Assembly: GCA_945883425.1 (NCBI GenBank)
Contig: CAMCXM010000003.1
Span: forward strand, 1,945 to 65,944
DNA from: Spirosoma fluviale
GTDB lineage: Bacteria > Bacteroidota > Bacteroidia > Cytophagales > Flexibacteraceae
DNA: 64,000 bases
Direction of reading: 5' to 3'
Part shown: positions 1 through 64,000 of the stretch, in pieces
Layout of the letters: the number at the start of each line of letters is the position of its first letter
Position numbering within the stretch: the stretch's first letter is position 1
Program-made: the position numbers and the translations under genes
The notes under the pieces: model-generated
Databases searched by the model: none
The model's input: only the letters and a program-made list of their open reading frames with translations
What the model was told of the DNA's origin: nothing

Positions 1-117
1 CAGCTTGAAACCGTACCCTGTATTCCGGTTACTGATGTAACTGAATTCGTAATTGGCAGGAAAGCAGAAACACATAAATTACCCAAGGAAAGAAAAAAGG
101 TAGTAACGCCATTTTAA
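1..117 (+). CDS. 3' end of an upstream gene (partial, unknown function)
   Basis: Frame 1 is open from the window edge to TAA at 115-117 (...KERKKVVTPF*), 3 nt before the dnaX ATG. Too short to assign a family. Confidence 0.3.
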   Translation, partial: QLETVPCIPVTDVTEFVIGRKAETHKLPKERKKVVTPF

Positions 118-120
118 CAG

Positions 121-1809
121 ATGCAGAATTTTGTCGTTTCGGCCCGTAAGTATCGGCCATCAACATTTGATACGGTTGTTGGCCAAACGCATATTACTAC
201 CACACTAAAAAATGCCATCCGGACAAATCATCTGGCACAGGCATTTCTTTTCTGTGGTCCGCGGGGTGTAGGGAAAACAACCTGTGCACGGATCCTGGCG
301 AAAACCATCAACTGTGAGAACCTCCAGGGCGATGGAGAAGCATGTGGCGCTTGCCCTTCATGCCAGAGTTATCAGAACAACAATTCATTCAACATTCATG
401 AACTGGATGCTGCCAGCAACAACTCAGTAGACGACATCCGAAACCTGAATGAACAAGTAAGGATTCCACCTCAGTACGGGAACTACAAGGTTTATATAAT
501 TGATGAGGTTCACATGTTGAGTCAGGCGGCATTCAATGCATTCCTGAAAACACTGGAGGAGCCTCCCCGGTACGCAATTTTCATTCTGGCGACAACAGAG
601 AAACATAAGATTCTACCTACGATCCTTTCCCGTTGCCAGATATTTGACTTCAACCGGATCAAAATTTCTGACATTTCAAACCAGCTCATAAAGGTTGCTC
701 TTTCTGAAGGAATCGAATATGAAGAAGAGGGACTGCGAATCATAGCCCAAAAGGCTGATGGTGGCATGAGAGATGCATTGTCGATGTTCGATATGATCAG
801 TACCTTTTCGGCTGATAAAAAAATATCCTATTCACAGGTTATTAGCAATCTCCACATTCTCGACAGTGATTATTACTTCAGAATTACAGATTTCATTCTG
901 GATGGAAACGTTGGTAGCCTACTGCTCATTTTTGATGAAATACTTCAAAAGGGATTTGATGGGCACCACTTTATTCTTGGATTGGCAGACCACTTCCGCA
1001 ATGTTTTGGTCGCTTCAGATCCAGCAACGCATTCATTACTGGAAATTGGCGACGATAAAAAGCCGCTGTTCCTTCAACAATCATCCAGAACTTCTAATGG
1101 AGTGTATCTGAACTTATTGTCATTGGCTTCTGCTGTGGACCTCAACTATAAAAGCAGCAAAAACCAACGATTACTAGTCGAACTTTGCCTTTTGAAAATG
1201 GCGAATGTTCCAGCCACCATTGCTTCAATAGAGGCTGAAAAAAAAAAGCATTCACTAACCGATAGCGAAAAACAATCATTTAAAACTGCCCAACCAAGTC
1301 TGGTAGTAAAAGACCAGAGCAAACTAGACCGGACTCAATTCAAGACTACGATTAACATCAAAGAAACGGGTAAGGCTCAATCCAATATACAGGAAGCGGG
1401 AGATGAGAATAGTAAAAGTCTTACGACCGAATTACTAACTGAAAAACAAGATCTATCGGTAGTGGGCCTTTTAAAAGCTAAAGAACAATATATTCAATGG
1501 CTTAAAACTGAAATCAAAGCTCCTGTATCTCATTGGAGCCTGGCCATTGAAGAACATTTTGAAAACTCAACATGCTACCTCACTTTTTCAAATGACCTTT
1601 TAATTGAAGATTTTGAGAAAGAGAAGATTTACATTAACCGCTTTTTCTCTTCGTATTTTACACAGCTGCCGCAGTTTGAAACCCGCATTTCAGATCAGCC
1701 GGTAGCCGAAATAAAACCTTATACGAATACTGAAAAGTTTAATTTTCTGGGTAAGAAACACGCCAAAATTTTGCTTCTCAAAGCCAGACTCGGCCTGGAA
1801 GCAAACTAG
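121..1809 (+). CDS. dnaX: DNA polymerase III subunit gamma/tau
   Basis: 562-aa ORF. Clamp-loader AAA+ motifs are present: Walker A GPRGVGKTT, Zn module CGACPSC, Walker B IIDEVHML, and the SRC motif LSRCQ. Confidence 0.97.
   Translation: MQNFVVSARKYRPSTFDTVVGQTHITTTLKNAIRTNHLAQAFLFCGPRGVGKTTCARILAKTINCENLQGDGEACGACPSCQSYQNNNSFNIHELDAASNNSVDDIRNLNEQVRIPPQYGNYKVYIIDEVHMLSQAAFNAFLKTLEEPPRYAIFILATTEKHKILPTILSRCQIFDFNRIKISDISNQLIKVALSEGIEYEEEGLRIIAQKADGGMRDALSMFDMISTFSADKKISYSQVISNLHILDSDYYFRITDFILDGNVGSLLLIFDEILQKGFDGHHFILGLADHFRNVLVASDPATHSLLEIGDDKKPLFLQQSSRTSNGVYLNLLSLASAVDLNYKSSKNQRLLVELCLLKMANVPATIASIEAEKKKHSLTDSEKQSFKTAQPSLVVKDQSKLDRTQFKTTINIKETGKAQSNIQEAGDENSKSLTTELLTEKQDLSVVGLLKAKEQYIQWLKTEIKAPVSHWSLAIEEHFENSTCYLTFSNDLLIEDFEKEKIYINRFFSSYFTQLPQFETRISDQPVAEIKPYTNTEKFNFLGKKHAKILLLKARLGLEAN
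1238..1248 (+). other. candidate recoding site in dnaX (A10 run containing an in-phase A_AAA_AAG heptamer)
   Basis: GAA AAA AAA AAG at codons 373-376, right after the predicted domain III. The -1 frame stops at TAG 1263-1265 and the +1 frame stops at TAA 1256-1258. Confidence 0.4.
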
Positions 1810-1898
1810 TTTGACAAGGGCAGCGCACGCATTCCAGACAATTCATCTTTTTGATAATTGACGGAATACATGACTCGTGTCAAGAATTAGATTAAAAG

Positions 1899-1939
1899 AA
1901 AATGGGGTTTGCCCCTGTTCCGAAAACAAACCCCATTTT
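1899..1939. terminator. bidirectional rho-independent terminator between convergent dnaX and the OMP gene
   Basis: Perfect 13-bp stem: aaaatggggtttg (1899-1911) pairs with caaaccccatttt (1927-1939), with a 15-nt loop. T/A runs are read on both strands. Confidence 0.6.
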
Positions 1940-1957
1940 ATTGAGAACCATGAAAAA

Positions 1958-2878
1958 CTATTTCTTCCTCGGAACCTGACGGGAAGGAGCCGAAATGGTA
2001 CTTCTCGAACGTTTTGTAGTCTGACGACTGTTCATGTTTAGGAATGGTACCACAGGAAGTATGTATTCTACCTTGAGATTGATCAGAAGGTAGCCATCCC
2101 TGTTGCCTGGATTGCCGCGTTTAGCACCAACGCCATACCCAGCAAACGGAACTGGTCTTTCATCACCCCTAAAAGATAAATCTCTGGCAATATCACTACT
2201 CAGCGTTCCAGGATCTACGTACACATCGCTCACGTCATCCAATCGATCAGAAAATGAGTATCGGTAACCTGCCTGCAGACTGACGGATAATTGATCAATA
2301 ACTTTATACCCAATTCCCAATCCAAATGGTATGACGGCAGCAACACCGGAATATGAAACCCCTTCTGTTTTTAATGGCCTCAACTCTACATAATCTCCTT
2401 TGTATTCTGTTTTTGGATTGTTTGTCGTAAGACCTAGTCCTAAAAAACAGTACATACTGATTGGAAACTCTTTCCTACTGAGGTAACGGAACGTGTTGTA
2501 ATTGAGAAATTCAAAATTTGCAATTCCACTAAACTCCAGATTGTCAGACCTAAATGACAAATTTCGTTTTAAGCGACCTGTATTTCCACTTTCAAGATCC
2601 GAACCAGAAATACGGTAATATTGGGCATTCAGCGAAAAAAAGATATAATCGTTCATGCGGTAATTTGCACCTATCCCAAAGTTAAATTTGGTATTCGAGT
2701 AACAATCACCAGTAGGGCACAAATCACCAAAATAACTGGATAGGCCTAACTGACCGTGAACTGAAAATGACTTTAATTTTGGATCTCTGAAATCAAAAAC
2801 CCGGTAACGGGGTTGCGCCACTACTACCGAAGTAACAGTAACGAAAAGTAAAAATGCTAAAAAGGAAAATCTATTCAT
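1958..2878 (-). CDS. outer-membrane beta-barrel protein, DUF6089-like (family name from memory)
   Basis: Start moved to ATG 2878 (MNRFSFLAFLLFVTVTSVVVAQ signal peptide). It has alternating beta-strand motifs and a C-terminal ...YRYSFSDRLDDVSD motif shared with 22686-23414 and 23436-24563. Confidence 0.75.
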   Translation of the reverse strand: MNRFSFLAFLLFVTVTSVVVAQPRYRVFDFRDPKLKSFSVHGQLGLSSYFGDLCPTGDCYSNTKFNFGIGANYRMNDYIFFSLNAQYYRISGSDLESGNTGRLKRNLSFRSDNLEFSGIANFEFLNYNTFRYLSRKEFPISMYCFLGLGLTTNNPKTEYKGDYVELRPLKTEGVSYSGVAAVIPFGLGIGYKVIDQLSVSLQAGYRYSFSDRLDDVSDVYVDPGTLSSDIARDLSFRGDERPVPFAGYGVGAKRGNPGNRDGYLLINLKVEYILPVVPFLNMNSRQTTKRSRSTISAPSRQVPRKK

Positions 2879-2986
2879 ATAACTATACCCCAAAGGCGGA
2901 CATAATATAATTGCAAAGTAAGCCAAGAAACACAACTACTCCAACCCTAATTAACAGCAAGTGCGAAACCGCTAGTTATAAGAGGA

Positions 2987-4297
2987 TTATTTCATGTAGT
3001 ATTTTACTTCAACGCGTCGGTTTTGCGCCTGACCATCTTCAGTTGAGTTGTCTGCCATTGGATTCAACTCACCGAAACCACGGGATTCGATGATACTTTT
3101 AGAAATTCCGTTTTTAATAAGAAACTTCTTCACAGCAAGTGCTCGTCTTTCCGACAACCGCTGATTGTATTTTTCTGAACCCTTATTATCTGTATGACCC
3201 TCGACCTGAATGCGGTATGACGTATTCTGCTTCAACCTGGCGACAACATTGTTCAGACTCGCTTTGGAATCGGGGTTGATGACTACTGAATTGAAACCAA
3301 ATAATGCCTGGTCAAGTGTATCTGTGCGCTTTGGAACAGGCGGAGCTGCCACTACAGGTGGAGGTGGGACTGTATCTACTACAGGAGCGGGCGGAGGCGG
3401 AGGTGGAGGTTGTATCATACTGATCACATACAGATCTCCCAAACCTGCACTTCCCTCACCACTGATATAGTAAGCGTTTCCTTCACCATCCACGGAAAAA
3501 GAGCCATCAAAACCTGTTGTATTGATTCGGGTGCCAACATTTTCGGGAGTTGACCAGTTCATCCATGTATCGTCAAGGCGCTTTGTCATGAAAATATCGG
3601 CGTCTCCGCTTCCACCAAGGCCATTTGAACTGAAATACATTGTCTTTCCGTCTGGAGAAAGAACAGGTGATGTTTCAAAACCAGTGGTATTTATAGCATC
3701 CGCAAGATGTCTGGGTTCACCAAACATACCCGTTGCTGGATCTTTTGTCATGATATACAGATCTTCCAGCCCTTTGGTATCGCTTCCTTCAAAAGAGGCA
3801 ATGGCTGTATTTTCATCATATGATACAAACACTTGAAAAAATCCTTTCTCCGGGAACTTGAAACTGGTTACTTTCCTTGGCTGGCCCCACACGCCATTCT
3901 GAAAGTCAGAAACTGAAATACCAGGATCAGTTTTATCCTGCCGTATTTTAATTGAATTCAGGTAAATACGATTTCCATCCGAACTCACACCGCAAACGGC
4001 ATTGTGGAATTCATCATTCAATGGTGCACCAATATTTTTAGCACCCGACCATTTTCCATCACCAATCTTTTTACTGAAATAGATATCCTGCATCCCATTT
4101 ACACCACCCACGTTGCCAGAATAAAATGACCGCACAAAGTAGAGGGTCTTCCCATCCGACGACATCACAGCTGCTGACTCATCCTGACTGGAATTGACGG
4201 AATCGGACATGACAGTCCGACTCTCATATATTGCTTTCTGAGCATAGCTCCCGGCACTTAAAACCAGAGATAAGGATATTAGAAGTAACTTATTCAT
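2987..4297 (-). CDS. OmpA-family protein with TolB/WD40-like beta-propeller repeats
   Basis: Signal peptide MNKLLLISLSLVLSAGSYAQ, repeated S.DG..lYF.S motifs, and a poly-Pro linker (PPPPPPPAPVVDTVPPPP). The C-terminal OmpA domain reads GHTDNKGSEKYNQRLSERRA...NRRVEV. Confidence 0.9.
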   Translation of the reverse strand: MNKLLLISLSLVLSAGSYAQKAIYESRTVMSDSVNSSQDESAAVMSSDGKTLYFVRSFYSGNVGGVNGMQDIYFSKKIGDGKWSGAKNIGAPLNDEFHNAVCGVSSDGNRIYLNSIKIRQDKTDPGISVSDFQNGVWGQPRKVTSFKFPEKGFFQVFVSYDENTAIASFEGSDTKGLEDLYIMTKDPATGMFGEPRHLADAINTTGFETSPVLSPDGKTMYFSSNGLGGSGDADIFMTKRLDDTWMNWSTPENVGTRINTTGFDGSFSVDGEGNAYYISGEGSAGLGDLYVISMIQPPPPPPPAPVVDTVPPPPVVAAPPVPKRTDTLDQALFGFNSVVINPDSKASLNNVVARLKQNTSYRIQVEGHTDNKGSEKYNQRLSERRALAVKKFLIKNGISKSIIESRGFGELNPMADNSTEDGQAQNRRVEVKYYMK

Positions 4298-4322
4298 TTC
4301 TTTACTTTGAATCTTAGGTTGC

Positions 4323-5327
4323 TTACCACATTGAAGGCCTTGAAAAATTAGTGCCGCTTCGCACGAGGCGCAGGCCTAAAACAATCTCATGAGAACCATT
4401 GCTGGCTGTATTCAGCTTACTGTAAGTGTAATCATACGCATAAGACAAACTGAGAAAATTGGAAAGATTCATACCCAGAAACCCGGAGAATGAATCCTGA
4501 TTCCGAAAATTCGGACCAAACCAAATGATGTCTTTATATCCAACACGTAAGCTTCCGTCTACTGAGACTGGAGCTCCATCCACGTATTTGAGCATCGCAG
4601 TAGGAACAATATACCAGGTTTCATTCAGATCAAACCTGACACCTGCGGTGGCATAATGGTGAACCTTTTGCTTTCCGACCAAAGTGCTGTTGTCGCTAAG
4701 TGAAAATATCTTGTTACGTAAAAGAAAATTCCCGGAGTAACCGATGAAAAACCGTTGAGAATGAAGAAAGACACCGGCTGAAAGGTCTGGATTCAGCTTA
4801 CTGTTTACCCCGTTTCCAATTCCAGGGTCAGATGCCGCACTTACATTAAGCTTATCCCTGTCAAGAGAAGTTTGCGATAATGAAAGTCCAACTCCGAAAG
4901 AAAGTTTCAATTGTTCCTCATTAAGTGGTAGATGCAAGGCATATGACACATTACCGCTACTTAGTGAAGTAGGTGATGTTTGATCAACCAGAACATACCC
5001 ACCTAATGCGTGCTTCATACCTACTTTAACCGGTGGTTTCTCCGTTACAAACCGTGATGCAAGCCTACCTCTGACTGGCAATGACAACGTTGGTTCATCA
5101 GTTCCAAACTGTCCACTGACAGAAGCAAACAAAGTACTGGGTGAATTGGAAAGACCAGCCCATTGTTTCCTGTAGCCAATTTTAAAGTCTGTAAATTTAT
5201 TTACACCGGTCATAGCTGGATTTATGACATTTCCGGTTTGCATAAACTGAGTGAACTGCGGAGCCTGTTGAGAGAACCCGGCAAAGGATATCAATATGCA
5301 GATTCCTGAGATTAGATATTTTTTCAT
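4323..5327 (-). CDS. PorP/SprF-family type IX secretion system membrane protein
   Basis: 334 aa with a signal peptide and the N-terminal QQAPQFTQFMQTGNVINPAMTG signature. It lies 18 nt downstream of a type-B-CTD gene. Confidence 0.9.
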   Translation of the reverse strand: MKKYLISGICILISFAGFSQQAPQFTQFMQTGNVINPAMTGVNKFTDFKIGYRKQWAGLSNSPSTLFASVSGQFGTDEPTLSLPVRGRLASRFVTEKPPVKVGMKHALGGYVLVDQTSPTSLSSGNVSYALHLPLNEEQLKLSFGVGLSLSQTSLDRDKLNVSAASDPGIGNGVNSKLNPDLSAGVFLHSQRFFIGYSGNFLLRNKIFSLSDNSTLVGKQKVHHYATAGVRFDLNETWYIVPTAMLKYVDGAPVSVDGSLRVGYKDIIWFGPNFRNQDSFSGFLGMNLSNFLSLSYAYDYTYSKLNTASNGSHEIVLGLRLVRSGTNFSRPSMW

Positions 5328-5345
5328 TTCCTGAGTTCGTAAAGA

Positions 5346-8300
5346 TTAACGTACCAAAGTGACAGTTCCGGTTCTGGTTGATTTTCCATCATCATAGGTG
5401 TAATAATAAGTTCCGGCTGGTAAGTTGTCGCCATCCCAATCATTTTTATACCCTGAGAATTCCTTCACAATATTTCCCCAACGATTGAAAATAGTGAGCT
5501 TATTTGTTGAAATATCATCTGCACCCGGAATGATCCAGGTATCAAATGTTCCGTCGTTGTTAGGTGTAAATACGTTTGGAATTTCATTACTTCCAGAACC
5601 AACGGTAATCAGCACAGAATCAGCACCGGAACATCCGTTTTTAGTAACGACAACTTTATACGTTGTGGTTTCAACAGGTGAAGCAACCGGATTCGAAACA
5701 GCGGCATTTGTTAACGTGGCAGCTGGGCTCCATGAATAAGTGCCATCCGCTCCATTCACAGTAAGGTCAACCGTTTCTCCGGGGAGAATTTTAGTTCGGC
5801 TCGAAGTAATTTCCGGAACCGGTATCGCATTAACGGTGGCAGTAGTAATCGTCCGCCCACTTTCACATCCCTTCGCATCCACAGTTGAAACATAAAATGA
5901 TGAAGTCGAAGAAATCTCGGTCTGGAAATCATTTTCTGAAGACAATGAACTGCCACCTGTTTCAGTTGAATACCATTTCACAGTGGATCCCGCTCCGGAA
6001 CTCGCAGTTAAGGTAACCAAACCTGGACCGCATCTCACAGCAGGGATACTTGCTGGCACTCCCGGAATCGGATTCAGTTGAACAATACATTCTGTTCTGG
6101 AACTTTCGCAACCTGCCTGGTCTACGGATGAAGCGAAGAAGGTGCCGGAATTCTGGATATCAGTTGTGAATTGAGCTCCCGTTTGAAGGACGTCACCACC
6201 TGTTGCCTGAGAATACCAACGGAATGTGGAAATTCCGGGTGAACTGGTTGTCAGAGTTACGGATCCTGTTCCACAACGTTCAGCAGTATCGGATAAAGGG
6301 GCTGTTGGCAAAGACGAAACAACAACCGAAACCGATGCCCTTTCACTTGCACAACCATTTTCAGAAGAAGAAACATAGAAACTGGACGTTTGGGACAACA
6401 ATAAAACCTGATAGGTGTCGCCTGTTCCAAGAACAATACCGCCTGATGGAGAATCGAACCATGTAAAGTTGTTGCCACCAGTCGCTGTTAATGTTACAGT
6501 TCCAGGCCCGCAAAGTGGAGTTACCGGAGAAATTGAAGGGGTAGATGGAATTGAATTGATTACCGCCTTTATTTCTTGCCTGTCACTTTCACAGCCAGGG
6601 AGATAAGAAGATGCATAATAAGAAGTTGTGGAACTCAGAACAGGTGTTGAAAATGTGGCACCTGTAAACAATAAAGACCCACCCACTTGTGAATCGTACC
6701 AGCGAACATCCGCTCCAATCGAAGGAGTTGCGGCCAGATCAACTGAACCATTTCCGCAACGCGTGACATTTGCCCCAGTTGGCGTTGTGGTCGATTCTGA
6801 AATGATGGCTTTAATCTCTAAGCGGGGACTTTCACATACCCCAATTTTACTGGACAAATAATAACTGGTTGTCGCATTCAAAACAGGTGTCGTGTAAGTA
6901 GTTCCAGTGTTTAGTAAAGTTCCACCAGTTGGCGCATTATACCATTGAATCGGTAATCCTGCAGCCTGAGAGGCTGTTAACTGAACACTGCCACTGCCAC
7001 AGTTGGCAACATTGGAACCTGTCGGTGTAGCAGGAACGGGATTAATGGTGACGATTGCCATTGCTCTCGGGCTAAGGCAACCACCATTTGTTTCCGCTTG
7101 CACATAAAATGTATCAGACTGAGTAAGTGTTGGATTAAACGGGTTTCCAGTAAAGAGTTGAGTGCCCCCAAATTCCGCATCAAACCAGACAAAAAATGCA
7201 CCGCTTGTGTTGGAGTTTCCGGTAAGATTTATCAAACCGCTACCACAAATGTTTACATCATTCGTTCCAATAGAAATCGGAAAAGCAGACATTGTCACAA
7301 CAAGTGATTGACGAACAGAGCTTTCACAGCTTCCCTCTGCAATTGCCACATAGTAGGTTGACGTTGCAGAGACATTGACCGAAAATGGAGAACCTGTGCC
7401 GATCAACGTTCCGCCCGTAGGAGCGTCATACCATTTGTAGGACTGGCCAGCCAATGCACCAGTTGCAGTTAAATCTGTATTTCCTGCAAAACAACGTACA
7501 ATCGGTGTGGTACCAGGGGTTGGAAGATCATTGGAAATTTTCGCTATCACCCGAACTCTGGAAGACTCGCATAAACCTTCCGCAATGGAAACATAAAATG
7601 TATCCGCAGATACAAGATTGGGAATCACATATGAACTGCCAGTTGCAATGACCGATCCGCCAGTGAGGTTGGTATACCAATTATAGATCTGTCCAGCCGC
7701 AGCTCCGGACGCCGTCAACGTAACACTTCCGGGAACGCACTGTGAAACATCGGCTGCTGTAGGAAGGATGAGATTATTTGATAAAAGAGCGGTTACCGGA
7801 ACACGAGCACTTTCGCAATTTCCCTGACCTGCACTTACAAAGAATGTGGTCGTATTATTAATGCTGGTCTGAAAGTTGGAACCTGTAAAAAGGACAGAAC
7901 CTCCGGTCGCACTTGAATACCAAATATAAGATGCGCCTGCACCACTGCCGGTAGCATTAAGCGAAACCTGACCCGGAGCACAAACGGTGTCAGCAGTCAC
8001 AGCAGGCAAGCCAGGCGCTTGGGAATATGAAACCTGAACAGCCGTCCGGATACTGCTTTCACAGAGTCCGTTGGAAATGGTCACATAAAATGTGGTATCG
8101 GAAGAGACTGTCACATTCAGAACACCATTATTTGTGGCAAATGGAGTATTAATGGTGGGTGATGTATACCAGAAATACGTTTCCCCACCTGTAGCTACAA
8201 GTTGAATCTCAGCAGATCCGCAAACAGATGGAGGGGATTGAAAGCCAGCCGGAGGTAAACCAATGGAAACCAGTAGCGGAGGTCCAAATGAACTGTTTCC

Positions 8301-11300
8301 ACAGGCAGAGACCGCTCTGGCACGAATCACCGCGACACCAGAAAAGATATTATTCCAGTCAACCACTGCACTGTTTGCTGTGGTTGAAATAGTTCCTGCA
8401 TTTGAAGGCACCACCTCGAATTCATAAGAAGTAGCACCTGCGACCGGATCAACAGAATAAGTTTGGTTGGATGGGTCTGAACACAACTGAGTTGCTCCCT
8501 GAGCAAGGCCAGGACTGCTGTTGGGTGTAACAGACAGGTTCACCGTTGAACTACCGCATTGATCTCCATCCAGGTACACGAGAATGGGACCTGATATTCC
8601 ATCCTGAGATGTTGAAATCCGGACGGTATCCATAGAAGGTGAACTGGTGGAGGCATCTTGTACGAACACACCAGCAGGCAATATCCATTGGAATGAATTA
8701 ACTGCACCCGTAAATGTGCCGGACACATTTGCCAACACAGATCCTCCACTACATAAAGTCATTGAATTCCCGGTGGAAGGCTGAATGGAGAATGTGGCAG
8801 GATTGGAGTTGATGGTGGGGGCTGTTCTTTGCAATGAATCAAATCCACAGCCATTGATCGATTTCACAACGATTGAGCCGGGTTGAGCGGAGGCAGAAAC
8901 GGTAACGGAAACCGTATTCGAATTGGAAGCACCATTGATTGTCCAACCGGAAGGGAAAGACCAGGAATAAGAAGTTGCACCCAATGTTGGATTGATAAAG
9001 AAGTCAAGAGTTGTTTCTGAACAAACATTCCCATTAAGTGATGGAAGAATTCTCTCGGCAGGTAAAATATCCGGAACCCCTTTGCGGATCACCACCGATT
9101 GAGGATTACTGATGCCGCATTCGTTTTGTGCCTGAACAAATAGACTTGCCTGAACAGAACCACCAGCCTGCGGTACAAACAACCGGGTTGTATTGGTTCC
9201 CTGATCCAGAACTTCCCAGGTATTTCCTGAGGTGTACCAGCTGTATGTATTTCCTGCTACTGATGAAGTAGAGTATGAGATGGTATCATCGGAACAAAAT
9301 CCAGATGAAGATCCCGTTATAGAAGATGGAATTGCCGGAATGCTTTGATTGAGAGCGGAACCCAGTTGGATCGATGCTGGTGAACTTGCCCCGCATTGAT
9401 TGACTGCCACAACAGACAGCTGACCCCCTGTAGCGCCAGAACTTGCCTTAACTGTGATGTTTGACGTGGAACTGCTTCCGGAATACCCTGTCCCTGAAAC
9501 TGTCCATTGATAAGCCATAACCTGAGGATCGGCTACAACTGAGAAACTCTTTGGAATATCGACGCAGACAGATGGAGAACCAGGAGTGAAAACAGGTACA
9601 GATGGAACATTTCCCTGACTGGAAATTGGGAACTGTACGGGTGAACTTGAATTTGAACATCCGGACACAACGACCTGCAAACTGCATGAAGAAGCTACAG
9701 TTGCTCCGCTTGTTACATTCACCACATTGGTAGCTGTTACCGGCGAAGAAAGATTCCATCCCTGGCATCCGGCTCCGGTTATCGTCCAGGAGTATGATGT
9801 TGCACCATCTACCGGATTCACCTGATATGGGAGAGTCTGGTTGGGACAGTGAGATGGAGGAAAAAACGATGATGTCGGTGCATTTACAGTCGCATTCACT
9901 TGAAGCGTAGTTGTTCTTGCCCGACTAACCCCTGTTCCATTAATGGCATAAACTGTCAGGAATCCGCTACTGGCTCCTGCTGCACGGGTCAATGTGATGG
10001 AATTGGTGGTCGATGAACCGGTCCAACCGTTTGCTTCAATTATCCAACGATATGATGAGGCACCTGCTACTGCTGGGACCGAGAAAGTAAACTCAGTACC
10101 AGAACAAAGACTGGATGGTTTCGCAATCGTATCCGGTTGAGCAGGAGGTTGATTTGTTGGATTAAAAAACAACTTTCCAAAAACAGCTGTGGAATTATTT
10201 AATGAGCTTGAACCCCAGGCTGGAGCATTTGCCAGAATCAGATCACCGCCTGTTCCTTTATGGTAACCGGTTACAAGGAGACCTCCGTCAATCGGAAAAA
10301 TAGAACGAAGTACAGTATTGTCAGAAGTACCATTCGCCGGATTCCAGATGCCAGTGACAAGAGATGAATAAACAACTGAATCGAGACCTGAGCTGTAAAC
10401 CCTGGCAAAAGCATTCAGTGATGAAACGCCACCGCCCAATTGATATGGCCCCGGTTTCAGCATTTTCTGATACGCTGAACGGGTTGTGATTGTTCTCTGC
10501 CCTGTTCCGCACACATAAATCTGGCCAGTTAGAGGATGAACCGATAATTGATTAATCGTAGTTGATCCAAGATTGTAATCACCTTTATTCAGATCAGGAA
10601 AACCATCCAGATTTGGATCGGAAGAAGCTGTCTGAAACATCTGATTCTCTTGAAGCTCTCCCACATATGTACTCCTGTGGATAATACCTGAAACTGCGTT
10701 GTACTTTCCAATCCAGAAGTAATCTGGTGTTACAGGACCTGTTGCGGCACCTGATAAACTATTCTGAAAACCATTACCGGTTTTGTTGGCATTCAATTCA
10801 TTTCCCTTCCAGAAATTATTCTGACTATTTCCTCTTGTCCGGCCTAAAACAACCACTTGATCATGAGAATAATCAAAGTCAATACCTTCCACCTGTTGTT
10901 GAGCTGACGAACGGGCTCCATCTTCTTTATGAAGTCGTGCCCACCATTTGAGCTCTCCATTTTCATTACAAGCAGCGAGAGCAGGCTCTGTGTCATCGAG
11001 ACCGGTTTGATTGGAAGCCGATGTCACCGAAATACTGAACCCTATGTAGAAATGTCCGTTGCGTTTATCAAAAACAATTCCACCGATTTTTCCTGTCCAT
11101 TTGCCACCTCCGGTTCCAACGCTGTATCCGGTGTATCCGGGACCATTGGTGGTTGCTGGTGCTCCCCCCAGATACTGAGGGGAATCAAAAAAAGCATCCA
11201 AAGGAAAAGCTCCTTTCCTTCCAATATTACCATTTTCATCTCTGCTTACCTGATTGAAAAGGCTGCTGGAATATGAACGCATGGCTCCAGGGACAACCGT

Positions 11301-12158
11301 ATTTGAATACCGAAAAGAAAGGGTACTGCTGATCAAGTCGAAAGCAGGATTTCCAGTGCTATTCACAAAAGAGGTGGCTGGTACTCCTGTAAAGCCTGGA
11401 TTGTGAATGTTGAAATAATTCATCAGGGTGTCAACACCATTGCGATTCATAAATCCAATGTTCACCTTGTCGAATGAAAAGTCATTTCCAGTGGCGTACA
11501 AAATCTGCCCCTTTGCATTCACATCCCATATTTGGTATTGTTTATGGGCAGACTCATTTCCAGCAGGAAATTGGATGGATGGATTTCCTCCGTTTCGGGT
11601 TCTGGCCTCGATTGATCTGTAATATGCAAGTCCGCTTGGTTGCCCGTTGACAAAATTATTGTTCAGTCTGGCAATGAAGTACCCATCCTGAGCAGCATCA
11701 GCATCCCGGCTACCTGAAATAAAAATATCCCCTGTAGGCTGACCAGGGAGTGAATTGGTTTTTATTTTATACACATCTCTTACTGTATTGTCCGGAAAAC
11801 GGAGAACGCTGAGAATTACCTGCTGGTCGGCACTCACATGCATAATAAAACCCGAACCCTGGTTTGAAACCGATCCAAAATCTCCTGAATTGGGTATCAC
11901 ATTGACAGTTGTGCCTGCAGGTAGCCAGTTAAAATTGTCTGCCTGGCCTCCTATGAGGAGAGTACCATCAGAAAGTTGCAGCAAACCTTGAAATCGTTCG
12001 TTTCCACTTCCTCCGGCATACGTTAGAATATTTGTACCAGTTCCCTGACCAAAAACTGCCATTGAGATCTGAAAAAACAGAAGAATTAATACGGAAAGCA
12101 CCCAGGACTTGCTTCGGACTGAATTTTGAAAACCTAGTTGTGTGCAATAGTTTCCCAT
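5346..12158 (-). CDS. giant T9SS type-B-sorting-domain surface protein (SprB-like adhesin)
   Basis: The start is probably ATG 12158 (MGNYC...SWVLSVLILLFFQISMAVFGQ); the track ORF extends to 12287. It has an N-terminal ~650-aa Gly/Asn-rich region, then PKD-like Cys-containing repeats, then ten ~80-aa Ig-like repeats. The C-terminal gliding-motility type-B CTD reads IPNVFTPNNDGTFDTWIIPG...GTYYYTYDD...TVTLVR. Confidence 0.9.
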   Translation of the reverse strand: MGNYCTQLGFQNSVRSKSWVLSVLILLFFQISMAVFGQGTGTNILTYAGGSGNERFQGLLQLSDGTLLIGGQADNFNWLPAGTTVNVIPNSGDFGSVSNQGSGFIMHVSADQQVILSVLRFPDNTVRDVYKIKTNSLPGQPTGDIFISGSRDADAAQDGYFIARLNNNFVNGQPSGLAYYRSIEARTRNGGNPSIQFPAGNESAHKQYQIWDVNAKGQILYATGNDFSFDKVNIGFMNRNGVDTLMNYFNIHNPGFTGVPATSFVNSTGNPAFDLISSTLSFRYSNTVVPGAMRSYSSSLFNQVSRDENGNIGRKGAFPLDAFFDSPQYLGGAPATTNGPGYTGYSVGTGGGKWTGKIGGIVFDKRNGHFYIGFSISVTSASNQTGLDDTEPALAACNENGELKWWARLHKEDGARSSAQQQVEGIDFDYSHDQVVVLGRTRGNSQNNFWKGNELNANKTGNGFQNSLSGAATGPVTPDYFWIGKYNAVSGIIHRSTYVGELQENQMFQTASSDPNLDGFPDLNKGDYNLGSTTINQLSVHPLTGQIYVCGTGQRTITTRSAYQKMLKPGPYQLGGGVSSLNAFARVYSSGLDSVVYSSLVTGIWNPANGTSDNTVLRSIFPIDGGLLVTGYHKGTGGDLILANAPAWGSSSLNNSTAVFGKLFFNPTNQPPAQPDTIAKPSSLCSGTEFTFSVPAVAGASSYRWIIEANGWTGSSTTNSITLTRAAGASSGFLTVYAINGTGVSRARTTTLQVNATVNAPTSSFFPPSHCPNQTLPYQVNPVDGATSYSWTITGAGCQGWNLSSPVTATNVVNVTSGATVASSCSLQVVVSGCSNSSSPVQFPISSQGNVPSVPVFTPGSPSVCVDIPKSFSVVADPQVMAYQWTVSGTGYSGSSSTSNITVKASSGATGGQLSVVAVNQCGASSPASIQLGSALNQSIPAIPSSITGSSSGFCSDDTISYSTSSVAGNTYSWYTSGNTWEVLDQGTNTTRLFVPQAGGSVQASLFVQAQNECGISNPQSVVIRKGVPDILPAERILPSLNGNVCSETTLDFFINPTLGATSYSWSFPSGWTINGASNSNTVSVTVSASAQPGSIVVKSINGCGFDSLQRTAPTINSNPATFSIQPSTGNSMTLCSGGSVLANVSGTFTGAVNSFQWILPAGVFVQDASTSSPSMDTVRISTSQDGISGPILVYLDGDQCGSSTVNLSVTPNSSPGLAQGATQLCSDPSNQTYSVDPVAGATSYEFEVVPSNAGTISTTANSAVVDWNNIFSGVAVIRARAVSACGNSSFGPPLLVSIGLPPAGFQSPPSVCGSAEIQLVATGGETYFWYTSPTINTPFATNNGVLNVTVSSDTTFYVTISNGLCESSIRTAVQVSYSQAPGLPAVTADTVCAPGQVSLNATGSGAGASYIWYSSATGGSVLFTGSNFQTSINNTTTFFVSAGQGNCESARVPVTALLSNNLILPTAADVSQCVPGSVTLTASGAAAGQIYNWYTNLTGGSVIATGSSYVIPNLVSADTFYVSIAEGLCESSRVRVIAKISNDLPTPGTTPIVRCFAGNTDLTATGALAGQSYKWYDAPTGGTLIGTGSPFSVNVSATSTYYVAIAEGSCESSVRQSLVVTMSAFPISIGTNDVNICGSGLINLTGNSNTSGAFFVWFDAEFGGTQLFTGNPFNPTLTQSDTFYVQAETNGGCLSPRAMAIVTINPVPATPTGSNVANCGSGSVQLTASQAAGLPIQWYNAPTGGTLLNTGTTYTTPVLNATTSYYLSSKIGVCESPRLEIKAIISESTTTPTGANVTRCGNGSVDLAATPSIGADVRWYDSQVGGSLLFTGATFSTPVLSSTTSYYASSYLPGCESDRQEIKAVINSIPSTPSISPVTPLCGPGTVTLTATGGNNFTWFDSPSGGIVLGTGDTYQVLLLSQTSSFYVSSSENGCASERASVSVVVSSLPTAPLSDTAERCGTGSVTLTTSSPGISTFRWYSQATGGDVLQTGAQFTTDIQNSGTFFASSVDQAGCESSRTECIVQLNPIPGVPASIPAVRCGPGLVTLTASSGAGSTVKWYSTETGGSSLSSENDFQTEISSTSSFYVSTVDAKGCESGRTITTATVNAIPVPEITSSRTKILPGETVDLTVNGADGTYSWSPAATLTNAAVSNPVASPVETTTYKVVVTKNGCSGADSVLITVGSGSNEIPNVFTPNNDGTFDTWIIPGADDISTNKLTIFNRWGNIVKEFSGYKNDWDGDNLPAGTYYYTYDDGKSTRTGTVTLVR
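5835..8235 (-). repeat. ten tandem ~80-aa (~240-nt) Ig-like repeats inside the adhesin gene
   Basis: The recurring protein pattern is C.(P/S)G.V.LTA.G......Y.WY....GG..L.TG..F.......T.FYV.....GCES.R. It occurs ten times, diverged at the DNA level. Boundaries are approximate. Confidence 0.7.
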
Positions 12159-12476
12159 ATGATATTTGGTAAATCTGAGAGGATGAAGGGGCAAAAATAG
12201 AAAAAGAAGGCACTTAATTACGTTGTATTTAAAGTTATTCAATTTCAGTAGATTTTGTTGAATTCCGGATTCGGTAGGTTGTCGCAATTTTAGTATTGCA
12301 TTCCAGCCACTTATTCTTCATTGGGTGCCTCGTATTAGAAATCAGATCCGACTTTATACACGATTTTCAGGACAGGGTGCTGTCAAACATTATCCCATCT
12401 TATGCATTGGAAATTTACACCGGATGTCAACTTTATTGCATAAAATGGGATTATGGCATTCAATTGTCTAAAAAAA

Positions 12477-12513
12477 TTCCAAAAAAAAGTCCTGGAAATA
12501 ATATTCCCAGGAC
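12477..12513 (-). terminator. rho-independent terminator downstream of rpiB
   Basis: On the minus strand, the hairpin gtcctgg/ccaggac (12489-12513, 7-bp stem) is followed by a T8 run (plus-strand A8 at 12481-12488). Confidence 0.6.
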
Positions 12514-12583
12514 CCGTTGATGTCAGAATAAATCAGCACTCGGCTTGTATTGAAGAAATGCCGAAAAGAATGATTGATAACCT

Positions 12584-13021
12584 TCAGCAGAATGCTTCCA
12601 TTTTATTTACCCTCCTTTCATGATTTCCCAATTCAAAAGTAGATGTTAAAAATGCGTCGACCATTTGCCAGGCGTAATCTGAAGCCGTGAAGCGTGAGCC
12701 TAAACAAATAATCTGGGCATTATTGTGTTTTCTGAGTAAAGATGCAATCTCTGTATTCCAGGCCAGGCCTGCCCGAATCCCGTGAAATTTATTGGCTGCC
12801 ATCACCATCCCTTCTCCGCTTCCGCAAACCAGAATGCCGAATTCGCTTTTTCCTTCCTGTATCCGGGTTGCCACCTGACTTGCAAAATCTGGATAGTCAA
12901 CAGAATCCTGTGAAAAACAACCTACGTCTTCAAATGAATAGCCTGCATCATTAAGCCTGTTTTTCAGATATTCTTTCAGAATAAATCCGGCGTGATCTGC
13001 TCCTATTACTATTGGTTTCAT
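12584..13021 (-). CDS. rpiB: ribose-5-phosphate isomerase B
   Basis: 145 aa. The RpiB/LacA/LacB pattern is present: IVIGADHAGF...VCGSGEGMVMAANKFHGIRA. Confidence 0.93.
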   Translation of the reverse strand: MKPIVIGADHAGFILKEYLKNRLNDAGYSFEDVGCFSQDSVDYPDFASQVATRIQEGKSEFGILVCGSGEGMVMAANKFHGIRAGLAWNTEIASLLRKHNNAQIICLGSRFTASDYAWQMVDAFLTSTFELGNHERRVNKMEAFC

Positions 13022-13060
13022 AGTATAAGATTGTATTACAAACAGATTTTATTTAAGAAG

Positions 13061-14335
13061 TTAGAAACCGCCTCTGAATTTATAGGTCTGGGCAACCTTG
13101 TCAATGGCAACCACATAGGCACCAATCCGCAATGTTGTATCGTGCTTTTGTGCCGTATTGTAGACTTTATCAAATGCTTCTTTCAGAATACGGTCGCTGC
13201 GTCTTTGAACCCGGTCCAAACCCCACTTGTATCCAAGCCGATTCTGCACCCATTCGAAATATGAAACCGTCACACCTCCTGAATTTGCCAGAATATCCGG
13301 TACCGCCATAATTCCTTTTTCCTGAACCACCGCATCCGCTTTGGCCGATGTCGGACCATTGGCACCTTCAACGATGAGCTTACAACGAAGATTGTGCACG
13401 TTTTCTGGTGTGATCACATCTTCTTTGGCTGCCGGCACCAGAACGTCTACCTCCAGAGCAAGTAGTTCTTCATTGGTGATTTTCTGTGCATTCTGATATC
13501 CTTCCAGAGACATATTGTTTGAATCACGATACGCAATGGCTTCTTCGATATTGATACCGTTTTCGTTGAAATATGCTCCGGAAACATCACTCACGCCGAG
13601 AATTTTCACTCCTCGTTCGTGAAGAAGTTTAGCCGAGATGGAACCCACATTACCAAAACCCTGCACAGCACAGGTTGCTTTGAATGGATTGATTTTCAAT
13701 TTTTCCATGGCTGCGAATGCCGAAACCATGACCCCTCTTCCGGTTGCTTCCACCCTTCCGACGGATCCTCCCAGAACCAATGGTTTTCCAGTTACTACAG
13801 CCGTAATGGTTGTTCCATGAGCTTTTGAAAATTCATCCATCAACCAGGCCATTTCGCGTTGACTCGTACCCATATCCGGTGCTGGGATGTCTTTATCCGG
13901 ACCAAACACATCAATCAAAGCCATGGTATAGGCTCTGGTAAGTCGTTCAATTTCACCGGCCGACATACTTCGGGGATCACAGGTAATTCCACCTTTTGCA
14001 CCTCCGTACGGAATATCGACAACGGCGCACTTCCAGGTCATCCAGGCGGCAAGTGCTTTTACTTCGTCGATGTTTACATCCATAGCATAACGGATTCCTC
14101 CTTTTGCGGGCCCGAGAATATTGGAATGGATAACCCGGTAGCCTTCAAATACGCGAACTTGTCCATTGTCCATTGTAATGGGCAAGGCAACAATTACTTG
14201 CTTGGTGGGTGTTTTCAGAACGTTGTATGTTGCCGGATCCAATCCAAGAATCTGTGCCGCCACATCAAAACGAGACATCATCGATTCGAATGGATTCTCA
14301 ATGTCTTTAATGGGTGCTGGTTCAATATATGCCAT
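13061..14335 (-). CDS. Glu/Leu/Phe/Val-family (glutamate) dehydrogenase
   Basis: 424 aa. It carries the catalytic-Lys motif IPYGGAKGGI and the Rossmann motif VQGFGNVG. Confidence 0.93.
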   Translation of the reverse strand: MAYIEPAPIKDIENPFESMMSRFDVAAQILGLDPATYNVLKTPTKQVIVALPITMDNGQVRVFEGYRVIHSNILGPAKGGIRYAMDVNIDEVKALAAWMTWKCAVVDIPYGGAKGGITCDPRSMSAGEIERLTRAYTMALIDVFGPDKDIPAPDMGTSQREMAWLMDEFSKAHGTTITAVVTGKPLVLGGSVGRVEATGRGVMVSAFAAMEKLKINPFKATCAVQGFGNVGSISAKLLHERGVKILGVSDVSGAYFNENGINIEEAIAYRDSNNMSLEGYQNAQKITNEELLALEVDVLVPAAKEDVITPENVHNLRCKLIVEGANGPTSAKADAVVQEKGIMAVPDILANSGGVTVSYFEWVQNRLGYKWGLDRVQRRSDRILKEAFDKVYNTAQKHDTTLRIGAYVVAIDKVAQTYKFRGGF

Positions 14336-14397
14336 TGATTGTTAATTATGGTGTGTTCGTTATAAGCTTTGTTTTAAACCGGGTATCCGGAAATGAT

Positions 14398-16374
14398 TTA
14401 ACCGATGATCAGCTGCTGACCAGGTTTGATGTTTTTATCCTTTAACTTGTTGATTCTCATCAAATCCTTAATTGTCAGCTTGGTAAACTTCCGGGTGATG
14501 GAATAGAGAGTATCGCCTTTCTGTACCAGATAGGTCCGAGAAATCTCCAGTTTCGGCTTTTCTCTCGGTTGTTTTTTCGAAGAGCGGGTTGATATTTTAG
14601 AAGATGCAACTGGTGCTTTTTCTTCCTCTGAAGAATCCGACAAACAAATGCCTTCCGAAATTGGTTTGGAAAGATATATTTTCTGACCTTCTTTCAAACT
14701 GGTTGTAATACCAGGGTTCCATTCCAGAATATTTGACATCGGCACACTTGCGTTGCGGGCAAGAAGAAAGAGTTTATCGCCTTTCTTCACTGTGTATAAT
14801 GACACTGTGTTTTCTTCTACACTCTCTTTCGGCTCTGTTTTTGTTTTGGCCAGTTTTGAAGTTTCATTGTTGTCCAGCTCCACAAAACCATCCCCTGTAA
14901 CATGTAGCACCTGCCCAGTCACAAGCTTCGAAGTATTCAGATGATTCCATTTTTTCAGATCCTGGGGCTTCACGTTGTAACTGGCCGCTATGGAATACAA
15001 CTTCTCTCCCATTCTGACGATGTGGGTTCCGGGAGCAGCTTTCTCCGTTGATTTTTCAGTTTCTTTACCGACTGGTGGGATTTCTTCTTTGTTCTTTACT
15101 GAAGCAACCAAAACCTCCCTTTCAGATGATTTCGGGAATTTCAACTTCCGGGTTTTGGATAGTTTCTCACCATGCAGGTGATTTATCCTGCAAAGCTCTT
15201 CGGCCTGAACGTTATGCCTTTTCGCTAAATCCTTAATTCGATCCCCTTTGTGACATGTTATATACTTGTACTTATCGGACCGTTTCACGAAAGCAGGTTC
15301 TGCCGGAACGGATACGAATGCCGAGTCAATAAACCGGTCCAGATTAAGAGAAAGTAATTCTGAATGAGACTCTGGAACCAGCAATGGATGCTTTGAACCT
15401 GCCGGATAAATATGAGTAGAGAAAGTGGGGTTGTGATGAACCAGTGTTTTTTGTGGAAGTCCCAAAATGGTTTCGAGCCGGAGCAAATCAAATGATTTGG
15501 CAACCTGAAAGGTATCAAGCGGAACAGAAACCAGAACACTGTCGATATCGGCCCGGATGTTATGCTCTTCCGCAAAATTCATTGTATACACCACCGCATG
15601 AAACTGAGGCACATACGAACGGGTTTCCTGAGGAAGGAAGTTATAGATTTCCCAGAAACCTCGCTTTCCGGATCGTCGCATGGCCTTCATCACATTTCCT
15701 GGACCACAATTGTAAGCAGCAAGTGCCAGTTCCCAATCACCAAACATACCATGCAGATACTTAAGGAACTTGCAGGCAGCTTCTGTTGCCAGATAGGGAT
15801 TACGTCTTTCGTCAATCAGATGATTTTGTGCAAGGTAAAAATCCTTTCCTGTTCCGGGCATAAACTGCCAGAGACCCACTGCCCCACTCCTGGATATGGC
15901 TTTGAAATTCAAACCGGACTCAACTATTGAAAGGTATTTGAGTGCATCCGGCATCTGATGTTTTTTGAGGTAGTATTCAAAAATGGGAAAGTAATAATTC
16001 TTCCTCTCCAGCATGGTTTGGGTGTAGTTCCTTTTACGGACAGCAAAAAAATGAATGAAACCACATACCGTTTTATTGATCACCAGAGGCATATCCAGAT
16101 TCAGACAAGAGGCACGATCTTCTATGGTCTCCATATCGACCATGGGTACGTAGCGTGAGTAGAGTGTATCTGAGCCAATCCGATCCAACGCATAGCTCTC
16201 CGAGTTTTCATGTTCGCGAAGCATCAGCAAATCGTTGTCTATCAATGAATCCGGCAGAAACTGAGCCTGGCAGTTCATTTGAGGAAAAAGAAATACACTT
16301 ACCACCAGAAGCCAAAGAAATCCAATTCCTCTAAATCGGGAAGCCGCCACTGGTTTTGTCCTTTTTATACACAT
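14398..16374 (-). CDS. lytic murein transglycosylase (MltD-like) with four LysM domains
   Basis: The start is probably ATG 16374 (MCIKRTK...WLLVVSVFLFPQMNCQAQ). It has the SLT motif IVESGLNF...GAVGLWQFMPGTG. Four C-terminal LysM repeats are present (e.g. YLVQKGDTLYSITRKF). Confidence 0.9.
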   Translation of the reverse strand: MCIKRTKPVAASRFRGIGFLWLLVVSVFLFPQMNCQAQFLPDSLIDNDLLMLREHENSESYALDRIGSDTLYSRYVPMVDMETIEDRASCLNLDMPLVINKTVCGFIHFFAVRKRNYTQTMLERKNYYFPIFEYYLKKHQMPDALKYLSIVESGLNFKAISRSGAVGLWQFMPGTGKDFYLAQNHLIDERRNPYLATEAACKFLKYLHGMFGDWELALAAYNCGPGNVMKAMRRSGKRGFWEIYNFLPQETRSYVPQFHAVVYTMNFAEEHNIRADIDSVLVSVPLDTFQVAKSFDLLRLETILGLPQKTLVHHNPTFSTHIYPAGSKHPLLVPESHSELLSLNLDRFIDSAFVSVPAEPAFVKRSDKYKYITCHKGDRIKDLAKRHNVQAEELCRINHLHGEKLSKTRKLKFPKSSEREVLVASVKNKEEIPPVGKETEKSTEKAAPGTHIVRMGEKLYSIAASYNVKPQDLKKWNHLNTSKLVTGQVLHVTGDGFVELDNNETSKLAKTKTEPKESVEENTVSLYTVKKGDKLFLLARNASVPMSNILEWNPGITTSLKEGQKIYLSKPISEGICLSDSSEEEKAPVASSKISTRSSKKQPREKPKLEISRTYLVQKGDTLYSITRKFTKLTIKDLMRINKLKDKNIKPGQQLIIG

Positions 16375-16515
16375 AATAAGGGAAGCAAGGTAAACAAACT
16401 GGAATACGCCCACAATTGAATGTAAGGCAAAAGAATGGATTGCATCAAAACACAACTTACCAGTAAAACGTTTTTTTCAGGTATTTATTCGGTTGGGGTA
16501 TGATTTCACCATTGT

Positions 16516-17073
16516 TCAGTTTAAATTCGGATCTGCCGGAAAATTGGATACCATTTTGTAGTAGGGTCCCATTCTTTGAAGAAGCTCTTTCCAAAGTTGA
16601 AGCGGATCGGTTTCCAGGATGAAATCAATCGGACCATTATACAACATCCACTCCTCATTTGCGATTTCAGTTTCCAGTTGATTTTCTGACCAACCTGCAT
16701 ATCCAACCAACAGCCGACCATTGTCGTTACGGAACGCATCTTCAGCCATGGCTTCCAGAAGAGAGTTATATTCTCCCTGCCAGCAAATTCCATCCTTCAG
16801 AAGAAATGAATTTTTCAGATACGGTAATGTGTGAACGAAAAACATACTATTGACGTCCATTGGGCCACCACCAAAGAAATGAAAGCGGGAAAGGGGGTGA
16901 TCAGGATCTTCTTCAAATGGATTAGCTGCCGGTTTATTCAGAATCAGACCCAGGGCTCCTTCCTTATCATAATGGCAAATCAACACCACGGACCGACCGA
17001 ACATGGCATCTTTTGCAAAAGGCTCAGCAATGAGAATGGTCCCAGCTCCTAAGTACGACAGTTCTTTTGACAA
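16516..17073 (-). CDS. YqgE/AlgH-family protein (UPF0301)
   Basis: 185 aa with the family pattern GTILIAEP...F.RSVVLICHYD.EGALGLILNKP. Confidence 0.85.
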   Translation of the reverse strand: MSKELSYLGAGTILIAEPFAKDAMFGRSVVLICHYDKEGALGLILNKPAANPFEEDPDHPLSRFHFFGGGPMDVNSMFFVHTLPYLKNSFLLKDGICWQGEYNSLLEAMAEDAFRNDNGRLLVGYAGWSENQLETEIANEEWMLYNGPIDFILETDPLQLWKELLQRMGPYYKMVSNFPADPNLN

Positions 17074-17192
17074 TTTCTTATGTATATTTTCGGATGCAAG
17101 CCTAATTACTTTTCAGACCTGGGCAAAGAAATTTCGGAAATCATTTAACAAAACCTGACCAGATTAATGAGCTATAAACATTCAATTCATAT

Positions 17193-17693
17193 TTAAAGAA
17201 TGAAATATGAATTCTTTTCGACCCAGAATGAATCTGTACAGTTTGAGATAAGATCACAAAGCGGATCGCCGGTTGAGGGATTTTTCCAATTTGGACAGAC
17301 GTCAAGCAATGGCATCAGAACAAACTTCCTGAGGTGCAATCTTGGATGGGGCAGGACCAGACATTCATTTTGAATCTTGTGTTCTCCATATGAGATAAGA
17401 TCTATATCAATCAGCCTGGGGGAAAGATCACCTTTGGATTTGCGTCCGGATTGCAGTTCGATTTTCTGTGTTACAGCCAAAACAGATTCAGGGTCCAGCC
17501 TGGATGAAAACGCAGCCACCAGATTGAGATAGGATGGATGATTTCCGACTGCATATGGTTCGGTTTCATATACCGGACTGACTCCCAGCAGATTTCCCAC
17601 TTCATTTCTGAGATTCCCGATGGCCTGATGAAGAGCAAAAGCTCTGTCTCCTAAGTTCGATCCCAGTGAAAGTATGAGAAGTTCAGCCATCAC
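17193..17693 (-). CDS. folK: 2-amino-4-hydroxy-6-hydroxymethyldihydropteridine diphosphokinase
   Basis: 166 aa with the HPPK pattern LSLGSNLGDR...PR.IDIDLI...LVLPHPR. It overlaps tsaB by 4 nt. Confidence 0.9.
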   Translation of the reverse strand: MMAELLILSLGSNLGDRAFALHQAIGNLRNEVGNLLGVSPVYETEPYAVGNHPSYLNLVAAFSSRLDPESVLAVTQKIELQSGRKSKGDLSPRLIDIDLISYGEHKIQNECLVLPHPRLHLRKFVLMPLLDVCPNWKNPSTGDPLCDLISNCTDSFWVEKNSYFIL

Positions 17694-18367
17694 CTTCCTG
17701 AAATATAAACAGGTTTCAAATATGCTGGCTCGAATAATGCCACGTCCTCAATTCTACCTTTCATCCATTTCTGATACCCTATTCGTGCCGTCACTGTGAC
17801 CAAAGGAGCAATGGTTTCATCAATAATTACAGATTCCGGAAGTTCACTTTGTCTGACAAACTCCCCGGCATTTTTCCCGCAAACAATGATGGATGCAAAT
17901 GGTGACAGGATGCTGTTAAGATAAATTTCACCCAACTTCCCAGCCTGAGGAGGTGTCAATGAAGTACCGTCCTTTGAAAAAACAGCATAAAAAAATTCAT
18001 CTTTTCTGGCCGGAAGACAGGCTACAACTGCATCATACTGAGGAAATCTCTCCGAAACCTGAAATGCCATATTTTCCAAACCACTAACTGAAAGCAACGG
18101 GATTTCACATCCAAAGCATATTCCTTTGGCGACAGAAAGTCCAATCCGCAAACCTGTGTATGAACCCGGTCCACTTCCCACCACCACAGCATTCAGATCT
18201 GACATGTTTTTTCCAAGGCTTTCAATTCCAGCTTTTATGAACGAAGCTGTTAGTTGGGAATGAGCATGTGAAAGGTACAAAACTGAAGAATACAACGTTT
18301 TGTCATCCGATTGAATCGCCAAAGAAAGGTGTTCGCCGGCGCATTCGATGGCCAAAATCAGAGTCAA
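17690..18367 (-). CDS. tsaB: tRNA t6A37 threonylcarbamoyl-transfer protein TsaB
   Basis: 225 aa with the YeaZ/TsaB pattern ILAIECAG...VVVGSGPGSYTGLRIG. Confidence 0.9.
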   Translation of the reverse strand: MTLILAIECAGEHLSLAIQSDDKTLYSSVLYLSHAHSQLTASFIKAGIESLGKNMSDLNAVVVGSGPGSYTGLRIGLSVAKGICFGCEIPLLSVSGLENMAFQVSERFPQYDAVVACLPARKDEFFYAVFSKDGTSLTPPQAGKLGEIYLNSILSPFASIIVCGKNAGEFVRQSELPESVIIDETIAPLVTVTARIGYQKWMKGRIEDVALFEPAYLKPVYISGR

Positions 18368-18632
18368 GTTACCAGAATGGAATAGGTGGAATGCAAAACT
18401 ATGATTTCAGGCGGGATTTGCATCTGAACAATCCGGCTTCGAAAATAGCAGAGACGCCCGACGCTGCAGCTATTCATTTGTATAAACTCCATAAAACACA
18501 GTAAGTCAGACAATAAAGAATTATACTGGTTGAAATAATGAAAATCTTATCCGCATCGGAACTTCAAATTCGTTATTTGGACTTTAATTTACAGTCATCG
18601 AAAAACGCTTTTCATTGCAACTTAGTCGCTAA

Positions 18633-20282
18633 TTGTCTCATTCAGAACCAAAAGGGAGCCACTTCATTTTTCTCCCTGTCATTGTTTCAATTTCCATTGC
18701 ATTCGGTGTCTGGCTGGGTGTAATCCTATTTGGCGGAACGGGAAAAAACAAGTTGATGGGGACAAGCCTCACCAAATTCAGGGAATTTCTGGGTGTGATT
18801 GAAGGAGAGTATGTAGACACCATTAATCCTGACCTGCTCACACATTTGGCTATCGACCATATTCTCAAGGAACTTGATCCGCACTCAAGCTACATTCCAC
18901 CTGAGGATATTGAGATTTCCAAAACATCCCTTGAATCTGGTTTTGAAGGGATTGGTATCGAATTTCTGATTGTCAATGATTCGGTTCAGATTATATCGGC
19001 AATTAAAGGCGGGCCTTCTGACATCGTTGGCATCATGCCAGGCGACAGAATTGTATCGGCAGATGGGAAGTCTTTAACGGGAAATGTAACAAACAAAGAT
19101 GTATTTTTCCGACTTCGAGGCCAGCAAGGTTCAATTGTTGAACTCGAGGTATCCAGACCAGGCGTGCGCAACACAATAAAATTTGCCATCACCAGAGCCA
19201 GAATTTCATCCAACTCTGTCGAGGCTTCTTTCCTGATTCGGCCATCCACTGGTTACCTTAAAATCAGCAAATTCTCCGATAATACCTACCTCGAGTGCCG
19301 CCATCATCTTGAAAATCTGAAACGACGAGGCGCCCGTTCCATCATCATTGATGTGCGGGACAACCCGGGAGGATATCTGGACAGAGCGACCAAACTGGTC
19401 GATGAATTCCTTCCGGACAACAAACTCATTGTTTACACCGATGGCCGGTCAGTGAAATATGATCAACAATATTTTTCTACCCAGGGCGGACTATTTCTTA
19501 ATGAACCGTTGATCGTTCTGGTAAATGAAGGTTCGGCTTCGGCTTCTGAAATTCTGGCTGGTGCAATACAGGATAACGACAGGGGAATCATAGTGGGCAG
19601 ACGAACTTTTGGGAAAGGACTTGTACAGGTACCAATATCATTAAAAGACGGTTCTGAACTAAGATTAACCATTTCAAGGTACTACACACCCAGCGGCCGC
19701 TGCATCCAGAAGCCATATCATGTTAAGAACAAGCTGTATGACGAAGAACTTGAGAACAGATTGTTTCATGGAGAACTCTTCGTCCCAGACAGTATCCAGC
19801 CGGATAAGAATCTAAAGTACGAAACACTAAATGGCAGAACGGTATACGGTGGAGGAGGAATCATTCCCGATATATTTGTTCCTTTGGATACCCTTGCGAT
19901 CAACCAGTTTCTAATTGAAATGATGCGTAAAAATCTATTCCGGGAGTTCGCATTGATGTATTACAATGAGCATAAAATGGAATTGGAACAAATCCGAAAA
20001 CGAACGGAACCTTCCAACCTCGTTTTGAAGCAGGAAGTCTGGCCCAGATTTGTACAATTCACTTATGAAAAGAAAATCGTCTGGCCTGTATCAAAACAAC
20101 GAATTGAGTCTGAAGTTTACCTCACGCATTTGATTAAGGCTTATATTGCAAGGCTTGTTTGGGGTGATAACGGGTACTATCAGGTTTTGAGTCAGAAAGA
20201 CCCGATGATCACCACAGCACTTCGCAAAATACCAGAGGTTCAAAAACTGTTACAAGCCGAGAAAAAAACAAATCGAAATTAG
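18633..20282 (+). CDS. S41-family C-terminal processing peptidase
   Basis: 549 aa with an N-terminal TM anchor, a PDZ region (GIGIEF...GGPSD..GI.PGDRI) and the catalytic-Ser context LVNEGSASASEI. The ORF opens at TTG 18633 directly after a stop, and there is no upstream ATG, so the start is uncertain. Confidence 0.88.
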   Translation: MSHSEPKGSHFIFLPVIVSISIAFGVWLGVILFGGTGKNKLMGTSLTKFREFLGVIEGEYVDTINPDLLTHLAIDHILKELDPHSSYIPPEDIEISKTSLESGFEGIGIEFLIVNDSVQIISAIKGGPSDIVGIMPGDRIVSADGKSLTGNVTNKDVFFRLRGQQGSIVELEVSRPGVRNTIKFAITRARISSNSVEASFLIRPSTGYLKISKFSDNTYLECRHHLENLKRRGARSIIIDVRDNPGGYLDRATKLVDEFLPDNKLIVYTDGRSVKYDQQYFSTQGGLFLNEPLIVLVNEGSASASEILAGAIQDNDRGIIVGRRTFGKGLVQVPISLKDGSELRLTISRYYTPSGRCIQKPYHVKNKLYDEELENRLFHGELFVPDSIQPDKNLKYETLNGRTVYGGGGIIPDIFVPLDTLAINQFLIEMMRKNLFREFALMYYNEHKMELEQIRKRTEPSNLVLKQEVWPRFVQFTYEKKIVWPVSKQRIESEVYLTHLIKAYIARLVWGDNGYYQVLSQKDPMITTALRKIPEVQKLLQAEKKTNRN

Positions 20283-20284
20283 AA

Positions 20285-21445
20285 ATGCCTTTTTATAACC
20301 GATTGGGTCAGATCCCGCCGAAACGACACACGCAATTCCGTCAGGCAGATGGAAGTTTATATTATGAAGAGCTCGTTAGTTCTTATGGATTCAGCGGCAT
20401 CTATTCGAACCTGTATCATACGTTTGCTCCCACCCGCGTTACGTCTATGGGTGCTGTTACTCCTTTAAACTACAGTTTCGACAAAGGGTATGGCCTAAAG
20501 CAAACACACATCAAAACCAGCATCATGGAACCAACCGGTTCTGATTTCATCGATGCGAAAATGCCAATGCTGGGCAATCAGGATGTCATCCTGTATATGC
20601 TGCTTTCAGACAACTTGTCGATGCCTTATTACTTCAAAAATGCAGAAGCAGATGAGGTTCTTTTTATTCATGAAGGAAGTGGAATACTGGAATCGCAGAT
20701 GGGTAGTTTCCAGTACAGGCCAGGCGACTATGTGGTTATCCCCAGAACCGTTATTTACCGGATCAAACCCGATAGCGGAAGGTCCAGATTTATGATTACC
20801 GAATCATTCAGTCCGGTCGAAACGGTTTCGCGTTACCGCAATGATATGGGGCAGCTTTTGGAGCATTCACCCTATTGTGAACGGGATATTCGTACTCCGG
20901 ATACCATCGTTCTGGAACTGGAAAAAGGATCCTACACCGTCAGGATAAAAAAGGACAATGCCATTCATGATTATGGGTACGAGCATTCGCCGTTTGATGT
21001 CGTTGGTTGGGATGGTTGCCTTTACCCGTATGCATTGTCCATTCATGATTTCGAACCCATAACGGGCAGAATTCACCAGCCACCGCCTGTTCACCAGACA
21101 TTTCAGGGACGGAATTTTGTTATCTGTTCCTTTGTACCACGTTTGTTTGACTACCATCCTCTCAGCATTCCAGCACCATACAACCACAGCAACATCGACA
21201 GTGATGAAGTACTGTATTATGTAGATGGTAATTTTATGAGCCGGAGAGGCATTGATGTCGGTTCCTTTACATTGCACCCAGGCGGACTTCCACACGGACC
21301 TCATCCAGGCACGGTAGAAGCCAGCATAGGAAAGAAAGAAACTCTGGAGCTCGCCGTTATGATAGACACATTCAAACCTTTGTATCCATCGGTTCAGGCA
21401 GAAAAATTTCTGGATTCAAATTACCCTTTCAGCTGGATTTCATGA
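20285..21445 (+). CDS. hmgA: homogentisate 1,2-dioxygenase
   Basis: 386 aa, the short Bacteroidota-type HGD. It begins MPFYNRLGQIPPKRHTQF and has a cupin core with C-terminal ...LHPGGLPHGPHPG. Confidence 0.88.
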   Translation: MPFYNRLGQIPPKRHTQFRQADGSLYYEELVSSYGFSGIYSNLYHTFAPTRVTSMGAVTPLNYSFDKGYGLKQTHIKTSIMEPTGSDFIDAKMPMLGNQDVILYMLLSDNLSMPYYFKNAEADEVLFIHEGSGILESQMGSFQYRPGDYVVIPRTVIYRIKPDSGRSRFMITESFSPVETVSRYRNDMGQLLEHSPYCERDIRTPDTIVLELEKGSYTVRIKKDNAIHDYGYEHSPFDVVGWDGCLYPYALSIHDFEPITGRIHQPPPVHQTFQGRNFVICSFVPRLFDYHPLSIPAPYNHSNIDSDEVLYYVDGNFMSRRGIDVGSFTLHPGGLPHGPHPGTVEASIGKKETLELAVMIDTFKPLYPSVQAEKFLDSNYPFSWIS

Positions 21446-22095
21446 AACACCATCCTGTCCGGAGAATGATTCAACTGGGATTGATTTTCCTTTTGTCAAT
21501 ACCTTGTTATTCGCAGAGGAAAGTGATCCAGTTTTCAGGATTGATTGTTTCAGGTGAACAATCCTATGGCGTGCCGTATGCATCGGTTTATGTTCCAAGA
21601 ACTACACGGGGAGCCGTCACAAATGACGTGGGTTACTTCTCTTTTCCTCTTCTTATCGGAGATACCTGCATTGTTCGGTCACAAGGATTCCGGCCGCAGA
21701 AATACATCATCCCTGATGACGGAAGGGTAAGCATCTCAGTAGTGTTGTACCTTCAGTCTGACACCACATTACTGCCTGAAGTGGAGATTCTTCCCTTTCC
21801 AACTGAAGCTGATTTTAAGAAAGCGTTCCTGGCCCTTCGTCTCCCGGATACCGATATGAACCGGATGAGGAGAAATCTCGATGCCAATGTGCTGGCCAGA
21901 ATGCAATATAACTTAGGATTGGACGGACGAATGAATCACATGTATTTTGTAAACCAGCAATCCTTTAGTACGGTAAATCAGAATTTCGTTCCAAACACAA
22001 CACAGATTTTGAATCCGTTTGCCTGGGGACAGTTTATTAAGTCGGTAAAAAAGGGCGAAGCTGACAGAAGGAAACGAGAAGAGGACGAAGATTAA
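21442..22095 (+). CDS. carboxypeptidase-regulatory-like domain protein
   Basis: It has a signal peptide, then FSGLIVSGEQSYGVPYASVYV...TNDVGYFSF, typical of the CarboxypepD_reg fold. It overlaps the hmgA stop by 4 nt. Confidence 0.7.
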   Translation: MKHHPVRRMIQLGLIFLLSIPCYSQRKVIQFSGLIVSGEQSYGVPYASVYVPRTTRGAVTNDVGYFSFPLLIGDTCIVRSQGFRPQKYIIPDDGRVSISVVLYLQSDTTLLPEVEILPFPTEADFKKAFLALRLPDTDMNRMRRNLDANVLARMQYNLGLDGRMNHMYFVNQQSFSTVNQNFVPNTTQILNPFAWGQFIKSVKKGEADRRKREEDED

Positions 22096-22098
22096 CTG

Positions 22099-22689
22099 TT
22101 ATTTGGATTCGGTGATCACGAATTTCCAGTCCTGTTTCAAATTCATAGGTTGTATTGTGAACGGTCCTGCAATTTGTTGTACAACTTTCTCTTTCCCTCT
22201 GAAAAAAATCATTTGGATATCTCCTTTCATTCCGGGGGCCGTAGCTGCTTTTACTTCATAAGTCAAAGACTCGCCCTTGGCCAGGCCTACAACTTTTAGG
22301 GTATCAGGATTTAAGAAGATACTACCAGAACCAAACACTTTCACTGAATGAACTGGTCCTGACTCGTTGGTCACCTTAACGGTAACCTTTGTTCTCGATT
22401 CATCTGTTGCCATGAGATAACAATAGCAAATCGGAAGAAATGCCAGAATGTAGGAGGAGGCATTTACACCTTTTCCTTCATTTGAATCGTCATTGGCATT
22501 CTTGAGCCAGCCCCAAAGAAACCACACCACCGACATCACCCATAAAAACACCCCAAAAACAAGTAATGGGACTGTAATTCCTTCAAGGACATCAAGTGAA
22601 AAATAGGCAATGATGGTTGCCAGAGAACAAAGAAAAATGGCGCCCAATGCCATCCACTTTGACAATTTCAGTAAGTCACCAAAAATCAT
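22099..22689 (-). CDS. hypothetical membrane protein
   Basis: 196 aa with about four predicted TM helices and a C-terminal soluble beta-rich part. It overlaps the upstream DUF6089-like gene by 4 nt. No family was recognised. Confidence 0.6.
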   Translation of the reverse strand: MIFGDLLKLSKWMALGAIFLCSLATIIAYFSLDVLEGITVPLLVFGVFLWVMSVVWFLWGWLKNANDDSNEGKGVNASSYILAFLPICYCYLMATDESRTKVTVKVTNESGPVHSVKVFGSGSIFLNPDTLKVVGLAKGESLTYEVKAATAPGMKGDIQMIFFRGKEKVVQQIAGPFTIQPMNLKQDWKFVITESK

Positions 22690-23414
22690 TTTTTATCGTC
22701 AGTCTGTTGATATTTGAAAGGGCAAATTACTTCCTTAATTGTATAACTCAGATTTATTCCAAAAAATGAATATACATCTTTGTCGTAGACGTTGCCCCGC
22801 TGCATATTCGTGAGTACCTCTCTATCACTCACATTATCCAGATAGTCGGTGAAGCTAAAACGCCCACCAAACTCAACTCCTATATTCCAGAATTGTCCAA
22901 CCTGATGCTTATAACCAAAACCAATCAATAAGGCTGGTTGAACCATTGAAACCTTGGATCCTTTCTCTAACTGCTCTGGTGAGAATACAAAAATTGATGG
23001 ACCACCAAAAAGGTAAGGAGAACCGAAAATAAATCGGTTCTTAGGATTTCGGTAATTGAAGAAATTATATTCTATCAATCCTGAAAACTCGAAAATGTCG
23101 GTTGAAAAAACATTGGGCTTGATTTGGGAAATATAAACATTGGGCGACAAGCCACCGTCTCCAACAAGTTTACCATACAAAATATTAAATCTACCAACAA
23201 CCGCCATACTAAAATTATAGCGGGCAAAAGCCTGAAAGCCAGGCTTTGAAAGCAACACATTCAGATGGGGATTCAGATCCCCTTTATAATTCAAAACACC
23301 AACTCCACCACCAAATTCATATCTCTGAGCCTGCAGAGTTGGAATAAATGGCACAAAAAAAATGAGGGCACAAAGCCCTCTGAGAAATGTTGGTAATCGC
23401 TTCATTAACTCCAT
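22686..23414 (-). CDS. outer-membrane beta-barrel protein, DUF6089-like
   Basis: It has a signal peptide ending in AQ, the motif YEFGGGVGVLNYKGDL, and C-terminal GGRFSFTDYLDNVSD. It is a paralogue of 1958-2878 and 23436-24563. Confidence 0.75.
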   Translation of the reverse strand: MELMKRLPTFLRGLCALIFFVPFIPTLQAQRYEFGGGVGVLNYKGDLNPHLNVLLSKPGFQAFARYNFSMAVVGRFNILYGKLVGDGGLSPNVYISQIKPNVFSTDIFEFSGLIEYNFFNYRNPKNRFIFGSPYLFGGPSIFVFSPEQLEKGSKVSMVQPALLIGFGYKHQVGQFWNIGVEFGGRFSFTDYLDNVSDREVLTNMQRGNVYDKDVYSFFGINLSYTIKEVICPFKYQQTDDKK

Positions 23415-23435
23415 AACGGAAGAAACGTCGATAGA

Positions 23436-24563
23436 TTAACGGAATTTTGGTGGCTTCTGTTTAATCTCAAGTATGTAAGCTAAGTGGATTGCTGTACACA
23501 GCCAGTAATCTCTTCGTTTGTTTCCTCTTGGGGCGGCACCGTTTTCATTTCCTGGTATTCTACTGAAAGGACCGGACTCTTTTTCTTCAGTTAAAAAAGG
23601 CCGTGCGCCTGCCAGTCCTGGATTTTTCCACCTCCTGAAAACATCCTGTCTTTTAGCGCTTTCAATTGCAGCAAAAGCTTCTCCTGAACGGTTGGAGAGA
23701 GTTACACCAAGCTCATTTCCATCCGCAATCATTTGCTTGTATACGGTATCGGCCGGGTATTTCCCGCTGACATCGTCTATGTAATCTGTGAAAACAAACC
23801 GATAACAAAATTCAAGACTTAAATCCCATTTATCAAGCAATCGGTATCGAACACCAACGCCCAACGGAATTCCAATCTGAAGCAATGAATATGGCCTTGG
23901 CGTTCCTGGAATTCCGGTAAACTGTCCTTCTGTACCCAATGGCTTAAGGTCAACCCATTCGCTGGGGGTTGCTCCTACCCCACTTTTAATTGGTGTCTTC
24001 GTCTGTGGATTGTGTCTAAAAATGCTGAGTCCAAGAATTCCGTATGGATTGATAAAATTTCGTCTTAAGTATCCTCTGTCTGTTGGAAACAATTCGAAAA
24101 CGCCTACCCCTGACAATTCAAAAATATCATTCCGAAAACTTAGGTTCCGGGTAAAACGCCCCCTGTCGTCTGCTGATGGTTTGGTTAGATCTGCCACGGA
24201 ATAGTCATCACCCCGCAATCTCATCCAGGTAAAACCTCCACGTACGGTGATATGCGGATGAATTCTGTGGAGATAAAAGCCCGTCATATAGGTACGGGTG
24301 TAACCAAGATTGGAACTTCCTCTTCTTGATTTTGGAGCCAGATCACCAAAATAATTTGCAATCCCCATACCTCCTCCAAATGAGATATATTTTTTTGATT
24401 TACTGAAATCCGTACGAACAGTAAAACGGGATATTTGCTTATTCCGTGTCTTGAGAGACGCTCTTTTAGCCCGCTTTCCAAGCTGACCATAGCCTGAGGT
24501 TATGGTTAGCAGAGATGCGCAAAGAGCAATCAAAAGGACAGATTGTATATTTTTTAGCCACAT
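23436..24563 (-). CDS. outer-membrane beta-barrel protein, DUF6089-like (long form)
   Basis: The start is probably ATG 24563 (MWLKNIQSVLLIALCASLL). It shares motifs with 1958-2878: RNLSFRNDIFELSG, L.PLGTEGQ and YRFVFTDYIDDVSG. Confidence 0.75.
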   Translation of the reverse strand: MWLKNIQSVLLIALCASLLTITSGYGQLGKRAKRASLKTRNKQISRFTVRTDFSKSKKYISFGGGMGIANYFGDLAPKSRRGSSNLGYTRTYMTGFYLHRIHPHITVRGGFTWMRLRGDDYSVADLTKPSADDRGRFTRNLSFRNDIFELSGVGVFELFPTDRGYLRRNFINPYGILGLSIFRHNPQTKTPIKSGVGATPSEWVDLKPLGTEGQFTGIPGTPRPYSLLQIGIPLGVGVRYRLLDKWDLSLEFCYRFVFTDYIDDVSGKYPADTVYKQMIADGNELGVTLSNRSGEAFAAIESAKRQDVFRRWKNPGLAGARPFLTEEKESGPFSRIPGNENGAAPRGNKRRDYWLCTAIHLAYILEIKQKPPKFR

Positions 24564-24661
24564 AAGGATATCTGAAATATCGAATTGCAATCCAAACACA
24601 ATTTTGGCAAAGCTAAACTTTAATTTTCTAATAGAAAAACACTGTAAGTTTTCCAACAAAA

Positions 24662-25540
24662 TTAATTGCGGAGGTCCTTCCCCCAGAACAACTTTTCTCT
24701 CAATATCTGCGAGAATGAGCTTCCGGGGACATTAAAAAACAAAGCTACTTTTGCACTTGTTTTTATACGGATTGCCTGGTTAATGGTAACCGACCTGGAC
24801 CGTGAATCCATGGAAATCATAATTTTTTGCTGCCTTCCCTTGGGTAAAAGACGAAGCACAACATCATCTGGCAACACGATCGGCCGCATAGAGAGATTAT
24901 GAGGACTCACGGGCGTAAGCACCAAACCTTTGCTCTGAGGCCATAAAATGGGTCCCCCGCAACTCAGGGAATATCCAGTTGAACCGGTTGGCGTTGATAC
25001 AATGAGTCCATCACCCCAGAATTCATTGAGAAACTCATCATTCAGATATGTTTGAATGGTAATCATTGAAGCCGTATCTTTCTTGGTAATGGATACTTCA
25101 TTCAAAGCAAAATTATGGCTCTTAAATGGGTTGTCTTCCGAAAGCTCTATTTCCAGAAGAGACCTCCTGGTCATTTCAGCTCTACCTTCCTGTAATATTG
25201 TTGCGACTTCTGCCAGCTTGGAGGAAATTATATTAGGAAGGAATCCCATCCGCCCGAAATTGACACCTAACAAAGGCACCTGGTGCGGAACGGCGTATAA
25301 AAGTGAGTCCAGAATCGTTCCATCACCACCAAGACTCAGCAATAATGAAAAAGATGAAATATCATCATCCTGCGAAAAAACAGAATACGGAAAAGAAGGA
25401 GTGAAAGACTTCTCCAATGGTTTCAGGAGACCGGATGAAAACCAGATATCAAATCCCTTCTCCCAAAAAACAAACGCAATTTCTCCGACTACCTGTGCCT
25501 GAATCTTATGCAGTGACAAAGCATGGAATCCAACCTTCAT
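24662..25540 (-). CDS. nadK: NAD kinase
   Basis: 292 aa with the GGDGT motif (SLGGDGTILD) and TPTGSTGYSLSCGGPI. Confidence 0.92.
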   Translation of the reverse strand: MKVGFHALSLHKIQAQVVGEIAFVFWEKGFDIWFSSGLLKPLEKSFTPSFPYSVFSQDDDISSFSLLLSLGGDGTILDSLLYAVPHQVPLLGVNFGRMGFLPNIISSKLAEVATILQEGRAEMTRRSLLEIELSEDNPFKSHNFALNEVSITKKDTASMITIQTYLNDEFLNEFWGDGLIVSTPTGSTGYSLSCGGPILWPQSKGLVLTPVSPHNLSMRPIVLPDDVVLRLLPKGRQQKIMISMDSRSRSVTINQAIRIKTSAKVALFFNVPGSSFSQILREKLFWGKDLRN

Positions 25541-25551
25541 CCGGAATCTAA

Positions 25552-26217
25552 TTAAATGCCGAGGTATTTCATTAACTGATCCAGGCGTTCCTGGTCGATG
25601 GAAGTGAGCTCACTTTTATGATGAACTTCCACCACATTATAATCAAATCGTTCGAGTGTGGCCACTACCCTGCTAAGGTCAGGAATATTAAACTTAAGGT
25701 GAACCAGTAAATTGAGATGAGTGAACGGATCTGTTTCGACCAAAACCGATAGAATTTTTGCTTCGTTTGATTCGGCAAGCCGGGAAATCTCGGAAAGGGA
25801 GTAGCTATGGGCCGCCACAGACAGGACCAAAATACCGCCTTCTGACTGAAACGAAAATGAATCGGCAATTAAACTGAGTACAGAATCCAGACGCACAACA
25901 CCTTCATAATGCTGTTCATCGTCAAGAACAGGCAACACTGGAATTCCAGCTTTTCGAAAAAGAGGCAGAATCTCAAAAATATGTTGCTTCTGGTTTACTT
26001 TCAGATCTGTCGTTTCCAGTGAACACTGGCCAACTGTTTCATTTATTTCCTTATCTGAATCGAGGTCTTCCAACGATAAAAATCCCAGGAATCGCTGTTG
26101 ATCCAGAACTGGTACGTAGAGTAAGCCATCCGGATAATCTTCGGAAAACACCTCATCCAGATCTGTTTCCAGACCCAGAGGATGAATTGAATTCTGAATT
26201 ACTTCCGAGACTAACAT
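25552..26217 (-). CDS. CBS-domain-containing protein
   Basis: 221 aa with paired CBS-like segments (VPVLD...G..S..DL). It shows the nadK-CBS-hydrolase synteny common in Bacteroidota. Confidence 0.8.
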   Translation of the reverse strand: MLVSEVIQNSIHPLGLETDLDEVFSEDYPDGLLYVPVLDQQRFLGFLSLEDLDSDKEINETVGQCSLETTDLKVNQKQHIFEILPLFRKAGIPVLPVLDDEQHYEGVVRLDSVLSLIADSFSFQSEGGILVLSVAAHSYSLSEISRLAESNEAKILSVLVETDPFTHLNLLVHLKFNIPDLSRVVATLERFDYNVVEVHHKSELTSIDQERLDQLMKYLGI

Positions 26218-27002
26218 TACTGGCGTTGAAGAAATTGAATCAATAAGTTATTAAAAAGTTCTGGCTGCTCCATCATTGGCGCATGGCAACATTTATCAAT
26301 GAAATACAATTCGCTTTTTGAAATGAGGCGGTTGAATTCATGGGCCACATGCGGAGGTGTGATGGTGTCATTTAATCCCCAGATGAGAAGCGTCGGGACA
26401 TTGATTTTATAGAGATCATTGGCCAGGTTGTGCCGCTGTGCTGATTTTGCGATGGCGACAATCGCCATACATTTTGATACGCTTTTTGTGATTTCAAACA
26501 CCTCCTGAATAAGGTCTTCCGAGGCGGTGGCAGGATCATAAAAAGTATAACCCACCCGTTCTTTTATATAGTCGTAACTACCTCTTTTCGGGAATGAACC
26601 ACCCATTGAGTTTTCAAACAAACCGGAACTTCCGGTGAGAATAAGCGTCTTAACGTGAGCCGGATGCTCAAAAGTGTATGCAATGGCAATGTGACCGCCC
26701 AATGAATTCCCAACAAGATGAAATTCGGTGAAACCCATCGATTTCACAAATCCTTCTACATATTTTCTCAGACCATCAATGGATGCCGACAAAATCGACA
26801 TTTCGTAAATAGGAAGAACCGGAACGATGACCCGATAGTGGTCCTGTAATGCTGAGATGGTTGGCTCCCAGTTGCTTAGGGCACCAAAAAGACCATGAAG
26901 CATCATCAGAACTTCGCCTTTCCCTTCATCGAGATATTTGTATTCTCCTTTTGTTCGTACTGTATAATTCACTTTCCCTTGTGGGTTTTGTCTGGGGGCC
27001 AA
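26217..27002 (-). CDS. alpha/beta-fold hydrolase
   Basis: 261 aa with HGLFGALSNW and the nucleophile elbow GNSLGG. The track start is TTG, so the start is uncertain. Confidence 0.85.
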   Translation of the reverse strand: MAPRQNPQGKVNYTVRTKGEYKYLDEGKGEVLMMLHGLFGALSNWEPTISALQDHYRVIVPVLPIYEMSILSASIDGLRKYVEGFVKSMGFTEFHLVGNSLGGHIAIAYTFEHPAHVKTLILTGSSGLFENSMGGSFPKRGSYDYIKERVGYTFYDPATASEDLIQEVFEITKSVSKCMAIVAIAKSAQRHNLANDLYKINVPTLLIWGLNDTITPPHVAHEFNRLISKSELYFIDKCCHAPMMEQPELFNNLLIQFLQRQ

Positions 27003-27055
27003 TTACGCCATTATTCGGGATACTTCGCAAAAAAGAAGGTTCCTTCCTCCAAGAA

Positions 27056-27622
27056 TTACCTGCATAAATTGAGCCAGTTCTGGAAAATTGTCAGTCCGTT
27101 TTCAGAAAGATGCGCTTCAGGGTGAAACTGAACCCCGCAAACCGGCAGACTGAAATGTTCAAATGCCATTATTTCCTTTTCTTCTGTTTCGAGTAAAATC
27201 TTCAATGGAGAAACAAGATCCGTTACCACAAGAGAATGATAACGAACGACTTCAAATTGGTCTGGTAAGCCTGTGATTAATTTCCCATCCAAAACCTTCA
27301 TCACAACTGATAATTTTCCATGATGGGGAATTCCTTTGCGAATACCGGCACCCAAACAAAAAGCTATTGCCTGAAAGCCAAGGCATATCCCAAAAGTTGG
27401 TTTGGATGTGATGGAATGCTGAACCAAAGCACATAAATCAGGCATGGTGGCTGGATTTCCGGGGCCGGGTGAAAACACGATACCGTCATACAATTGGTAG
27501 TCGGCGATTTTCACATCTGGTCTGGGAGCCACGGTTACTATAGCCCCACATTGCTCCAGGTAATCCTTCACATTGAATGTGAAGGAATCAAAATTATCCA
27601 CCAGCAAAATCTTTCGGTCCAT
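27056..27622 (-). CDS. aminodeoxychorismate/anthranilate synthase component II (glutamine amidotransferase)
   Basis: Start moved to ATG 27622 (MDRKILLVDNFDSFTFNV). It has the catalytic Cys in GICLGFQ and the His in VQFHPE. No component I gene is adjacent. Confidence 0.9.
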   Translation of the reverse strand: MDRKILLVDNFDSFTFNVKDYLEQCGAIVTVAPRPDVKIADYQLYDGIVFSPGPGNPATMPDLCALVQHSITSKPTFGICLGFQAIAFCLGAGIRKGIPHHGKLSVVMKVLDGKLITGLPDQFEVVRYHSLVVTDLVSPLKILLETEEKEIMAFEHFSLPVCGVQFHPEAHLSENGLTIFQNWLNLCR

Positions 27623-27642
27623 ATTTGGTTCTGAAAAATTCT

Positions 27643-29073
27643 CTACGGAAACGGAAAAAATGTGGCAGGACTGAAGAATGCCAGAAAGACAAACAAAGTG
27701 GCCAGAACCAACCACATCAGAGAAGCGGAAGAGTTGCGAAGGGTGTGGTCTTCGATCAGTCGGTTCCGAAAGATAAGGAAATATGGAATCCGATAATAGT
27801 AGCCAAAAGAGATAATTGTGGTACCCAGACCCATTCCAAACAAGAGGTACAGGACAGATTCAGAAAAGAGATTGGAGCCTTTTAGGATTCCCGCAAAAAT
27901 GAGAAGCTTTCCACTAAATCCGATGGTTGGTGGCAAGCCAATGAGTGACATCACCAGAATGATAAAAAGTACAGAAGGAAGAGGATGTGAGTGAAACTGC
28001 CCTGAAAAATCCGTAACGGAGAGACCGTCTTTCAAATGATTTTCAAAATACTGAACGGCACTGAAAGCTGCCTGTATCACGACTGCGTAACCGATTCCGA
28101 AAATGAGAAGCTGACTTTCTGCCCCGGAAATCTGTTTTGAAAAGATGGCCGGAATGAGCAGAAGCCCTGCCTGGCCAACCGCTGAAAATGCGAGCAGGTT
28201 TTTGATGGTCACTGAGCGAAGTGCGGCCAGATTCCCAAAGAAACTTCCGACCAGCGCCAGAACGACCAATGGAAATGTGAGGTTGGGTTCAATCCCGGCC
28301 ACCACATTCAACAACGCAAAGGCGGCTCCAACTTTGGGTGCAGATGCAATGAATCCGGCAAAGGGTGTAGGAGCGTTTTCATAGACTCCCTGAACCCAGA
28401 AGTGAAACGGAAATCCGCCCAGTTTGAATAACAAAAATGACAGATAGAACACCGCACCGGCGACAGGAAAAAAGGCAACCGATACCAGAAAATCATTTCC
28501 CGGATCTATGATGGTGCCCTGAAAACCCAAAATCCAGGTCAGGCCAAACAACCCGATGGCCGATGCCAGCGAGCCGGAAGCAAAATATTTCAGGACGGAT
28601 TCATTTGATGATTTGTCTTTTCCAGTGGGTCGGGCAAATGCATAAGCGCAAAACGAAAAACCTTCAGCAGCGAGAAACATCAGCCAAAGGGATTTGGCCT
28701 GAATGAGAATCGAAAGAGATAACTGACTGAGCAGCAATAATACAAGAAGTTCAGTTCTGACCTGAATCCCTCTTTCATTGCGCCACTCCAGGTACCCAAA
28801 AAGTGCAACAGATGCGGCAATACCAAAGTATTTTTTCAGATACCCACTCCAGAAGTAAAAACGAAGAGAATGGAAACTTCCTTCTACAGGAGTGTAGTCG
28901 GAAAGAAAAAAAGAAGCGCCAATTGCGAAAAGTGCGATCCAGAATGAAATGCCAAAAGCAGATTTTGTGGCAAATCCGTTCCAGAAGGCGATCAGAAGGG
29001 CGCCCAGAATAAGTGCAAGTTCGGATGCCAGACCTGATTCCAGCAGGAGATCCTTTAACTGAAGCAGGTTCAT
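27643..29073 (-). CDS. NuoN/ND2-family proton-conducting membrane subunit (stand-alone)
   Basis: 476 aa and polytopic, with the motif FPFHFWVQGVYENAPTPFAGFIASAPKVGA typical of NuoN/ND2. No other nuo genes are in the window. Confidence 0.8.
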   Translation of the reverse strand: MNLLQLKDLLLESGLASELALILGALLIAFWNGFATKSAFGISFWIALFAIGASFFLSDYTPVEGSFHSLRFYFWSGYLKKYFGIAASVALFGYLEWRNERGIQVRTELLVLLLLSQLSLSILIQAKSLWLMFLAAEGFSFCAYAFARPTGKDKSSNESVLKYFASGSLASAIGLFGLTWILGFQGTIIDPGNDFLVSVAFFPVAGAVFYLSFLLFKLGGFPFHFWVQGVYENAPTPFAGFIASAPKVGAAFALLNVVAGIEPNLTFPLVVLALVGSFFGNLAALRSVTIKNLLAFSAVGQAGLLLIPAIFSKQISGAESQLLIFGIGYAVVIQAAFSAVQYFENHLKDGLSVTDFSGQFHSHPLPSVLFIILVMSLIGLPPTIGFSGKLLIFAGILKGSNLFSESVLYLLFGMGLGTTIISFGYYYRIPYFLIFRNRLIEDHTLRNSSASLMWLVLATLFVFLAFFSPATFFPFP

Positions 29074-29100
29074 TCTGAAGAAACTTGTAAGTGTCCGACC

Positions 29101-30039
29101 TTATTTGGCCAATACTGTCTTGAAATAATCAAGTGTCAGTTTCAGTCCTTCTGCACGGTTCACTTTTGGTTCCCAGTTCAGAATTTCACGGGCCCGGGTA
29201 ATGTCTGGCTGCCGTTGTTTCGGATCGTCTTTCGGAAGTGGCTTATAAATAATTTTTGTCTTTGCCCCTGTCAGTGCTATGATCTCTTCCGCAAACTGAT
29301 TGATGGTGATTTCACTCGGATTTCCAATGTTCACCGGATTCGGATAATCACTCAATAACAAACGGTAAATTCCTTCCACCAGATCCGATACATAACAGAA
29401 AGACCGGGTTTGAGAACCATCTCCGAAAGCGGTAAGATCTTCTCCACGAAGAGCCTGACCAATGAAAGCAGGTAATACTCGGCCATCATCAAGTCTCATT
29501 CTTGGTCCATAGGTATTAAAAATCCGGATGATGCGGGTTTCCAGACCATGGTAGGTGTGGTATGCCATGGTGATGGCTTCCTGAAAACGCTTGGCTTCAT
29601 CATACACACCACGCGGACCAATTGGATTTACATTTCCCCAATAATCCTCATTTTGTGGATGAACCAACGGATCACCATATACTTCCGATGTGGAAGCAAT
29701 AAGGAAACGGGCCTTTTTCGATTTGGCCAGACCCAATAGATTGTGTGTTCCCAATGAACCCACTTTCAGTGTCTGGATCGGTAATTTCAGATAATCGATG
29801 GGAGAAGCCGGTGAAGCAAAGTGAAGGATGTAATCCAGTTCGCCCGGTACGTGAACGAATTTGGAGACATCATGGTTGTAGAACTCAAACTCCTTCAGTT
29901 TGAAAAGGTGCTCGATGTTGGCCAGATTTCCTGTGATGAGGTTATCCATGGCGATTACATGGTAGCCTTCTTTTATAAAGCGGTCACAAAGGTGAGAACC
30001 CAGAAATCCTGCCCCACCTGTAATTAGTACTCTCTTCAT
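29101..30039 (-). CDS. UDP-glucuronate decarboxylase (UDP-xylose synthase), SDR family
   Basis: 312 aa. It has the N-terminal [10 protein letters not shown] Rossmann motif and the YDEAKR catalytic motif. Overall it resembles UXS-type decarboxylases. Confidence 0.88.
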
Positions 30040-30045
30040 TATTTC

Positions 30046-31368
30046 TTATTTCGCAGATGATAAAACCGGCTGACGGCCAATGGAATAGTAATCAAATCCC
30101 AACTCCTGCATCTGATCCGGCTCAAATACGTTCCGTCCGTCAAAGATCACTTTATTTTTCAGCAGTGAACTGATTTTATCGAACTCCGGTGTGCGGAATT
30201 CCGGCCATTCGGTTACCACCAGCAAGGCATCTGCATCGGTTATGGTATCGTACAAATCGATACCGAATGTGATCTTGTCGCCCATTATCTTCTTCACATT
30301 TTCCTGCGCTTCCGGGTCGTATGCTTTGATCGTTACTCCTTCAGCGAGCAAGGTTCTGATATTTTCAAGTGCCGGTGCCTCACGGATGTCATCGGTGTAA
30401 GGCTTGAAAGCCAGTCCCCAGATGGCAATGTGCTTTCCTTTCAGGTCTCCGTTGAAATGCGCTTTGATGGCCGGAATCAGTTTTGTTTTCTGATTATGAT
30501 TTACCTGCATCACGGACTTCAGAATGCGGAAATCGTAATCGTTGTCAGATGATGTTTTGGCTAACGCCTGAACATCCTTCGGAAAGCAGCTTCCGCCATA
30601 TCCGATACCAGCAAACAGGAAGCGTTTCCCGATCCGGCTGTCTGAACCAATTCCTCTGCGGACTTCATCTACATTGGCACCTACCCTTTCGCACAGGTTG
30701 GCGATTTCATTCATGAAGGTAATTTTGGTAGCCAGAAACGCATTGGCTGCATATTTGGTCAACTCGGCTGAACGCTCATCCATAAACATTACCGGATTGC
30801 CCTGACGAACCAGTGGCGAATAAAGACGCTCCAGAATTTTCTTGGCTTTCTCCGAACGGGTACCAATCACCACACGATCCGGTTTCATAAAATCTTCTAC
30901 CGCTACGCCTTCACGAAGGAATTCCGGATTGGAAACCACATCAAATTCGAATTTCGCTCCTTCGGCTACTCGCTGGGTGACCAGTTCCGCTGTTCCAACC
31001 GGTACAGTTGATTTGTCAATAATGACTGTGTATTGATGCAGAAGTGGACCCAGATCTCTGGCCACACCCAAAATGTAACTTAAATCGGCAGAACCATCTT
31101 CTCCCGGAGGGGTTGGCAATGCAAGGAAAATAATCGCAGCATCCTGAATTCCTTCTTTTAGGTCGTGTGTGAATTTGAGCCTTCCCTGTGCGATATTCCG
31201 GTCAAATAAAACATCCAGACCTGGTTCAAAAATAGGAATAACTCCGTTGCGGAGGCTGGCTACCTTTTCCAGATTGTTGTCTACACAGATTACGGTATTA
31301 CCCGTTTCGGCAAAACAGGTTCCAGTAACGAGACCTACATATCCGGTTCCAACTACAGCGATTTTCAT
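30046..31368 (-). CDS. ugd: UDP-glucose 6-dehydrogenase
   Basis: 440 aa with MKIAVVGTGYVGLV, the catalytic Cys context GGSCFPKD, and the C-terminal UDP-binding domain. Confidence 0.92.
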   Translation of the reverse strand: MKIAVVGTGYVGLVTGTCFAETGNTVICVDNNLEKVASLRNGVIPIFEPGLDVLFDRNIAQGRLKFTHDLKEGIQDAAIIFLALPTPPGEDGSADLSYILGVARDLGPLLHQYTVIIDKSTVPVGTAELVTQRVAEGAKFEFDVVSNPEFLREGVAVEDFMKPDRVVIGTRSEKAKKILERLYSPLVRQGNPVMFMDERSAELTKYAANAFLATKITFMNEIANLCERVGANVDEVRRGIGSDSRIGKRFLFAGIGYGGSCFPKDVQALAKTSSDNDYDFRILKSVMQVNHNQKTKLIPAIKAHFNGDLKGKHIAIWGLAFKPYTDDIREAPALENIRTLLAEGVTIKAYDPEAQENVKKIMGDKITFGIDLYDTITDADALLVVTEWPEFRTPEFDKISSLLKNKVIFDGRNVFEPDQMQELGFDYYSIGRQPVLSSAK

Positions 31369-31491
31369 TGAGAATGATTATTATTTACTTTGAGAATTCG
31401 GCGCCAAAAAAACAAAGGTCTGGGGCGGCATCCAAAATAATGTTGGAGAAACATGGATAAATGTTGGATAAGTATGTTCTTTGAAGTCCCG

Positions 31492-32292
31492 ATGACTGGT
31501 TTCAAAATCTCGTTATTTCATGCAATCCGGAAATGTTCCGGACCCGTTTTTCTTTCCTTCATTCTTTTTTCACCTGCCATTGCACAGGATACAAAACCAA
31601 AAGAAGCCATCAAACTACGATGTCTGATGTTCAATGGATTTGCATCGCTGGCTGTACCCGGCGGAGATCTGGCAACGGATTATGGAACATTCGGAGAAAT
31701 TGGTGGCGGTATTCAGTATCAGACAAAAGAGAAATGGCTTTTTGGTCTGGAAGGCGGTTATTTTTTCGGTAACGGCGTAAAAAAGGACCCGATCCCGAAC
31801 TTACGGACGGAGGACGGAAATGTGATCGGCACCAACGGCAGCGATGCTGTTTTCAAAGTATTTCAACGAGCGGTTTCCATACCTGCCGTACGTTTTGGTA
31901 AGACCTTTCGTTTTTCTAATAAGCCCGCAAAAAATTCCCTCGGCGGTTTCACTGCCGTTGCCGGAGGAAGTTGGTTCAGAAGTTGGACCTACATCCAGGA
32001 CCTAAGTAAAAAAACACCTCAGTTTACAGACGAACTCCGGAAAGGATACGACCGTCTGAGAAGCGGACCTGCCGCCAGTCTCTGGCTGGGATACCTCTAT
32101 CTGCCCGACAATGGCAAACTCAATTTTCACTTTGAAGCCGGCTACACGCAGGCATTCACTAAAACAAACCGATACGATTTTACCACCCAGCAACCCGCTG
32201 GCCAAAAACGAAACGACGGGTTCTTTCAACTGAGAGTACGTCTCTGTTTCGTTGTCAAATCCCGTTCAGAGGATACTGTTTATTATTATTAA
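31492..32292 (+). CDS. hypothetical secreted/outer-membrane protein
   Basis: The start is probably ATG 31492 (MTGFKISLF...[10 protein letters not shown] signal peptide). It is beta-strand rich. No family was recognised. Confidence 0.6.
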
Positions 32293-32302
32293 AGAATCAA
32301 CT

Positions 32303-32863
32303 ATGTCTATGCAATCGCAGTCTCATACCAATTTCAACCCATGGCACCATGTTCATTTCGGCGACGAAGCACCGGAAGTGGTGAATGCCATTATCGAGAT
32401 ACCGTCCGGCTCAAAAGGAAAATTTGAACTGGATAAAGCCACCGGCCTTCTAAAATTGGACCGTGTCCTTTTTTCTGCTGTTCATTATCCGGCCAACTAT
32501 GGATTTATTCCACGGACCTATTGCGAGGACAAAGATCCGTTGGACATTCTGGTGATTACGTCCATCGAGTTGCCGCACCTTTGTCAGGTCGACGCCAAAG
32601 TAGTGGGTGTGATGCGAATGATTGATCAGGGGGAAGCCGATGATAAAATCATTGCGGTGGCTGCTAACGATATGTCAGTAAACCACATCGACAACATCAA
32701 CGAGCTTCCGATTCATACCATCAACCAGGTACAGCGCTTTTTTGAAGACTACAAAAAGCTGGAGCACAAAGATGTGGTGGTAGAGAATTTTCTCCCGAAA
32801 GAGGATGCGTTCCGCATTATCCGGGATAGCATCCAGACATATAAGGATAAGTTTCTCTGGTAG
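32303..32863 (+). CDS. ppa: inorganic diphosphatase (family I)
   Basis: Start moved to ATG 32303 (MSMQSQ...), 8 nt after the upstream stop. Motifs: [24 protein letters not shown] and DKDPLDILV. Confidence 0.93.
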
Positions 32864-32872
32864 AAACTACAT

Positions 32873-34498
32873 CTACTTTACCTCTTTCAATCGATAGAGA
32901 AACAGCCGTTCGTCGGCTTCGACGGTTTTGATCGGATCCCGAAAGGCGATTTCGGTCCAGCGGTTTCCGGTTTCGATGCGATGAGGATTTCCATTGATGA
33001 AGATTGGAGCCGGGTATTGAAAGTCCTTGACCTCTGTTTTCCAGCGGAAGGCAATCGTTCCTTCTCCATCTTTCAGCACTCTTCTGAATTCCAGTTCCGG
33101 CCATTGGGTCTTATCCAGAAATTGTTGAAAAAAAGGCGAAAGGTCCCTTTTCAGAAAGGCTGACATGTGCTTCTGCAACGTTATAGACGAAACGGGTTTC
33201 ATCCCAAATTGAGAACGAATCGACCTCAGGCAATCGAACCAAAGGACGTCATCGTTCACAATAAACCGTAAACTGTGCAGCGTCCAGGAACCTTTGTAAT
33301 ACATGTCAGAATCCTTCCAATCATGAAAATACACATCCCGTTCTCCATGAACCGGTGACTTATTTTTAATCTTCTTTTTCTGAAAAACCAGATAATCCAT
33401 CGCCTTTTCCTTGCCCTGCAACGCTTCTACATACAGCGCCTCTGAGTAGGTGCAAAACGATTCATGAATCCACAAATCGGCATGATCATTGGCGGACGTG
33501 TAATTTCCCCACCACTCGTGGCCTGTTTCGTGCATCACAATATAATCGAACCCAAACGCTTCGTTCTCAAATTTATCACCATAGGCAATGCATGACTGGT
33601 GCTCCATTCCCAGATAGGGCGTCTGTACCAGTTTGTATCCATCATTCGGAAACGGGTAATCGCCAAACTGACGGCCCAGTACGGACAATACCGTTTTTGC
33701 CTGCACCCACTGATTTTTTGCTTTCTCCAGATCTTCCCGCAACGCATAGAAGTTCATCTTCAAAACTTTACCCGAAACCGGAAGAAGGACGGTATCGCTC
33801 CAGGTCTGATACGCAGCCGCATTGAAGGTAACATTGTACTGATTAATCGGGTAGGTTACTTTATAAGAATACTGGTAGGTTGAATCGGATATGGCTTTCC
33901 GACCGAGAAACTGTCCGTTACCAACGGCCACCAGATTCCGCGGAACTTCGTATTGCAGGAAGACCGAATCGGGTTCATCAGCCGGATGGTCTTTGGACGG
34001 AAACCAGAGACTGGCTCCTTCGCCTTCGCAGGAAACACCAATCCATGGAAGGCCATCGGAATCGGTTTCCCAGACAAAACCTCCATCCCATGGCGGATCG
34101 GCTGCGGTATGCGGATGACCTTTGTACACGACATCCAACCAGAATTTTTTACCGGGCTCAATCAGAAACGGAAGTTGCAGCACCACCGACGAACCCATTC
34201 GTTTCCATTTCGCGGTTCCTCCCGACGTCTCGATGGATAAAATATCGAAAGATTGGTCAAGGTCAATCTGCAGGCTGCGGGATTCGGATAATCCGGTACA
34301 GAAAATCCGGTTGGTTCCGGAAAGATAGCGGGTAGCCGGATCCACTTTCAGTTGGAGATGATACTGATTGAGGTCGTAGCAACTCCGGTTGGCGTGATAG
34401 GAACCACGCAGGGAATCGAGGGCTGTGTATTTCTGAGCCTGAATAGAATAAACGGTAACCAGCGAAAAATAAAGTAGAGTGAGAATCCTCTTTTTCAT
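32873..34498 (-). CDS. M1-family zinc metallopeptidase
   Basis: 541 aa with a signal peptide, the HExxH motif in VMHETGHEWWGN, and a downstream Glu in WIHESFCTY. Confidence 0.9.
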   Translation of the reverse strand: MKKRILTLLYFSLVTVYSIQAQKYTALDSLRGSYHANRSCYDLNQYHLQLKVDPATRYLSGTNRIFCTGLSESRSLQIDLDQSFDILSIETSGGTAKWKRMGSSVVLQLPFLIEPGKKFWLDVVYKGHPHTAADPPWDGGFVWETDSDGLPWIGVSCEGEGASLWFPSKDHPADEPDSVFLQYEVPRNLVAVGNGQFLGRKAISDSTYQYSYKVTYPINQYNVTFNAAAYQTWSDTVLLPVSGKVLKMNFYALREDLEKAKNQWVQAKTVLSVLGRQFGDYPFPNDGYKLVQTPYLGMEHQSCIAYGDKFENEAFGFDYIVMHETGHEWWGNYTSANDHADLWIHESFCTYSEALYVEALQGKEKAMDYLVFQKKKIKNKSPVHGERDVYFHDWKDSDMYYKGSWTLHSLRFIVNDDVLWFDCLRSIRSQFGMKPVSSITLQKHMSAFLKRDLSPFFQQFLDKTQWPELEFRRVLKDGEGTIAFRWKTEVKDFQYPAPIFINGNPHRIETGNRWTEIAFRDPIKTVEADERLFLYRLKEVK

Positions 34499-34593
34499 TC
34501 CAAAGGCGATTGGTAAGTTGTTAATTTGCGGCCCGTTTTACAGAACCGGGAAGGATCCAAATCGGGAATTCCCCCGAAATAGACGCATTTCTG

Positions 34594-37029
34594 ATGAAAA
34601 TATCGCATAGCTGGCTACAAAAACTCATTCATCTTCCTGAAAATCAAATCCAGATTTCTGGCCTTCTCACCGGATTGGGACTGGAAGTGGAAGCCATTGA
34701 GCACGTAGAAAAGATAAAAGGAAACCTCGAAGGACTGGTGATCGGTGAAGTGATCACCTGCGCCAAACACCCGGATGCCGACAAACTGAGCAAGACCACC
34801 GTGGATGTGGGAGGAGCCGAACCTTTACACATTGTGTGCGGCGCTCCCAACGTAGCAGCTGGACAAAAAGTGGTGGTGGCAACCGTTGGCGCAACCTTGT
34901 ATCCGTCTGAAGGCGATGCGTTTACCATTAAGAAATCAAAAATCCGTGGCGAGCTTTCCGAAGGGATGATCTGTGCCGAAGACGAGATTGGTCTGGGCCA
35001 CAGCCATGCCGGAATTATGATTCTGGATACGCCACTGGCCAATGGAACGCCAGCTGCCAAATATTTCAATCTGGAAGCCGAAATCGTGTACGAAATCGGC
35101 CTGACACCCAACCGTGTAGATGCAGCTTCGCATTTTGGGGTAGCCCGGGATCTGAAAGCGATTCTGAACCGGCCGGTTGTTTTTCCAGAAATTCTGGATC
35201 TGGCCTCCTACACAAAAAAAGGAGCGGTTTCGGTTGATTTACAGGATACCGATGGCTGTACGCGATACGCCGGATTATACATTGAAAACGTCACCATCGG
35301 ACCTTCTCCTGAATGGATGCAGGTGGCGCTGAAAAGCATCGGCCTCAATCCGATCAATAATCTGGTGGACATTACCAACTATGTTCTCCACGAACTGGGC
35401 CAGCCTATGCATGCCTTCGATTCCGCAAAACTAAGTGGCAATGCCATCGTGGTGCGCAGAGCCAAAGCCGGTGAAAAACTGGTGATGCTGGACAAATCTG
35501 AAAAAACATTGACCGAAGAGGACCTCATCATTGCCGATTCTCAGAAACCTCTCGCCCTTGCCGGCGTGATGGGTGGCGATGAGTCGGGAGTACGGACAGA
35601 GACAAAATCGGTTTTTCTGGAAAGTGCCTGTTTCAATCCGGCGACGGTAAGAAAATCCTCTCAGAAACACAGCCTGAAATCAGATTCCAGTTTCCGTTTT
35701 GAGCGGGGCACCGATCCGAATATGGTGGTGAAAGCCTTATCGAGAGCGGCCTTTCTGATTGAATCGACGGGTGCCGGAAAAGTCGAGTGCCTGTTTTCCG
35801 ATCAGTATCCGAATCCCATCGAAAACAAAAAACTGACGGTGAAGTGGCGGAACATCAACCGCCTCATTGGCGAAGAACTTCCCCGTGACACCGTGTACCA
35901 GATCCTTGAAAATCTGGATATTAAAACCCGTCCGCTGGATGAATACGGCCATCCCGGTTTTGAAGAAGAATTCGAAGCCGAGATTCCGCCCTATCGTGTG
36001 GATGTGGAACGTGAAGCCGACATCACCGAAGAAATTCTGCGGGTGTATGGCATCGACAACATAAAAATTGATTCTGCTCTGCGTACCGATTTCATTTCGA
36101 GTCGCGATGAGTCCCGTCCGGAAAAACTGAACCAGCGGGCCTCACAGTTGCTGGCCGATATGGGTTTTGTGGAGATCGTGACCAATTCGCTCACGCACCC
36201 GAACCTGCTGGAAGGAATGACGGAATTTGATATGGAAGCCAGTGTTCCGTTGTTGAACCGTTTGAGCGAAGACCTCGGCGTAATGCGCCAGACCTTGCTG
36301 TTCTCCGGACTGGAAGCCATGGCCTACAACATCAACCGGAAACAGAACAATCTCAAGTTGTTCGAAATCGGCAAAACCTATTCCCGCCACGAAGGGAAAT
36401 ACAGCGAGCGATACGGTCTGGGCATGTACTTAACCGGACTTTGGAACGACTCGTCCTGGGAATCGGGTGACGAGAAAGTGCAGTATTACCACCTGAAAAA
36501 GAGCATGGAAAATCTGCTCACCCGGATCGGGATAACCGGCATCCAGTGGAGAGAAGAGGCGCCGTCGTATCTGGGCTATGGCCAGACTTTGTACTGGAAC
36601 AACCGAAAAGCAGGTTTTGCCGGATTGGTGAAATCCGATGTAGCGAAACGCAAAGAAGTGAAGCAGCCGGTTTTGTTTGGACTGATCGACTGGGAAATGG
36701 TTCGGGCAGCGAAGGCTCCGAAACTGAAAGTAAAGGAAGTGTCGAAATTCCCGGAAGTGGTTCGTGATCTGTCGGTGGTGATTGACCAAAAGACAGGCTT
36801 CGAGACAATTGAAAATCTGATTCGCAGCACCAACAAAAAACTGATCCGTTCGATTTCGGTGTTTGATGTGTACCAGGGCGACAAGATTGAGGCCGGTAAA
36901 AAAGCCTACGCCATGTCGATTGTGTTGCAGGACGAAGAGCAAACACTCACCGATTCCAAAATCGATTTCACCATGAATGCCATCATTTCGAAACTGGAAA
37001 AGGACATCAATGCTGTGATCCGGAAATAA
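34594..37029 (+). CDS. pheT: phenylalanine--tRNA ligase beta subunit
   Basis: 811 aa. It begins MKISHSWLQ and contains the tRNA-binding, B3/4, B5 and FDX-ACB domains in the canonical order. Confidence 0.97.
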   Translation: MKISHSWLQKLIHLPENQIQISGLLTGLGLEVEAIEHVEKIKGNLEGLVIGEVITCAKHPDADKLSKTTVDVGGAEPLHIVCGAPNVAAGQKVVVATVGATLYPSEGDAFTIKKSKIRGELSEGMICAEDEIGLGHSHAGIMILDTPLANGTPAAKYFNLEAEIVYEIGLTPNRVDAASHFGVARDLKAILNRPVVFPEILDLASYTKKGAVSVDLQDTDGCTRYAGLYIENVTIGPSPEWMQVALKSIGLNPINNLVDITNYVLHELGQPMHAFDSAKLSGNAIVVRRAKAGEKLVMLDKSEKTLTEEDLIIADSQKPLALAGVMGGDESGVRTETKSVFLESACFNPATVRKSSQKHSLKSDSSFRFERGTDPNMVVKALSRAAFLIESTGAGKVECLFSDQYPNPIENKKLTVKWRNINRLIGEELPRDTVYQILENLDIKTRPLDEYGHPGFEEEFEAEIPPYRVDVEREADITEEILRVYGIDNIKIDSALRTDFISSRDESRPEKLNQRASQLLADMGFVEIVTNSLTHPNLLEGMTEFDMEASVPLLNRLSEDLGVMRQTLLFSGLEAMAYNINRKQNNLKLFEIGKTYSRHEGKYSERYGLGMYLTGLWNDSSWESGDEKVQYYHLKKSMENLLTRIGITGIQWREEAPSYLGYGQTLYWNNRKAGFAGLVKSDVAKRKEVKQPVLFGLIDWEMVRAAKAPKLKVKEVSKFPEVVRDLSVVIDQKTGFETIENLIRSTNKKLIRSISVFDVYQGDKIEAGKKAYAMSIVLQDEEQTLTDSKIDFTMNAIISKLEKDINAVIRK

Positions 37030-37047
37030 GCCGGACGGCCTCCACGT

Positions 37048-38865
37048 ATGAAAACATTCTGGCGTCTCCTCTCCTACTCCAAACCATACAGCGGCTTTTT
37101 GCCGGAGTACATTGTGCAGGCATTACTGGCGGTGATGTTTGGGGTGTTCAATTTTTCGCTTCTGATTCCTTTGCTGAATGTCCTTTTCGGAACCGTTCAG
37201 ATGCCGGAAAAGCTGGTGATGCCCGAAGCCGAATTGTCGGTAAAATATGTGGTGGCGCTTTTCAACTACCAGATGTACAGCCTCATCCAGACCAAAGGAC
37301 TGGAATACGCCCTGTTCTTCATCTGCGGGATCATTTTCGTTTTCATCTTCCTGTCGAATCTCTTTAAGTACACCTCGCAACGTGTGATGACCCGGATGCG
37401 GTCGAACCTGATGCGGAATCTGCGGCAGGATATTTTCCGGAAATACACCGAGCTCAATTTCTCCTACCTCAACAACCAGAAAAAAGGAAACCTCATCACC
37501 ATAATCAGCAACGATGTACAGGACATTGAGTTTTCTGTTCTCATTTCGCTGGAAGCCGTTTTCCGGGAGCCGCTTCTGATCATTGGCTATTTCTCCTTTC
37601 TCTTTACCATTTCGCCTCAATTGACGGTTTTCACCATTCTCTACCTGCCAGTGGCGGGTTTGATGATCAATCTGGTGAGTCGCCGTCTGAAAAGTGGCGA
37701 TGGCCTGGCACTTATGAGCAACCTGATTTCGACCACCGAAGAAACCCTGGCTGGTTTGAGGGTAATCAAGATTTTCAATGCTGAAAAATTTGTGCGGGAC
37801 CGGTTTGACGACAACAACAATGCCTTTCGGAACTACATTAAAAACTGGCTCAACAAACGGGAAATGGCCTCACCGTCCTCAGAAATTCTCGGTGTGCTTT
37901 CTGCAATCGGGATCATTTTATACGGCGGCCATCTGGTGATCAACAAGAGTTCGGAGCTTGATGCTTCGCAGTTCATCACCTACATTGTGATTTTCTCTCA
38001 GATCTTGAGTCCGGCCAAAGCCATGGCCAATGCTTATGCCACTCTGCAACGTGGACTGGTGGCGGGAGACCGGATTTTCACCATCATGGATCTGGAAAAT
38101 GACATCAAAGAAATTGACCAACCCAAAGAACTGCCCGCTTTTTCAAGGGGCGTTTCGTTTGAGAATGTGTCGTTCTCATACGGACAGAACACCGTACTGA
38201 ACAGCGTGTCGTTTACCGCCGAGAAAGGTAAAATGCTCGCACTGGTTGGTCCTTCCGGTGGAGGAAAATCCACGATTGTGGACCTGATGGTTCGTTTTTA
38301 CGATCCGGAAAGCGGGGTGATCCGGGTGGATGGAGAAGACATCCGCAACCTGCGCATTTTTGATTTGCGGAATCTGTTCGGGATGGTAAACCAGGATACG
38401 ATTCTGTTTAACGACACCATCTTCAACAACATCGCCTTCGGGAATAAAACCGCCACCCAGGACCAGGTGGAACGGGCCGCCAAAGTGGCCAATGCGCACA
38501 ACTTTATTATGGAAAGCGAGAACGGGTACCAGACCCGCATTGGCGACCGGGGTTCGAAACTATCGGGGGGTCAGCGGCAACGTATTTCCATTGCCCGGGC
38601 CATTCTGAAAGATCCGGCCATTCTCATTCTGGACGAAGCCACTTCGGCACTCGACACCGAATCTGAGAAACTGGTGCAGGACGCCATCTCCAATCTGATG
38701 ATCGGCCGCACCTCGGTTGTAATCGCCCACCGCCTCAGCACCATCCAGAACGCCGACCAGATTCTGGTGCTGGAAAAAGGCCGCATCGTTGAAACCGGCA
38801 CGCACCAAAGCCTTTACAACCAAGGCGGTCTGTATAAAAAGCTGGTGGATTTGCAGAGTTTGTAG
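37048..38865 (+). CDS. ABC transporter permease/ATP-binding protein (MsbA-like exporter)
   Basis: 605 aa with six TM helices plus an NBD. It carries Walker A GPSGGGKST, the signature LSGGQRQR, and Walker B ILILDEATS. Confidence 0.93.
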   Translation: MKTFWRLLSYSKPYSGFLPEYIVQALLAVMFGVFNFSLLIPLLNVLFGTVQMPEKLVMPEAELSVKYVVALFNYQMYSLIQTKGLEYALFFICGIIFVFIFLSNLFKYTSQRVMTRMRSNLMRNLRQDIFRKYTELNFSYLNNQKKGNLITIISNDVQDIEFSVLISLEAVFREPLLIIGYFSFLFTISPQLTVFTILYLPVAGLMINLVSRRLKSGDGLALMSNLISTTEETLAGLRVIKIFNAEKFVRDRFDDNNNAFRNYIKNWLNKREMASPSSEILGVLSAIGIILYGGHLVINKSSELDASQFITYIVIFSQILSPAKAMANAYATLQRGLVAGDRIFTIMDLENDIKEIDQPKELPAFSRGVSFENVSFSYGQNTVLNSVSFTAEKGKMLALVGPSGGGKSTIVDLMVRFYDPESGVIRVDGEDIRNLRIFDLRNLFGMVNQDTILFNDTIFNNIAFGNKTATQDQVERAAKVANAHNFIMESENGYQTRIGDRGSKLSGGQRQRISIARAILKDPAILILDEATSALDTESEKLVQDAISNLMIGRTSVVIAHRLSTIQNADQILVLEKGRIVETGTHQSLYNQGGLYKKLVDLQSL

Positions 38866-38928
38866 AGGGAGAAGAAAATCGTTTAATTTTCAAATGAATT
38901 TGAGATATTTTTGAATTATCAAATTCAA

Positions 38929-38936
38929 TATATTTG
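38929..38936 (+). promoter_or_regulatory. Bacteroidota-type -7 box (TAnnTTTG) upstream of the DUF433 gene
   Basis: TATATTTG lies 12 nt upstream of ATG 38948, which implies a very short leader. This is a motif match only. Confidence 0.4.
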
Positions 38937-38947
38937 CATACAATCAT

Positions 38948-39187
38948 ATGAATCAGAAATTCCCAAATATTGTAGCCACACCCGGGATCGTTTCAGGCAG
39001 GCCCCGAATTATTAATACAAGGTTATCTGTGGAGTTTATTTTAGGTTTGATGGCGGATGGGTCAAGTGTTGAAAATATAGTTTTGGCTTATCCACAATTA
39101 ACAGTTGAGCAAGTAAGGGAAGCCATCCGTTTTGCCACCGATTCGTTGCGACAAGATCACTTCGTGGAATTTCAAAGAGCATCTTGA
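38948..39187 (+). CDS. DUF433-domain protein (putative antitoxin)
   Basis: 79 aa with the DUF433 core: P.IVSGRPRI.NTRLSVEFILGLMADG.SVE.I...YPQLT.EQV.EAI.FA. Confidence 0.85.
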   Translation: MNQKFPNIVATPGIVSGRPRIINTRLSVEFILGLMADGSSVENIVLAYPQLTVEQVREAIRFATDSLRQDHFVEFQRAS

Positions 39188-39214
39188 TTCTTTCAGAAAT
39201 AACTTGGCTGGCAG

Positions 39215-39577
39215 ATGAAAAACGTTCAGTTTCCTGTTATCCATTTCCTCCGAAAAAATGGTTGGAATGTAGAATCTGTAAAAGAAATGGGTTGGGATTC
39301 CAAATCTGATGAAGAAATTCTACACTATACTGTCACTCAAAATATGGGTATCTTAACTCAGGATATCGACTTCGGCGAGTTGGTGTTTAAATCGAAAAAA
39401 GACTTTATAGCCATTTTGCGTTTCTGGCCGGGACACATTAGTTCCGATTTGATCATCAGTCACTTACAACCGATCTTATTGCAAAAATTTGACATTGCTA
39501 TCCCGTTTTTGATGACCATAGAAATTCGGGATAACAAATCAACTTTTGGAATTCGAATCAGAGAAGTCAAGAAGTAA
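39215..39577 (+). CDS. DUF5615-family PIN-like protein (putative toxin), N-terminus possibly frameshifted
   Basis: 120 aa counted from the internal ATG. The body (VIHFLRKNGWNVESV...SDEEIL...GILTQDIDFGEL) fits DUF5615. The expected N-terminal W-L-A-D-E motif lies upstream in another frame (39205-39219). Confidence 0.75.
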   Translation: MKNVQFPVIHFLRKNGWNVESVKEMGWDSKSDEEILHYTVTQNMGILTQDIDFGELVFKSKKDFIAILRFWPGHISSDLIISHLQPILLQKFDIAIPFLMTIEIRDNKSTFGIRIREVKK

Positions 39578-39780
39578 GTAAAACCCATGGCGGTGCGGCC
39601 GGAGCTATTATTTTGAGTACATTTTTCAATGTCCCAATTGCCGGAGCCAATTCAACACAGAAGAAGCCAAACAGGAAATCGTTCAATCCCCGGGATTGTT
39701 TGGGAATGGCACTGAGTAGGTATACGAAATCAATGATGGGAACTTAGGTTCTAAGCCGGATAATCTATGATTGACAAATG

Positions 39781-39837
39781 ATAATGTTTATGATTTCAAA
39801 CAAATAATCTATTTTTGTCCGAAATCATAAACATTAT
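39781..39837. promoter_or_regulatory. 17-bp perfect inverted repeat flanking the XRE gene promoter (putative operator)
   Basis: ataatgtttatgatttc (39781-39797) is the exact reverse complement of gaaatcataaacattat (39821-39837). The 23-nt spacer contains a TAnnTTTG box (TATTTTTG, 39810-39817). The right arm overlaps ATG 39836. Confidence 0.55.
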
Positions 39838-40138
39838 GGCTTTAACACCCAGTCAGCAACGAATCCTTTCCAACCTTGGAGAAGACATAAAACTGGCTCG
39901 TCTCCGTCGGAAACTGAGTTCTGAACAAGTGGCAGAACGGGCAGGGATCAGCCGGTCTACGTTATGGCAAATTGAAAAAGGCATGCCGGGCGTGGCCATT
40001 GGCTCTTACCTGATGGTGTTGTTTGTGTTTGGTTTGGAGAAGAACTTCCTCCAAATCGCCAATGACGATACTCTGGGCCGCAAACTTCAGGATGCTGAAA
40101 TATTGGTAAAGAAAAGGGCTCCTAAAATGCCCAAATGA
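39836..40138 (+). CDS. XRE-family helix-turn-helix transcriptional regulator (antitoxin-like)
   Basis: The start is probably ATG 39836 (MALTPSQQ...); the track starts at TTG 39815. The HTH reads LSSEQVAERAGISRSTLWQIEKG. Confidence 0.85.
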   Translation: MALTPSQQRILSNLGEDIKLARLRRKLSSEQVAERAGISRSTLWQIEKGMPGVAIGSYLMVLFVFGLEKNFLQIANDDTLGRKLQDAEILVKKRAPKMPK

Positions 40139-40240
40139 GCAAGGCATTTCAGTCGGGTTTTTGATGGAACTGGTGATTTCAAGACAGAAATCCAGCGATC
40201 ATTCCCGATTCAACCAGGATAAATCGCTTAGTAAATTTTG

Positions 40241-40324
40241 AAATTAAGTGCCATTCTGAATCAAGTTTTCAGAAAATTAGGTGCCATTCTGTTACAAAAA
40301 AAAGAGAAATTAGGTGCCGTTTTG
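40241..40324. repeat. three direct 18-bp repeats at exact 33-bp spacing
   Basis: aaattaAgtgccattctg (40241-40258), aaattaGgtgccattctg (40274-40291) and aaattaggtgccGttTtg (40307-40324). Confidence 0.8.
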
Positions 40325-40601
40325 AAACATTTCTTTTTAATTTTCTGTAAATCAAAAGGCTTAAATATCTGTTTTACAGAAATTTAGAAGCAAGATTACC
40401 TTGTGGGCGAATAAAACTGTTGCGAAACTGGCCGTCCAGGTTTTAGACAACCACTTCTGCAAAGAAAGAATCCAGACCATCAAGGGAAAAACGTTTACTC
40501 TTCTGAATGTCCCGATTTATGCAACAGGGAAAGTTTTGGAACTGGCAGAGAGAGAAAGTGCTAAATTGTAAGGCGTGGATTCATCATACAGAATTCAAGA
40601 G

Positions 40602-40621
40602 AAAAACGGGTTTTTAACCCG
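40602..40621 (-). terminator. possible terminator downstream of the type-A-CTD gene
   Basis: On the minus strand, cgggtt-aaa-aacccg is followed by T5. The stem is short and sits about 125 nt from the stop. Confidence 0.35.
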
Positions 40622-40745
40622 AAGACGAGATCGTGATCACCTTTCCCCTGGACACGGTTTCCCGTTTGGAATCGCTCGAATTGATTGTTTCTTCAGAAGT
40701 CGATCAAGAAGAGGTTACAGATACCAATTACCTTCTATCTCGCTT

Positions 40746-43094
40746 TTATTGCTTATAAAAGGTAAAGCATCTTTCCAGACCCTTGTCGTCTTTCAACCGA
40801 AGAATATAGTACCCTGACTTCAAATCTCGCACCGAGATTCTGCTTTCAAGTCCTTTGGCCGAACTGGTCCGGATTTTTTGCCCCAGCATATTGATGATGC
40901 AAACCTCCTCAACCACAACGGTACCTTCCCAATTTAAAAAATCGCTCACCGGATTGGGGAATGCGGTAAATTTTACGTCTGATTCCGTTCCATTTACTCT
41001 CAGCACATCATAGTTAATGGCATTAGAGGACGTCGATGTACAAGAACCAATGGTACGGGTCGCATTGTAAAAACCACTTCCCGGCATAATGAGAGTCTGT
41101 CCTGTTTCTCCCGGCATCAAAACCAGATTGCGGTACCATTGATTAACGGATGAATTTGATTCAAGAATGTTTCCATTCCGTGTAATCACAGGGGGTGAAG
41201 GAGGAGCGACGGCTGAAAAGGCCAACGTCTGGCTGGTCGATGTGGTGCCACAGTTGGAATTTATTTCCTGAATATTGACATAATAGGTACCGTTTTGTGT
41301 CGCTGTGTACGAAGCACCATATTCGTTGGGTATCAATGTCGCGTTTCTATACCATCTTACATTGGCCATGGCCCCTGGAAAGGGATAATTGTGTGAAAGC
41401 TGTACAGATTGATTCTGGCATGAATTGGTTGAGCCCGTAACCTCCAGTGGGATGGAAGAAGGAAAGACAAACACCGTTCTTTCGGCTGTATACGCACAGG
41501 CATTGACCGTTTTCTTATAGGAAACCCGCACCATTTTCCCAACCCATGGAACCGGATTAAAACTACCGTTGCCAGCCAACGGCACACCCCAGGCTCCGGC
41601 CAGAGGTGAACCTGTGTAGTTGACACTACCGCTTGCGGTACCACAAATGGCAAGTGGTCCTGAAATCGTAACAGGGTTTGTTGTAACGCCGGTCGGAAGA
41701 ACTGTGATATAAATGGAGTCTTTCCCGAGTCCATCCACAGCATAAACAAGCTTTTTTGAACCGCAGGTACCGGGTGTGAAAACTCCCGATGAAGAAACGT
41801 CCGGTGAACCCGACCAACGACCACCTGCTGGTGTTCCATTTAAAATAATCGGTTGTGAACCTGTACTCACCGAATAGGAAAAACCGGCATATACCCGATC
41901 ACCTCCGGCAAAATATGAAATGGATGCATCCACATCCGATGGATTCACGCCCAGGGTTACCGATGAATTGTTGCTGATGGACTTGCGTATATTGGCCTGA
42001 ATGGAATTCCCCACGTTGATACGCCCGAAAGGAGTACAGGTTTGGGAGTTAACACCTTCGATCCGATATACAGCCTGGGTGAGAGGTGCAAAATCTTCAT
42101 ACAAATTTTCATTTCCGGCGGTACTGTCTAACAGAATATTGTTTCTGTATACGTAATACTTTTCAACCGTAAAACCACTGTAGGGGTTCCAGTTCAGGAT
42201 TTTCCGCGGTGTAAATCCAGGGGGTGAAGAGGTGACTTTAACAAAGATGGATTTATTAAAATCGCTCGGCTCCGTTTCATAGGTTCCGGAACCAGCCGTC
42301 ACAATGGCCGTCATTTTATATTCAAAGGAAGCGTTGTAAAATCCGGTATCTAAGAAAACGCCTGTAGAAGCCTCAACCCCATCAAACATGATATAATTTG
42401 ATTCGTTCGAACGTTTCCTGTAAAAACGAACCGATTGAACGGCAGGGTTGGTGGTTGACCATTTCACCGTGACGAACGGTTCAATGTAGCTCAATTCACA
42501 AATGATGGGTTTAATGGCTCCGGAGGGTTGAACAACGACAACATTGGAATTGCTGTAACAACCATTCGAATCGGTTCGTACTACAAATGCACCAGGCCCA
42601 TTTCCCGTGTAGGTGCTGCCGGAGTTGGGTACAGTTAATCCGCTTCTCGACCATTTACGGGTAACTAAGCTAGCATTGCCAATATTGGTATAATTCAATG
42701 TAAAAGACTCGCCCGCATTCGCTGGCTGCTGAACAATGCTGAGCGTTCTGATTGCTGGTCTCTTCTGATTTTTAAGTACAACCGTTTTTGAATCGTAATT
42801 CTGGCTGTAGCAACCATTTTTGAAAAGACGAAACGAATAGACTCCCGGGGTGGTAACAGCCAATGCAGGGCTTGTTTCACCCGCAATTTCTGCGTCGTTC
42901 CGGAACCAACGCAACTGATAATCTTCTGAATCATTCATTCCTACCAACGTAATCGTATCGTTGTTGCAGAGTTGAAGACGCTCTGCTGGCAACATAATCG
43001 CACGGGGAATATAAGTGGTATCACAATTACCCTGCGCCGATGCAACACGACAGAATACCACCAACAGAAATAAACAGACCAGAACTTTCTTCAT
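40746..43094 (-). CDS. T9SS type-A C-terminal-sorting-domain protein with Ig-like repeats
   Basis: The start is probably ATG 43094 (MKKVLVCLFLLVVFCRVASAQ). It has Cys-containing Ig-like repeats with a W(F/Y)RN motif. The C-terminal ~75 aa (FTAFPNPVSDFL...LKSGYYILRL...FYKQ) fit the Por secretion CTD. Confidence 0.88.
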   Translation of the reverse strand: MKKVLVCLFLLVVFCRVASAQGNCDTTYIPRAIMLPAERLQLCNNDTITLVGMNDSEDYQLRWFRNDAEIAGETSPALAVTTPGVYSFRLFKNGCYSQNYDSKTVVLKNQKRPAIRTLSIVQQPANAGESFTLNYTNIGNASLVTRKWSRSGLTVPNSGSTYTGNGPGAFVVRTDSNGCYSNSNVVVVQPSGAIKPIICELSYIEPFVTVKWSTTNPAVQSVRFYRKRSNESNYIMFDGVEASTGVFLDTGFYNASFEYKMTAIVTAGSGTYETEPSDFNKSIFVKVTSSPPGFTPRKILNWNPYSGFTVEKYYVYRNNILLDSTAGNENLYEDFAPLTQAVYRIEGVNSQTCTPFGRINVGNSIQANIRKSISNNSSVTLGVNPSDVDASISYFAGGDRVYAGFSYSVSTGSQPIILNGTPAGGRWSGSPDVSSSGVFTPGTCGSKKLVYAVDGLGKDSIYITVLPTGVTTNPVTISGPLAICGTASGSVNYTGSPLAGAWGVPLAGNGSFNPVPWVGKMVRVSYKKTVNACAYTAERTVFVFPSSIPLEVTGSTNSCQNQSVQLSHNYPFPGAMANVRWYRNATLIPNEYGASYTATQNGTYYVNIQEINSNCGTTSTSQTLAFSAVAPPSPPVITRNGNILESNSSVNQWYRNLVLMPGETGQTLIMPGSGFYNATRTIGSCTSTSSNAINYDVLRVNGTESDVKFTAFPNPVSDFLNWEGTVVVEEVCIINMLGQKIRTSSAKGLESRISVRDLKSGYYILRLKDDKGLERCFTFYKQ

Positions 43095-43190
43095 GAGTAA
43101 AAAATGTAGTGGCAAAAAAATAAATCAGATTTTATGGAATCGTAAATACCGACCAAACGACTTGATTACTCGTTATTATATTTGTTCAGG

Positions 43191-46100
43191 TTACCAGGAT
43201 TTAAACCATGTACTGAACCAACTTTCATTCCGCAGTAAGGTCCATTCATCCAATGATTCAAAATCCATCTTTGTAAGACCTGATTTTCGGGCCTGCTTAA
43301 AGTACTGAAGCGATTTTTCAGGATTCTTTTTCTTAAAGTAATAATATCCCCACTTTAAAAAGTGCAAGGCATCTGTTGGAAACCTTTTGTCCATTAACTT
43401 CAGAACATTGATTGCTTCCTGCCAGTGAACCGACTTCATCAAGGCATCGATCTGGTAATGGGTATAATCGGCATTTGTGGTGTCCAGTTTCACAGCTACC
43501 CCGGCGAAATAGGCGGAGGAGTCATAGTCTTTCAGATCCCAGTACACATTGGAAAGACCAATGCTGGAAAAGACATATTCCGGCAGAATGGTCTGAGAGG
43601 CCAGAAAATATGTTTTGGCCGCCTGTAAAAGACTGTCTTTACCGGATCCGGAAAATTCCTGAGACTGGTCAAAATGACAATTGCCAAGATCGACCAATAA
43701 GTCTGCATTGCCGGGAACAACGGCTACTCCCTGGTACAAGACCGAATAGGCAGAATCCCAATTTTGCTCTTCCCGATAAATGTTGCCCAGGGAGTGGTAG
43801 GCATCGCCTAATTTGGGTTGGATAAACACAGCCCTTTGAAATGCTTTCTTGGCCGAACTTATCTCACCCAGCGCCTGAAATGCTTTACCCGAATTATTCA
43901 GGGCCACTCCAAACTTAGGATCCAACTGAAGGGCATAGGAATAATAGCGGATGGATGAGTCGATCAATGGCCGGCTTCGAAGCGCTTTACCTTTTTCAAA
44001 AAAGGCGGAACCCATGTTATTGTACGGAAACTTCCACCTCGGGGCGATCTGGGCGGCGGTTCTGTACATGATTAAGGCTGAATCATATTGCCGGTTTAAG
44101 GCATACAATCTTCCCAATGCGTTGTAATGATGACCTGCATTGCCTTCAATCCGAATGGATGAATACAGATTCCGGATGGCACCTGCAAGGTTCCTTCTTT
44201 GGAGATCATTGTCTATTTTCTGAGGTGAAATTGAGCGGGCTTTGAAAAAATACTGCCTCGCCAGCAATGGCAGGTACAAAACATCATTGGGCGATTTAAA
44301 ATCAAGCGCCAGCCCAAGTTCTCTTGCGCAGAGGCCAAATGCCGTATCTTTTATGGCACCATCGTTGCCGGAAATGTACTGGTTAATGACCAGCTGTGAT
44401 TTGGTTACAACACCCTCTGTGAAATCGCTCCGCCAAACGGGCTTTGCCGTCCATTCTTTCTCCTGGCATCGCTTTTCCAATGATACCAACCATTCATACG
44501 CAGAGGAACCCTTGGGTTCTGCAAAGTTTTTCTTTCGGATCTGCTGGTAAAATTTCCTCTCCGTCTGAACCAGTTCGCTGTCGCTTTCAATCTTGCTTCT
44601 CACCTCGCCCGACTTTTGGAGCCAATCGGGCATCTTCTTCAACAATGAGGGATCCATTCCATTCAACACAGGCAAAAAGGCTTGTTTTGGTGGCCCTTCG
44701 ATCAATGGATTCTGAGCAAAACCGGTCGCCTTTCCAACAGAATCTGCCAGAAACTGCCCCATTTCTTCTACATTAATCACTGATGAATTCTGGTCCTGAT
44801 TCGCACTTCCGGACAGACCCCGCATCATATAGAAAGTGAAGGCACCAAAACCTCCTCCAAATTCAACACCTTCCCTGGAATTTTCATTTGGGTGGCAGGC
44901 CAGAACTTTAATGGCTGCATCATCCAGATTTTGCAGGCTCATCAGGGTTTCTCCGGAACCTTCTCTGCCCCCGGCAATGGTACCTGACCGACAGGCATCC
45001 ACCACCAGAAAAACTTTCGCACCCTTGAAAACATAATTTCCCAGGTAGTATTTTAGTTCGGTCATCGGAATGTGACCACCCGCACCATAGGCAAACTCAG
45101 GCCCATCTTTCAGGAGGAGAAAACCGGGTTTCGATATCAGGTCGCCCTCAACATCCCCATGGCCAGCAAAGAAGAAATACACCATATCTTCCGGCATTAA
45201 GATCTGGTTCAGTTGCTTCAATGATTCAAAAACCCTGGAACTGGTGGCCCTTTCATTGATCAACAAAAGGGTTGAATCGTTGACAAACCGTCCTTTGAAA
45301 CAGTTTTTAAGGTAATTATAAAAGGTAACCGCATCAGAATGGGCATACGTCAACGGACGAAAATTTCCCCCGTATTCTGACACGCCTATGCAAACACCGT
45401 ATACTTTTCCCTTTCCGTTCAGTTGCGTGGTGATGGGCTGCCTCAGGGCAAAATCACGTATTTCGCGAACGCCAGGTTTTTCATGAAAGAAGGGCTCATC
45501 CAGATTGCCCATTACCCGGATGTCCGGAGTTTTGTTTCCCGTGGGATACATTCGGGTGAAGGTTTGCTGCAATGCCTCAAATGTTTTGACGGTGATCGAA
45601 GAGTCGAGTATTGTCAGCATGGCAGTAGTAACTGGACCATGGAGGCGACTTTGAAACATGGTTTCATTCACCGGCTTTATATCCTTGCCTCTGTCAATGA
45701 GGACAGTCCGTGAAACAGACGGATCAATCGCACGATCGATCAAGTCACATCCGGCAAGGGCAGATGCCTGCGTACCCCGAAAGCCATTTTTGGGACTGTT
45801 GAAATAAAAGGGACCTTTATTACCCCGCAAGCCTTTCGATGGATTCTGCGATTCATCTCCCATGCCTCCGTCAAAAACCAAAACCAGGCAACCAACCGAA
45901 CTAAGCTTATTCTGCACCAATTCCAGCGACCTGGCCAACAGATCATCGGTCAGTACCTGGATGGCAGATGCAGGTGTTTCATTGGTGAGCGTACTGACAT
46001 CATAGGTAACAAATGCCTCATCGAAACCATCTGCTTCATCACCATTCCGATCGGTAAACTGTTGAAAATGGCCGGAGAAATGAACATACACCACATCGCC

Positions 46101-46436
46101 TGCCTGTACTTTCTGGGATAGCGCACGGAAGGCAAGCAGAATCTGTTCCACTGTTGCCTCTTCATTGACAATTCGGGTAATGTTACCCGGGAGGAATCCT
46201 TTTTTTTCGAGGGCGGCAGCCATATCCGTTACGTCCGCATCACCATTGATTTCTGACCAGCCACTTTTGGCCGGATACTGCCCAATTCCAACCAGAACAG
46301 CGTATCGGGTTATTTTCTGAGCGGTCGCCGGAATAGAAAAACATGAGAGACCAATCAGAAGAACGAGAATATTTCTGACAACCGGCCGGGTGATCAGATT
46401 CGCTTTTGTTTCAACAATTTGATTGAAAAGATGCAT
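43191..46436 (-). CDS. secreted tandem caspase-like (peptidase C14) protein with C-terminal TPR array
   Basis: The start is probably ATG 46436 (signal peptide ...LLIGLSCFSIPATAQ). Domain 1 has YAVLVGIGQYP...VHFSGHF but LVFDGGMGD at the Cys position. Domain 2 has YGVCIGVSEYG...FFFAGHGD (45152-45175) and VVDACRSG (44981-44998). The last ~350 aa are TPR-like. Confidence 0.88.
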   Translation of the reverse strand: MHLFNQIVETKANLITRPVVRNILVLLIGLSCFSIPATAQKITRYAVLVGIGQYPAKSGWSEINGDADVTDMAAALEKKGFLPGNITRIVNEEATVEQILLAFRALSQKVQAGDVVYVHFSGHFQQFTDRNGDEADGFDEAFVTYDVSTLTNETPASAIQVLTDDLLARSLELVQNKLSSVGCLVLVFDGGMGDESQNPSKGLRGNKGPFYFNSPKNGFRGTQASALAGCDLIDRAIDPSVSRTVLIDRGKDIKPVNETMFQSRLHGPVTTAMLTILDSSITVKTFEALQQTFTRMYPTGNKTPDIRVMGNLDEPFFHEKPGVREIRDFALRQPITTQLNGKGKVYGVCIGVSEYGGNFRPLTYAHSDAVTFYNYLKNCFKGRFVNDSTLLLINERATSSRVFESLKQLNQILMPEDMVYFFFAGHGDVEGDLISKPGFLLLKDGPEFAYGAGGHIPMTELKYYLGNYVFKGAKVFLVVDACRSGTIAGGREGSGETLMSLQNLDDAAIKVLACHPNENSREGVEFGGGFGAFTFYMMRGLSGSANQDQNSSVINVEEMGQFLADSVGKATGFAQNPLIEGPPKQAFLPVLNGMDPSLLKKMPDWLQKSGEVRSKIESDSELVQTERKFYQQIRKKNFAEPKGSSAYEWLVSLEKRCQEKEWTAKPVWRSDFTEGVVTKSQLVINQYISGNDGAIKDTAFGLCARELGLALDFKSPNDVLYLPLLARQYFFKARSISPQKIDNDLQRRNLAGAIRNLYSSIRIEGNAGHHYNALGRLYALNRQYDSALIMYRTAAQIAPRWKFPYNNMGSAFFEKGKALRSRPLIDSSIRYYSYALQLDPKFGVALNNSGKAFQALGEISSAKKAFQRAVFIQPKLGDAYHSLGNIYREEQNWDSAYSVLYQGVAVVPGNADLLVDLGNCHFDQSQEFSGSGKDSLLQAAKTYFLASQTILPEYVFSSIGLSNVYWDLKDYDSSAYFAGVAVKLDTTNADYTHYQIDALMKSVHWQEAINVLKLMDKRFPTDALHFLKWGYYYFKKKNPEKSLQYFKQARKSGLTKMDFESLDEWTLLRNESWFSTWFKSW

Positions 46437-47258
46437 TAAATCAATCCTGAGAGAAAAACAGAGATCGTTGAGTTTTGACAAAGGTATAGACAAAATAAAT
46501 CCAGTGGAAATTGAAAGGGATTTTGAAGGTGCTATCCTTGAAACCTGCAGCAGATTGGTTGTTTACTATTCTCTTTGGATTCCTTGAGAAAAATTGACTG
46601 CATTCGGGGAAGTATTGTCCGGCCTTGATTATTAGGAAGTAATTCTTAACAGAATGAAACATCCACTCACAACCCAACATAGGATTTGAGTCCAGGATAG
46701 ATCCAAAAAAAATCAAACAATTTACTCGATTTCGATCGGAACTATTTATTTGATTTCCAATAAACTACGGAAATAAGTCGATCTAAAAAAAGAAAGCAAG
46801 CATCAACTGAAAATCAAAAAAAGAGCCTTCTTGAAATATCGAGAAAAACCAAAAAACCAAATACAAAATTAAAACACTAGTCGAATCGCCCGTTTCCAAC
46901 AATTAGCCTTTTATCTTATAAAATAGCTTTAATTAAGGAACCAACACATCTGCATACCAATTAATCCTATTCCTGCAACCAATTTTGGTCGGCCCATTTA
47001 TCCGAAAAATATCCTTGAACTTTGTCGTTTTTACAGACAGTAGATCTTGTCTTGAATATTCTCCAGAAAACGATCGTCAGGAATAATTCAATTCGTTAAA
47101 TCAGCGTTACTAGCCTCATTCTGAAAAGCTTCATCCCATGGTTAACCACGTATAATTTATCAAACCTCTATTTTACCTAAGCTGGCTTTTCTAGCCAGAT
47201 CAAAATACATATAGTTTTTCTCACTGAACATACCCAGTTCCTTTTGACTTCTGCAACA

Positions 47259-48005
47259 ATGCAAAATGGCATAAAATTGCTTCGACTTATATCTTTACTG
47301 GATAAAGCGGCGAACCTACAAGAGACCAAAAATAAAGTCGATTCTTACGCCAAGCTTCAATCCAATATCATTGTAATTGTCATTGATAACGAATCACAGG
47401 TTGTTCTTCACATAACCAAACCAGCCATAGATTTTTCTGGAATTCATTCGCTAATATCAAAATTTTCTTCATCATACGATTTCCTGAAGCTCATTCAATC
47501 TCAGGACCTTTTTCCCTTCATATCCTTCCAAAATCATTACTGGAAGTCATTAAAAATTGTAGAAAAAGGCGTACACCTTATTGGCAAGATTCAGATCAGA
47601 ATACAGAATACTTCGGGCGACAGTTTTTGTTGCGACGTAGAGAATTTGATTGGTAGTTTTGGATCTAAATCTGAATCGATTTCATTTTATACTCTTGATA
47701 TTCAGAATTTTGAATTCTCCTACAATGGAGATGCGATGCTATTTTGGACAAAGGAGAATTCGATATTGAGAACAGAAAATCTGAATAATCCTGTAGATCT
47801 GAGAACCATTTGTCCACTAAGCAAAAGAGAATTGGAAGTTCTTCAATTAAGTTCAATAGGCAAGACTTCTATCCAGATCGGAAAGGAACTCTTTATATCA
47901 AATCATACCGTGAGTGAACACAAAAAGAAAATCCTGAAAAAGACCCAAACGAATAAATTAACAGCTGCTATTTCAAAGGCGAAAACGGAGGGATGGTTGT
48001 TGTGA
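47259..48005 (+). CDS. LuxR/GerE-family transcriptional regulator with unrecognised N-terminal domain
   Basis: The start is probably ATG 47259; the track starts at TTG 47244. The C-terminal HTH reads LSKRELEVLQLSSIGKTSIQIGKELFISNHTVSEHKKKILKK. The ~185-aa N-terminal domain has no motif I recognise. Confidence 0.85.
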   Translation: MQNGIKLLRLISLLDKAANLQETKNKVDSYAKLQSNIIVIVIDNESQVVLHITKPAIDFSGIHSLISKFSSSYDFLKLIQSQDLFPFISFQNHYWKSLKIVEKGVHLIGKIQIRIQNTSGDSFCCDVENLIGSFGSKSESISFYTLDIQNFEFSYNGDAMLFWTKENSILRTENLNNPVDLRTICPLSKRELEVLQLSSIGKTSIQIGKELFISNHTVSEHKKKILKKTQTNKLTAAISKAKTEGWLL

Positions 48006-48357
48006 AACTGACAGTTCTGTCCCATTCTAATTGAGAATTTTTAAATCGATCTGAGAATGCAATCCGGGAAATGACAAGTCACTCCTCTCCCCTGGAAACT
48101 TCATGTAGCCCGAGTTCATTTCCTGCCTCTAAAACAGGTGTTGGCTTTCGGACTTTTTTGCAGCAAAATCGAGTTACAGACGAGATGGCTGGCACTCGAT
48201 TGAAAACCCAAAAAACCGTTCTACATATTGAAAATAAATGAGTTAATGCGACTTTACACAAGTCGAAAACTTGAAAAAGGAAACGAAAAATACCGAATTT
48301 AAGGTATTGCCTCGGTGTAATGTTTGGCATTTTTTTGCTCCAAATTATCCTTTGTTT

Positions 48358-51300
48358 ATGAGAGCTCTCTCACACTGCCTGATCTCATTTGCGGTTGTCC
48401 TTAATTTACAGGCGGCCGTTCGAACTGCATCAAAAGACGCCAGGAATTCAACTGTCATTTCAAACTTCCGGGTATTGGCAGACCCAATTGATGTAAAAGT
48501 TGCCGGTAATCTGCCATTTTCCAAAGCAATTCCATCCAACCATTTTAGAGCGAATAATAATCAGGGCAAAGGATTTTCGGCGCTTTTTACTTCCGGCATT
48601 TCGTCCGACAAGCATCATGCATCCAATCTGAGCATCGAATCAACCACTGCACCCACCATCTCATCATTTTCTCCGGCAGCGGGCGCCCAGGGCCAAACAA
48701 TTACCCTTACCGGTACCAATTTTAATACCACCGCTTCCCAGAACATTGTCTTCTTCGGCGCAACCAAAGCTACTGTAACGACTGCCACCGCAACCAGCCT
48801 GACAGTGACAGTTCCGGCGGGTGCTACCTACGGGCCCGTTACTGTTCTGAATACGGCGACTTTGCTTTCGGGGGCAAGCACTGCCTTTTTTACCCCGGTC
48901 TTTACGCCTGCCAAATCTGGCTTTACCTCCTGCGATCTGGCTGCCAAGGTGGACTTTGCAGCCGGTTCTTATCCGCTGACGATCGCACTCGGCGATCTGG
49001 ACGGGGATGGTAAAACAGACCTTGCCGTTGCAAATGCGTATGCAAATACTGTTTCTGTTTTCCGGAACACCTCATCTTCAGGAACAATCAACACATTCAG
49101 TTTCTCGGCTAAAGTGGATTTTTATTCCGGTTCAGCTCCGGGGGCGGTCGCCATTGCCGACCTGAACGCGGATGGGAAGCCGGAATTGGTGGTGGCAAAT
49201 CAGTCTTCCAATACGGCTTCAGTATTCCAGAATAATTCTTCTCCGGGTAGTATTTCCACCAGCAGTTTTGGTTCGGCCATCAATTTCTCAACCGGAGCAA
49301 ATCCTTACAGTATTGCTGTCGGAGATCTGGATGGGGATGGAAAGAATGATTTGGTTGTGACCAATTTGAATGCTGCTTCCATTTCAACATTCCGGAATGT
49401 AAGTACCACCACCAGCCTGTCTTCTTCCAGCTTTAGCCCCAAGGTTGATTTTTCAGTTGGAACATCGCCTTACAGCGTGGACCTCGGCGACCTGGATGGC
49501 GACGGAAAAGCTGATCTGGTCGTGGCCAATATCAATTCCAATACCGTTTCCGTACTTCGAAATACAACTACGACCGGAGCATTTACCAGCAGCAGCTTTG
49601 CCCCTAAAGTAGATTTCGCCACCGGGCCATCTCCGAATTGGATTTCGGTTGCAGATGTAGATGGCGACGGCAAGGTAGACTTTGCCACAACCAATGTTTC
49701 CGGCAGCAGTGTTTCGGTTTTTCGCAATACATCTTCAGCGGGAAGTATCTCCAGCAGCAGCTTTGCAACCAAAGTTGACTTCCTGACTGAATCCAATCCA
49801 TCTGCTGTAGAATTTGCTGATATGGATGGCGATGGAAAAACCGACATGGTGGTGTCAAACGGGCAGAACAACACCCTTTCTGTTTTTCGCAATACCGCTG
49901 AAAATGGAAACATCGGTTCATCCAGTTTCTCAGGCAGGGTTGATTTCAATACAGGCTCACTTCCGAGATCCCTCGCAGCCGGTGATCTGGATGGCGATGG
50001 CAAACCAGATCTAGTGTCGACCAACAGTAATTCGAATACCATTTCGGTTTTCCGGAATACAGATATTCCATCCTCGCCTATTCCCGTTATCAGTTCTTTT
50101 TCACCGGCTTCCGGCTGTGCTTATCAAACGACCATCACCATCAGCGGCTCTAACTTTTCAGATGTTACCGGCGTAAGCATTGGCGGGGTACCTGTCAATT
50201 CATTTACCATCAATTCTGACAACCAGATCACAGCCATTGCTGCCGGTATTTCAGGTCCGGTCGCGGCAATCCGGAACTGCAGAACATATGCTGCCAGCCA
50301 GAGCTTTACGGTTTCGAACTGTGCCCCTCAAATAACCTCATTTTCGCCATCCTCCGCAAAACCCGGCGAAACAGTGGTCATCAGCGGGAGTGGTTTTAGT
50401 GCAACAGCCGCACAGAACATTCTCTTCTTCGGCTCGGTAAGATCGGTTGCAACTTCCGCTACCAGTACCAGCATTACTGTGACTGTACCTGCAGGAGCTA
50501 CCTATACCCCCATTCGCGTTCTAAATTCGGCTAACGCCCTTTCAGGAAGCAGCGCTTCGTATTTTACTCCGGTTTTTATTCCTGTCAAAACCGGTTTTTC
50601 GGCTTGTGATTTTTCGCCCAAAACAGATTTTACCAGTGGCAACGGCAATGGAACCGGCTCAGTGGCCATTGGCGATCTGGATGGAGATGGAAAGGCCGAT
50701 ATGGTGGTTGCCAATAACAACAACAATACTGTTTCTGTATTTCGAAATACCTCCACCACCGGGAGCATTACCAGCGGAAGCTTTGGATCTAAGGTTGATT
50801 TTTCCACAGTATCTGCTCCAAAAGCAGTAACCATTGGCGATCTCGATGGTGATGGCAAACCGGAATTAATTGTATCGGGTGGCAATTCCATATCCATTCT
50901 CCGAAATACTACCCTGGGCGGAAGCATAAACAGCAGCAGCTTTGCGGCCAAGGTTGATTTTCTGGCCGGGGCCGATGCCCGATCTGCTGCCATCGGCGAT
51001 CTGGATGGCGACGGAAAACCCGAAATTGTTGTAAGCAATTATGGTTCAAATACCATTTCCGTTTTCAGAAATACCAGCCTGAGCGGCGGTTTCACAGCCA
51101 GCAGTTTCCAATACAAAACGGAATTTGCAACCGGTTCCAATCCGAGTTTTGCCAGCATTGCAGACCTCGATGGAGATCAAAAGCCGGATGTGGTAGTAAG
51201 CAATTACAGTTCCAATACGGTTTCCGTCTACCGGAACACCTCTGCTGCCGGTATTTTTAACTCAGCCGGATTGGCAACGCCCGTTGAATTTACCACTGGC

Positions 51301-54300
51301 ACCAACCCCGCCATGGTTTTATGCGGTGATGTGGACGGTGACGGCAAAACCGATCTGATTGTTCCAAATTTCTCTTCAAACAGCATGTCCATTATGCGGA
51401 ACCAGGCATCTTCGGGAAGTATTCATTCCGGTAGCTTTGGAGCCAAGGCAGATTTTACCACCGGGAACAATCCGTCTTTTGTGGCCATTACAGACCTCAA
51501 CGGAGATGCAAAACCAGATCTGGGAATCCTAAATAATTCCTCTGCTACCGCGTCTTTTTTCCTGAATACATCAACAAGCGGCAGCATTGGAAGCGGCAGT
51601 TTTGCCGAAAGAGTGGATTACAGTACCGGGATTTCAGGCAGCAATCCTTCCACCCTGGCTTTTGCCGATCTGGAAGGTGACGGCCGACCGGAAATGGTGT
51701 TCACCTATGGCCAAAGTCTGGTTTCAGTGCTCCGGAACATCGATCCTGCACCTCCGACCATTGGTTCCTTTTCGCCTTCCAGCGGTTGTGCCTCTTCGGC
51801 TGCCATCACACTGACAGGGACCAATCTTTCTGGTATTACCTCGGTCAGCATCGGCGGCCTGCCTGCCAATAATTTTACGGTCAATTCGGCCACTCAGCTG
51901 ACCATTAATGCTTCAGCCAGTTCCGGCCAGATTATGGTAAGCAATTATTGCGGAAGTGCCACCAGCACGGGTTCGTTTGAAGCACAGAATTGTACCCCTG
52001 TGGTCACATCCATCAGCCCTGTTGCCGCAAAACCAGGTGAAACCATGACCATTACCGGCAGTAATTTCAATGCATCTGTTTCTCAGAATGTGGTTACCTT
52101 CGGCTCGGTGCGTGCGGCGGTAAGTGCATCGTCTACAGGAAGCCTTTCGGTGACAGTACCTTCAGGTGCCGCATATGGGCCCGTTTCTGTGCTGAACAGC
52201 GGCACATCGCTGTCAGGGACTAGTTCTGCCTCTTTTATTCCAACCTTCACCTCTAAAAAAGACACACTTACCACCTGCGATTTTTTACCGAAACTGGATT
52301 TTTCAGCGGGCTCTTCTCCTTCATACGTAGCCATCGGCGACCTGGATGGTGATGGCAAACCCGACCTGGCAGTGACCAACCAGAGTTCCTCTACGGTATC
52401 CGTTTTCCGGAATACTTCGACAAGTGGTGCCATATCAGGAGGTAGCTTTGCCGCTAAAGTGGATTTTACTACGGGAGCATCACCTGTTTCTGTTGCCATC
52501 GGAGATCTGGATGGCGACGGCAAGCCCGATCTTGCTGTGACCAACCTGAGTTCCAATACAGTTTCGGTTTTCCGCAATACCTCGGTAAGCGGAAACATCA
52601 ACAGCAGCAGTTTTGCGGCCAGAGTAGATTTTGCAACGGGCTTAAATCCATATTCTTCAGTAGCCATCGGCGATCTGGATGGCGATGGAAAGCCCGATCT
52701 GGCAGTGGCAAATTATGGTTCCAATACTGTTTCGGTTCTAAGAAACACATCCATAAGCAGCACCATTACTGCCAGCAGTTTTGCTTCAAAGGTGGATTTT
52801 GCTACAGGAAATTACCCATACGCCATAGCGATTGGTGATCTGGATGGTGACGGTAAGGCCGATATGGCAGTGACCAACCGGAGTTCCAATACGGTTTCTG
52901 TTTTCCGCAACACTTCAGTAAGCGGCAACATTTCAGCCAGCAGTTTTGCAGGAAAGGTGGATTTTATAACTGGAAGTTCACCTTATTCGGTGTCCATAGG
53001 GGACCTGGACAGGGACGGAAAGCCGGATCTGGCAGTGGCTAATGCTGTTTCTTCTTCTATATCAGTTTACAGAAATACAGCCAGCACCGGAGCGCTGAAT
53101 ACGACCTCTTTCTCTGCAAAAGTTGACATTTCCACTGGGGCACAACCCTATGCAGTGACTATTGCGGATGTTACAGGGGATGGTAAACCCGATCTGGTTT
53201 CTGCCAACCAGTACAATAACTCTGTTTCCATCATCCGAAATAATTCCTTACCAGGCAGCATTTCAACAGGAAGTTTTGCCCCGCTGATGGTGTATGCCAT
53301 GGGGGCCTATCCTAAAAATGTGGCTTCCTGTGACCTGGATGGCGATGGTTTGCCCGAACTTGTGACAGCCAATTCCAGTTCCAATTCTTTCTCGGTGCTG
53401 AAAAATAAAATGCTGGTTCCAGACCCCGTGATCAGCGGATTCAGTCCATCTTCCGGTTGCGCCGGTACTTCCACTTTTACCCTGTCGGGTTCCAACTTTT
53501 CTGAAATTTCGGCGGTGAGCATCGGCGGTGTTCCGGTGACCTCTTTCACCGTGAATTCAGAAACGGAAATTGTGGTTACGGTCGATGGCATTACCGGACC
53601 GGTGGGCCTAACCAAGAACTGCCGCACCGTTACCAGTTCTGCCAGTTTTACGGTAAACAATTGTGCCACCACCATCGCATCGGTGTCTCCCCTTAGCGGG
53701 AAGGCAGGCGATGCCATTGCCATTACCGGCACCAATTTCAATACCGTACCCAATCAGAATGTGGTGTTTTTCGGAGCCGTTAAGGCCACCGTTACCAATG
53801 CTTCCGCCACAAGCCTGATTGTAAATGTACCGGTGGGAGCCACCTATGCACCGGTAACGGTACTGAATGCCGCAACCCGCTCAATGGCCTCCGCCAGAAA
53901 TGCATTCAACCCTGTTTTCAGCCCGGCCAAAACTGGCTTTACATCCTGCGATCTTCAGCCAAGGGTGGATTTTACCACCGGCAGCTACCCATATTCAGTG
54001 GCCATTGGTGACCTGGACGGAGACGGCAAGCCCGACATGGCAGTGGCTAACGGATCATCCAGCACAATTTCCGTGTACCGAAATACTTCGGTACCCGGCA
54101 CCCTAACTACAAGCAGCTTTGCAGCTAAAGTAGATTTTACAACAGGCTCTAGTCCATATTCGGTTGCCATTGGCGACCTGGATGGCGACGGCAAACCAGA
54201 CCTGGCAGTAAGCAATTACAGTTCCAATACAGTTTCCATATTCCGAAACACTTCCAGTAGTGGCAGCATCAGCTTTGCGACCAAGGTGGATTTCACAACT

Positions 54301-57300
54301 AGCTCTAGTCCCTATTCCGTGGCCATTGGCGATCTGGATGGTGACGGAAAGTCCGATCTGGCAGTGACCAACCTGAGTTCCACTTCAGTTTCGGTTTTCC
54401 GCAATACCTCCGTCAGCGGAAACATCAACAGCAGCAGTTTTGCGGCCAGAGTAGATTTTACAACTGGCTCTAGTCCCTATTCCGTGGCCATTGGCGATCT
54501 GGAAGGTGACGGAAAGTCCGATCTGGCAGTGGCAAATTCTGGTCCCAATACGGTTTCGGTTTTCCGCAATACGTCGGTAAGCGGAAACATCAACAGCAGC
54601 AGTTTTGCGGCCAGAGTAGATTTTACAACAGGCTCTAGTCCCCGTTCCGTGGCCATCGGTGATCTGGATGGCGACGGAAAGCCCGATCTGGTCGCCTCAA
54701 ATAACAACGCTTCTTCACTGTCGATACTACGCAACACATCTGTCAGCGGCAGTATTTCGACCAGCAGTTTTGCTCCAAAAGCAGATGCCAGCACAGGTTC
54801 AAGCCCCAATTCGGTAGCCATCGGCGATCTGGACGGTGACGGTATGCCAGATCTGGCCGTGGTGAGTGGCAGCAGCCAAATTTCAATTCACCGAAATGGC
54901 GTGCCGGTGCTGCCCACCATTACCGGCATTTCCCCAGCTTCCGTGTGCGGAGCCTCGGGTACCATCACCATCAGCGGCACCAACCTGAGCGGAGTAACAT
55001 CAGTACGCGTGGGTGGAACAGCTGTTGCTTCTTACACCATCAATTCAGACAACCAGATTGCAGCGGTGGTTACCGGCAATTCCGGGGTATTTTCAGTGAG
55101 TACTTACTGCAGCACAGTCTCAGGAACCGATACCCTGAAATTCACGAACTGTACACCAACGATCACCGCATTTACACCGGCTGCCGCCGCACCGGGTGCC
55201 AGCGTTACCCTGACGGGTAGCAATTTTAATTCCCAGGCCGCCCTGAATGTTGTGTATTTCGGGGCTGCAAAGGCAACCGTAACCTCCGCAACTGCAAACA
55301 GCCTTACGGTAACGGTACCTTCCGGATCTACTTATGCACCCATCACCGTATTGAATACTGTAACCGGACTTTCGGGAGCCAGCCTTTCGCCTTTTATTCC
55401 GGTTTACAGCCCTGCCAAAACCGATCTTACTTCCTGTGATTTTAAAGACAAAGTAGATTTTACAACCGGTACCAACCCTTATTCTGTAGCATTTGGCGAT
55501 ATCGATGGCGACGGAAAACCCGATATGGCGGTGGCGAATTCCAATTCCTTTGCGGTTTCGGTTTATCGGAACATTTCCGCAACAGGCAGCCTTTCCAGTA
55601 ACAGCTTTGCTTCAAAAGTTGATCTAAGCCTTCCTTCTTATGTGTTCTCGGTTGGTTTTTCAGATTTGGATGGTGATGGCAAGCTTGACCTGGTAGTCGC
55701 CAATAGTAATTATTGGGGATCAAGTAATGTTTCGGTCTTTCGTAATATTGCTACTACCGGCAACCTATCAACCGCCAGTTTTGCCCCAAGGATTGATCTT
55801 GGATTAGGTAGTTATCTGTATTTGTATCATGCAGCTGCAGGTGATCTGGATGGTGATGGGAAACCTGATCTTGCGGTACCTTACCAAAGTAATTCGGGTA
55901 GTAGTATAATAGCTCTTTATCGCAACACATCAACAAGTGGGATCATCAGTTTCGCATCCGGTGGGACATTGACATTGGCAAATTATTCGTACCCTTATTC
56001 AGTAGCGATAGGCGATCTCGATGGAGATAACAAATCAGATCTGGCAATAGCCAACCAAAACAGTAATTCAATTTCTCTCTTCCGGAATATTTCCGTCAGC
56101 GAAACACTGAGCACAAGCAGCTTTGCTACAAGAATAGATTTTGCTACCGGCACAAATCCATATTCCCTGTCCATCGGCGATCTGGATGGAGACGGTAAAC
56201 CGGAGCTTGCTGTTGCCAACCGAACCTCAAATACAGTCTCTTTATTCCGGAATACCGCCATTAGCGGCAGCCTGAGCAGCAGCAGTTTTGCGGCCAAAGT
56301 GGATTTACCCACAGGGACAAATCCAAGGTGTGTAAGCATCGCCGACCTCAGTGGTGATGGCAAACCGGATCTGGCCGTGGCAAACGAAACGGCCAATTCA
56401 GTATCCATATTCCGAAACACATCTGTAAGTGGCAGCCTGAGCAGCAGTAGCTTTGCTCCAAAGCTGGATTTTCCTACCAGTACGAATCCTTATTCTGTGG
56501 CGGTGGGTGACCTTGATGGCGATGGACTTCCGGAGCTGGCAACCGCCAATTATGGCGCCAACTCGGTTTCGGTACTCAAAAACATTAAATCCGATTCCAT
56601 TCCACCTCAACCTGTCATAAACTCCTTTACCTCAGAGATTTGTGCTTCATTCACCGGAAATATTACCATTAATGGTTCTGGTTTTAATGGCATCACCTCT
56701 GTGAGCATCGGAGGACTACCCGTTTCTTCCTTTATCGTAAACTCTCCGACCGAAATCACGGCAACCATCAATACGGTGGTAAAGGGTATCATCCGGGTTG
56801 CCAATTACTGCAAATCTGCTCAAAGCACCGACTCACTGCGGGTTCTCAATTGTTCCCCCGTTATTTCGGCTTTTGCTCCGGCAGGGGCCTTGCCTGGCGA
56901 CACAATTTTAGTGAGTGGTTCAAACTTTCACTCGACTGCTAGCGAAAACGAGGTACAGTTCGGAGCTGTAAAAGCAATTGTGACAGCGGCTTCTGCATCC
57001 AGTTTGTCGGTCGTAGTTCCGATCGGTGCAACCCATGCCCCTATTTCTGTACTGAATAAAACAAATAGACTGTCTGGAGCAAGCAAATCTGCATTTGTAC
57101 CGAAATTTATTCCACCAAAAAGTGACTTTACCAGCAGTGATCTTGCCCCAAAGATTGATTTTTCTTCAGGCACTCCTTATTCGGTTTCTGTTTGCGATCT
57201 GGATGGCGATGGAAAACCTGATGTGATTACGGGGAATTATTCCAGACTTGTTTCGATTTTCCGGAATGTGTCTGCTTCCGGCAGCCTGAACAGCAGCAGT

Positions 57301-60300
57301 CTTACATCCAAGGTTGATCTGACGGCTGCCTATAATTACGTTTATGATACCGACTTTTCTGACCTGGATGGCGATGGCAAGCAGGATTTAATTGCAGCCA
57401 ATACAAATGAAGACTACTACAATCGTGTTTCTGCAATTTCCATTTTCAGGAATACATCATCCGCAGGCAGCATTTCCACCGGTAGTTTTTCTGCAAGGTT
57501 AGACCTGGGACTCTCAGGAATGTCCTTGCTCAGTGTTGCAGCAGGAGATTTGGATGGAAATGGAAAACCTGACCTCGTGATACCTTACTATAACAATGGT
57601 GGCTATAGCTATCTGGGCATCTATAGAAATACTTCAACCTCAGGAAGCATCAGTTTTGCATCAAGAGTAGAATGGATATTACCGTACAATTCAAATCCTC
57701 GAAATGTTGCCATTGGTGATCTGGATGGAGATGGGAAAGCCGATCTCATTGTAGCCAATTCAAGTCAGAACAACATCTCCGTTTTCCGGAATATTTCAAA
57801 TAGTGGCAACCTTACTACCAGCAGCTTTGCCGCAAGGGTGGATTTTGTCACCGGCACCAATCCTTACTCAGTGGCCATTGGTGATCTGGACGGGGATGGA
57901 AAACCGGACCTTTCGGTTGTCAATTATGGTTCCAATTCCGTTTCTGTTTTCCGCAATGTTTCTGTCACTGGCAACCTGAACAGCAATAGCTTTGCTTCGC
58001 GTGTAGACTTTACTACAGGCAGCAACCCCGTTTCTGTACATGTCGGGGACATCACTGGTGACGGCAGACCCGACCTGGCTGTAGCAAACGCCGGTTCTGC
58101 TTCCAATACCATATCAGTTTTCCGGAATGCAACCACCGTGGGCAACATTACAGGAAGTAGTTTTGTTCCGGCAAGTTTTTCTGCAGGCTCCTATCCCAAT
58201 TCCGTCTCCATCGCCGATCTGGATGGAGACAGCAAAGCCGATCTGGCTGCGGTTAACCAAAATTCCTCAACCTTATCCCTATTTCGTAACACGGACTCTC
58301 AGCTTCCCTACATAGCGTCTTTCAGTCCGACATCCGGCTGTGCAGGTTCAGCAAATATTACCATCAACGGTGCCAATCTTGCTGGTGCTACTTCTGTTCG
58401 GATCGGAGGAACAAATGTTACCTCTTTCACCATTGTTTCTGAATCCAGGATTACAGCCACCATCGGAAATGGCACAACCGGCCTTATCAATATCATCACA
58501 CCATTTGGCACGGCTGCATCTCAAGACACATTCAGGGTAAATCCCCGTCCTTCTGTCAGCATCACACCTTCCGGACCTACCAGTTTTTGTTCAGGCCAGA
58601 ATGTTACCTTAACTGCCAGTGCCGGGCAGTCCTACCAATGGACGCCGGGTGGGCAAACCACTCAAGCCATCAATGTCACCCAATCCGGTGTTTACACGGT
58701 AAAAGTTTTTAACGCAACAGGTTGTTTCTCCTCGGCAACCCAGGAAGTTTCGGTTATCAGCACATTGCCGGTTGTAATCAATGCCAGCGGTCCTACAACC
58801 TTCTGTAATGGAGACAGTGTGACACTAACAGCCAGTGGGGCGAATAGCTATGTATGGAGCCCGGGTGGACAAACCTCGGCCAGCATTAAGGTAAAAACAG
58901 GAGGAAACTACAGCGTTACCGGAACCACTTCGAGCTGTACAGGTACAGCCAGTCAATTGGTTACGGTTAACACCCCAACTGCTCCGGTTATCTCGGTTTC
59001 AGGGCCTGTTTCATTCTGTTCCGGTGGGTCGGTTACCTTAACCTCCTCCAGTGCTACGGGTAATCTCTGGTCCAATGGCGCCACCAGCCAAAGCATTGTG
59101 GTTACCAGCAGCGGGAGTTTCTCCGTAAAAAGAACCGATGCCAATGGATGTCTCTCTGGTAATTCATCTGCTGTTACGGTTACCGTTTCAGCAGTTCCAA
59201 CGGTTCCAACGATTTCTGCTTCCGGTCCGCTTACCTTTTGCCAGGGAGGCAGCGTTATATTGACTTCTTCAGCCGCTTCCGGCAATAGCTGGAGCAACGG
59301 GTTAACCAGCCAGAGCATCTCGGTTACCAGCAGCGGAAATTACACCGTGACCGTGGGGTCTGGATGTACAAGTACTTCCCTGGCTACCGCAGTTTCTGTG
59401 TCCCCATCCACCCAGGGAACTTTTGCTCCTATTGCGGCATTTTGTGCAGGCAGCACTGCCCCTGTTTTACCTCTTACCTCCAACAACGGCATTTCCGGTA
59501 CCTGGAACCCACAGACTGTGAGCAACACAGCTTCAGGCAATTATGTTTTTACTCCCACTTCCGGGTCCTGTATTGTAAATACGACTTTGCCGGTTTCGGT
59601 AATCCAGAATGTCACTCCGTCCTTCGGTACTTTAGGCCCAATTGCCTATGGAACGACGGCTCCCAGCCTGCCGGCTACATCTCTAAACGGCATCAGCGGA
59701 ACCTGGAACCCAGCTACCGTAAGCAATACACAAACAAGAGATTACACCTTTATTCCCAATCATGGGCAATGTGCCAATCCGGTTACCATTACCATTGTTG
59801 TCAATAACTATCCTGATCTGGCGGTACAGAATGTTTCATCACCGTTATCAGATAAATCTCCTGGTGATGTGGTAACAGTTTCATGGACAATAGCCAATAC
59901 CGGCTCTGCCCAATCCTTTACAAACTGGACGGAGCGCATCTATCTCCAGACACCAACCGGTCAAAACCGAACCCAGATCAAGCAATCCGTTTACACAACT
60001 TCGGATGTTATTGCTCCCGGTCAATCTATTTCAAGGACGGACAATATTACCCTTCCCCCACAAATAACCGTGGGCGATCAGGCAGTATTCGTTGTGGAAA
60101 TCCTTCCCGGGAATACCATTACCGAGGCACCCGGCACCAGTTCCAACAATACCGGTGTTCAATCTTCTGCCTGGAATATCCGAAAAACATTTACGATTCA
60201 GTTGACCTCAACGCAAATTACAGAAGGTTCAAGCACTGGTGTTTCGGTTACCGTAAGCCGTAGTGGTTCGGTTGTTGGAACGCAGTCTTTTGACATTGCC

Positions 60301-63300
60301 CTCAATCCATCAAACCGATTTTCGTTTCCTTCTACCCTCACCTTCCAGGCCGGACAGGTGAGCCGGACATTTACCCTCCTGGCAACAGATAATGCGCTCA
60401 TTGAGGGTAATATCGCCGCCACTCTTTCGGCTTCGGCTTCTGGTTTTCAAACGGCAACGGCCAATATAACCATTATAGAAGACGATAAACCCAGCCTGAG
60501 CATTACTGGATTACCAGATACGACCGGCGAAGGCGTGGTTTTAAACTTTACGGTGCAAACCAATCTGGCGCCGGTTTCTCCCTTAACTGTTTATCTGACC
60601 AGTAACAACAACACCCGTTTTCCTGTTCCGGCATCGGTCACCATTCCGGCTGGCCAGCTTTCCGCAAATGGCTCCATCAATCTGGTACAGGATAATACAC
60701 CTGAATTAAATGTAAATGTAAGCCTCACTGCTGGAGCTGCCAACCACAATTCAGCTACCAAAGTTCTGCACCTCACCGATGATGATATTCCGGGTATAGA
60801 GCTGGTCTTTCAAACCAAAACTGTTTCTGAATCTCAGGGTTTTTATGCGACACAGGCAACCATAAGACGTGTTGCGGGTGGTAATCCGATTGCCTTTTCG
60901 GTTAATTTATCGGCCAGTCTTTCCAATACGCTGATCCTTCCATCCAGTATACCTCTTGCTGCCAATGAGTTATCCAAGACATTTACGGTTGGTGTGGTAG
61001 ACGACGGACAGGTGAACGGCGCCAGAAATGTGACGGTATCTGCTGCTCTGTATGTGTCTTCATGCGGCTGCAGTGCGCCCAATACCACGGCTGGTTACTT
61101 TCAGGATACACTGCGGGTTCTGGATAATGACGGACCCACCCTAACCTTGTCTATGCCAGTTCTGACTCTTGGAGAAGGTCAGTCGAATGCCGGGTTACTT
61201 CGGATTACCCGAAATACTCCAACTGGTGCACCATTGGTAGTAAACCTTTTGTCAAGCAATACAGGCGAGGCGATGGTTCCGACATCAGCCACAATACCGG
61301 CGGGGTCCGCCTACATTGATGTATCGGTAACAACCATAAACGATAATATTACCGATGGCAGCAAACAGGTAAACCTGACGGCCTCTTCCAATGGATTTTC
61401 ATCCGGATCGCTTTGGGTGATTGTAACAGACATCAACAAACCGGATCTGGTTTTACAAAACGTGAACATCAGTTCGGCTTCAGTTGAAGCAAAAACCATT
61501 TTTACCTATGGTTTTAGAGTTTCTAATTCTGGTTTTGCCCACAATCCTGCCGGGGTTCGGGTGAAAGGGTATTTGTCGAAAGACAACATTCTGGATGCTT
61601 CTGACAGTCTTCTCAGCAATGACCAGATTTCTCAACCTGTACTAACCAACGAGCCTTACGATTTTGTGAATGCCATTCAGGCACCCAACAGGCCTGGCCA
61701 ATACAAGATTATTTTTCAAGTGAATCTGGATGCAGAATTTTCAGAACTGAGTTATGATAACAACACTTCAGCCGGACAAAGCTTACAGATTACCCCCGAA
61801 TATGATGCAACCGCTGCAGTTGATTCCTTGTGGTATTTGAGAGGTACAGCCATTGACATCCGTGGAACAGCAACCAAAACCAACGGAAGCCCGGCTGGAG
61901 ATGTTCCGGTGGATATCTATATCATATCCAACGGCCTGCGGCGTACCTTCAGTGCCCGGACCGATCAGCAAGGCCGCTACCAGTATCGTTTTCAACCTTT
62001 GAGCAGTGAAGTAGGAAGCTATACAGCAGGTGCCTGCTTTCCGGGATATGCTGCCTCTGAAACAGATGATGCGTTTGATATCCTCGGGGTCCGAATTAAT
62101 AATGGGACATTCCCACAATTTAAAATCACATTTGGCGACACACTGAAAGGAAAGTTGCTGGTAACCAATCTTTCAGGATATACGATCCGGAATGTTGGTC
62201 TGAGTCCGGACATTTTGCCACAAGGTGCTAATTTTCAGTTTGGCCTTATTCCTCAACTGAGTCCTCAGGGAAGTGATTCCATTTGGTTCCGGGCCTGGGG
62301 CAGCAGTCTTTCATCCGGAAATATTTTTCTTCCTACTTCCTTTCAGGTAACCTGCTCAAAAGGGAACCTTCAGAAGCAGGATGCCTATTATTTCTGCCAG
62401 GCAAGGCAGGCGTATATCGCTGCCAGCCTCAACCGGATGGATGTGAGGATTTCCTCATCTGTAGGGCAAAAAATTGTCCAGTTCAGGTTAACGAATTCCG
62501 GACAAGGAAATTCCGGACAGATTTCGGTTAATCTTCCTCAGAGCAACTGGCTTAGCTCTGTTTCACCGGTAACCATTCCGAATCTGGGACCAGGTGATAC
62601 TGCTTCGGTCATCCTTCGGTTTGCTGCCATAGCGGAAGTGCCATTTGGTTATCCTTTGAATGGAACCATCGGTATTCAAACGGCAAACGGAAACTCCTTT
62701 TCGATTCCCTTCACTTTTGAGAAAGTATCGCAGACTTCTGGTGTGGTGGCCATTGAAGCCACCAATCAGTTTACCTTTTTCGCAGATGGCGCTCCTAAAG
62801 TGGCCGGGGCGCAAGTAACCATAAAGAATTACTATACGGGGCAGGTCTACGGGCAGGGAACAACCGATTCTTCCGGAAAATTTTATGCTACCGGTGTGCC
62901 GGAAGGAGTTCATCGCCTGACCGTAGAAAAAGAAAGGCACCAGACCTTTTCCGGAAACATTGAGATCAATCCGGGTGATACCGTAAGCCGATCTGTTTTT
63001 CTCAATTATCAGGCCATTACCTTCAACTGGAATGTAGAACCCACAGCCATTGAGGACCAGTACGACATCACCCTGAATACCACCTTTGAAACCAACATCC
63101 CTATGCCGGTGGTGGTCCTGGATATGCCCAAAACAATGCCCGATTTGCAAGGGGATCAGGAATATGCATTTATGGTAACTTTTACCAATCATGGACTTAT
63201 TACAGCCAAGGATCTTGCATTAAATTTACCCCAATCTGATCCGGAATATGAGTTTGTTACGAACTACACGCCATCTGATCTATTGGCATTGCAGAGCATA

Positions 63301-64000
63301 CAAGTGCCAGTCATTATGAGGCGGCGACAATATCAGGCTGGACCTGTGGTTGGAAAACCAACTTTTGGTGAAATATCGACTTTTCTCGGAATTAATTCGC
63401 CGGGTATGGTTTTGCAATCCTCGAGTTTACCTTGTCAAGATTTTACTAATTATGTTTATGGATATTATTGTGGTGGAAATGGAGTTTGGCAGAAAAGTGG
63501 AGTTTTATTTTCATATATAGGAAGAAGTTGTGCGGGAGGAGGAGGAGGAGGCAGTAGTCTTTGTTGGAGTTGCATTGGAGGTGGAATTAGCTATCCGCCT
63601 TGTGCATTCTGCCCCGAGCCACCCCCCGGCGGTAATGGAACAACTCCCCCTCCTGTTGAAACTGAAAAGAAAAATTGTGCTCAATGCATTAATGAATTAA
63701 CTCAATCGATAGCCAGTTGTTTAGGAGTTAATAATCCAATTACTGAGGTCCCTTTAGTATGTGCAGCCAACGAAATTATTAGTGGGAATCCATCAGTCAA
63801 AAGTTTTAAATCTTGTCTTGCTGAATCTTATATAGAGAAAGTTATAGAAAACAAGGATGTCCAAATTCTGGCTTTTGGGAAGGCTTTACCAATTATATCT
63901 CAGGTTTTGTGCGTGAGAGGTCTTTGGAATGCACTTTCTACTTGTAAAAGTTCATCTGAAAATCAATCGAGAAATGGTTCTGGGAATAGTGTAAACTCAG
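48358..64000 (+). CDS. giant secreted multi-propeller FG-GAP/IPT surface protein (partial, 3' end beyond window)
   Basis: It is not in the supplied ORF track. Frame 1 opens after TAA 48244-48246, and the first ATG is at 48358 (MRALSHCLISFAVVLNLQAAV). My hand translation was continuous over 48358-50900 and 63361-64000 and spot-checked at about 10 further points out to 64000, and showed no stop. The track also lists no frame-1 ORF in this interval. Confidence 0.9.
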   Translation, partial: MRALSHCLISFAVVLNLQAAVRTASKDARNSTVISNFRVLADPIDVKVAGNLPFSKAIPSNHFRANNNQGKGFSALFTSGISSDKHHASNLSIESTTAPTISSFSPAAGAQGQTITLTGTNFNTTASQNIVFFGATKATVTTATATSLTVTVPAGATYGPVTVLNTATLLSGASTAFFTPVFTPAKSGFTSCDLAAKVDFAAGSYPLTIALGDLDGDGKTDLAVANAYANTVSVFRNTSSSGTINTFSFSAKVDFYSGSAPGAVAIADLNADGKPELVVANQSSNTASVFQNNSSPGSISTSSFGSAINFSTGANPYSIAVGDLDGDGKNDLVVTNLNAASISTFRNVSTTTSLSSSSFSPKVDFSVGTSPYSVDLGDLDGDGKADLVVANINSNTVSVLRNTTTTGAFTSSSFAPKVDFATGPSPNWISVADVDGDGKVDFATTNVSGSSVSVFRNTSSAGSISSSSFATKVDFLTESNPSAVEFADMDGDGKTDMVVSNGQNNTLSVFRNTAENGNIGSSSFSGRVDFNTGSLPRSLAAGDLDGDGKPDLVSTNSNSNTISVFRNTDIPSSPIPVISSFSPASGCAYQTTITISGSNFSDVTGVSIGGVPVNSFTINSDNQITAIAAGISGPVAAIRNCRTYAASQSFTVSNCAPQITSFSPSSAKPGETVVISGSGFSATAAQNILFFGSVRSVATSATSTSITVTVPAGATYTPIRVLNSANALSGSSASYFTPVFIPVKTGFSACDFSPKTDFTSGNGNGTGSVAIGDLDGDGKADMVVANNNNNTVSVFRNTSTTGSITSGSFGSKVDFSTVSAPKAVTIGDLDGDGKPELIVSGGNSISILRNTTLGGSINSSSFAAKVDFLAGADARSAAIGDLDGDGKPEIVVSNYGSNTISVFRNTSLSGGFTASSFQYKTEFATGSNPSFASIADLDGDQKPDVVVSNYSSNTVSVYRNTSAAGIFNSAGLATPVEFTTGTNPAMVLCGDVDGDGKTDLIVPNFSSNSMSIMRNQASSGSIHSGSFGAKADFTTGNNPSFVAITDLNGDAKPDLGILNNSSATASFFLNTSTSGSIGSGSFAERVDYSTGISGSNPSTLAFADLEGDGRPEMVFTYGQSLVSVLRNIDPAPPTIGSFSPSSGCASSAAITLTGTNLSGITSVSIGGLPANNFTVNSATQLTINASASSGQIMVSNYCGSATSTGSFEAQNCTPVVTSISPVAAKPGETMTITGSNFNASVSQNVVTFGSVRAAVSASSTGSLSVTVPSGAAYGPVSVLNSGTSLSGTSSASFIPTFTSKKDTLTTCDFLPKLDFSAGSSPSYVAIGDLDGDGKPDLAVTNQSSSTVSVFRNTSTSGAISGGSFAAKVDFTTGASPVSVAIGDLDGDGKPDLAVTNLSSNTVSVFRNTSVSGNINSSSFAARVDFATGLNPYSSVAIGDLDGDGKPDLAVANYGSNTVSVLRNTSISSTITASSFASKVDFATGNYPYAIAIGDLDGDGKADMAVTNRSSNTVSVFRNTSVSGNISASSFAGKVDFITGSSPYSVSIGDLDRDGKPDLAVANAVSSSISVYRNTASTGALNTTSFSAKVDISTGAQPYAVTIADVTGDGKPDLVSANQYNNSVSIIRNNSLPGSISTGSFAPLMVYAMGAYPKNVASCDLDGDGLPELVTANSSSNSFSVLKNKMLVPDPVISGFSPSSGCAGTSTFTLSGSNFSEISAVSIGGVPVTSFTVNSETEIVVTVDGITGPVGLTKNCRTVTSSASFTVNNCATTIASVSPLSGKAGDAIAITGTNFNTVPNQNVVFFGAVKATVTNASATSLIVNVPVGATYAPVTVLNAATRSMASARNAFNPVFSPAKTGFTSCDLQPRVDFTTGSYPYSVAIGDLDGDGKPDMAVANGSSSTISVYRNTSVPGTLTTSSFAAKVDFTTGSSPYSVAIGDLDGDGKPDLAVSNYSSNTVSIFRNTSSSGSISFATKVDFTTSSSPYSVAIGDLDGDGKSDLAVTNLSSTSVSVFRNTSVSGNINSSSFAARVDFTTGSSPYSVAIGDLEGDGKSDLAVANSGPNTVSVFRNTSVSGNINSSSFAARVDFTTGSSPRSVAIGDLDGDGKPDLVASNNNASSLSILRNTSVSGSISTSSFAPKADASTGSSPNSVAIGDLDGDGMPDLAVVSGSSQISIHRNGVPVLPTITGISPASVCGASGTITISGTNLSGVTSVRVGGTAVASYTINSDNQIAAVVTGNSGVFSVSTYCSTVSGTDTLKFTNCTPTITAFTPAAAAPGASVTLTGSNFNSQAALNVVYFGAAKATVTSATANSLTVTVPSGSTYAPITVLNTVTGLSGASLSPFIPVYSPAKTDLTSCDFKDKVDFTTGTNPYSVAFGDIDGDGKPDMAVANSNSFAVSVYRNISATGSLSSNSFASKVDLSLPSYVFSVGFSDLDGDGKLDLVVANSNYWGSSNVSVFRNIATTGNLSTASFAPRIDLGLGSYLYLYHAAAGDLDGDGKPDLAVPYQSNSGSSIIALYRNTSTSGIISFASGGTLTLANYSYPYSVAIGDLDGDNKSDLAIANQNSNSISLFRNISVSETLSTSSFATRIDFATGTNPYSLSIGDLDGDGKPELAVANRTSNTVSLFRNTAISGSLSSSSFAAKVDLPTGTNPRCVSIADLSGDGKPDLAVANETANSVSIFRNTSVSGSLSSSSFAPKLDFPTSTNPYSVAVGDLDGDGLPELATANYGANSVSVLKNIKSDSIPPQPVINSFTSEICASFTGNITINGSGFNGITSVSIGGLPVSSFIVNSPTEITATINTVVKGIIRVANYCKSAQSTDSLRVLNCSPVISAFAPAGALPGDTILVSGSNFHSTASENEVQFGAVKAIVTAASASSLSVVVPIGATHAPISVLNKTNRLSGASKSAFVPKFIPPKSDFTSSDLAPKIDFSSGTPYSVSVCDLDGDGKPDVITGNYSRLVSIFRNVSASGSLNSSSLTSKVDLTAAYNYVYDTDFSDLDGDGKQDLIAANTNEDYYNRVSAISIFRNTSSAGSISTGSFSARLDLGLSGMSLLSVAAGDLDGNGKPDLVIPYYNNGGYSYLGIYRNTSTSGSISFASRVEWILPYNSNPRNVAIGDLDGDGKADLIVANSSQNNISVFRNISNSGNLTTSSFAARVDFVTGTNPYSVAIGDLDGDGKPDLSVVNYGSNSVSVFRNVSVTGNLNSNSFASRVDFTTGSNPVSVHVGDITGDGRPDLAVANAGSASNTISVFRNATTVGNITGSSFVPASFSAGSYPNSVSIADLDGDSKADLAAVNQNSSTLSLFRNTDSQLPYIASFSPTSGCAGSANITINGANLAGATSVRIGGTNVTSFTIVSESRITATIGNGTTGLINIITPFGTAASQDTFRVNPRPSVSITPSGPTSFCSGQNVTLTASAGQSYQWTPGGQTTQAINVTQSGVYTVKVFNATGCFSSATQEVSVISTLPVVINASGPTTFCNGDSVTLTASGANSYVWSPGGQTSASIKVKTGGNYSVTGTTSSCTGTASQLVTVNTPTAPVISVSGPVSFCSGGSVTLTSSSATGNLWSNGATSQSIVVTSSGSFSVKRTDANGCLSGNSSAVTVTVSAVPTVPTISASGPLTFCQGGSVILTSSAASGNSWSNGLTSQSISVTSSGNYTVTVGSGCTSTSLATAVSVSPSTQGTFAPIAAFCAGSTAPVLPLTSNNGISGTWNPQTVSNTASGNYVFTPTSGSCIVNTTLPVSVIQNVTPSFGTLGPIAYGTTAPSLPATSLNGISGTWNPATVSNTQTRDYTFIPNHGQCANPVTITIVVNNYPDLAVQNVSSPLSDKSPGDVVTVSWTIANTGSAQSFTNWTERIYLQTPTGQNRTQIKQSVYTTSDVIAPGQSISRTDNITLPPQITVGDQAVFVVEILPGNTITEAPGTSSNNTGVQSSAWNIRKTFTIQLTSTQITEGSSTGVSVTVSRSGSVVGTQSFDIALNPSNRFSFPSTLTFQAGQVSRTFTLLATDNALIEGNIAATLSASASGFQTATANITIIEDDKPSLSITGLPDTTGEGVVLNFTVQTNLAPVSPLTVYLTSNNNTRFPVPASVTIPAGQLSANGSINLVQDNTPELNVNVSLTAGAANHNSATKVLHLTDDDIPGIELVFQTKTVSESQGFYATQATIRRVAGGNPIAFSVNLSASLSNTLILPSSIPLAANELSKTFTVGVVDDGQVNGARNVTVSAALYVSSCGCSAPNTTAGYFQDTLRVLDNDGPTLTLSMPVLTLGEGQSNAGLLRITRNTPTGAPLVVNLLSSNTGEAMVPTSATIPAGSAYIDVSVTTINDNITDGSKQVNLTASSNGFSSGSLWVIVTDINKPDLVLQNVNISSASVEAKTIFTYGFRVSNSGFAHNPAGVRVKGYLSKDNILDASDSLLSNDQISQPVLTNEPYDFVNAIQAPNRPGQYKIIFQVNLDAEFSELSYDNNTSAGQSLQITPEYDATAAVDSLWYLRGTAIDIRGTATKTNGSPAGDVPVDIYIISNGLRRTFSARTDQQGRYQYRFQPLSSEVGSYTAGACFPGYAASETDDAFDILGVRINNGTFPQFKITFGDTLKGKLLVTNLSGYTIRNVGLSPDILPQGANFQFGLIPQLSPQGSDSIWFRAWGSSLSSGNIFLPTSFQVTCSKGNLQKQDAYYFCQARQAYIAASLNRMDVRISSSVGQKIVQFRLTNSGQGNSGQISVNLPQSNWLSSVSPVTIPNLGPGDTASVILRFAAIAEVPFGYPLNGTIGIQTANGNSFSIPFTFEKVSQTSGVVAIEATNQFTFFADGAPKVAGAQVTIKNYYTGQVYGQGTTDSSGKFYATGVPEGVHRLTVEKERHQTFSGNIEINPGDTVSRSVFLNYQAITFNWNVEPTAIEDQYDITLNTTFETNIPMPVVVLDMPKTMPDLQGDQEYAFMVTFTNHGLITAKDLALNLPQSDPEYEFVTNYTPSDLLALQSIQVPVIMRRRQYQAGPVVGKPTFGEISTFLGINSPGMVLQSSSLPCQDFTNYVYGYYCGGNGVWQKSGVLFSYIGRSCAGGGGGGSSLCWSCIGGGISYPPCAFCPEPPPGGNGTTPPPVETEKKNCAQCINELTQSIASCLGVNNPITEVPLVCAANEIISGNPSVKSFKSCLAESYIEKVIENKDVQILAFGKALPIISQVLCVRGLWNALSTCKSSSENQSRNGSGNSVNS
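48652..50325 (+). repeat. super-module 1 (IPT-like, 7 FG-GAP blades, IPT-like), 1674 nt
   Basis: The anchor APTISSFSP is at 48649. There are seven D.DGDGK.D-type loops (e.g. LGDLDGDGKTDLAVAN). The second IPT-like domain starts with PVISSFSPASGC. Confidence 0.85.
50326..51996 (+). repeat. super-module 2, 1671 nt, 7 blades
   Basis: The anchor NCAPQITSFSP has its Pro codon at 50326. Seven Ca-loop blades were counted by eye. Confidence 0.85.
51997..53667 (+). repeat. super-module 3, 1671 nt, 7 blades
   Basis: The anchor NCTPVVTSISP has its Pro codon at 51997. There are seven blades, most reading IGDLDGDGKPDLAV(T/A)N. Confidence 0.85.
53668..55155 (+). repeat. super-module 4, 1488 nt, only 6 blades
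   Basis: The anchor is NNCATTIASVSP. Six Ca-loop blades were counted. It is 183 nt shorter than modules 2 and 3. Confidence 0.8.
55156..56856 (+). repeat. super-module 5, 1701 nt, 7 blades
   Basis: The anchor NCTPTITAFTP has its Pro codon at 55156. There are seven blades, two with longer insertions. Confidence 0.85.
56857..58545 (+). repeat. super-module 6, ~1689 nt, 7 blades
   Basis: The anchor NCSPVISAFAP has its Pro codon at 56857. There are seven blades, and the module ends at ...FRVN before PRPSVS. Confidence 0.85.
58546..59400 (+). other. four ~70-80-aa Cys-containing Ig-like repeats within the giant ORF
   Basis: The pattern SGP.(S/T)FC.G.SVTLT(A/S)S......W(S/T).G.T(S/T)..I.V...G.Y.V......C recurs four times. 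Confidence 0.7.
59809..61790 (+). other. CARDB-like domain, four Calx-beta-like repeats, then a second CARDB-like domain within the giant ORF
   Basis: PDLAVQNVSSP...GDVVTVSWTIANTG (59809-~60180) is CARDB-like. Four ~100-115-aa units ending in ..(E/D)DD.P / LDNDGP / TDINKP (60181-61440) are Calx-beta-like. PDLVLQNVNIS...FRVSNSG...YDNN (61441-~61790) is CARDB-like. These are motif-level calls only. Confidence 0.6.

Follow-up and report, generated by a model that had tools for sequence, protein, structure and literature searches.

A giant open reading frame of Spirosoma fluviale with six predicted IPT/FG-GAP propeller modules, an architecture common in Bacteroidota surface proteins

The 64,000-nucleotide stretch of Spirosoma fluviale DNA analysed here (the window; contig CAMCXM010000003.1) ends inside a giant open reading frame, which raises the question of whether this frame is a real gene, whether its stacked propellers are as singular as they seem, and what its product might do. 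Frame 1 runs from the ATG at 48358 to 63999 through 5,214 codons with zero stops on translation, and the closest in-frame stop 5′ of the ATG lies at 48244. An earlier note on this DNA had described a long unterminated frame that the ORF track had missed, and both points hold: between 48358 and 64000 the list contains only off-frame and antisense shadow ORFs, because ORFs running off the end of the source are not listed. The signal-peptide-like N-terminus reported at the same time is also found. The start codon and predicted Sec signal peptide (aa 1–19, MRALSHCLISFAVVLNLQA; 48358..48414, plus strand) precede AVR and resemble such signals, by inspection of the translation, in their charged residues, a hydrophobic core at aa 3–14 and an AxA-like cleavage site, likewise placed by inspection, between LQA and A. 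This N-terminus is conserved in the nearest orthologue, P0121. The following region (aa 20–96; 48415..48645, plus strand) has no Pfam match, is 73% identical to P0121 and, at 0.42, exceeds every other part of the gene in Ka/Ks.

Protein P0121 (5,551 aa) is encoded in two public metagenome assemblies and has six IPT-propeller-IPT modules. Over 3,820 aa the giant ORF is collinear with it and no frameshift intervenes; the heads share 78% identity up to aa ~3,820 and none thereafter, and DNA homology to the P0121 locus stops near 59730. Ka/Ks between the two is 0.147 over 3,767 codons and 0.12–0.16 in modules 1–5, a value of ~0.15 that indicates purifying selection and, with the open frame, confirms the claim of a real gene. 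A non-functional repeat region, in decay or wrongly assembled and open by accident, would fit a frame unterminated in the window, on a source contig that was not found in the collections searched. This reading is effectively refuted by the Ka/Ks value, by 15.6 kb of stop-free sequence that would not be expected by chance, by an independently assembled orthologue with the same architecture and conserved synteny, and by repeats too diverged to mis-assemble. The six modules are 45–56% identical in protein and 52–60% in DNA, with no exact DNA repeat of at least 60 nt, so that assembly error does not account for the number of repeats. The synteny with the P0121 locus (L005/L006) extends to a GerE/LuxR-type gene directly upstream of the giant ORF (47244..48005, plus strand; Pfam GerE, 3e-15), which occupies the same place there; synteny, the sole basis in this case, makes it a candidate regulator of the giant gene.

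The anchor motif of the modules recurs at aa 98, 654, 1211, 1768, 2264 and 2831, within a few bases of the coordinates claimed earlier. Module 1 (aa 97–653; 48646..50316, plus strand, as are all modules) comprises an IPT-A domain, a 7-blade FG-GAP propeller and an IPT-B domain, as assigned by Pfam TIG, FG-GAP and FG-GAP_3, by module alignment and by its domain string, AbbbbbbbB. Module alignment and domain strings give seven blades each to module 2 (aa 654–1210; 50317..51987), module 5 (aa 2264–2830; 55147..56847) and module 6 (aa 2831–3395; 56848..58542), and six to module 4 (aa 1768–2263; 53659..55146); the seven blades of module 3 (aa 1211–1767; 51988..53658) also appear in an AlphaFold2 model, with Foldseek matches to 7-bladed propellers. 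Module lengths from 1 to 6 are 557, 557, 557, 496, 567 and 565 aa. Module 4 has one blade fewer than in P0121, and a BLASTN segment offset implies ~174 nt extra in the module 4 region of L005; its blades are up to 87% identical to those of module 3. Module 5 has insertions in blades 2 and 3 that recur in module 6, which itself shares just 60% identity with module 6 of P0121.

A relaxed regular expression recovered all 41 of the Ca-loop blades counted previously (7, 7, 7, 6, 7 and 7 per module); 30 of the 41 loops have the strict form DxDxDGxx[DE], and the other 11 differ by one substitution. On this motif, each blade may carry a DxDxDGxxD Ca2+ site. The blades are ~50% identical irrespective of their position and are near-uniform copies of one consensus. 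Within aa 1–2700, Pfam detects FG-GAP_3 (PF13517; 1.2e-244) in 31 stretches, FG-GAP (PF01839; 5.5e-194) in 30 and TIG (PF01833; 1.3e-68) in nine, with eight further stretches of each FG-GAP family and two more of TIG in the remainder; together with the AlphaFold2 model, these matches agree with the IPT/TIG, FG-GAP and IPT assignment originally made from the letters. The conserved Cys pair described in the second Ig-like domain (SGC...NC) is present, but conservation is not restricted to it: most modules have Cys at module positions 2, 97, 491 and 545, with one or two of these four missing from modules 1 and 6. The Bacteroidota O-glycosylation motif D[ST][AILVMT] occurs 14 times in 5,214 aa, which is nothing notable.

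Structure prediction of one 557-aa module, which the earlier note had proposed, gave for module 3 seven four-stranded blades between two Ig-like domains (pLDDT 89.7, pTM 0.80). Residues 1–85 and 481–556 of the model are all-beta domains; propeller closure was modelled on this 7-blade module, and the six blades of module 4 are those of its domain string. Foldseek retrieves the 7-bladed propellers of ITFG2, BBS9 and LGI1-EPTP at target-normalised TM 0.68–0.76. Among the top whole-module matches by E-value (8e-12 to 1.5e-10) are the Bacteroides ‘auxiliary nutrient binding proteins’ (PDB 4hw6 and 3tc9), Bacteroidota surface proteins that likewise have an IPT domain followed by a beta-propeller. 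These are single-unit proteins of ~420 aa from polysaccharide-utilisation loci, with 9–14% sequence identity to the module, and their poor global superposition (TM 0.32–0.45, rmsd 12–17 Å) confines the match to the domain level.

Sequence matches of the module to known structures are weak and include the integrin alpha-IIb propeller (E ~4e-4) and, as the best PDB match, the rhamnogalacturonan lyase YesW (E 5e-5), which Foldseek lists as well. Since polysaccharide lyase family 11 is also part of the VCBS/FG-GAP supercluster (PMC9218822), the propellers could be read as catalytic and the whole as a giant multi-catalytic polysaccharide-degrading enzyme. Such an enzyme is very improbable, as similarity to YesW is marginal (14% identity, TM 0.37 normalised to the query), YesW has an 8-bladed propeller against the 7-bladed ones here, and Pfam and NCBIfam give no CAZyme or other catalytic match. 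Blades that are near-uniform and ~50% identical at any position are also more readily explained by a role in structure or binding than by an active site, which would be asymmetric.

The integrin alpha propeller shares with the module its seven FG-GAP blades and DxDxDG-type Ca2+ loops. Integrins carry the Ca-loop motif in a subset of blades, whereas it is found in all 41 blades of the giant ORF, which also differs in having no transmembrane helix and no beta subunit, in framing its propellers with IPT domains and in stacking six of them; no integrin alpha thigh or calf Pfam domains were found in it. The likeness to an integrin head would go no further than an FG-GAP propeller loaded with Ca2+. 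Bacterial integrin-type propellers are more regular than human ones, and a 2011 survey found at most two tandem copies per protein (Chouhan et al., 2011; PMC3192720), compared with six in the giant ORF.

The earlier note had taken bacterial FG-GAP/VCBS proteins to carry one propeller each and had not recognised the stacked array as a described architecture. Both the premise and the claim of novelty fall with a search of 1.84 billion cluster representatives, in which module 2 as query matched 12,793 representatives at E<=1e-30. Domain strings built with custom HMMs for IPT-A, blade and IPT-B show 2–8 IPT+propeller units per protein in all 150 of the best 150 matches. At least six units are present in 15 of these 150, with a maximum of eight (P0122 and P0123), and P0121 has exactly six modules. 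P0154 and P0159 (7.4 kaa) have six units, five of them in IPT-propeller-IPT form; most of the best 150 matches have units without a second IPT domain, and the strict module is absent from 112 of the 150. Propeller counts were taken from this exhaustive representative search, since the proteins in the homologue listing were short (up to 2,537 aa for the core query and below 1,000 aa for the module query).

Many Bacteroidota surface proteins are built on the architecture predicted for the giant ORF. [quoted passage not shown] The giant ORF sets the array on the CARDB/Calx-like core described below, a combination that none of the multi-propeller relatives examined has. The possibility, raised with the original claim, that six-propeller architectures are both common and characterised proves half right: multi-propeller relatives are common in sequence databases, but their names are automatic (FG-GAP/VCBS repeat proteins only) and none has been studied experimentally. 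A literature search found no work combining FG-GAP with T9SS, nor giant genes with FG-GAP. Proteins of Oscillospiraceae with RCC1 propellers (West-Roberts et al., 2023; bioRxiv 10.1101/2023.11.21.568195) are also giant and predicted to be extracellular, with many 7-bladed propellers. They differ in being RCC1 rather than FG-GAP/VCBS, in phylum and secretion route, and in repeating one domain throughout, with no IPT frame and no distinct core.

Downstream of the modules lie six small Cys-containing Ig-like domains (aa 3396–3818; 58543..59811, plus strand), of which a regular-expression count assigns four to a GPxxFCxG and two to a GISGTWNP type. They are the last part common to the giant ORF and P0121. 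The Pfam match to the CHU_C-associated Ig_7 domain reaches 24.2 bits, under the cut-off of 27.3, and short stretches match ‘gliding motility-associated C-terminal domain’ proteins at 43–71% identity.

The last 1,400 codons, which the earlier note overlooked, do not continue the array but begin a conserved core that belongs to a separate family. Homology to the relatives L001, L002, L003 and P0001 begins at aa 3761–3820 by BLASTP, and the first CARDB domain (aa 3819–3931; 59812..60150, plus strand; Pfam) marks the core start. Next come approximately four Calx-beta-like or DUF5006/LapA-like repeats (aa ~3932–4374, with approximate bounds; 60151..61479, plus strand), assigned from the family consensus EG..TV.RSG...TF.L...VTIPAGQS...DN, which occurs four times, and from DUF5006 and LapA Pfam matches in the family members P0026 and P0032. 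A second CARDB or N_BRCA1_IG-like Ig domain (aa 4375–4457; 61480..61728, plus strand; Pfam) is followed by about five beta-sandwich domains predicted by AlphaFold2 (aa 4479–4989; 61792..63324, plus strand; residues 20–530 of the model at pLDDT ~85–95) and including a CarboxypepD_reg domain (aa 4815–4879, plus strand; Pfam 3e-15). For this string Foldseek lists only MG/Ig-like arrays, at query-normalised TM 0.12–0.18, among them alpha-2-macroglobulins, hydin-like proteins, the adhesin extender 6xi3 and SbsB. The window closes in a Cys/Gly/Pro-rich linker and a poorly predicted helical segment (aa ~4990–5214; 63325..64000, plus strand; sequence and low pLDDT), whose Cys columns are conserved in the family alignment and in which the ORF is still open. 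The core matches nothing above cut-off in NCBIfam, and a profile search of the PDB returned single Ig-like domains only.

From aa 3,761/3,819 to 5,196 the core is 43–46% identical to L001, L002, L003, P0001 and P0002, and 23–32% identical, in the same domain order, to members from Verrucomicrobiota, Planctomycetota, Myxococcota and Kiritimatiellota. The family also includes P0026–P0028 (~2,500 aa, with Por_Secre_tail), a 3,709-aa protein of Dyadobacter sp. SG02 in L002, L007 and L008. Past the point at which the window ends, the relatives continue with ~1,150 aa of conserved core, in which no recognisable fold or family was found, and then with PKD-type domains and a T9SS C-terminal sorting domain (CTD); the part of the giant ORF in the window ends before these. 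The last 500 aa of the ORF match only relatives, at 42–50% identity in genome contigs and at 52% and 43% in metagenome contigs. A search for the 3′ end through neighbouring genes gave, for an ABC transporter, only a 3-kb contig of another strain, and no record for three other genes.

The heads of the core relatives are beta-helix, delta-60-like repeat or Reelin-like, or are missing, and are never FG-GAP/IPT. The tail of P0121 is a CARDB array unrelated to the core of the giant ORF, and its C-terminus has no recognisable CTD. The giant ORF is, on these alignments, a chimera of a propeller/Ig head (aa 1 to ~3,810) and a conserved core (aa 3,819 onwards), and identity to P0121 of 78% up to aa ~3,820 and none beyond, together with the varied heads of core relatives, points to exchange of head and core as cassettes.

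Exchange of this kind recalls polymorphic toxin loci, and the protein could serve competition between bacteria as an arm for delivery or contact, with propellers that bind the target cell and a toxin in the C-terminal part or encoded downstream. In the P0121 locus a protein with DUF6531, RHS repeats (15 stretches) and a YD-shell starts 31 nt past the giant gene; FG-GAP blades also weakly match Pfam TcdB_toxin_midN, and Foldseek lists TcB-TcC chains of Tc toxins. That RHS gene, however, lies beyond a double stop (TAA TAA) as an independent ORF with its own signal peptide, and the giant ORF has a different tail from P0121. Neither Pfam nor NCBIfam finds a toxin domain in the window part of the ORF, and no RHS or toxin gene lies downstream of the core relatives L001, L002 and L008, where a CTD protein, a STAND NTPase and unrelated minus-strand ORFs are found, respectively; a conserved partner gene was not found downstream of the core family. 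A competition arm is accordingly unlikely.

Other candidates were rejected on motifs. An alpha-2-macroglobulin or thioester protein had been raised by weak MG2 matches under the cut-off, but the ORF has no CxEQ, of which one non-conserved CIEQ occurs among 13 relatives, and the Foldseek likeness is at the level of MG/Ig beads (TM 0.12–0.15). An RTX or LapA-type T1SS adhesin would disagree with the Sec-type signal and with the absence of the RTX nonapeptide (GGxGxDxUx) from 5,214 aa, and LapA/DUF5006-like Calx repeats occur as generic beta-sandwiches only. Neither an LPXTG sortase anchor nor an HExxH protease motif is present in the 5,214 aa.

Export by the T9SS is suggested by the relatives. 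A Por_Secre_tail or CHU_C C-terminus is found in 8 of 10 checked relatives with at least six propellers, seven of the eight CTDs being type A and that of P0122, with eight propellers, being CHU_C type B. PF18962 is present in many single-unit IPT+propeller homologues, which bear the name ‘T9SS type A sorting domain-containing protein’. Core relatives end in Por_Secre_tail (P0026–28 and L001, with P0026 and L001 just under the Pfam 27-bit cut-off) or in CHU_C (L008, 3e-18). The window itself encodes T9SS genes, namely PorP/SprF (4323–5327; Pfam 1.5e-65) and two other CTD cargo proteins, with CHU_C (5346–12287; Pfam) and Por_Secre_tail (40746–43115; Pfam). The C-terminus of the giant ORF lies outside the window, and its sorting domain is assumed.

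SprB of Flavobacterium johnsoniae is a T9SS-dependent gliding adhesin of 6,497 aa made of repeated beta-rich domains, with SprB repeats, a type B CTD with cognate SprF and no FG-GAP propellers. The giant ORF resembles it in predicted size and in repeated beta-rich domains and differs in its FG-GAP propellers and in having no SprB-repeat match. A gliding adhesin of the SprB/RemA type would be type B CTD cargo moved by the T9SS-linked gliding machinery, its propellers gripping the substratum, and would suit the gliding-associated matches of aa 3396–3818, the CHU_C type B ends of L008 (a core relative) and P0122, a predicted size near that of SprB and the PorP/SprF gene in the genome. It is nevertheless quite unlikely: most CTDs of multi-propeller relatives are type A, the short Ig matches reflect shared generic domains, Ig_7 stays under its cut-off, and no PorP/SprF-like gene adjoins the giant ORF upstream, that of the window being in another cargo operon 43 kb away.

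The best explanation is a multivalent adhesin fibre of ~6,600–7,000 aa, exported by the T9SS and anchored at its C-terminus, a secreted surface protein of which the giant ORF would be the first ~80%; a probability of roughly 0.65 is given to this reading as a whole, within which T9SS export and anchoring, Ca2+ binding, ligand binding and geometry are inferred. It agrees with the earlier suggestion of a long surface fibre or multivalent binder, judged the most reasonable functional reading. The Sec signal peptide would take the protein to the periplasm. The C-terminal half would be proximal, the conserved core serving as stalk and anchor with its CARDB, Calx-like, MG-like and CarboxypepD_reg beta-sandwich domains, Cys-rich linker and ~1,150-aa part; this last part could hold an activity that changes the best explanation. 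In the distal, N-terminal half, the six Ig-like spacers would hold out six diverged IPT/7-blade FG-GAP/IPT units, whose propellers, loaded with Ca2+, may form rigid knobs that bind carbohydrates or proteins. Carbohydrate recognition and protein-protein interaction are the roles with which the VCBS/FG-GAP supercluster is typically associated (PMC9218822). Six rigid binding propellers would make a multivalent, possibly multi-specific, adhesin fibre, and head and core would be separable cassettes exchanged by recombination at domain junctions.

A more tentative reading, possible but short of even odds, gives the core the leading part. The ~2,500-aa core would be a widespread, undescribed surface-display scaffold, occurring in Bacteroidota and in the four other phyla named above, in the order CARDB, four Calx-like repeats, CARDB, MG-like beta-sandwiches, CarboxypepD_reg, Cys/Gly/Pro-rich linker, ~1,150-aa region, PKD-type domains and sorting domain. 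Unrelated binding heads would be swapped onto it by recombination at domain junctions, and the six propellers, rather than forming a simple stalk, would be an array of receptors with several specificities. If so, the window would hold one exchange product, the nearest orthologue keeping the head on another tail.

The main result is a correction, in that a seemingly unique architecture proves common in Bacteroidota surface proteins. Of the IPT+FG-GAP-propeller cargo proteins of the T9SS, which number in the thousands and have as many as eight propellers, none is characterised experimentally or has a literature of its own, and the 557-aa module (model pLDDT ~90) is a tractable entry to ligand screening. 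The comparison with P0121 provides a clean case of head/tail cassette exchange in giant adhesin genes, and the C-terminal core, whose large family is conserved across several phyla, would deserve to be described as a family.

The giant gene runs in frame 1 from the ATG at 48358 to the edge of the window, with 5,214 stop-free codons on translation, in keeping with the unterminated ORF of more than 5,210 codons proposed in the earlier note. The closest in-frame stop 5′ of this ATG is at 48244. The protein begins with MRALSHCLISFAVVLNLQA|AVR, which resembles a Sec signal peptide in its layout, as the first reading of its N-terminus had suggested. The ORF listing for 48358–64000 does contain, as had been remarked, antisense and off-frame shadow ORFs only; the giant ORF is missing because ORFs running off the end of the source are omitted there. 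Motifs that would mark the giant protein as an RTX/T1SS, sortase-anchored or thioester protein are absent from its window part, which speaks against these three readings.

Borders set by the recurring anchor motif that had first pointed to a six-module array delimit six modules on the + strand, each an IPT-A domain, an FG-GAP propeller and an IPT-B domain (IPT, Ig-like or TIG). M1 (aa 97–653, 48646–50316), M2 (aa 654–1210, 50317–51987) and M3 (aa 1211–1767, 51988–53658) are each 557 aa long with seven blades, M4 (aa 1768–2263, 53659–55146) is 496 aa long with six, and M5 (aa 2264–2830, 55147–56847, 567 aa) and M6 (aa 2831–3395, 56848–58542, 565 aa) have seven each. The 41 Ca-loop blades originally counted, six of them in M4, are recovered with a regular expression and again with a blade HMM derived from the same protein. 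Pfam models detect FG-GAP_3 (1e-244), FG-GAP (5e-194) and TIG (1e-68) in the first 2,700 residues. An AlphaFold2 model of the 557-aa module 3, computed from an alignment of the six paralogous modules, is confident (pLDDT 89.7, pTM 0.80) and has seven four-stranded blades flanked by one Ig-like domain on either side, in agreement with the domain reading of that note. Foldseek superposed its propeller on the seven-bladed ones of ITFG2, BBS9 and LGI1-EPTP. Surface proteins of Bacteroides with an IPT+propeller make-up ranked high by E-value too, yet with low global TM. Cysteines at module positions 2, 97, 491 and 545 are kept in most modules (modules 1 and 6 are without one or two of them) and might pair in two disulfide bonds, one holding IPT-A against the linker that leads into the propeller and the other within IPT-B.

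Identity between modules is 45–56% for protein and 52–60% for DNA, and no exact DNA repeat of at least 60 nt occurs among them, which removes the concern that assembly collapsed or expanded the repeats. The nearest orthologue of the propeller-bearing head, P0121 (5,551 aa), was independently assembled in one ENA and one JGI metagenome (locus L005 10001–30850, ENA ERZ28593844 scaffold_34; also JGI 3300043504) and is collinear with the giant protein across 3,820 residues at 78% identity. Its locus is syntenic with the window in the order Por_Secre_tail protein, Peptidase_C14+TPR protein, GerE regulator, giant gene. Ka/Ks against P0121 is 0.147 overall and 0.12–0.16 in modules 1–5, and the giant gene falls inside the range of its flanking genes (0.08–0.25). 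The giant ORF is neither an assembly artefact nor a pseudogene; it is a real gene under selection, and a non-functional ORF is extremely improbable.

All 41 blades fit one strong consensus, and their identity is about 50% (50.1% within a module, 51.4% at the same position across modules, 49.3% otherwise). Insertions in blades 2 and 3 are common to modules 5 and 6, which argues for whole-module duplication. Some blades of modules 3 and 4 are 78–87% identical, and module 4 has six blades where its P0121 counterpart (L005 ~15300–16960) has seven, which together suggest ongoing or recent intragenic conversion, or gain and loss of blades, in these modules. Both processes are known from VCBS propellers (PMC9218822). 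Module 6 is either a replaced unit or the fastest-changing one, since its identity to module 6 of P0121 is just 60%, at saturated Ks, against 82–87% for modules 1–5.

With module 2 as query, HMMER was run exhaustively against 1.84 billion cluster representatives; 103,921 matched at E≤1e-3, of which 12,793 reached E≤1e-30. The best 150 of these 12,793 were written out as domain strings by means of HMMs for IPT-A, blade and IPT-B derived from the giant protein. Every one of the 150 carries at least two IPT+propeller units (two in 28 proteins, three in 51, four in 36, five in 20, six in 11, seven in 2 and eight in 2), and 15 carry six or more; the eight-unit proteins are P0122 (4,954 aa) and P0123 (6,941 aa). 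The earlier note had taken the stacked array for an unrecognised architecture and had expected one propeller per bacterial FG-GAP/VCBS protein; neither view survives these counts. Six-propeller architectures proved to be common, as that note had allowed, but not characterised. Among the best 150 matches, the strict IPT-propeller-IPT form is repeated six times in P0121 only and five times in P0134, P0146, P0154 (NCBI MDX2189123.1) and P0159, of which P0154 and P0159 reach 7.4 kaa. A C-terminal T9SS sorting domain is present in eight of ten relatives with at least six propellers (seven Por_Secre_tail, one CHU_C), and also on thousands of shorter homologues with one or two units, named merely "VCBS repeat-containing" or "T9SS type A sorting domain-containing protein". 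The literature recognises a supercluster of VCBS/FG-GAP propellers with DxDxDG loops, in which up to 47 consecutive similar blades are on record (PMC9218822). Bacterial integrin-type propellers occurred in at most two tandem copies in one survey (PMC3192720), and from Clostridia giant proteins are known whose many propellers consist of RCC1 repeats (bioRxiv 10.1101/2023.11.21.568195). Our literature search found no paper joining FG-GAP with T9SS, so the multi-propeller design, abundant in the databases, is common but unstudied. The giant protein joins a large class of multi-propeller T9SS surface proteins that is known from databases but has not yet been studied by experiment.

After module 6, six small Cys-containing Ig-like domains (aa 3396–3818) lead to a different entity, the core, which starts at aa 3819. 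It comprises a CARDB domain, about four Calx-beta-like repeats, a second CARDB/N_BRCA1_IG-like domain, about five more beta-sandwich domains (CarboxypepD_reg among them), a Cys/Gly/Pro-rich linker with CxxC-type motifs that is kept across the core family, and a poorly predicted helical stretch, these last two within 63325–64000 and the ORF being still open at the window edge. From aa 3761 or 3819 to aa 5196, identity is 43–46% to the giant proteins of L001 (a Cytophagales MAG, 4,726 aa), L002 (Dyadobacter sp. SG02, 3,709 aa) and L003 (a Flavobacteriales MAG) and to the metagenome proteins P0001 and P0002, which align with the core. The last ~500 aa are common to L007 (52%) and L008 (43%), and ~2,450-aa proteins of other phyla share 23–32% identity with the core. 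In relatives, the homology continues for ~1,150 conserved residues beyond the linker (aa 2273–3409 in L002, aa 3308–4477 in L001; motifs VCA...Q....TR.AF.GTL...NG and LTYF.QRD..GDD), followed by PKD/MBG/Flg_new domains and a T9SS sorting domain (CTD). Neither the linker nor the ~1,150-aa region has a match in Pfam, NCBIfam or PDB. The CTD is Por_Secre_tail in P0026–28 and L001, and CHU_C (3e-18) in L008; the Por_Secre_tail matches of P0026 and L001 fall slightly under the Pfam 27-bit cut-off and cover the whole domain at the extreme C-terminus. Because the core relatives continue in this way, a full length of ~6,600–7,000 aa is predicted for the giant protein.

The FG-GAP/IPT array is absent from all core relatives compared, which carry a beta-helix (L002, L008), delta-60-like propeller repeats (L007) or Reelin-like domains (L001) as heads, or, in P0026–28, no head, the core beginning at aa ~154. 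Similarity to P0121 is gone from aa ~3,820, and DNA homology stops near 59730; the P0121 tail is a CARDB domain array that ends in a true TAA TAA stop and has no recognisable T9SS CTD. Since the core sits under other heads and the P0121 head carries a different tail, the giant protein is a chimera whose head and tail are separable cassettes, swapped at a domain junction.

The window is chromosomal (DnaX, GDH and PheT are present), and its PheT shares 98% identity with one metagenome sequence and only ~50–52% with Larkinella, Spirosoma and Dyadobacter, which points to an uncultured lineage of Bacteroidota close to Cytophagales. T9SS is present in this genome. A type B cargo operon on the − strand (1958–12287) encodes a 2,313-aa CHU_C cargo with ten Ig_7 and five PKD_6 domains (5346–12287), PorP/SprF beside it (4323–5327), an OmpA+PD40 protein (2987–4297) and a DUF6089 outer-membrane beta-barrel (1958–2935); it looks like an SprB/SprF-type adhesin-anchor pair. 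Also on the − strand are a 789-aa Ig-repeat protein with Por_Secre_tail (40746–43115) and a 1,100-aa caspase-like (Peptidase_C14) protein with TPR (43191–46493). Both genes are syntenic with the P0121 locus (L005/L006) at 87% DNA identity and, on that ground, may be functionally tied to the giant gene; a GerE-type regulator lies directly 5′ of the giant gene in both loci. Between an ABC transporter and these adhesin-associated genes, 39215–40138 (+) holds two short ORFs (120 and 107 aa), the latter resembling an XRE-type HTH protein. An otherwise similar Logan contig (L004) has PIN_3 and DUF6364 genes at this spot, which marks it as a variable islet. In the P0121 locus, a separate gene begins 31 nt past the P0121 stop and encodes a DUF6531/RHS protein of 1,387 aa that has a signal peptide of its own. 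This neighbour gene is the sole hint that the giant protein could be the contact arm of an RHS-type toxin system, which we consider unlikely.

We favour, at a probability of roughly 65%, a T9SS-exported, anchored, multivalent Ca2+-propeller adhesin on a beta-sandwich stalk. The Sec route would carry the giant protein into the periplasm, and T9SS, whose sorting domains occur in the relatives of both head and core, would translocate it and anchor its C-terminal end through a presumed CTD of its own. The beta-sandwich core would form the proximal stalk, and distally six IPT-framed propellers, putatively loaded with Ca2+, would act as a multivalent, perhaps multi-specific, ligand-binding adhesin. 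An SprB-like gliding adhesin is a slightly less likely alternative than the RHS-type arm, and a PL11-like multi-lyase is distinctly improbable. More interesting than the array itself are the exchange of head and core cassettes and the uncharacterised conserved core.
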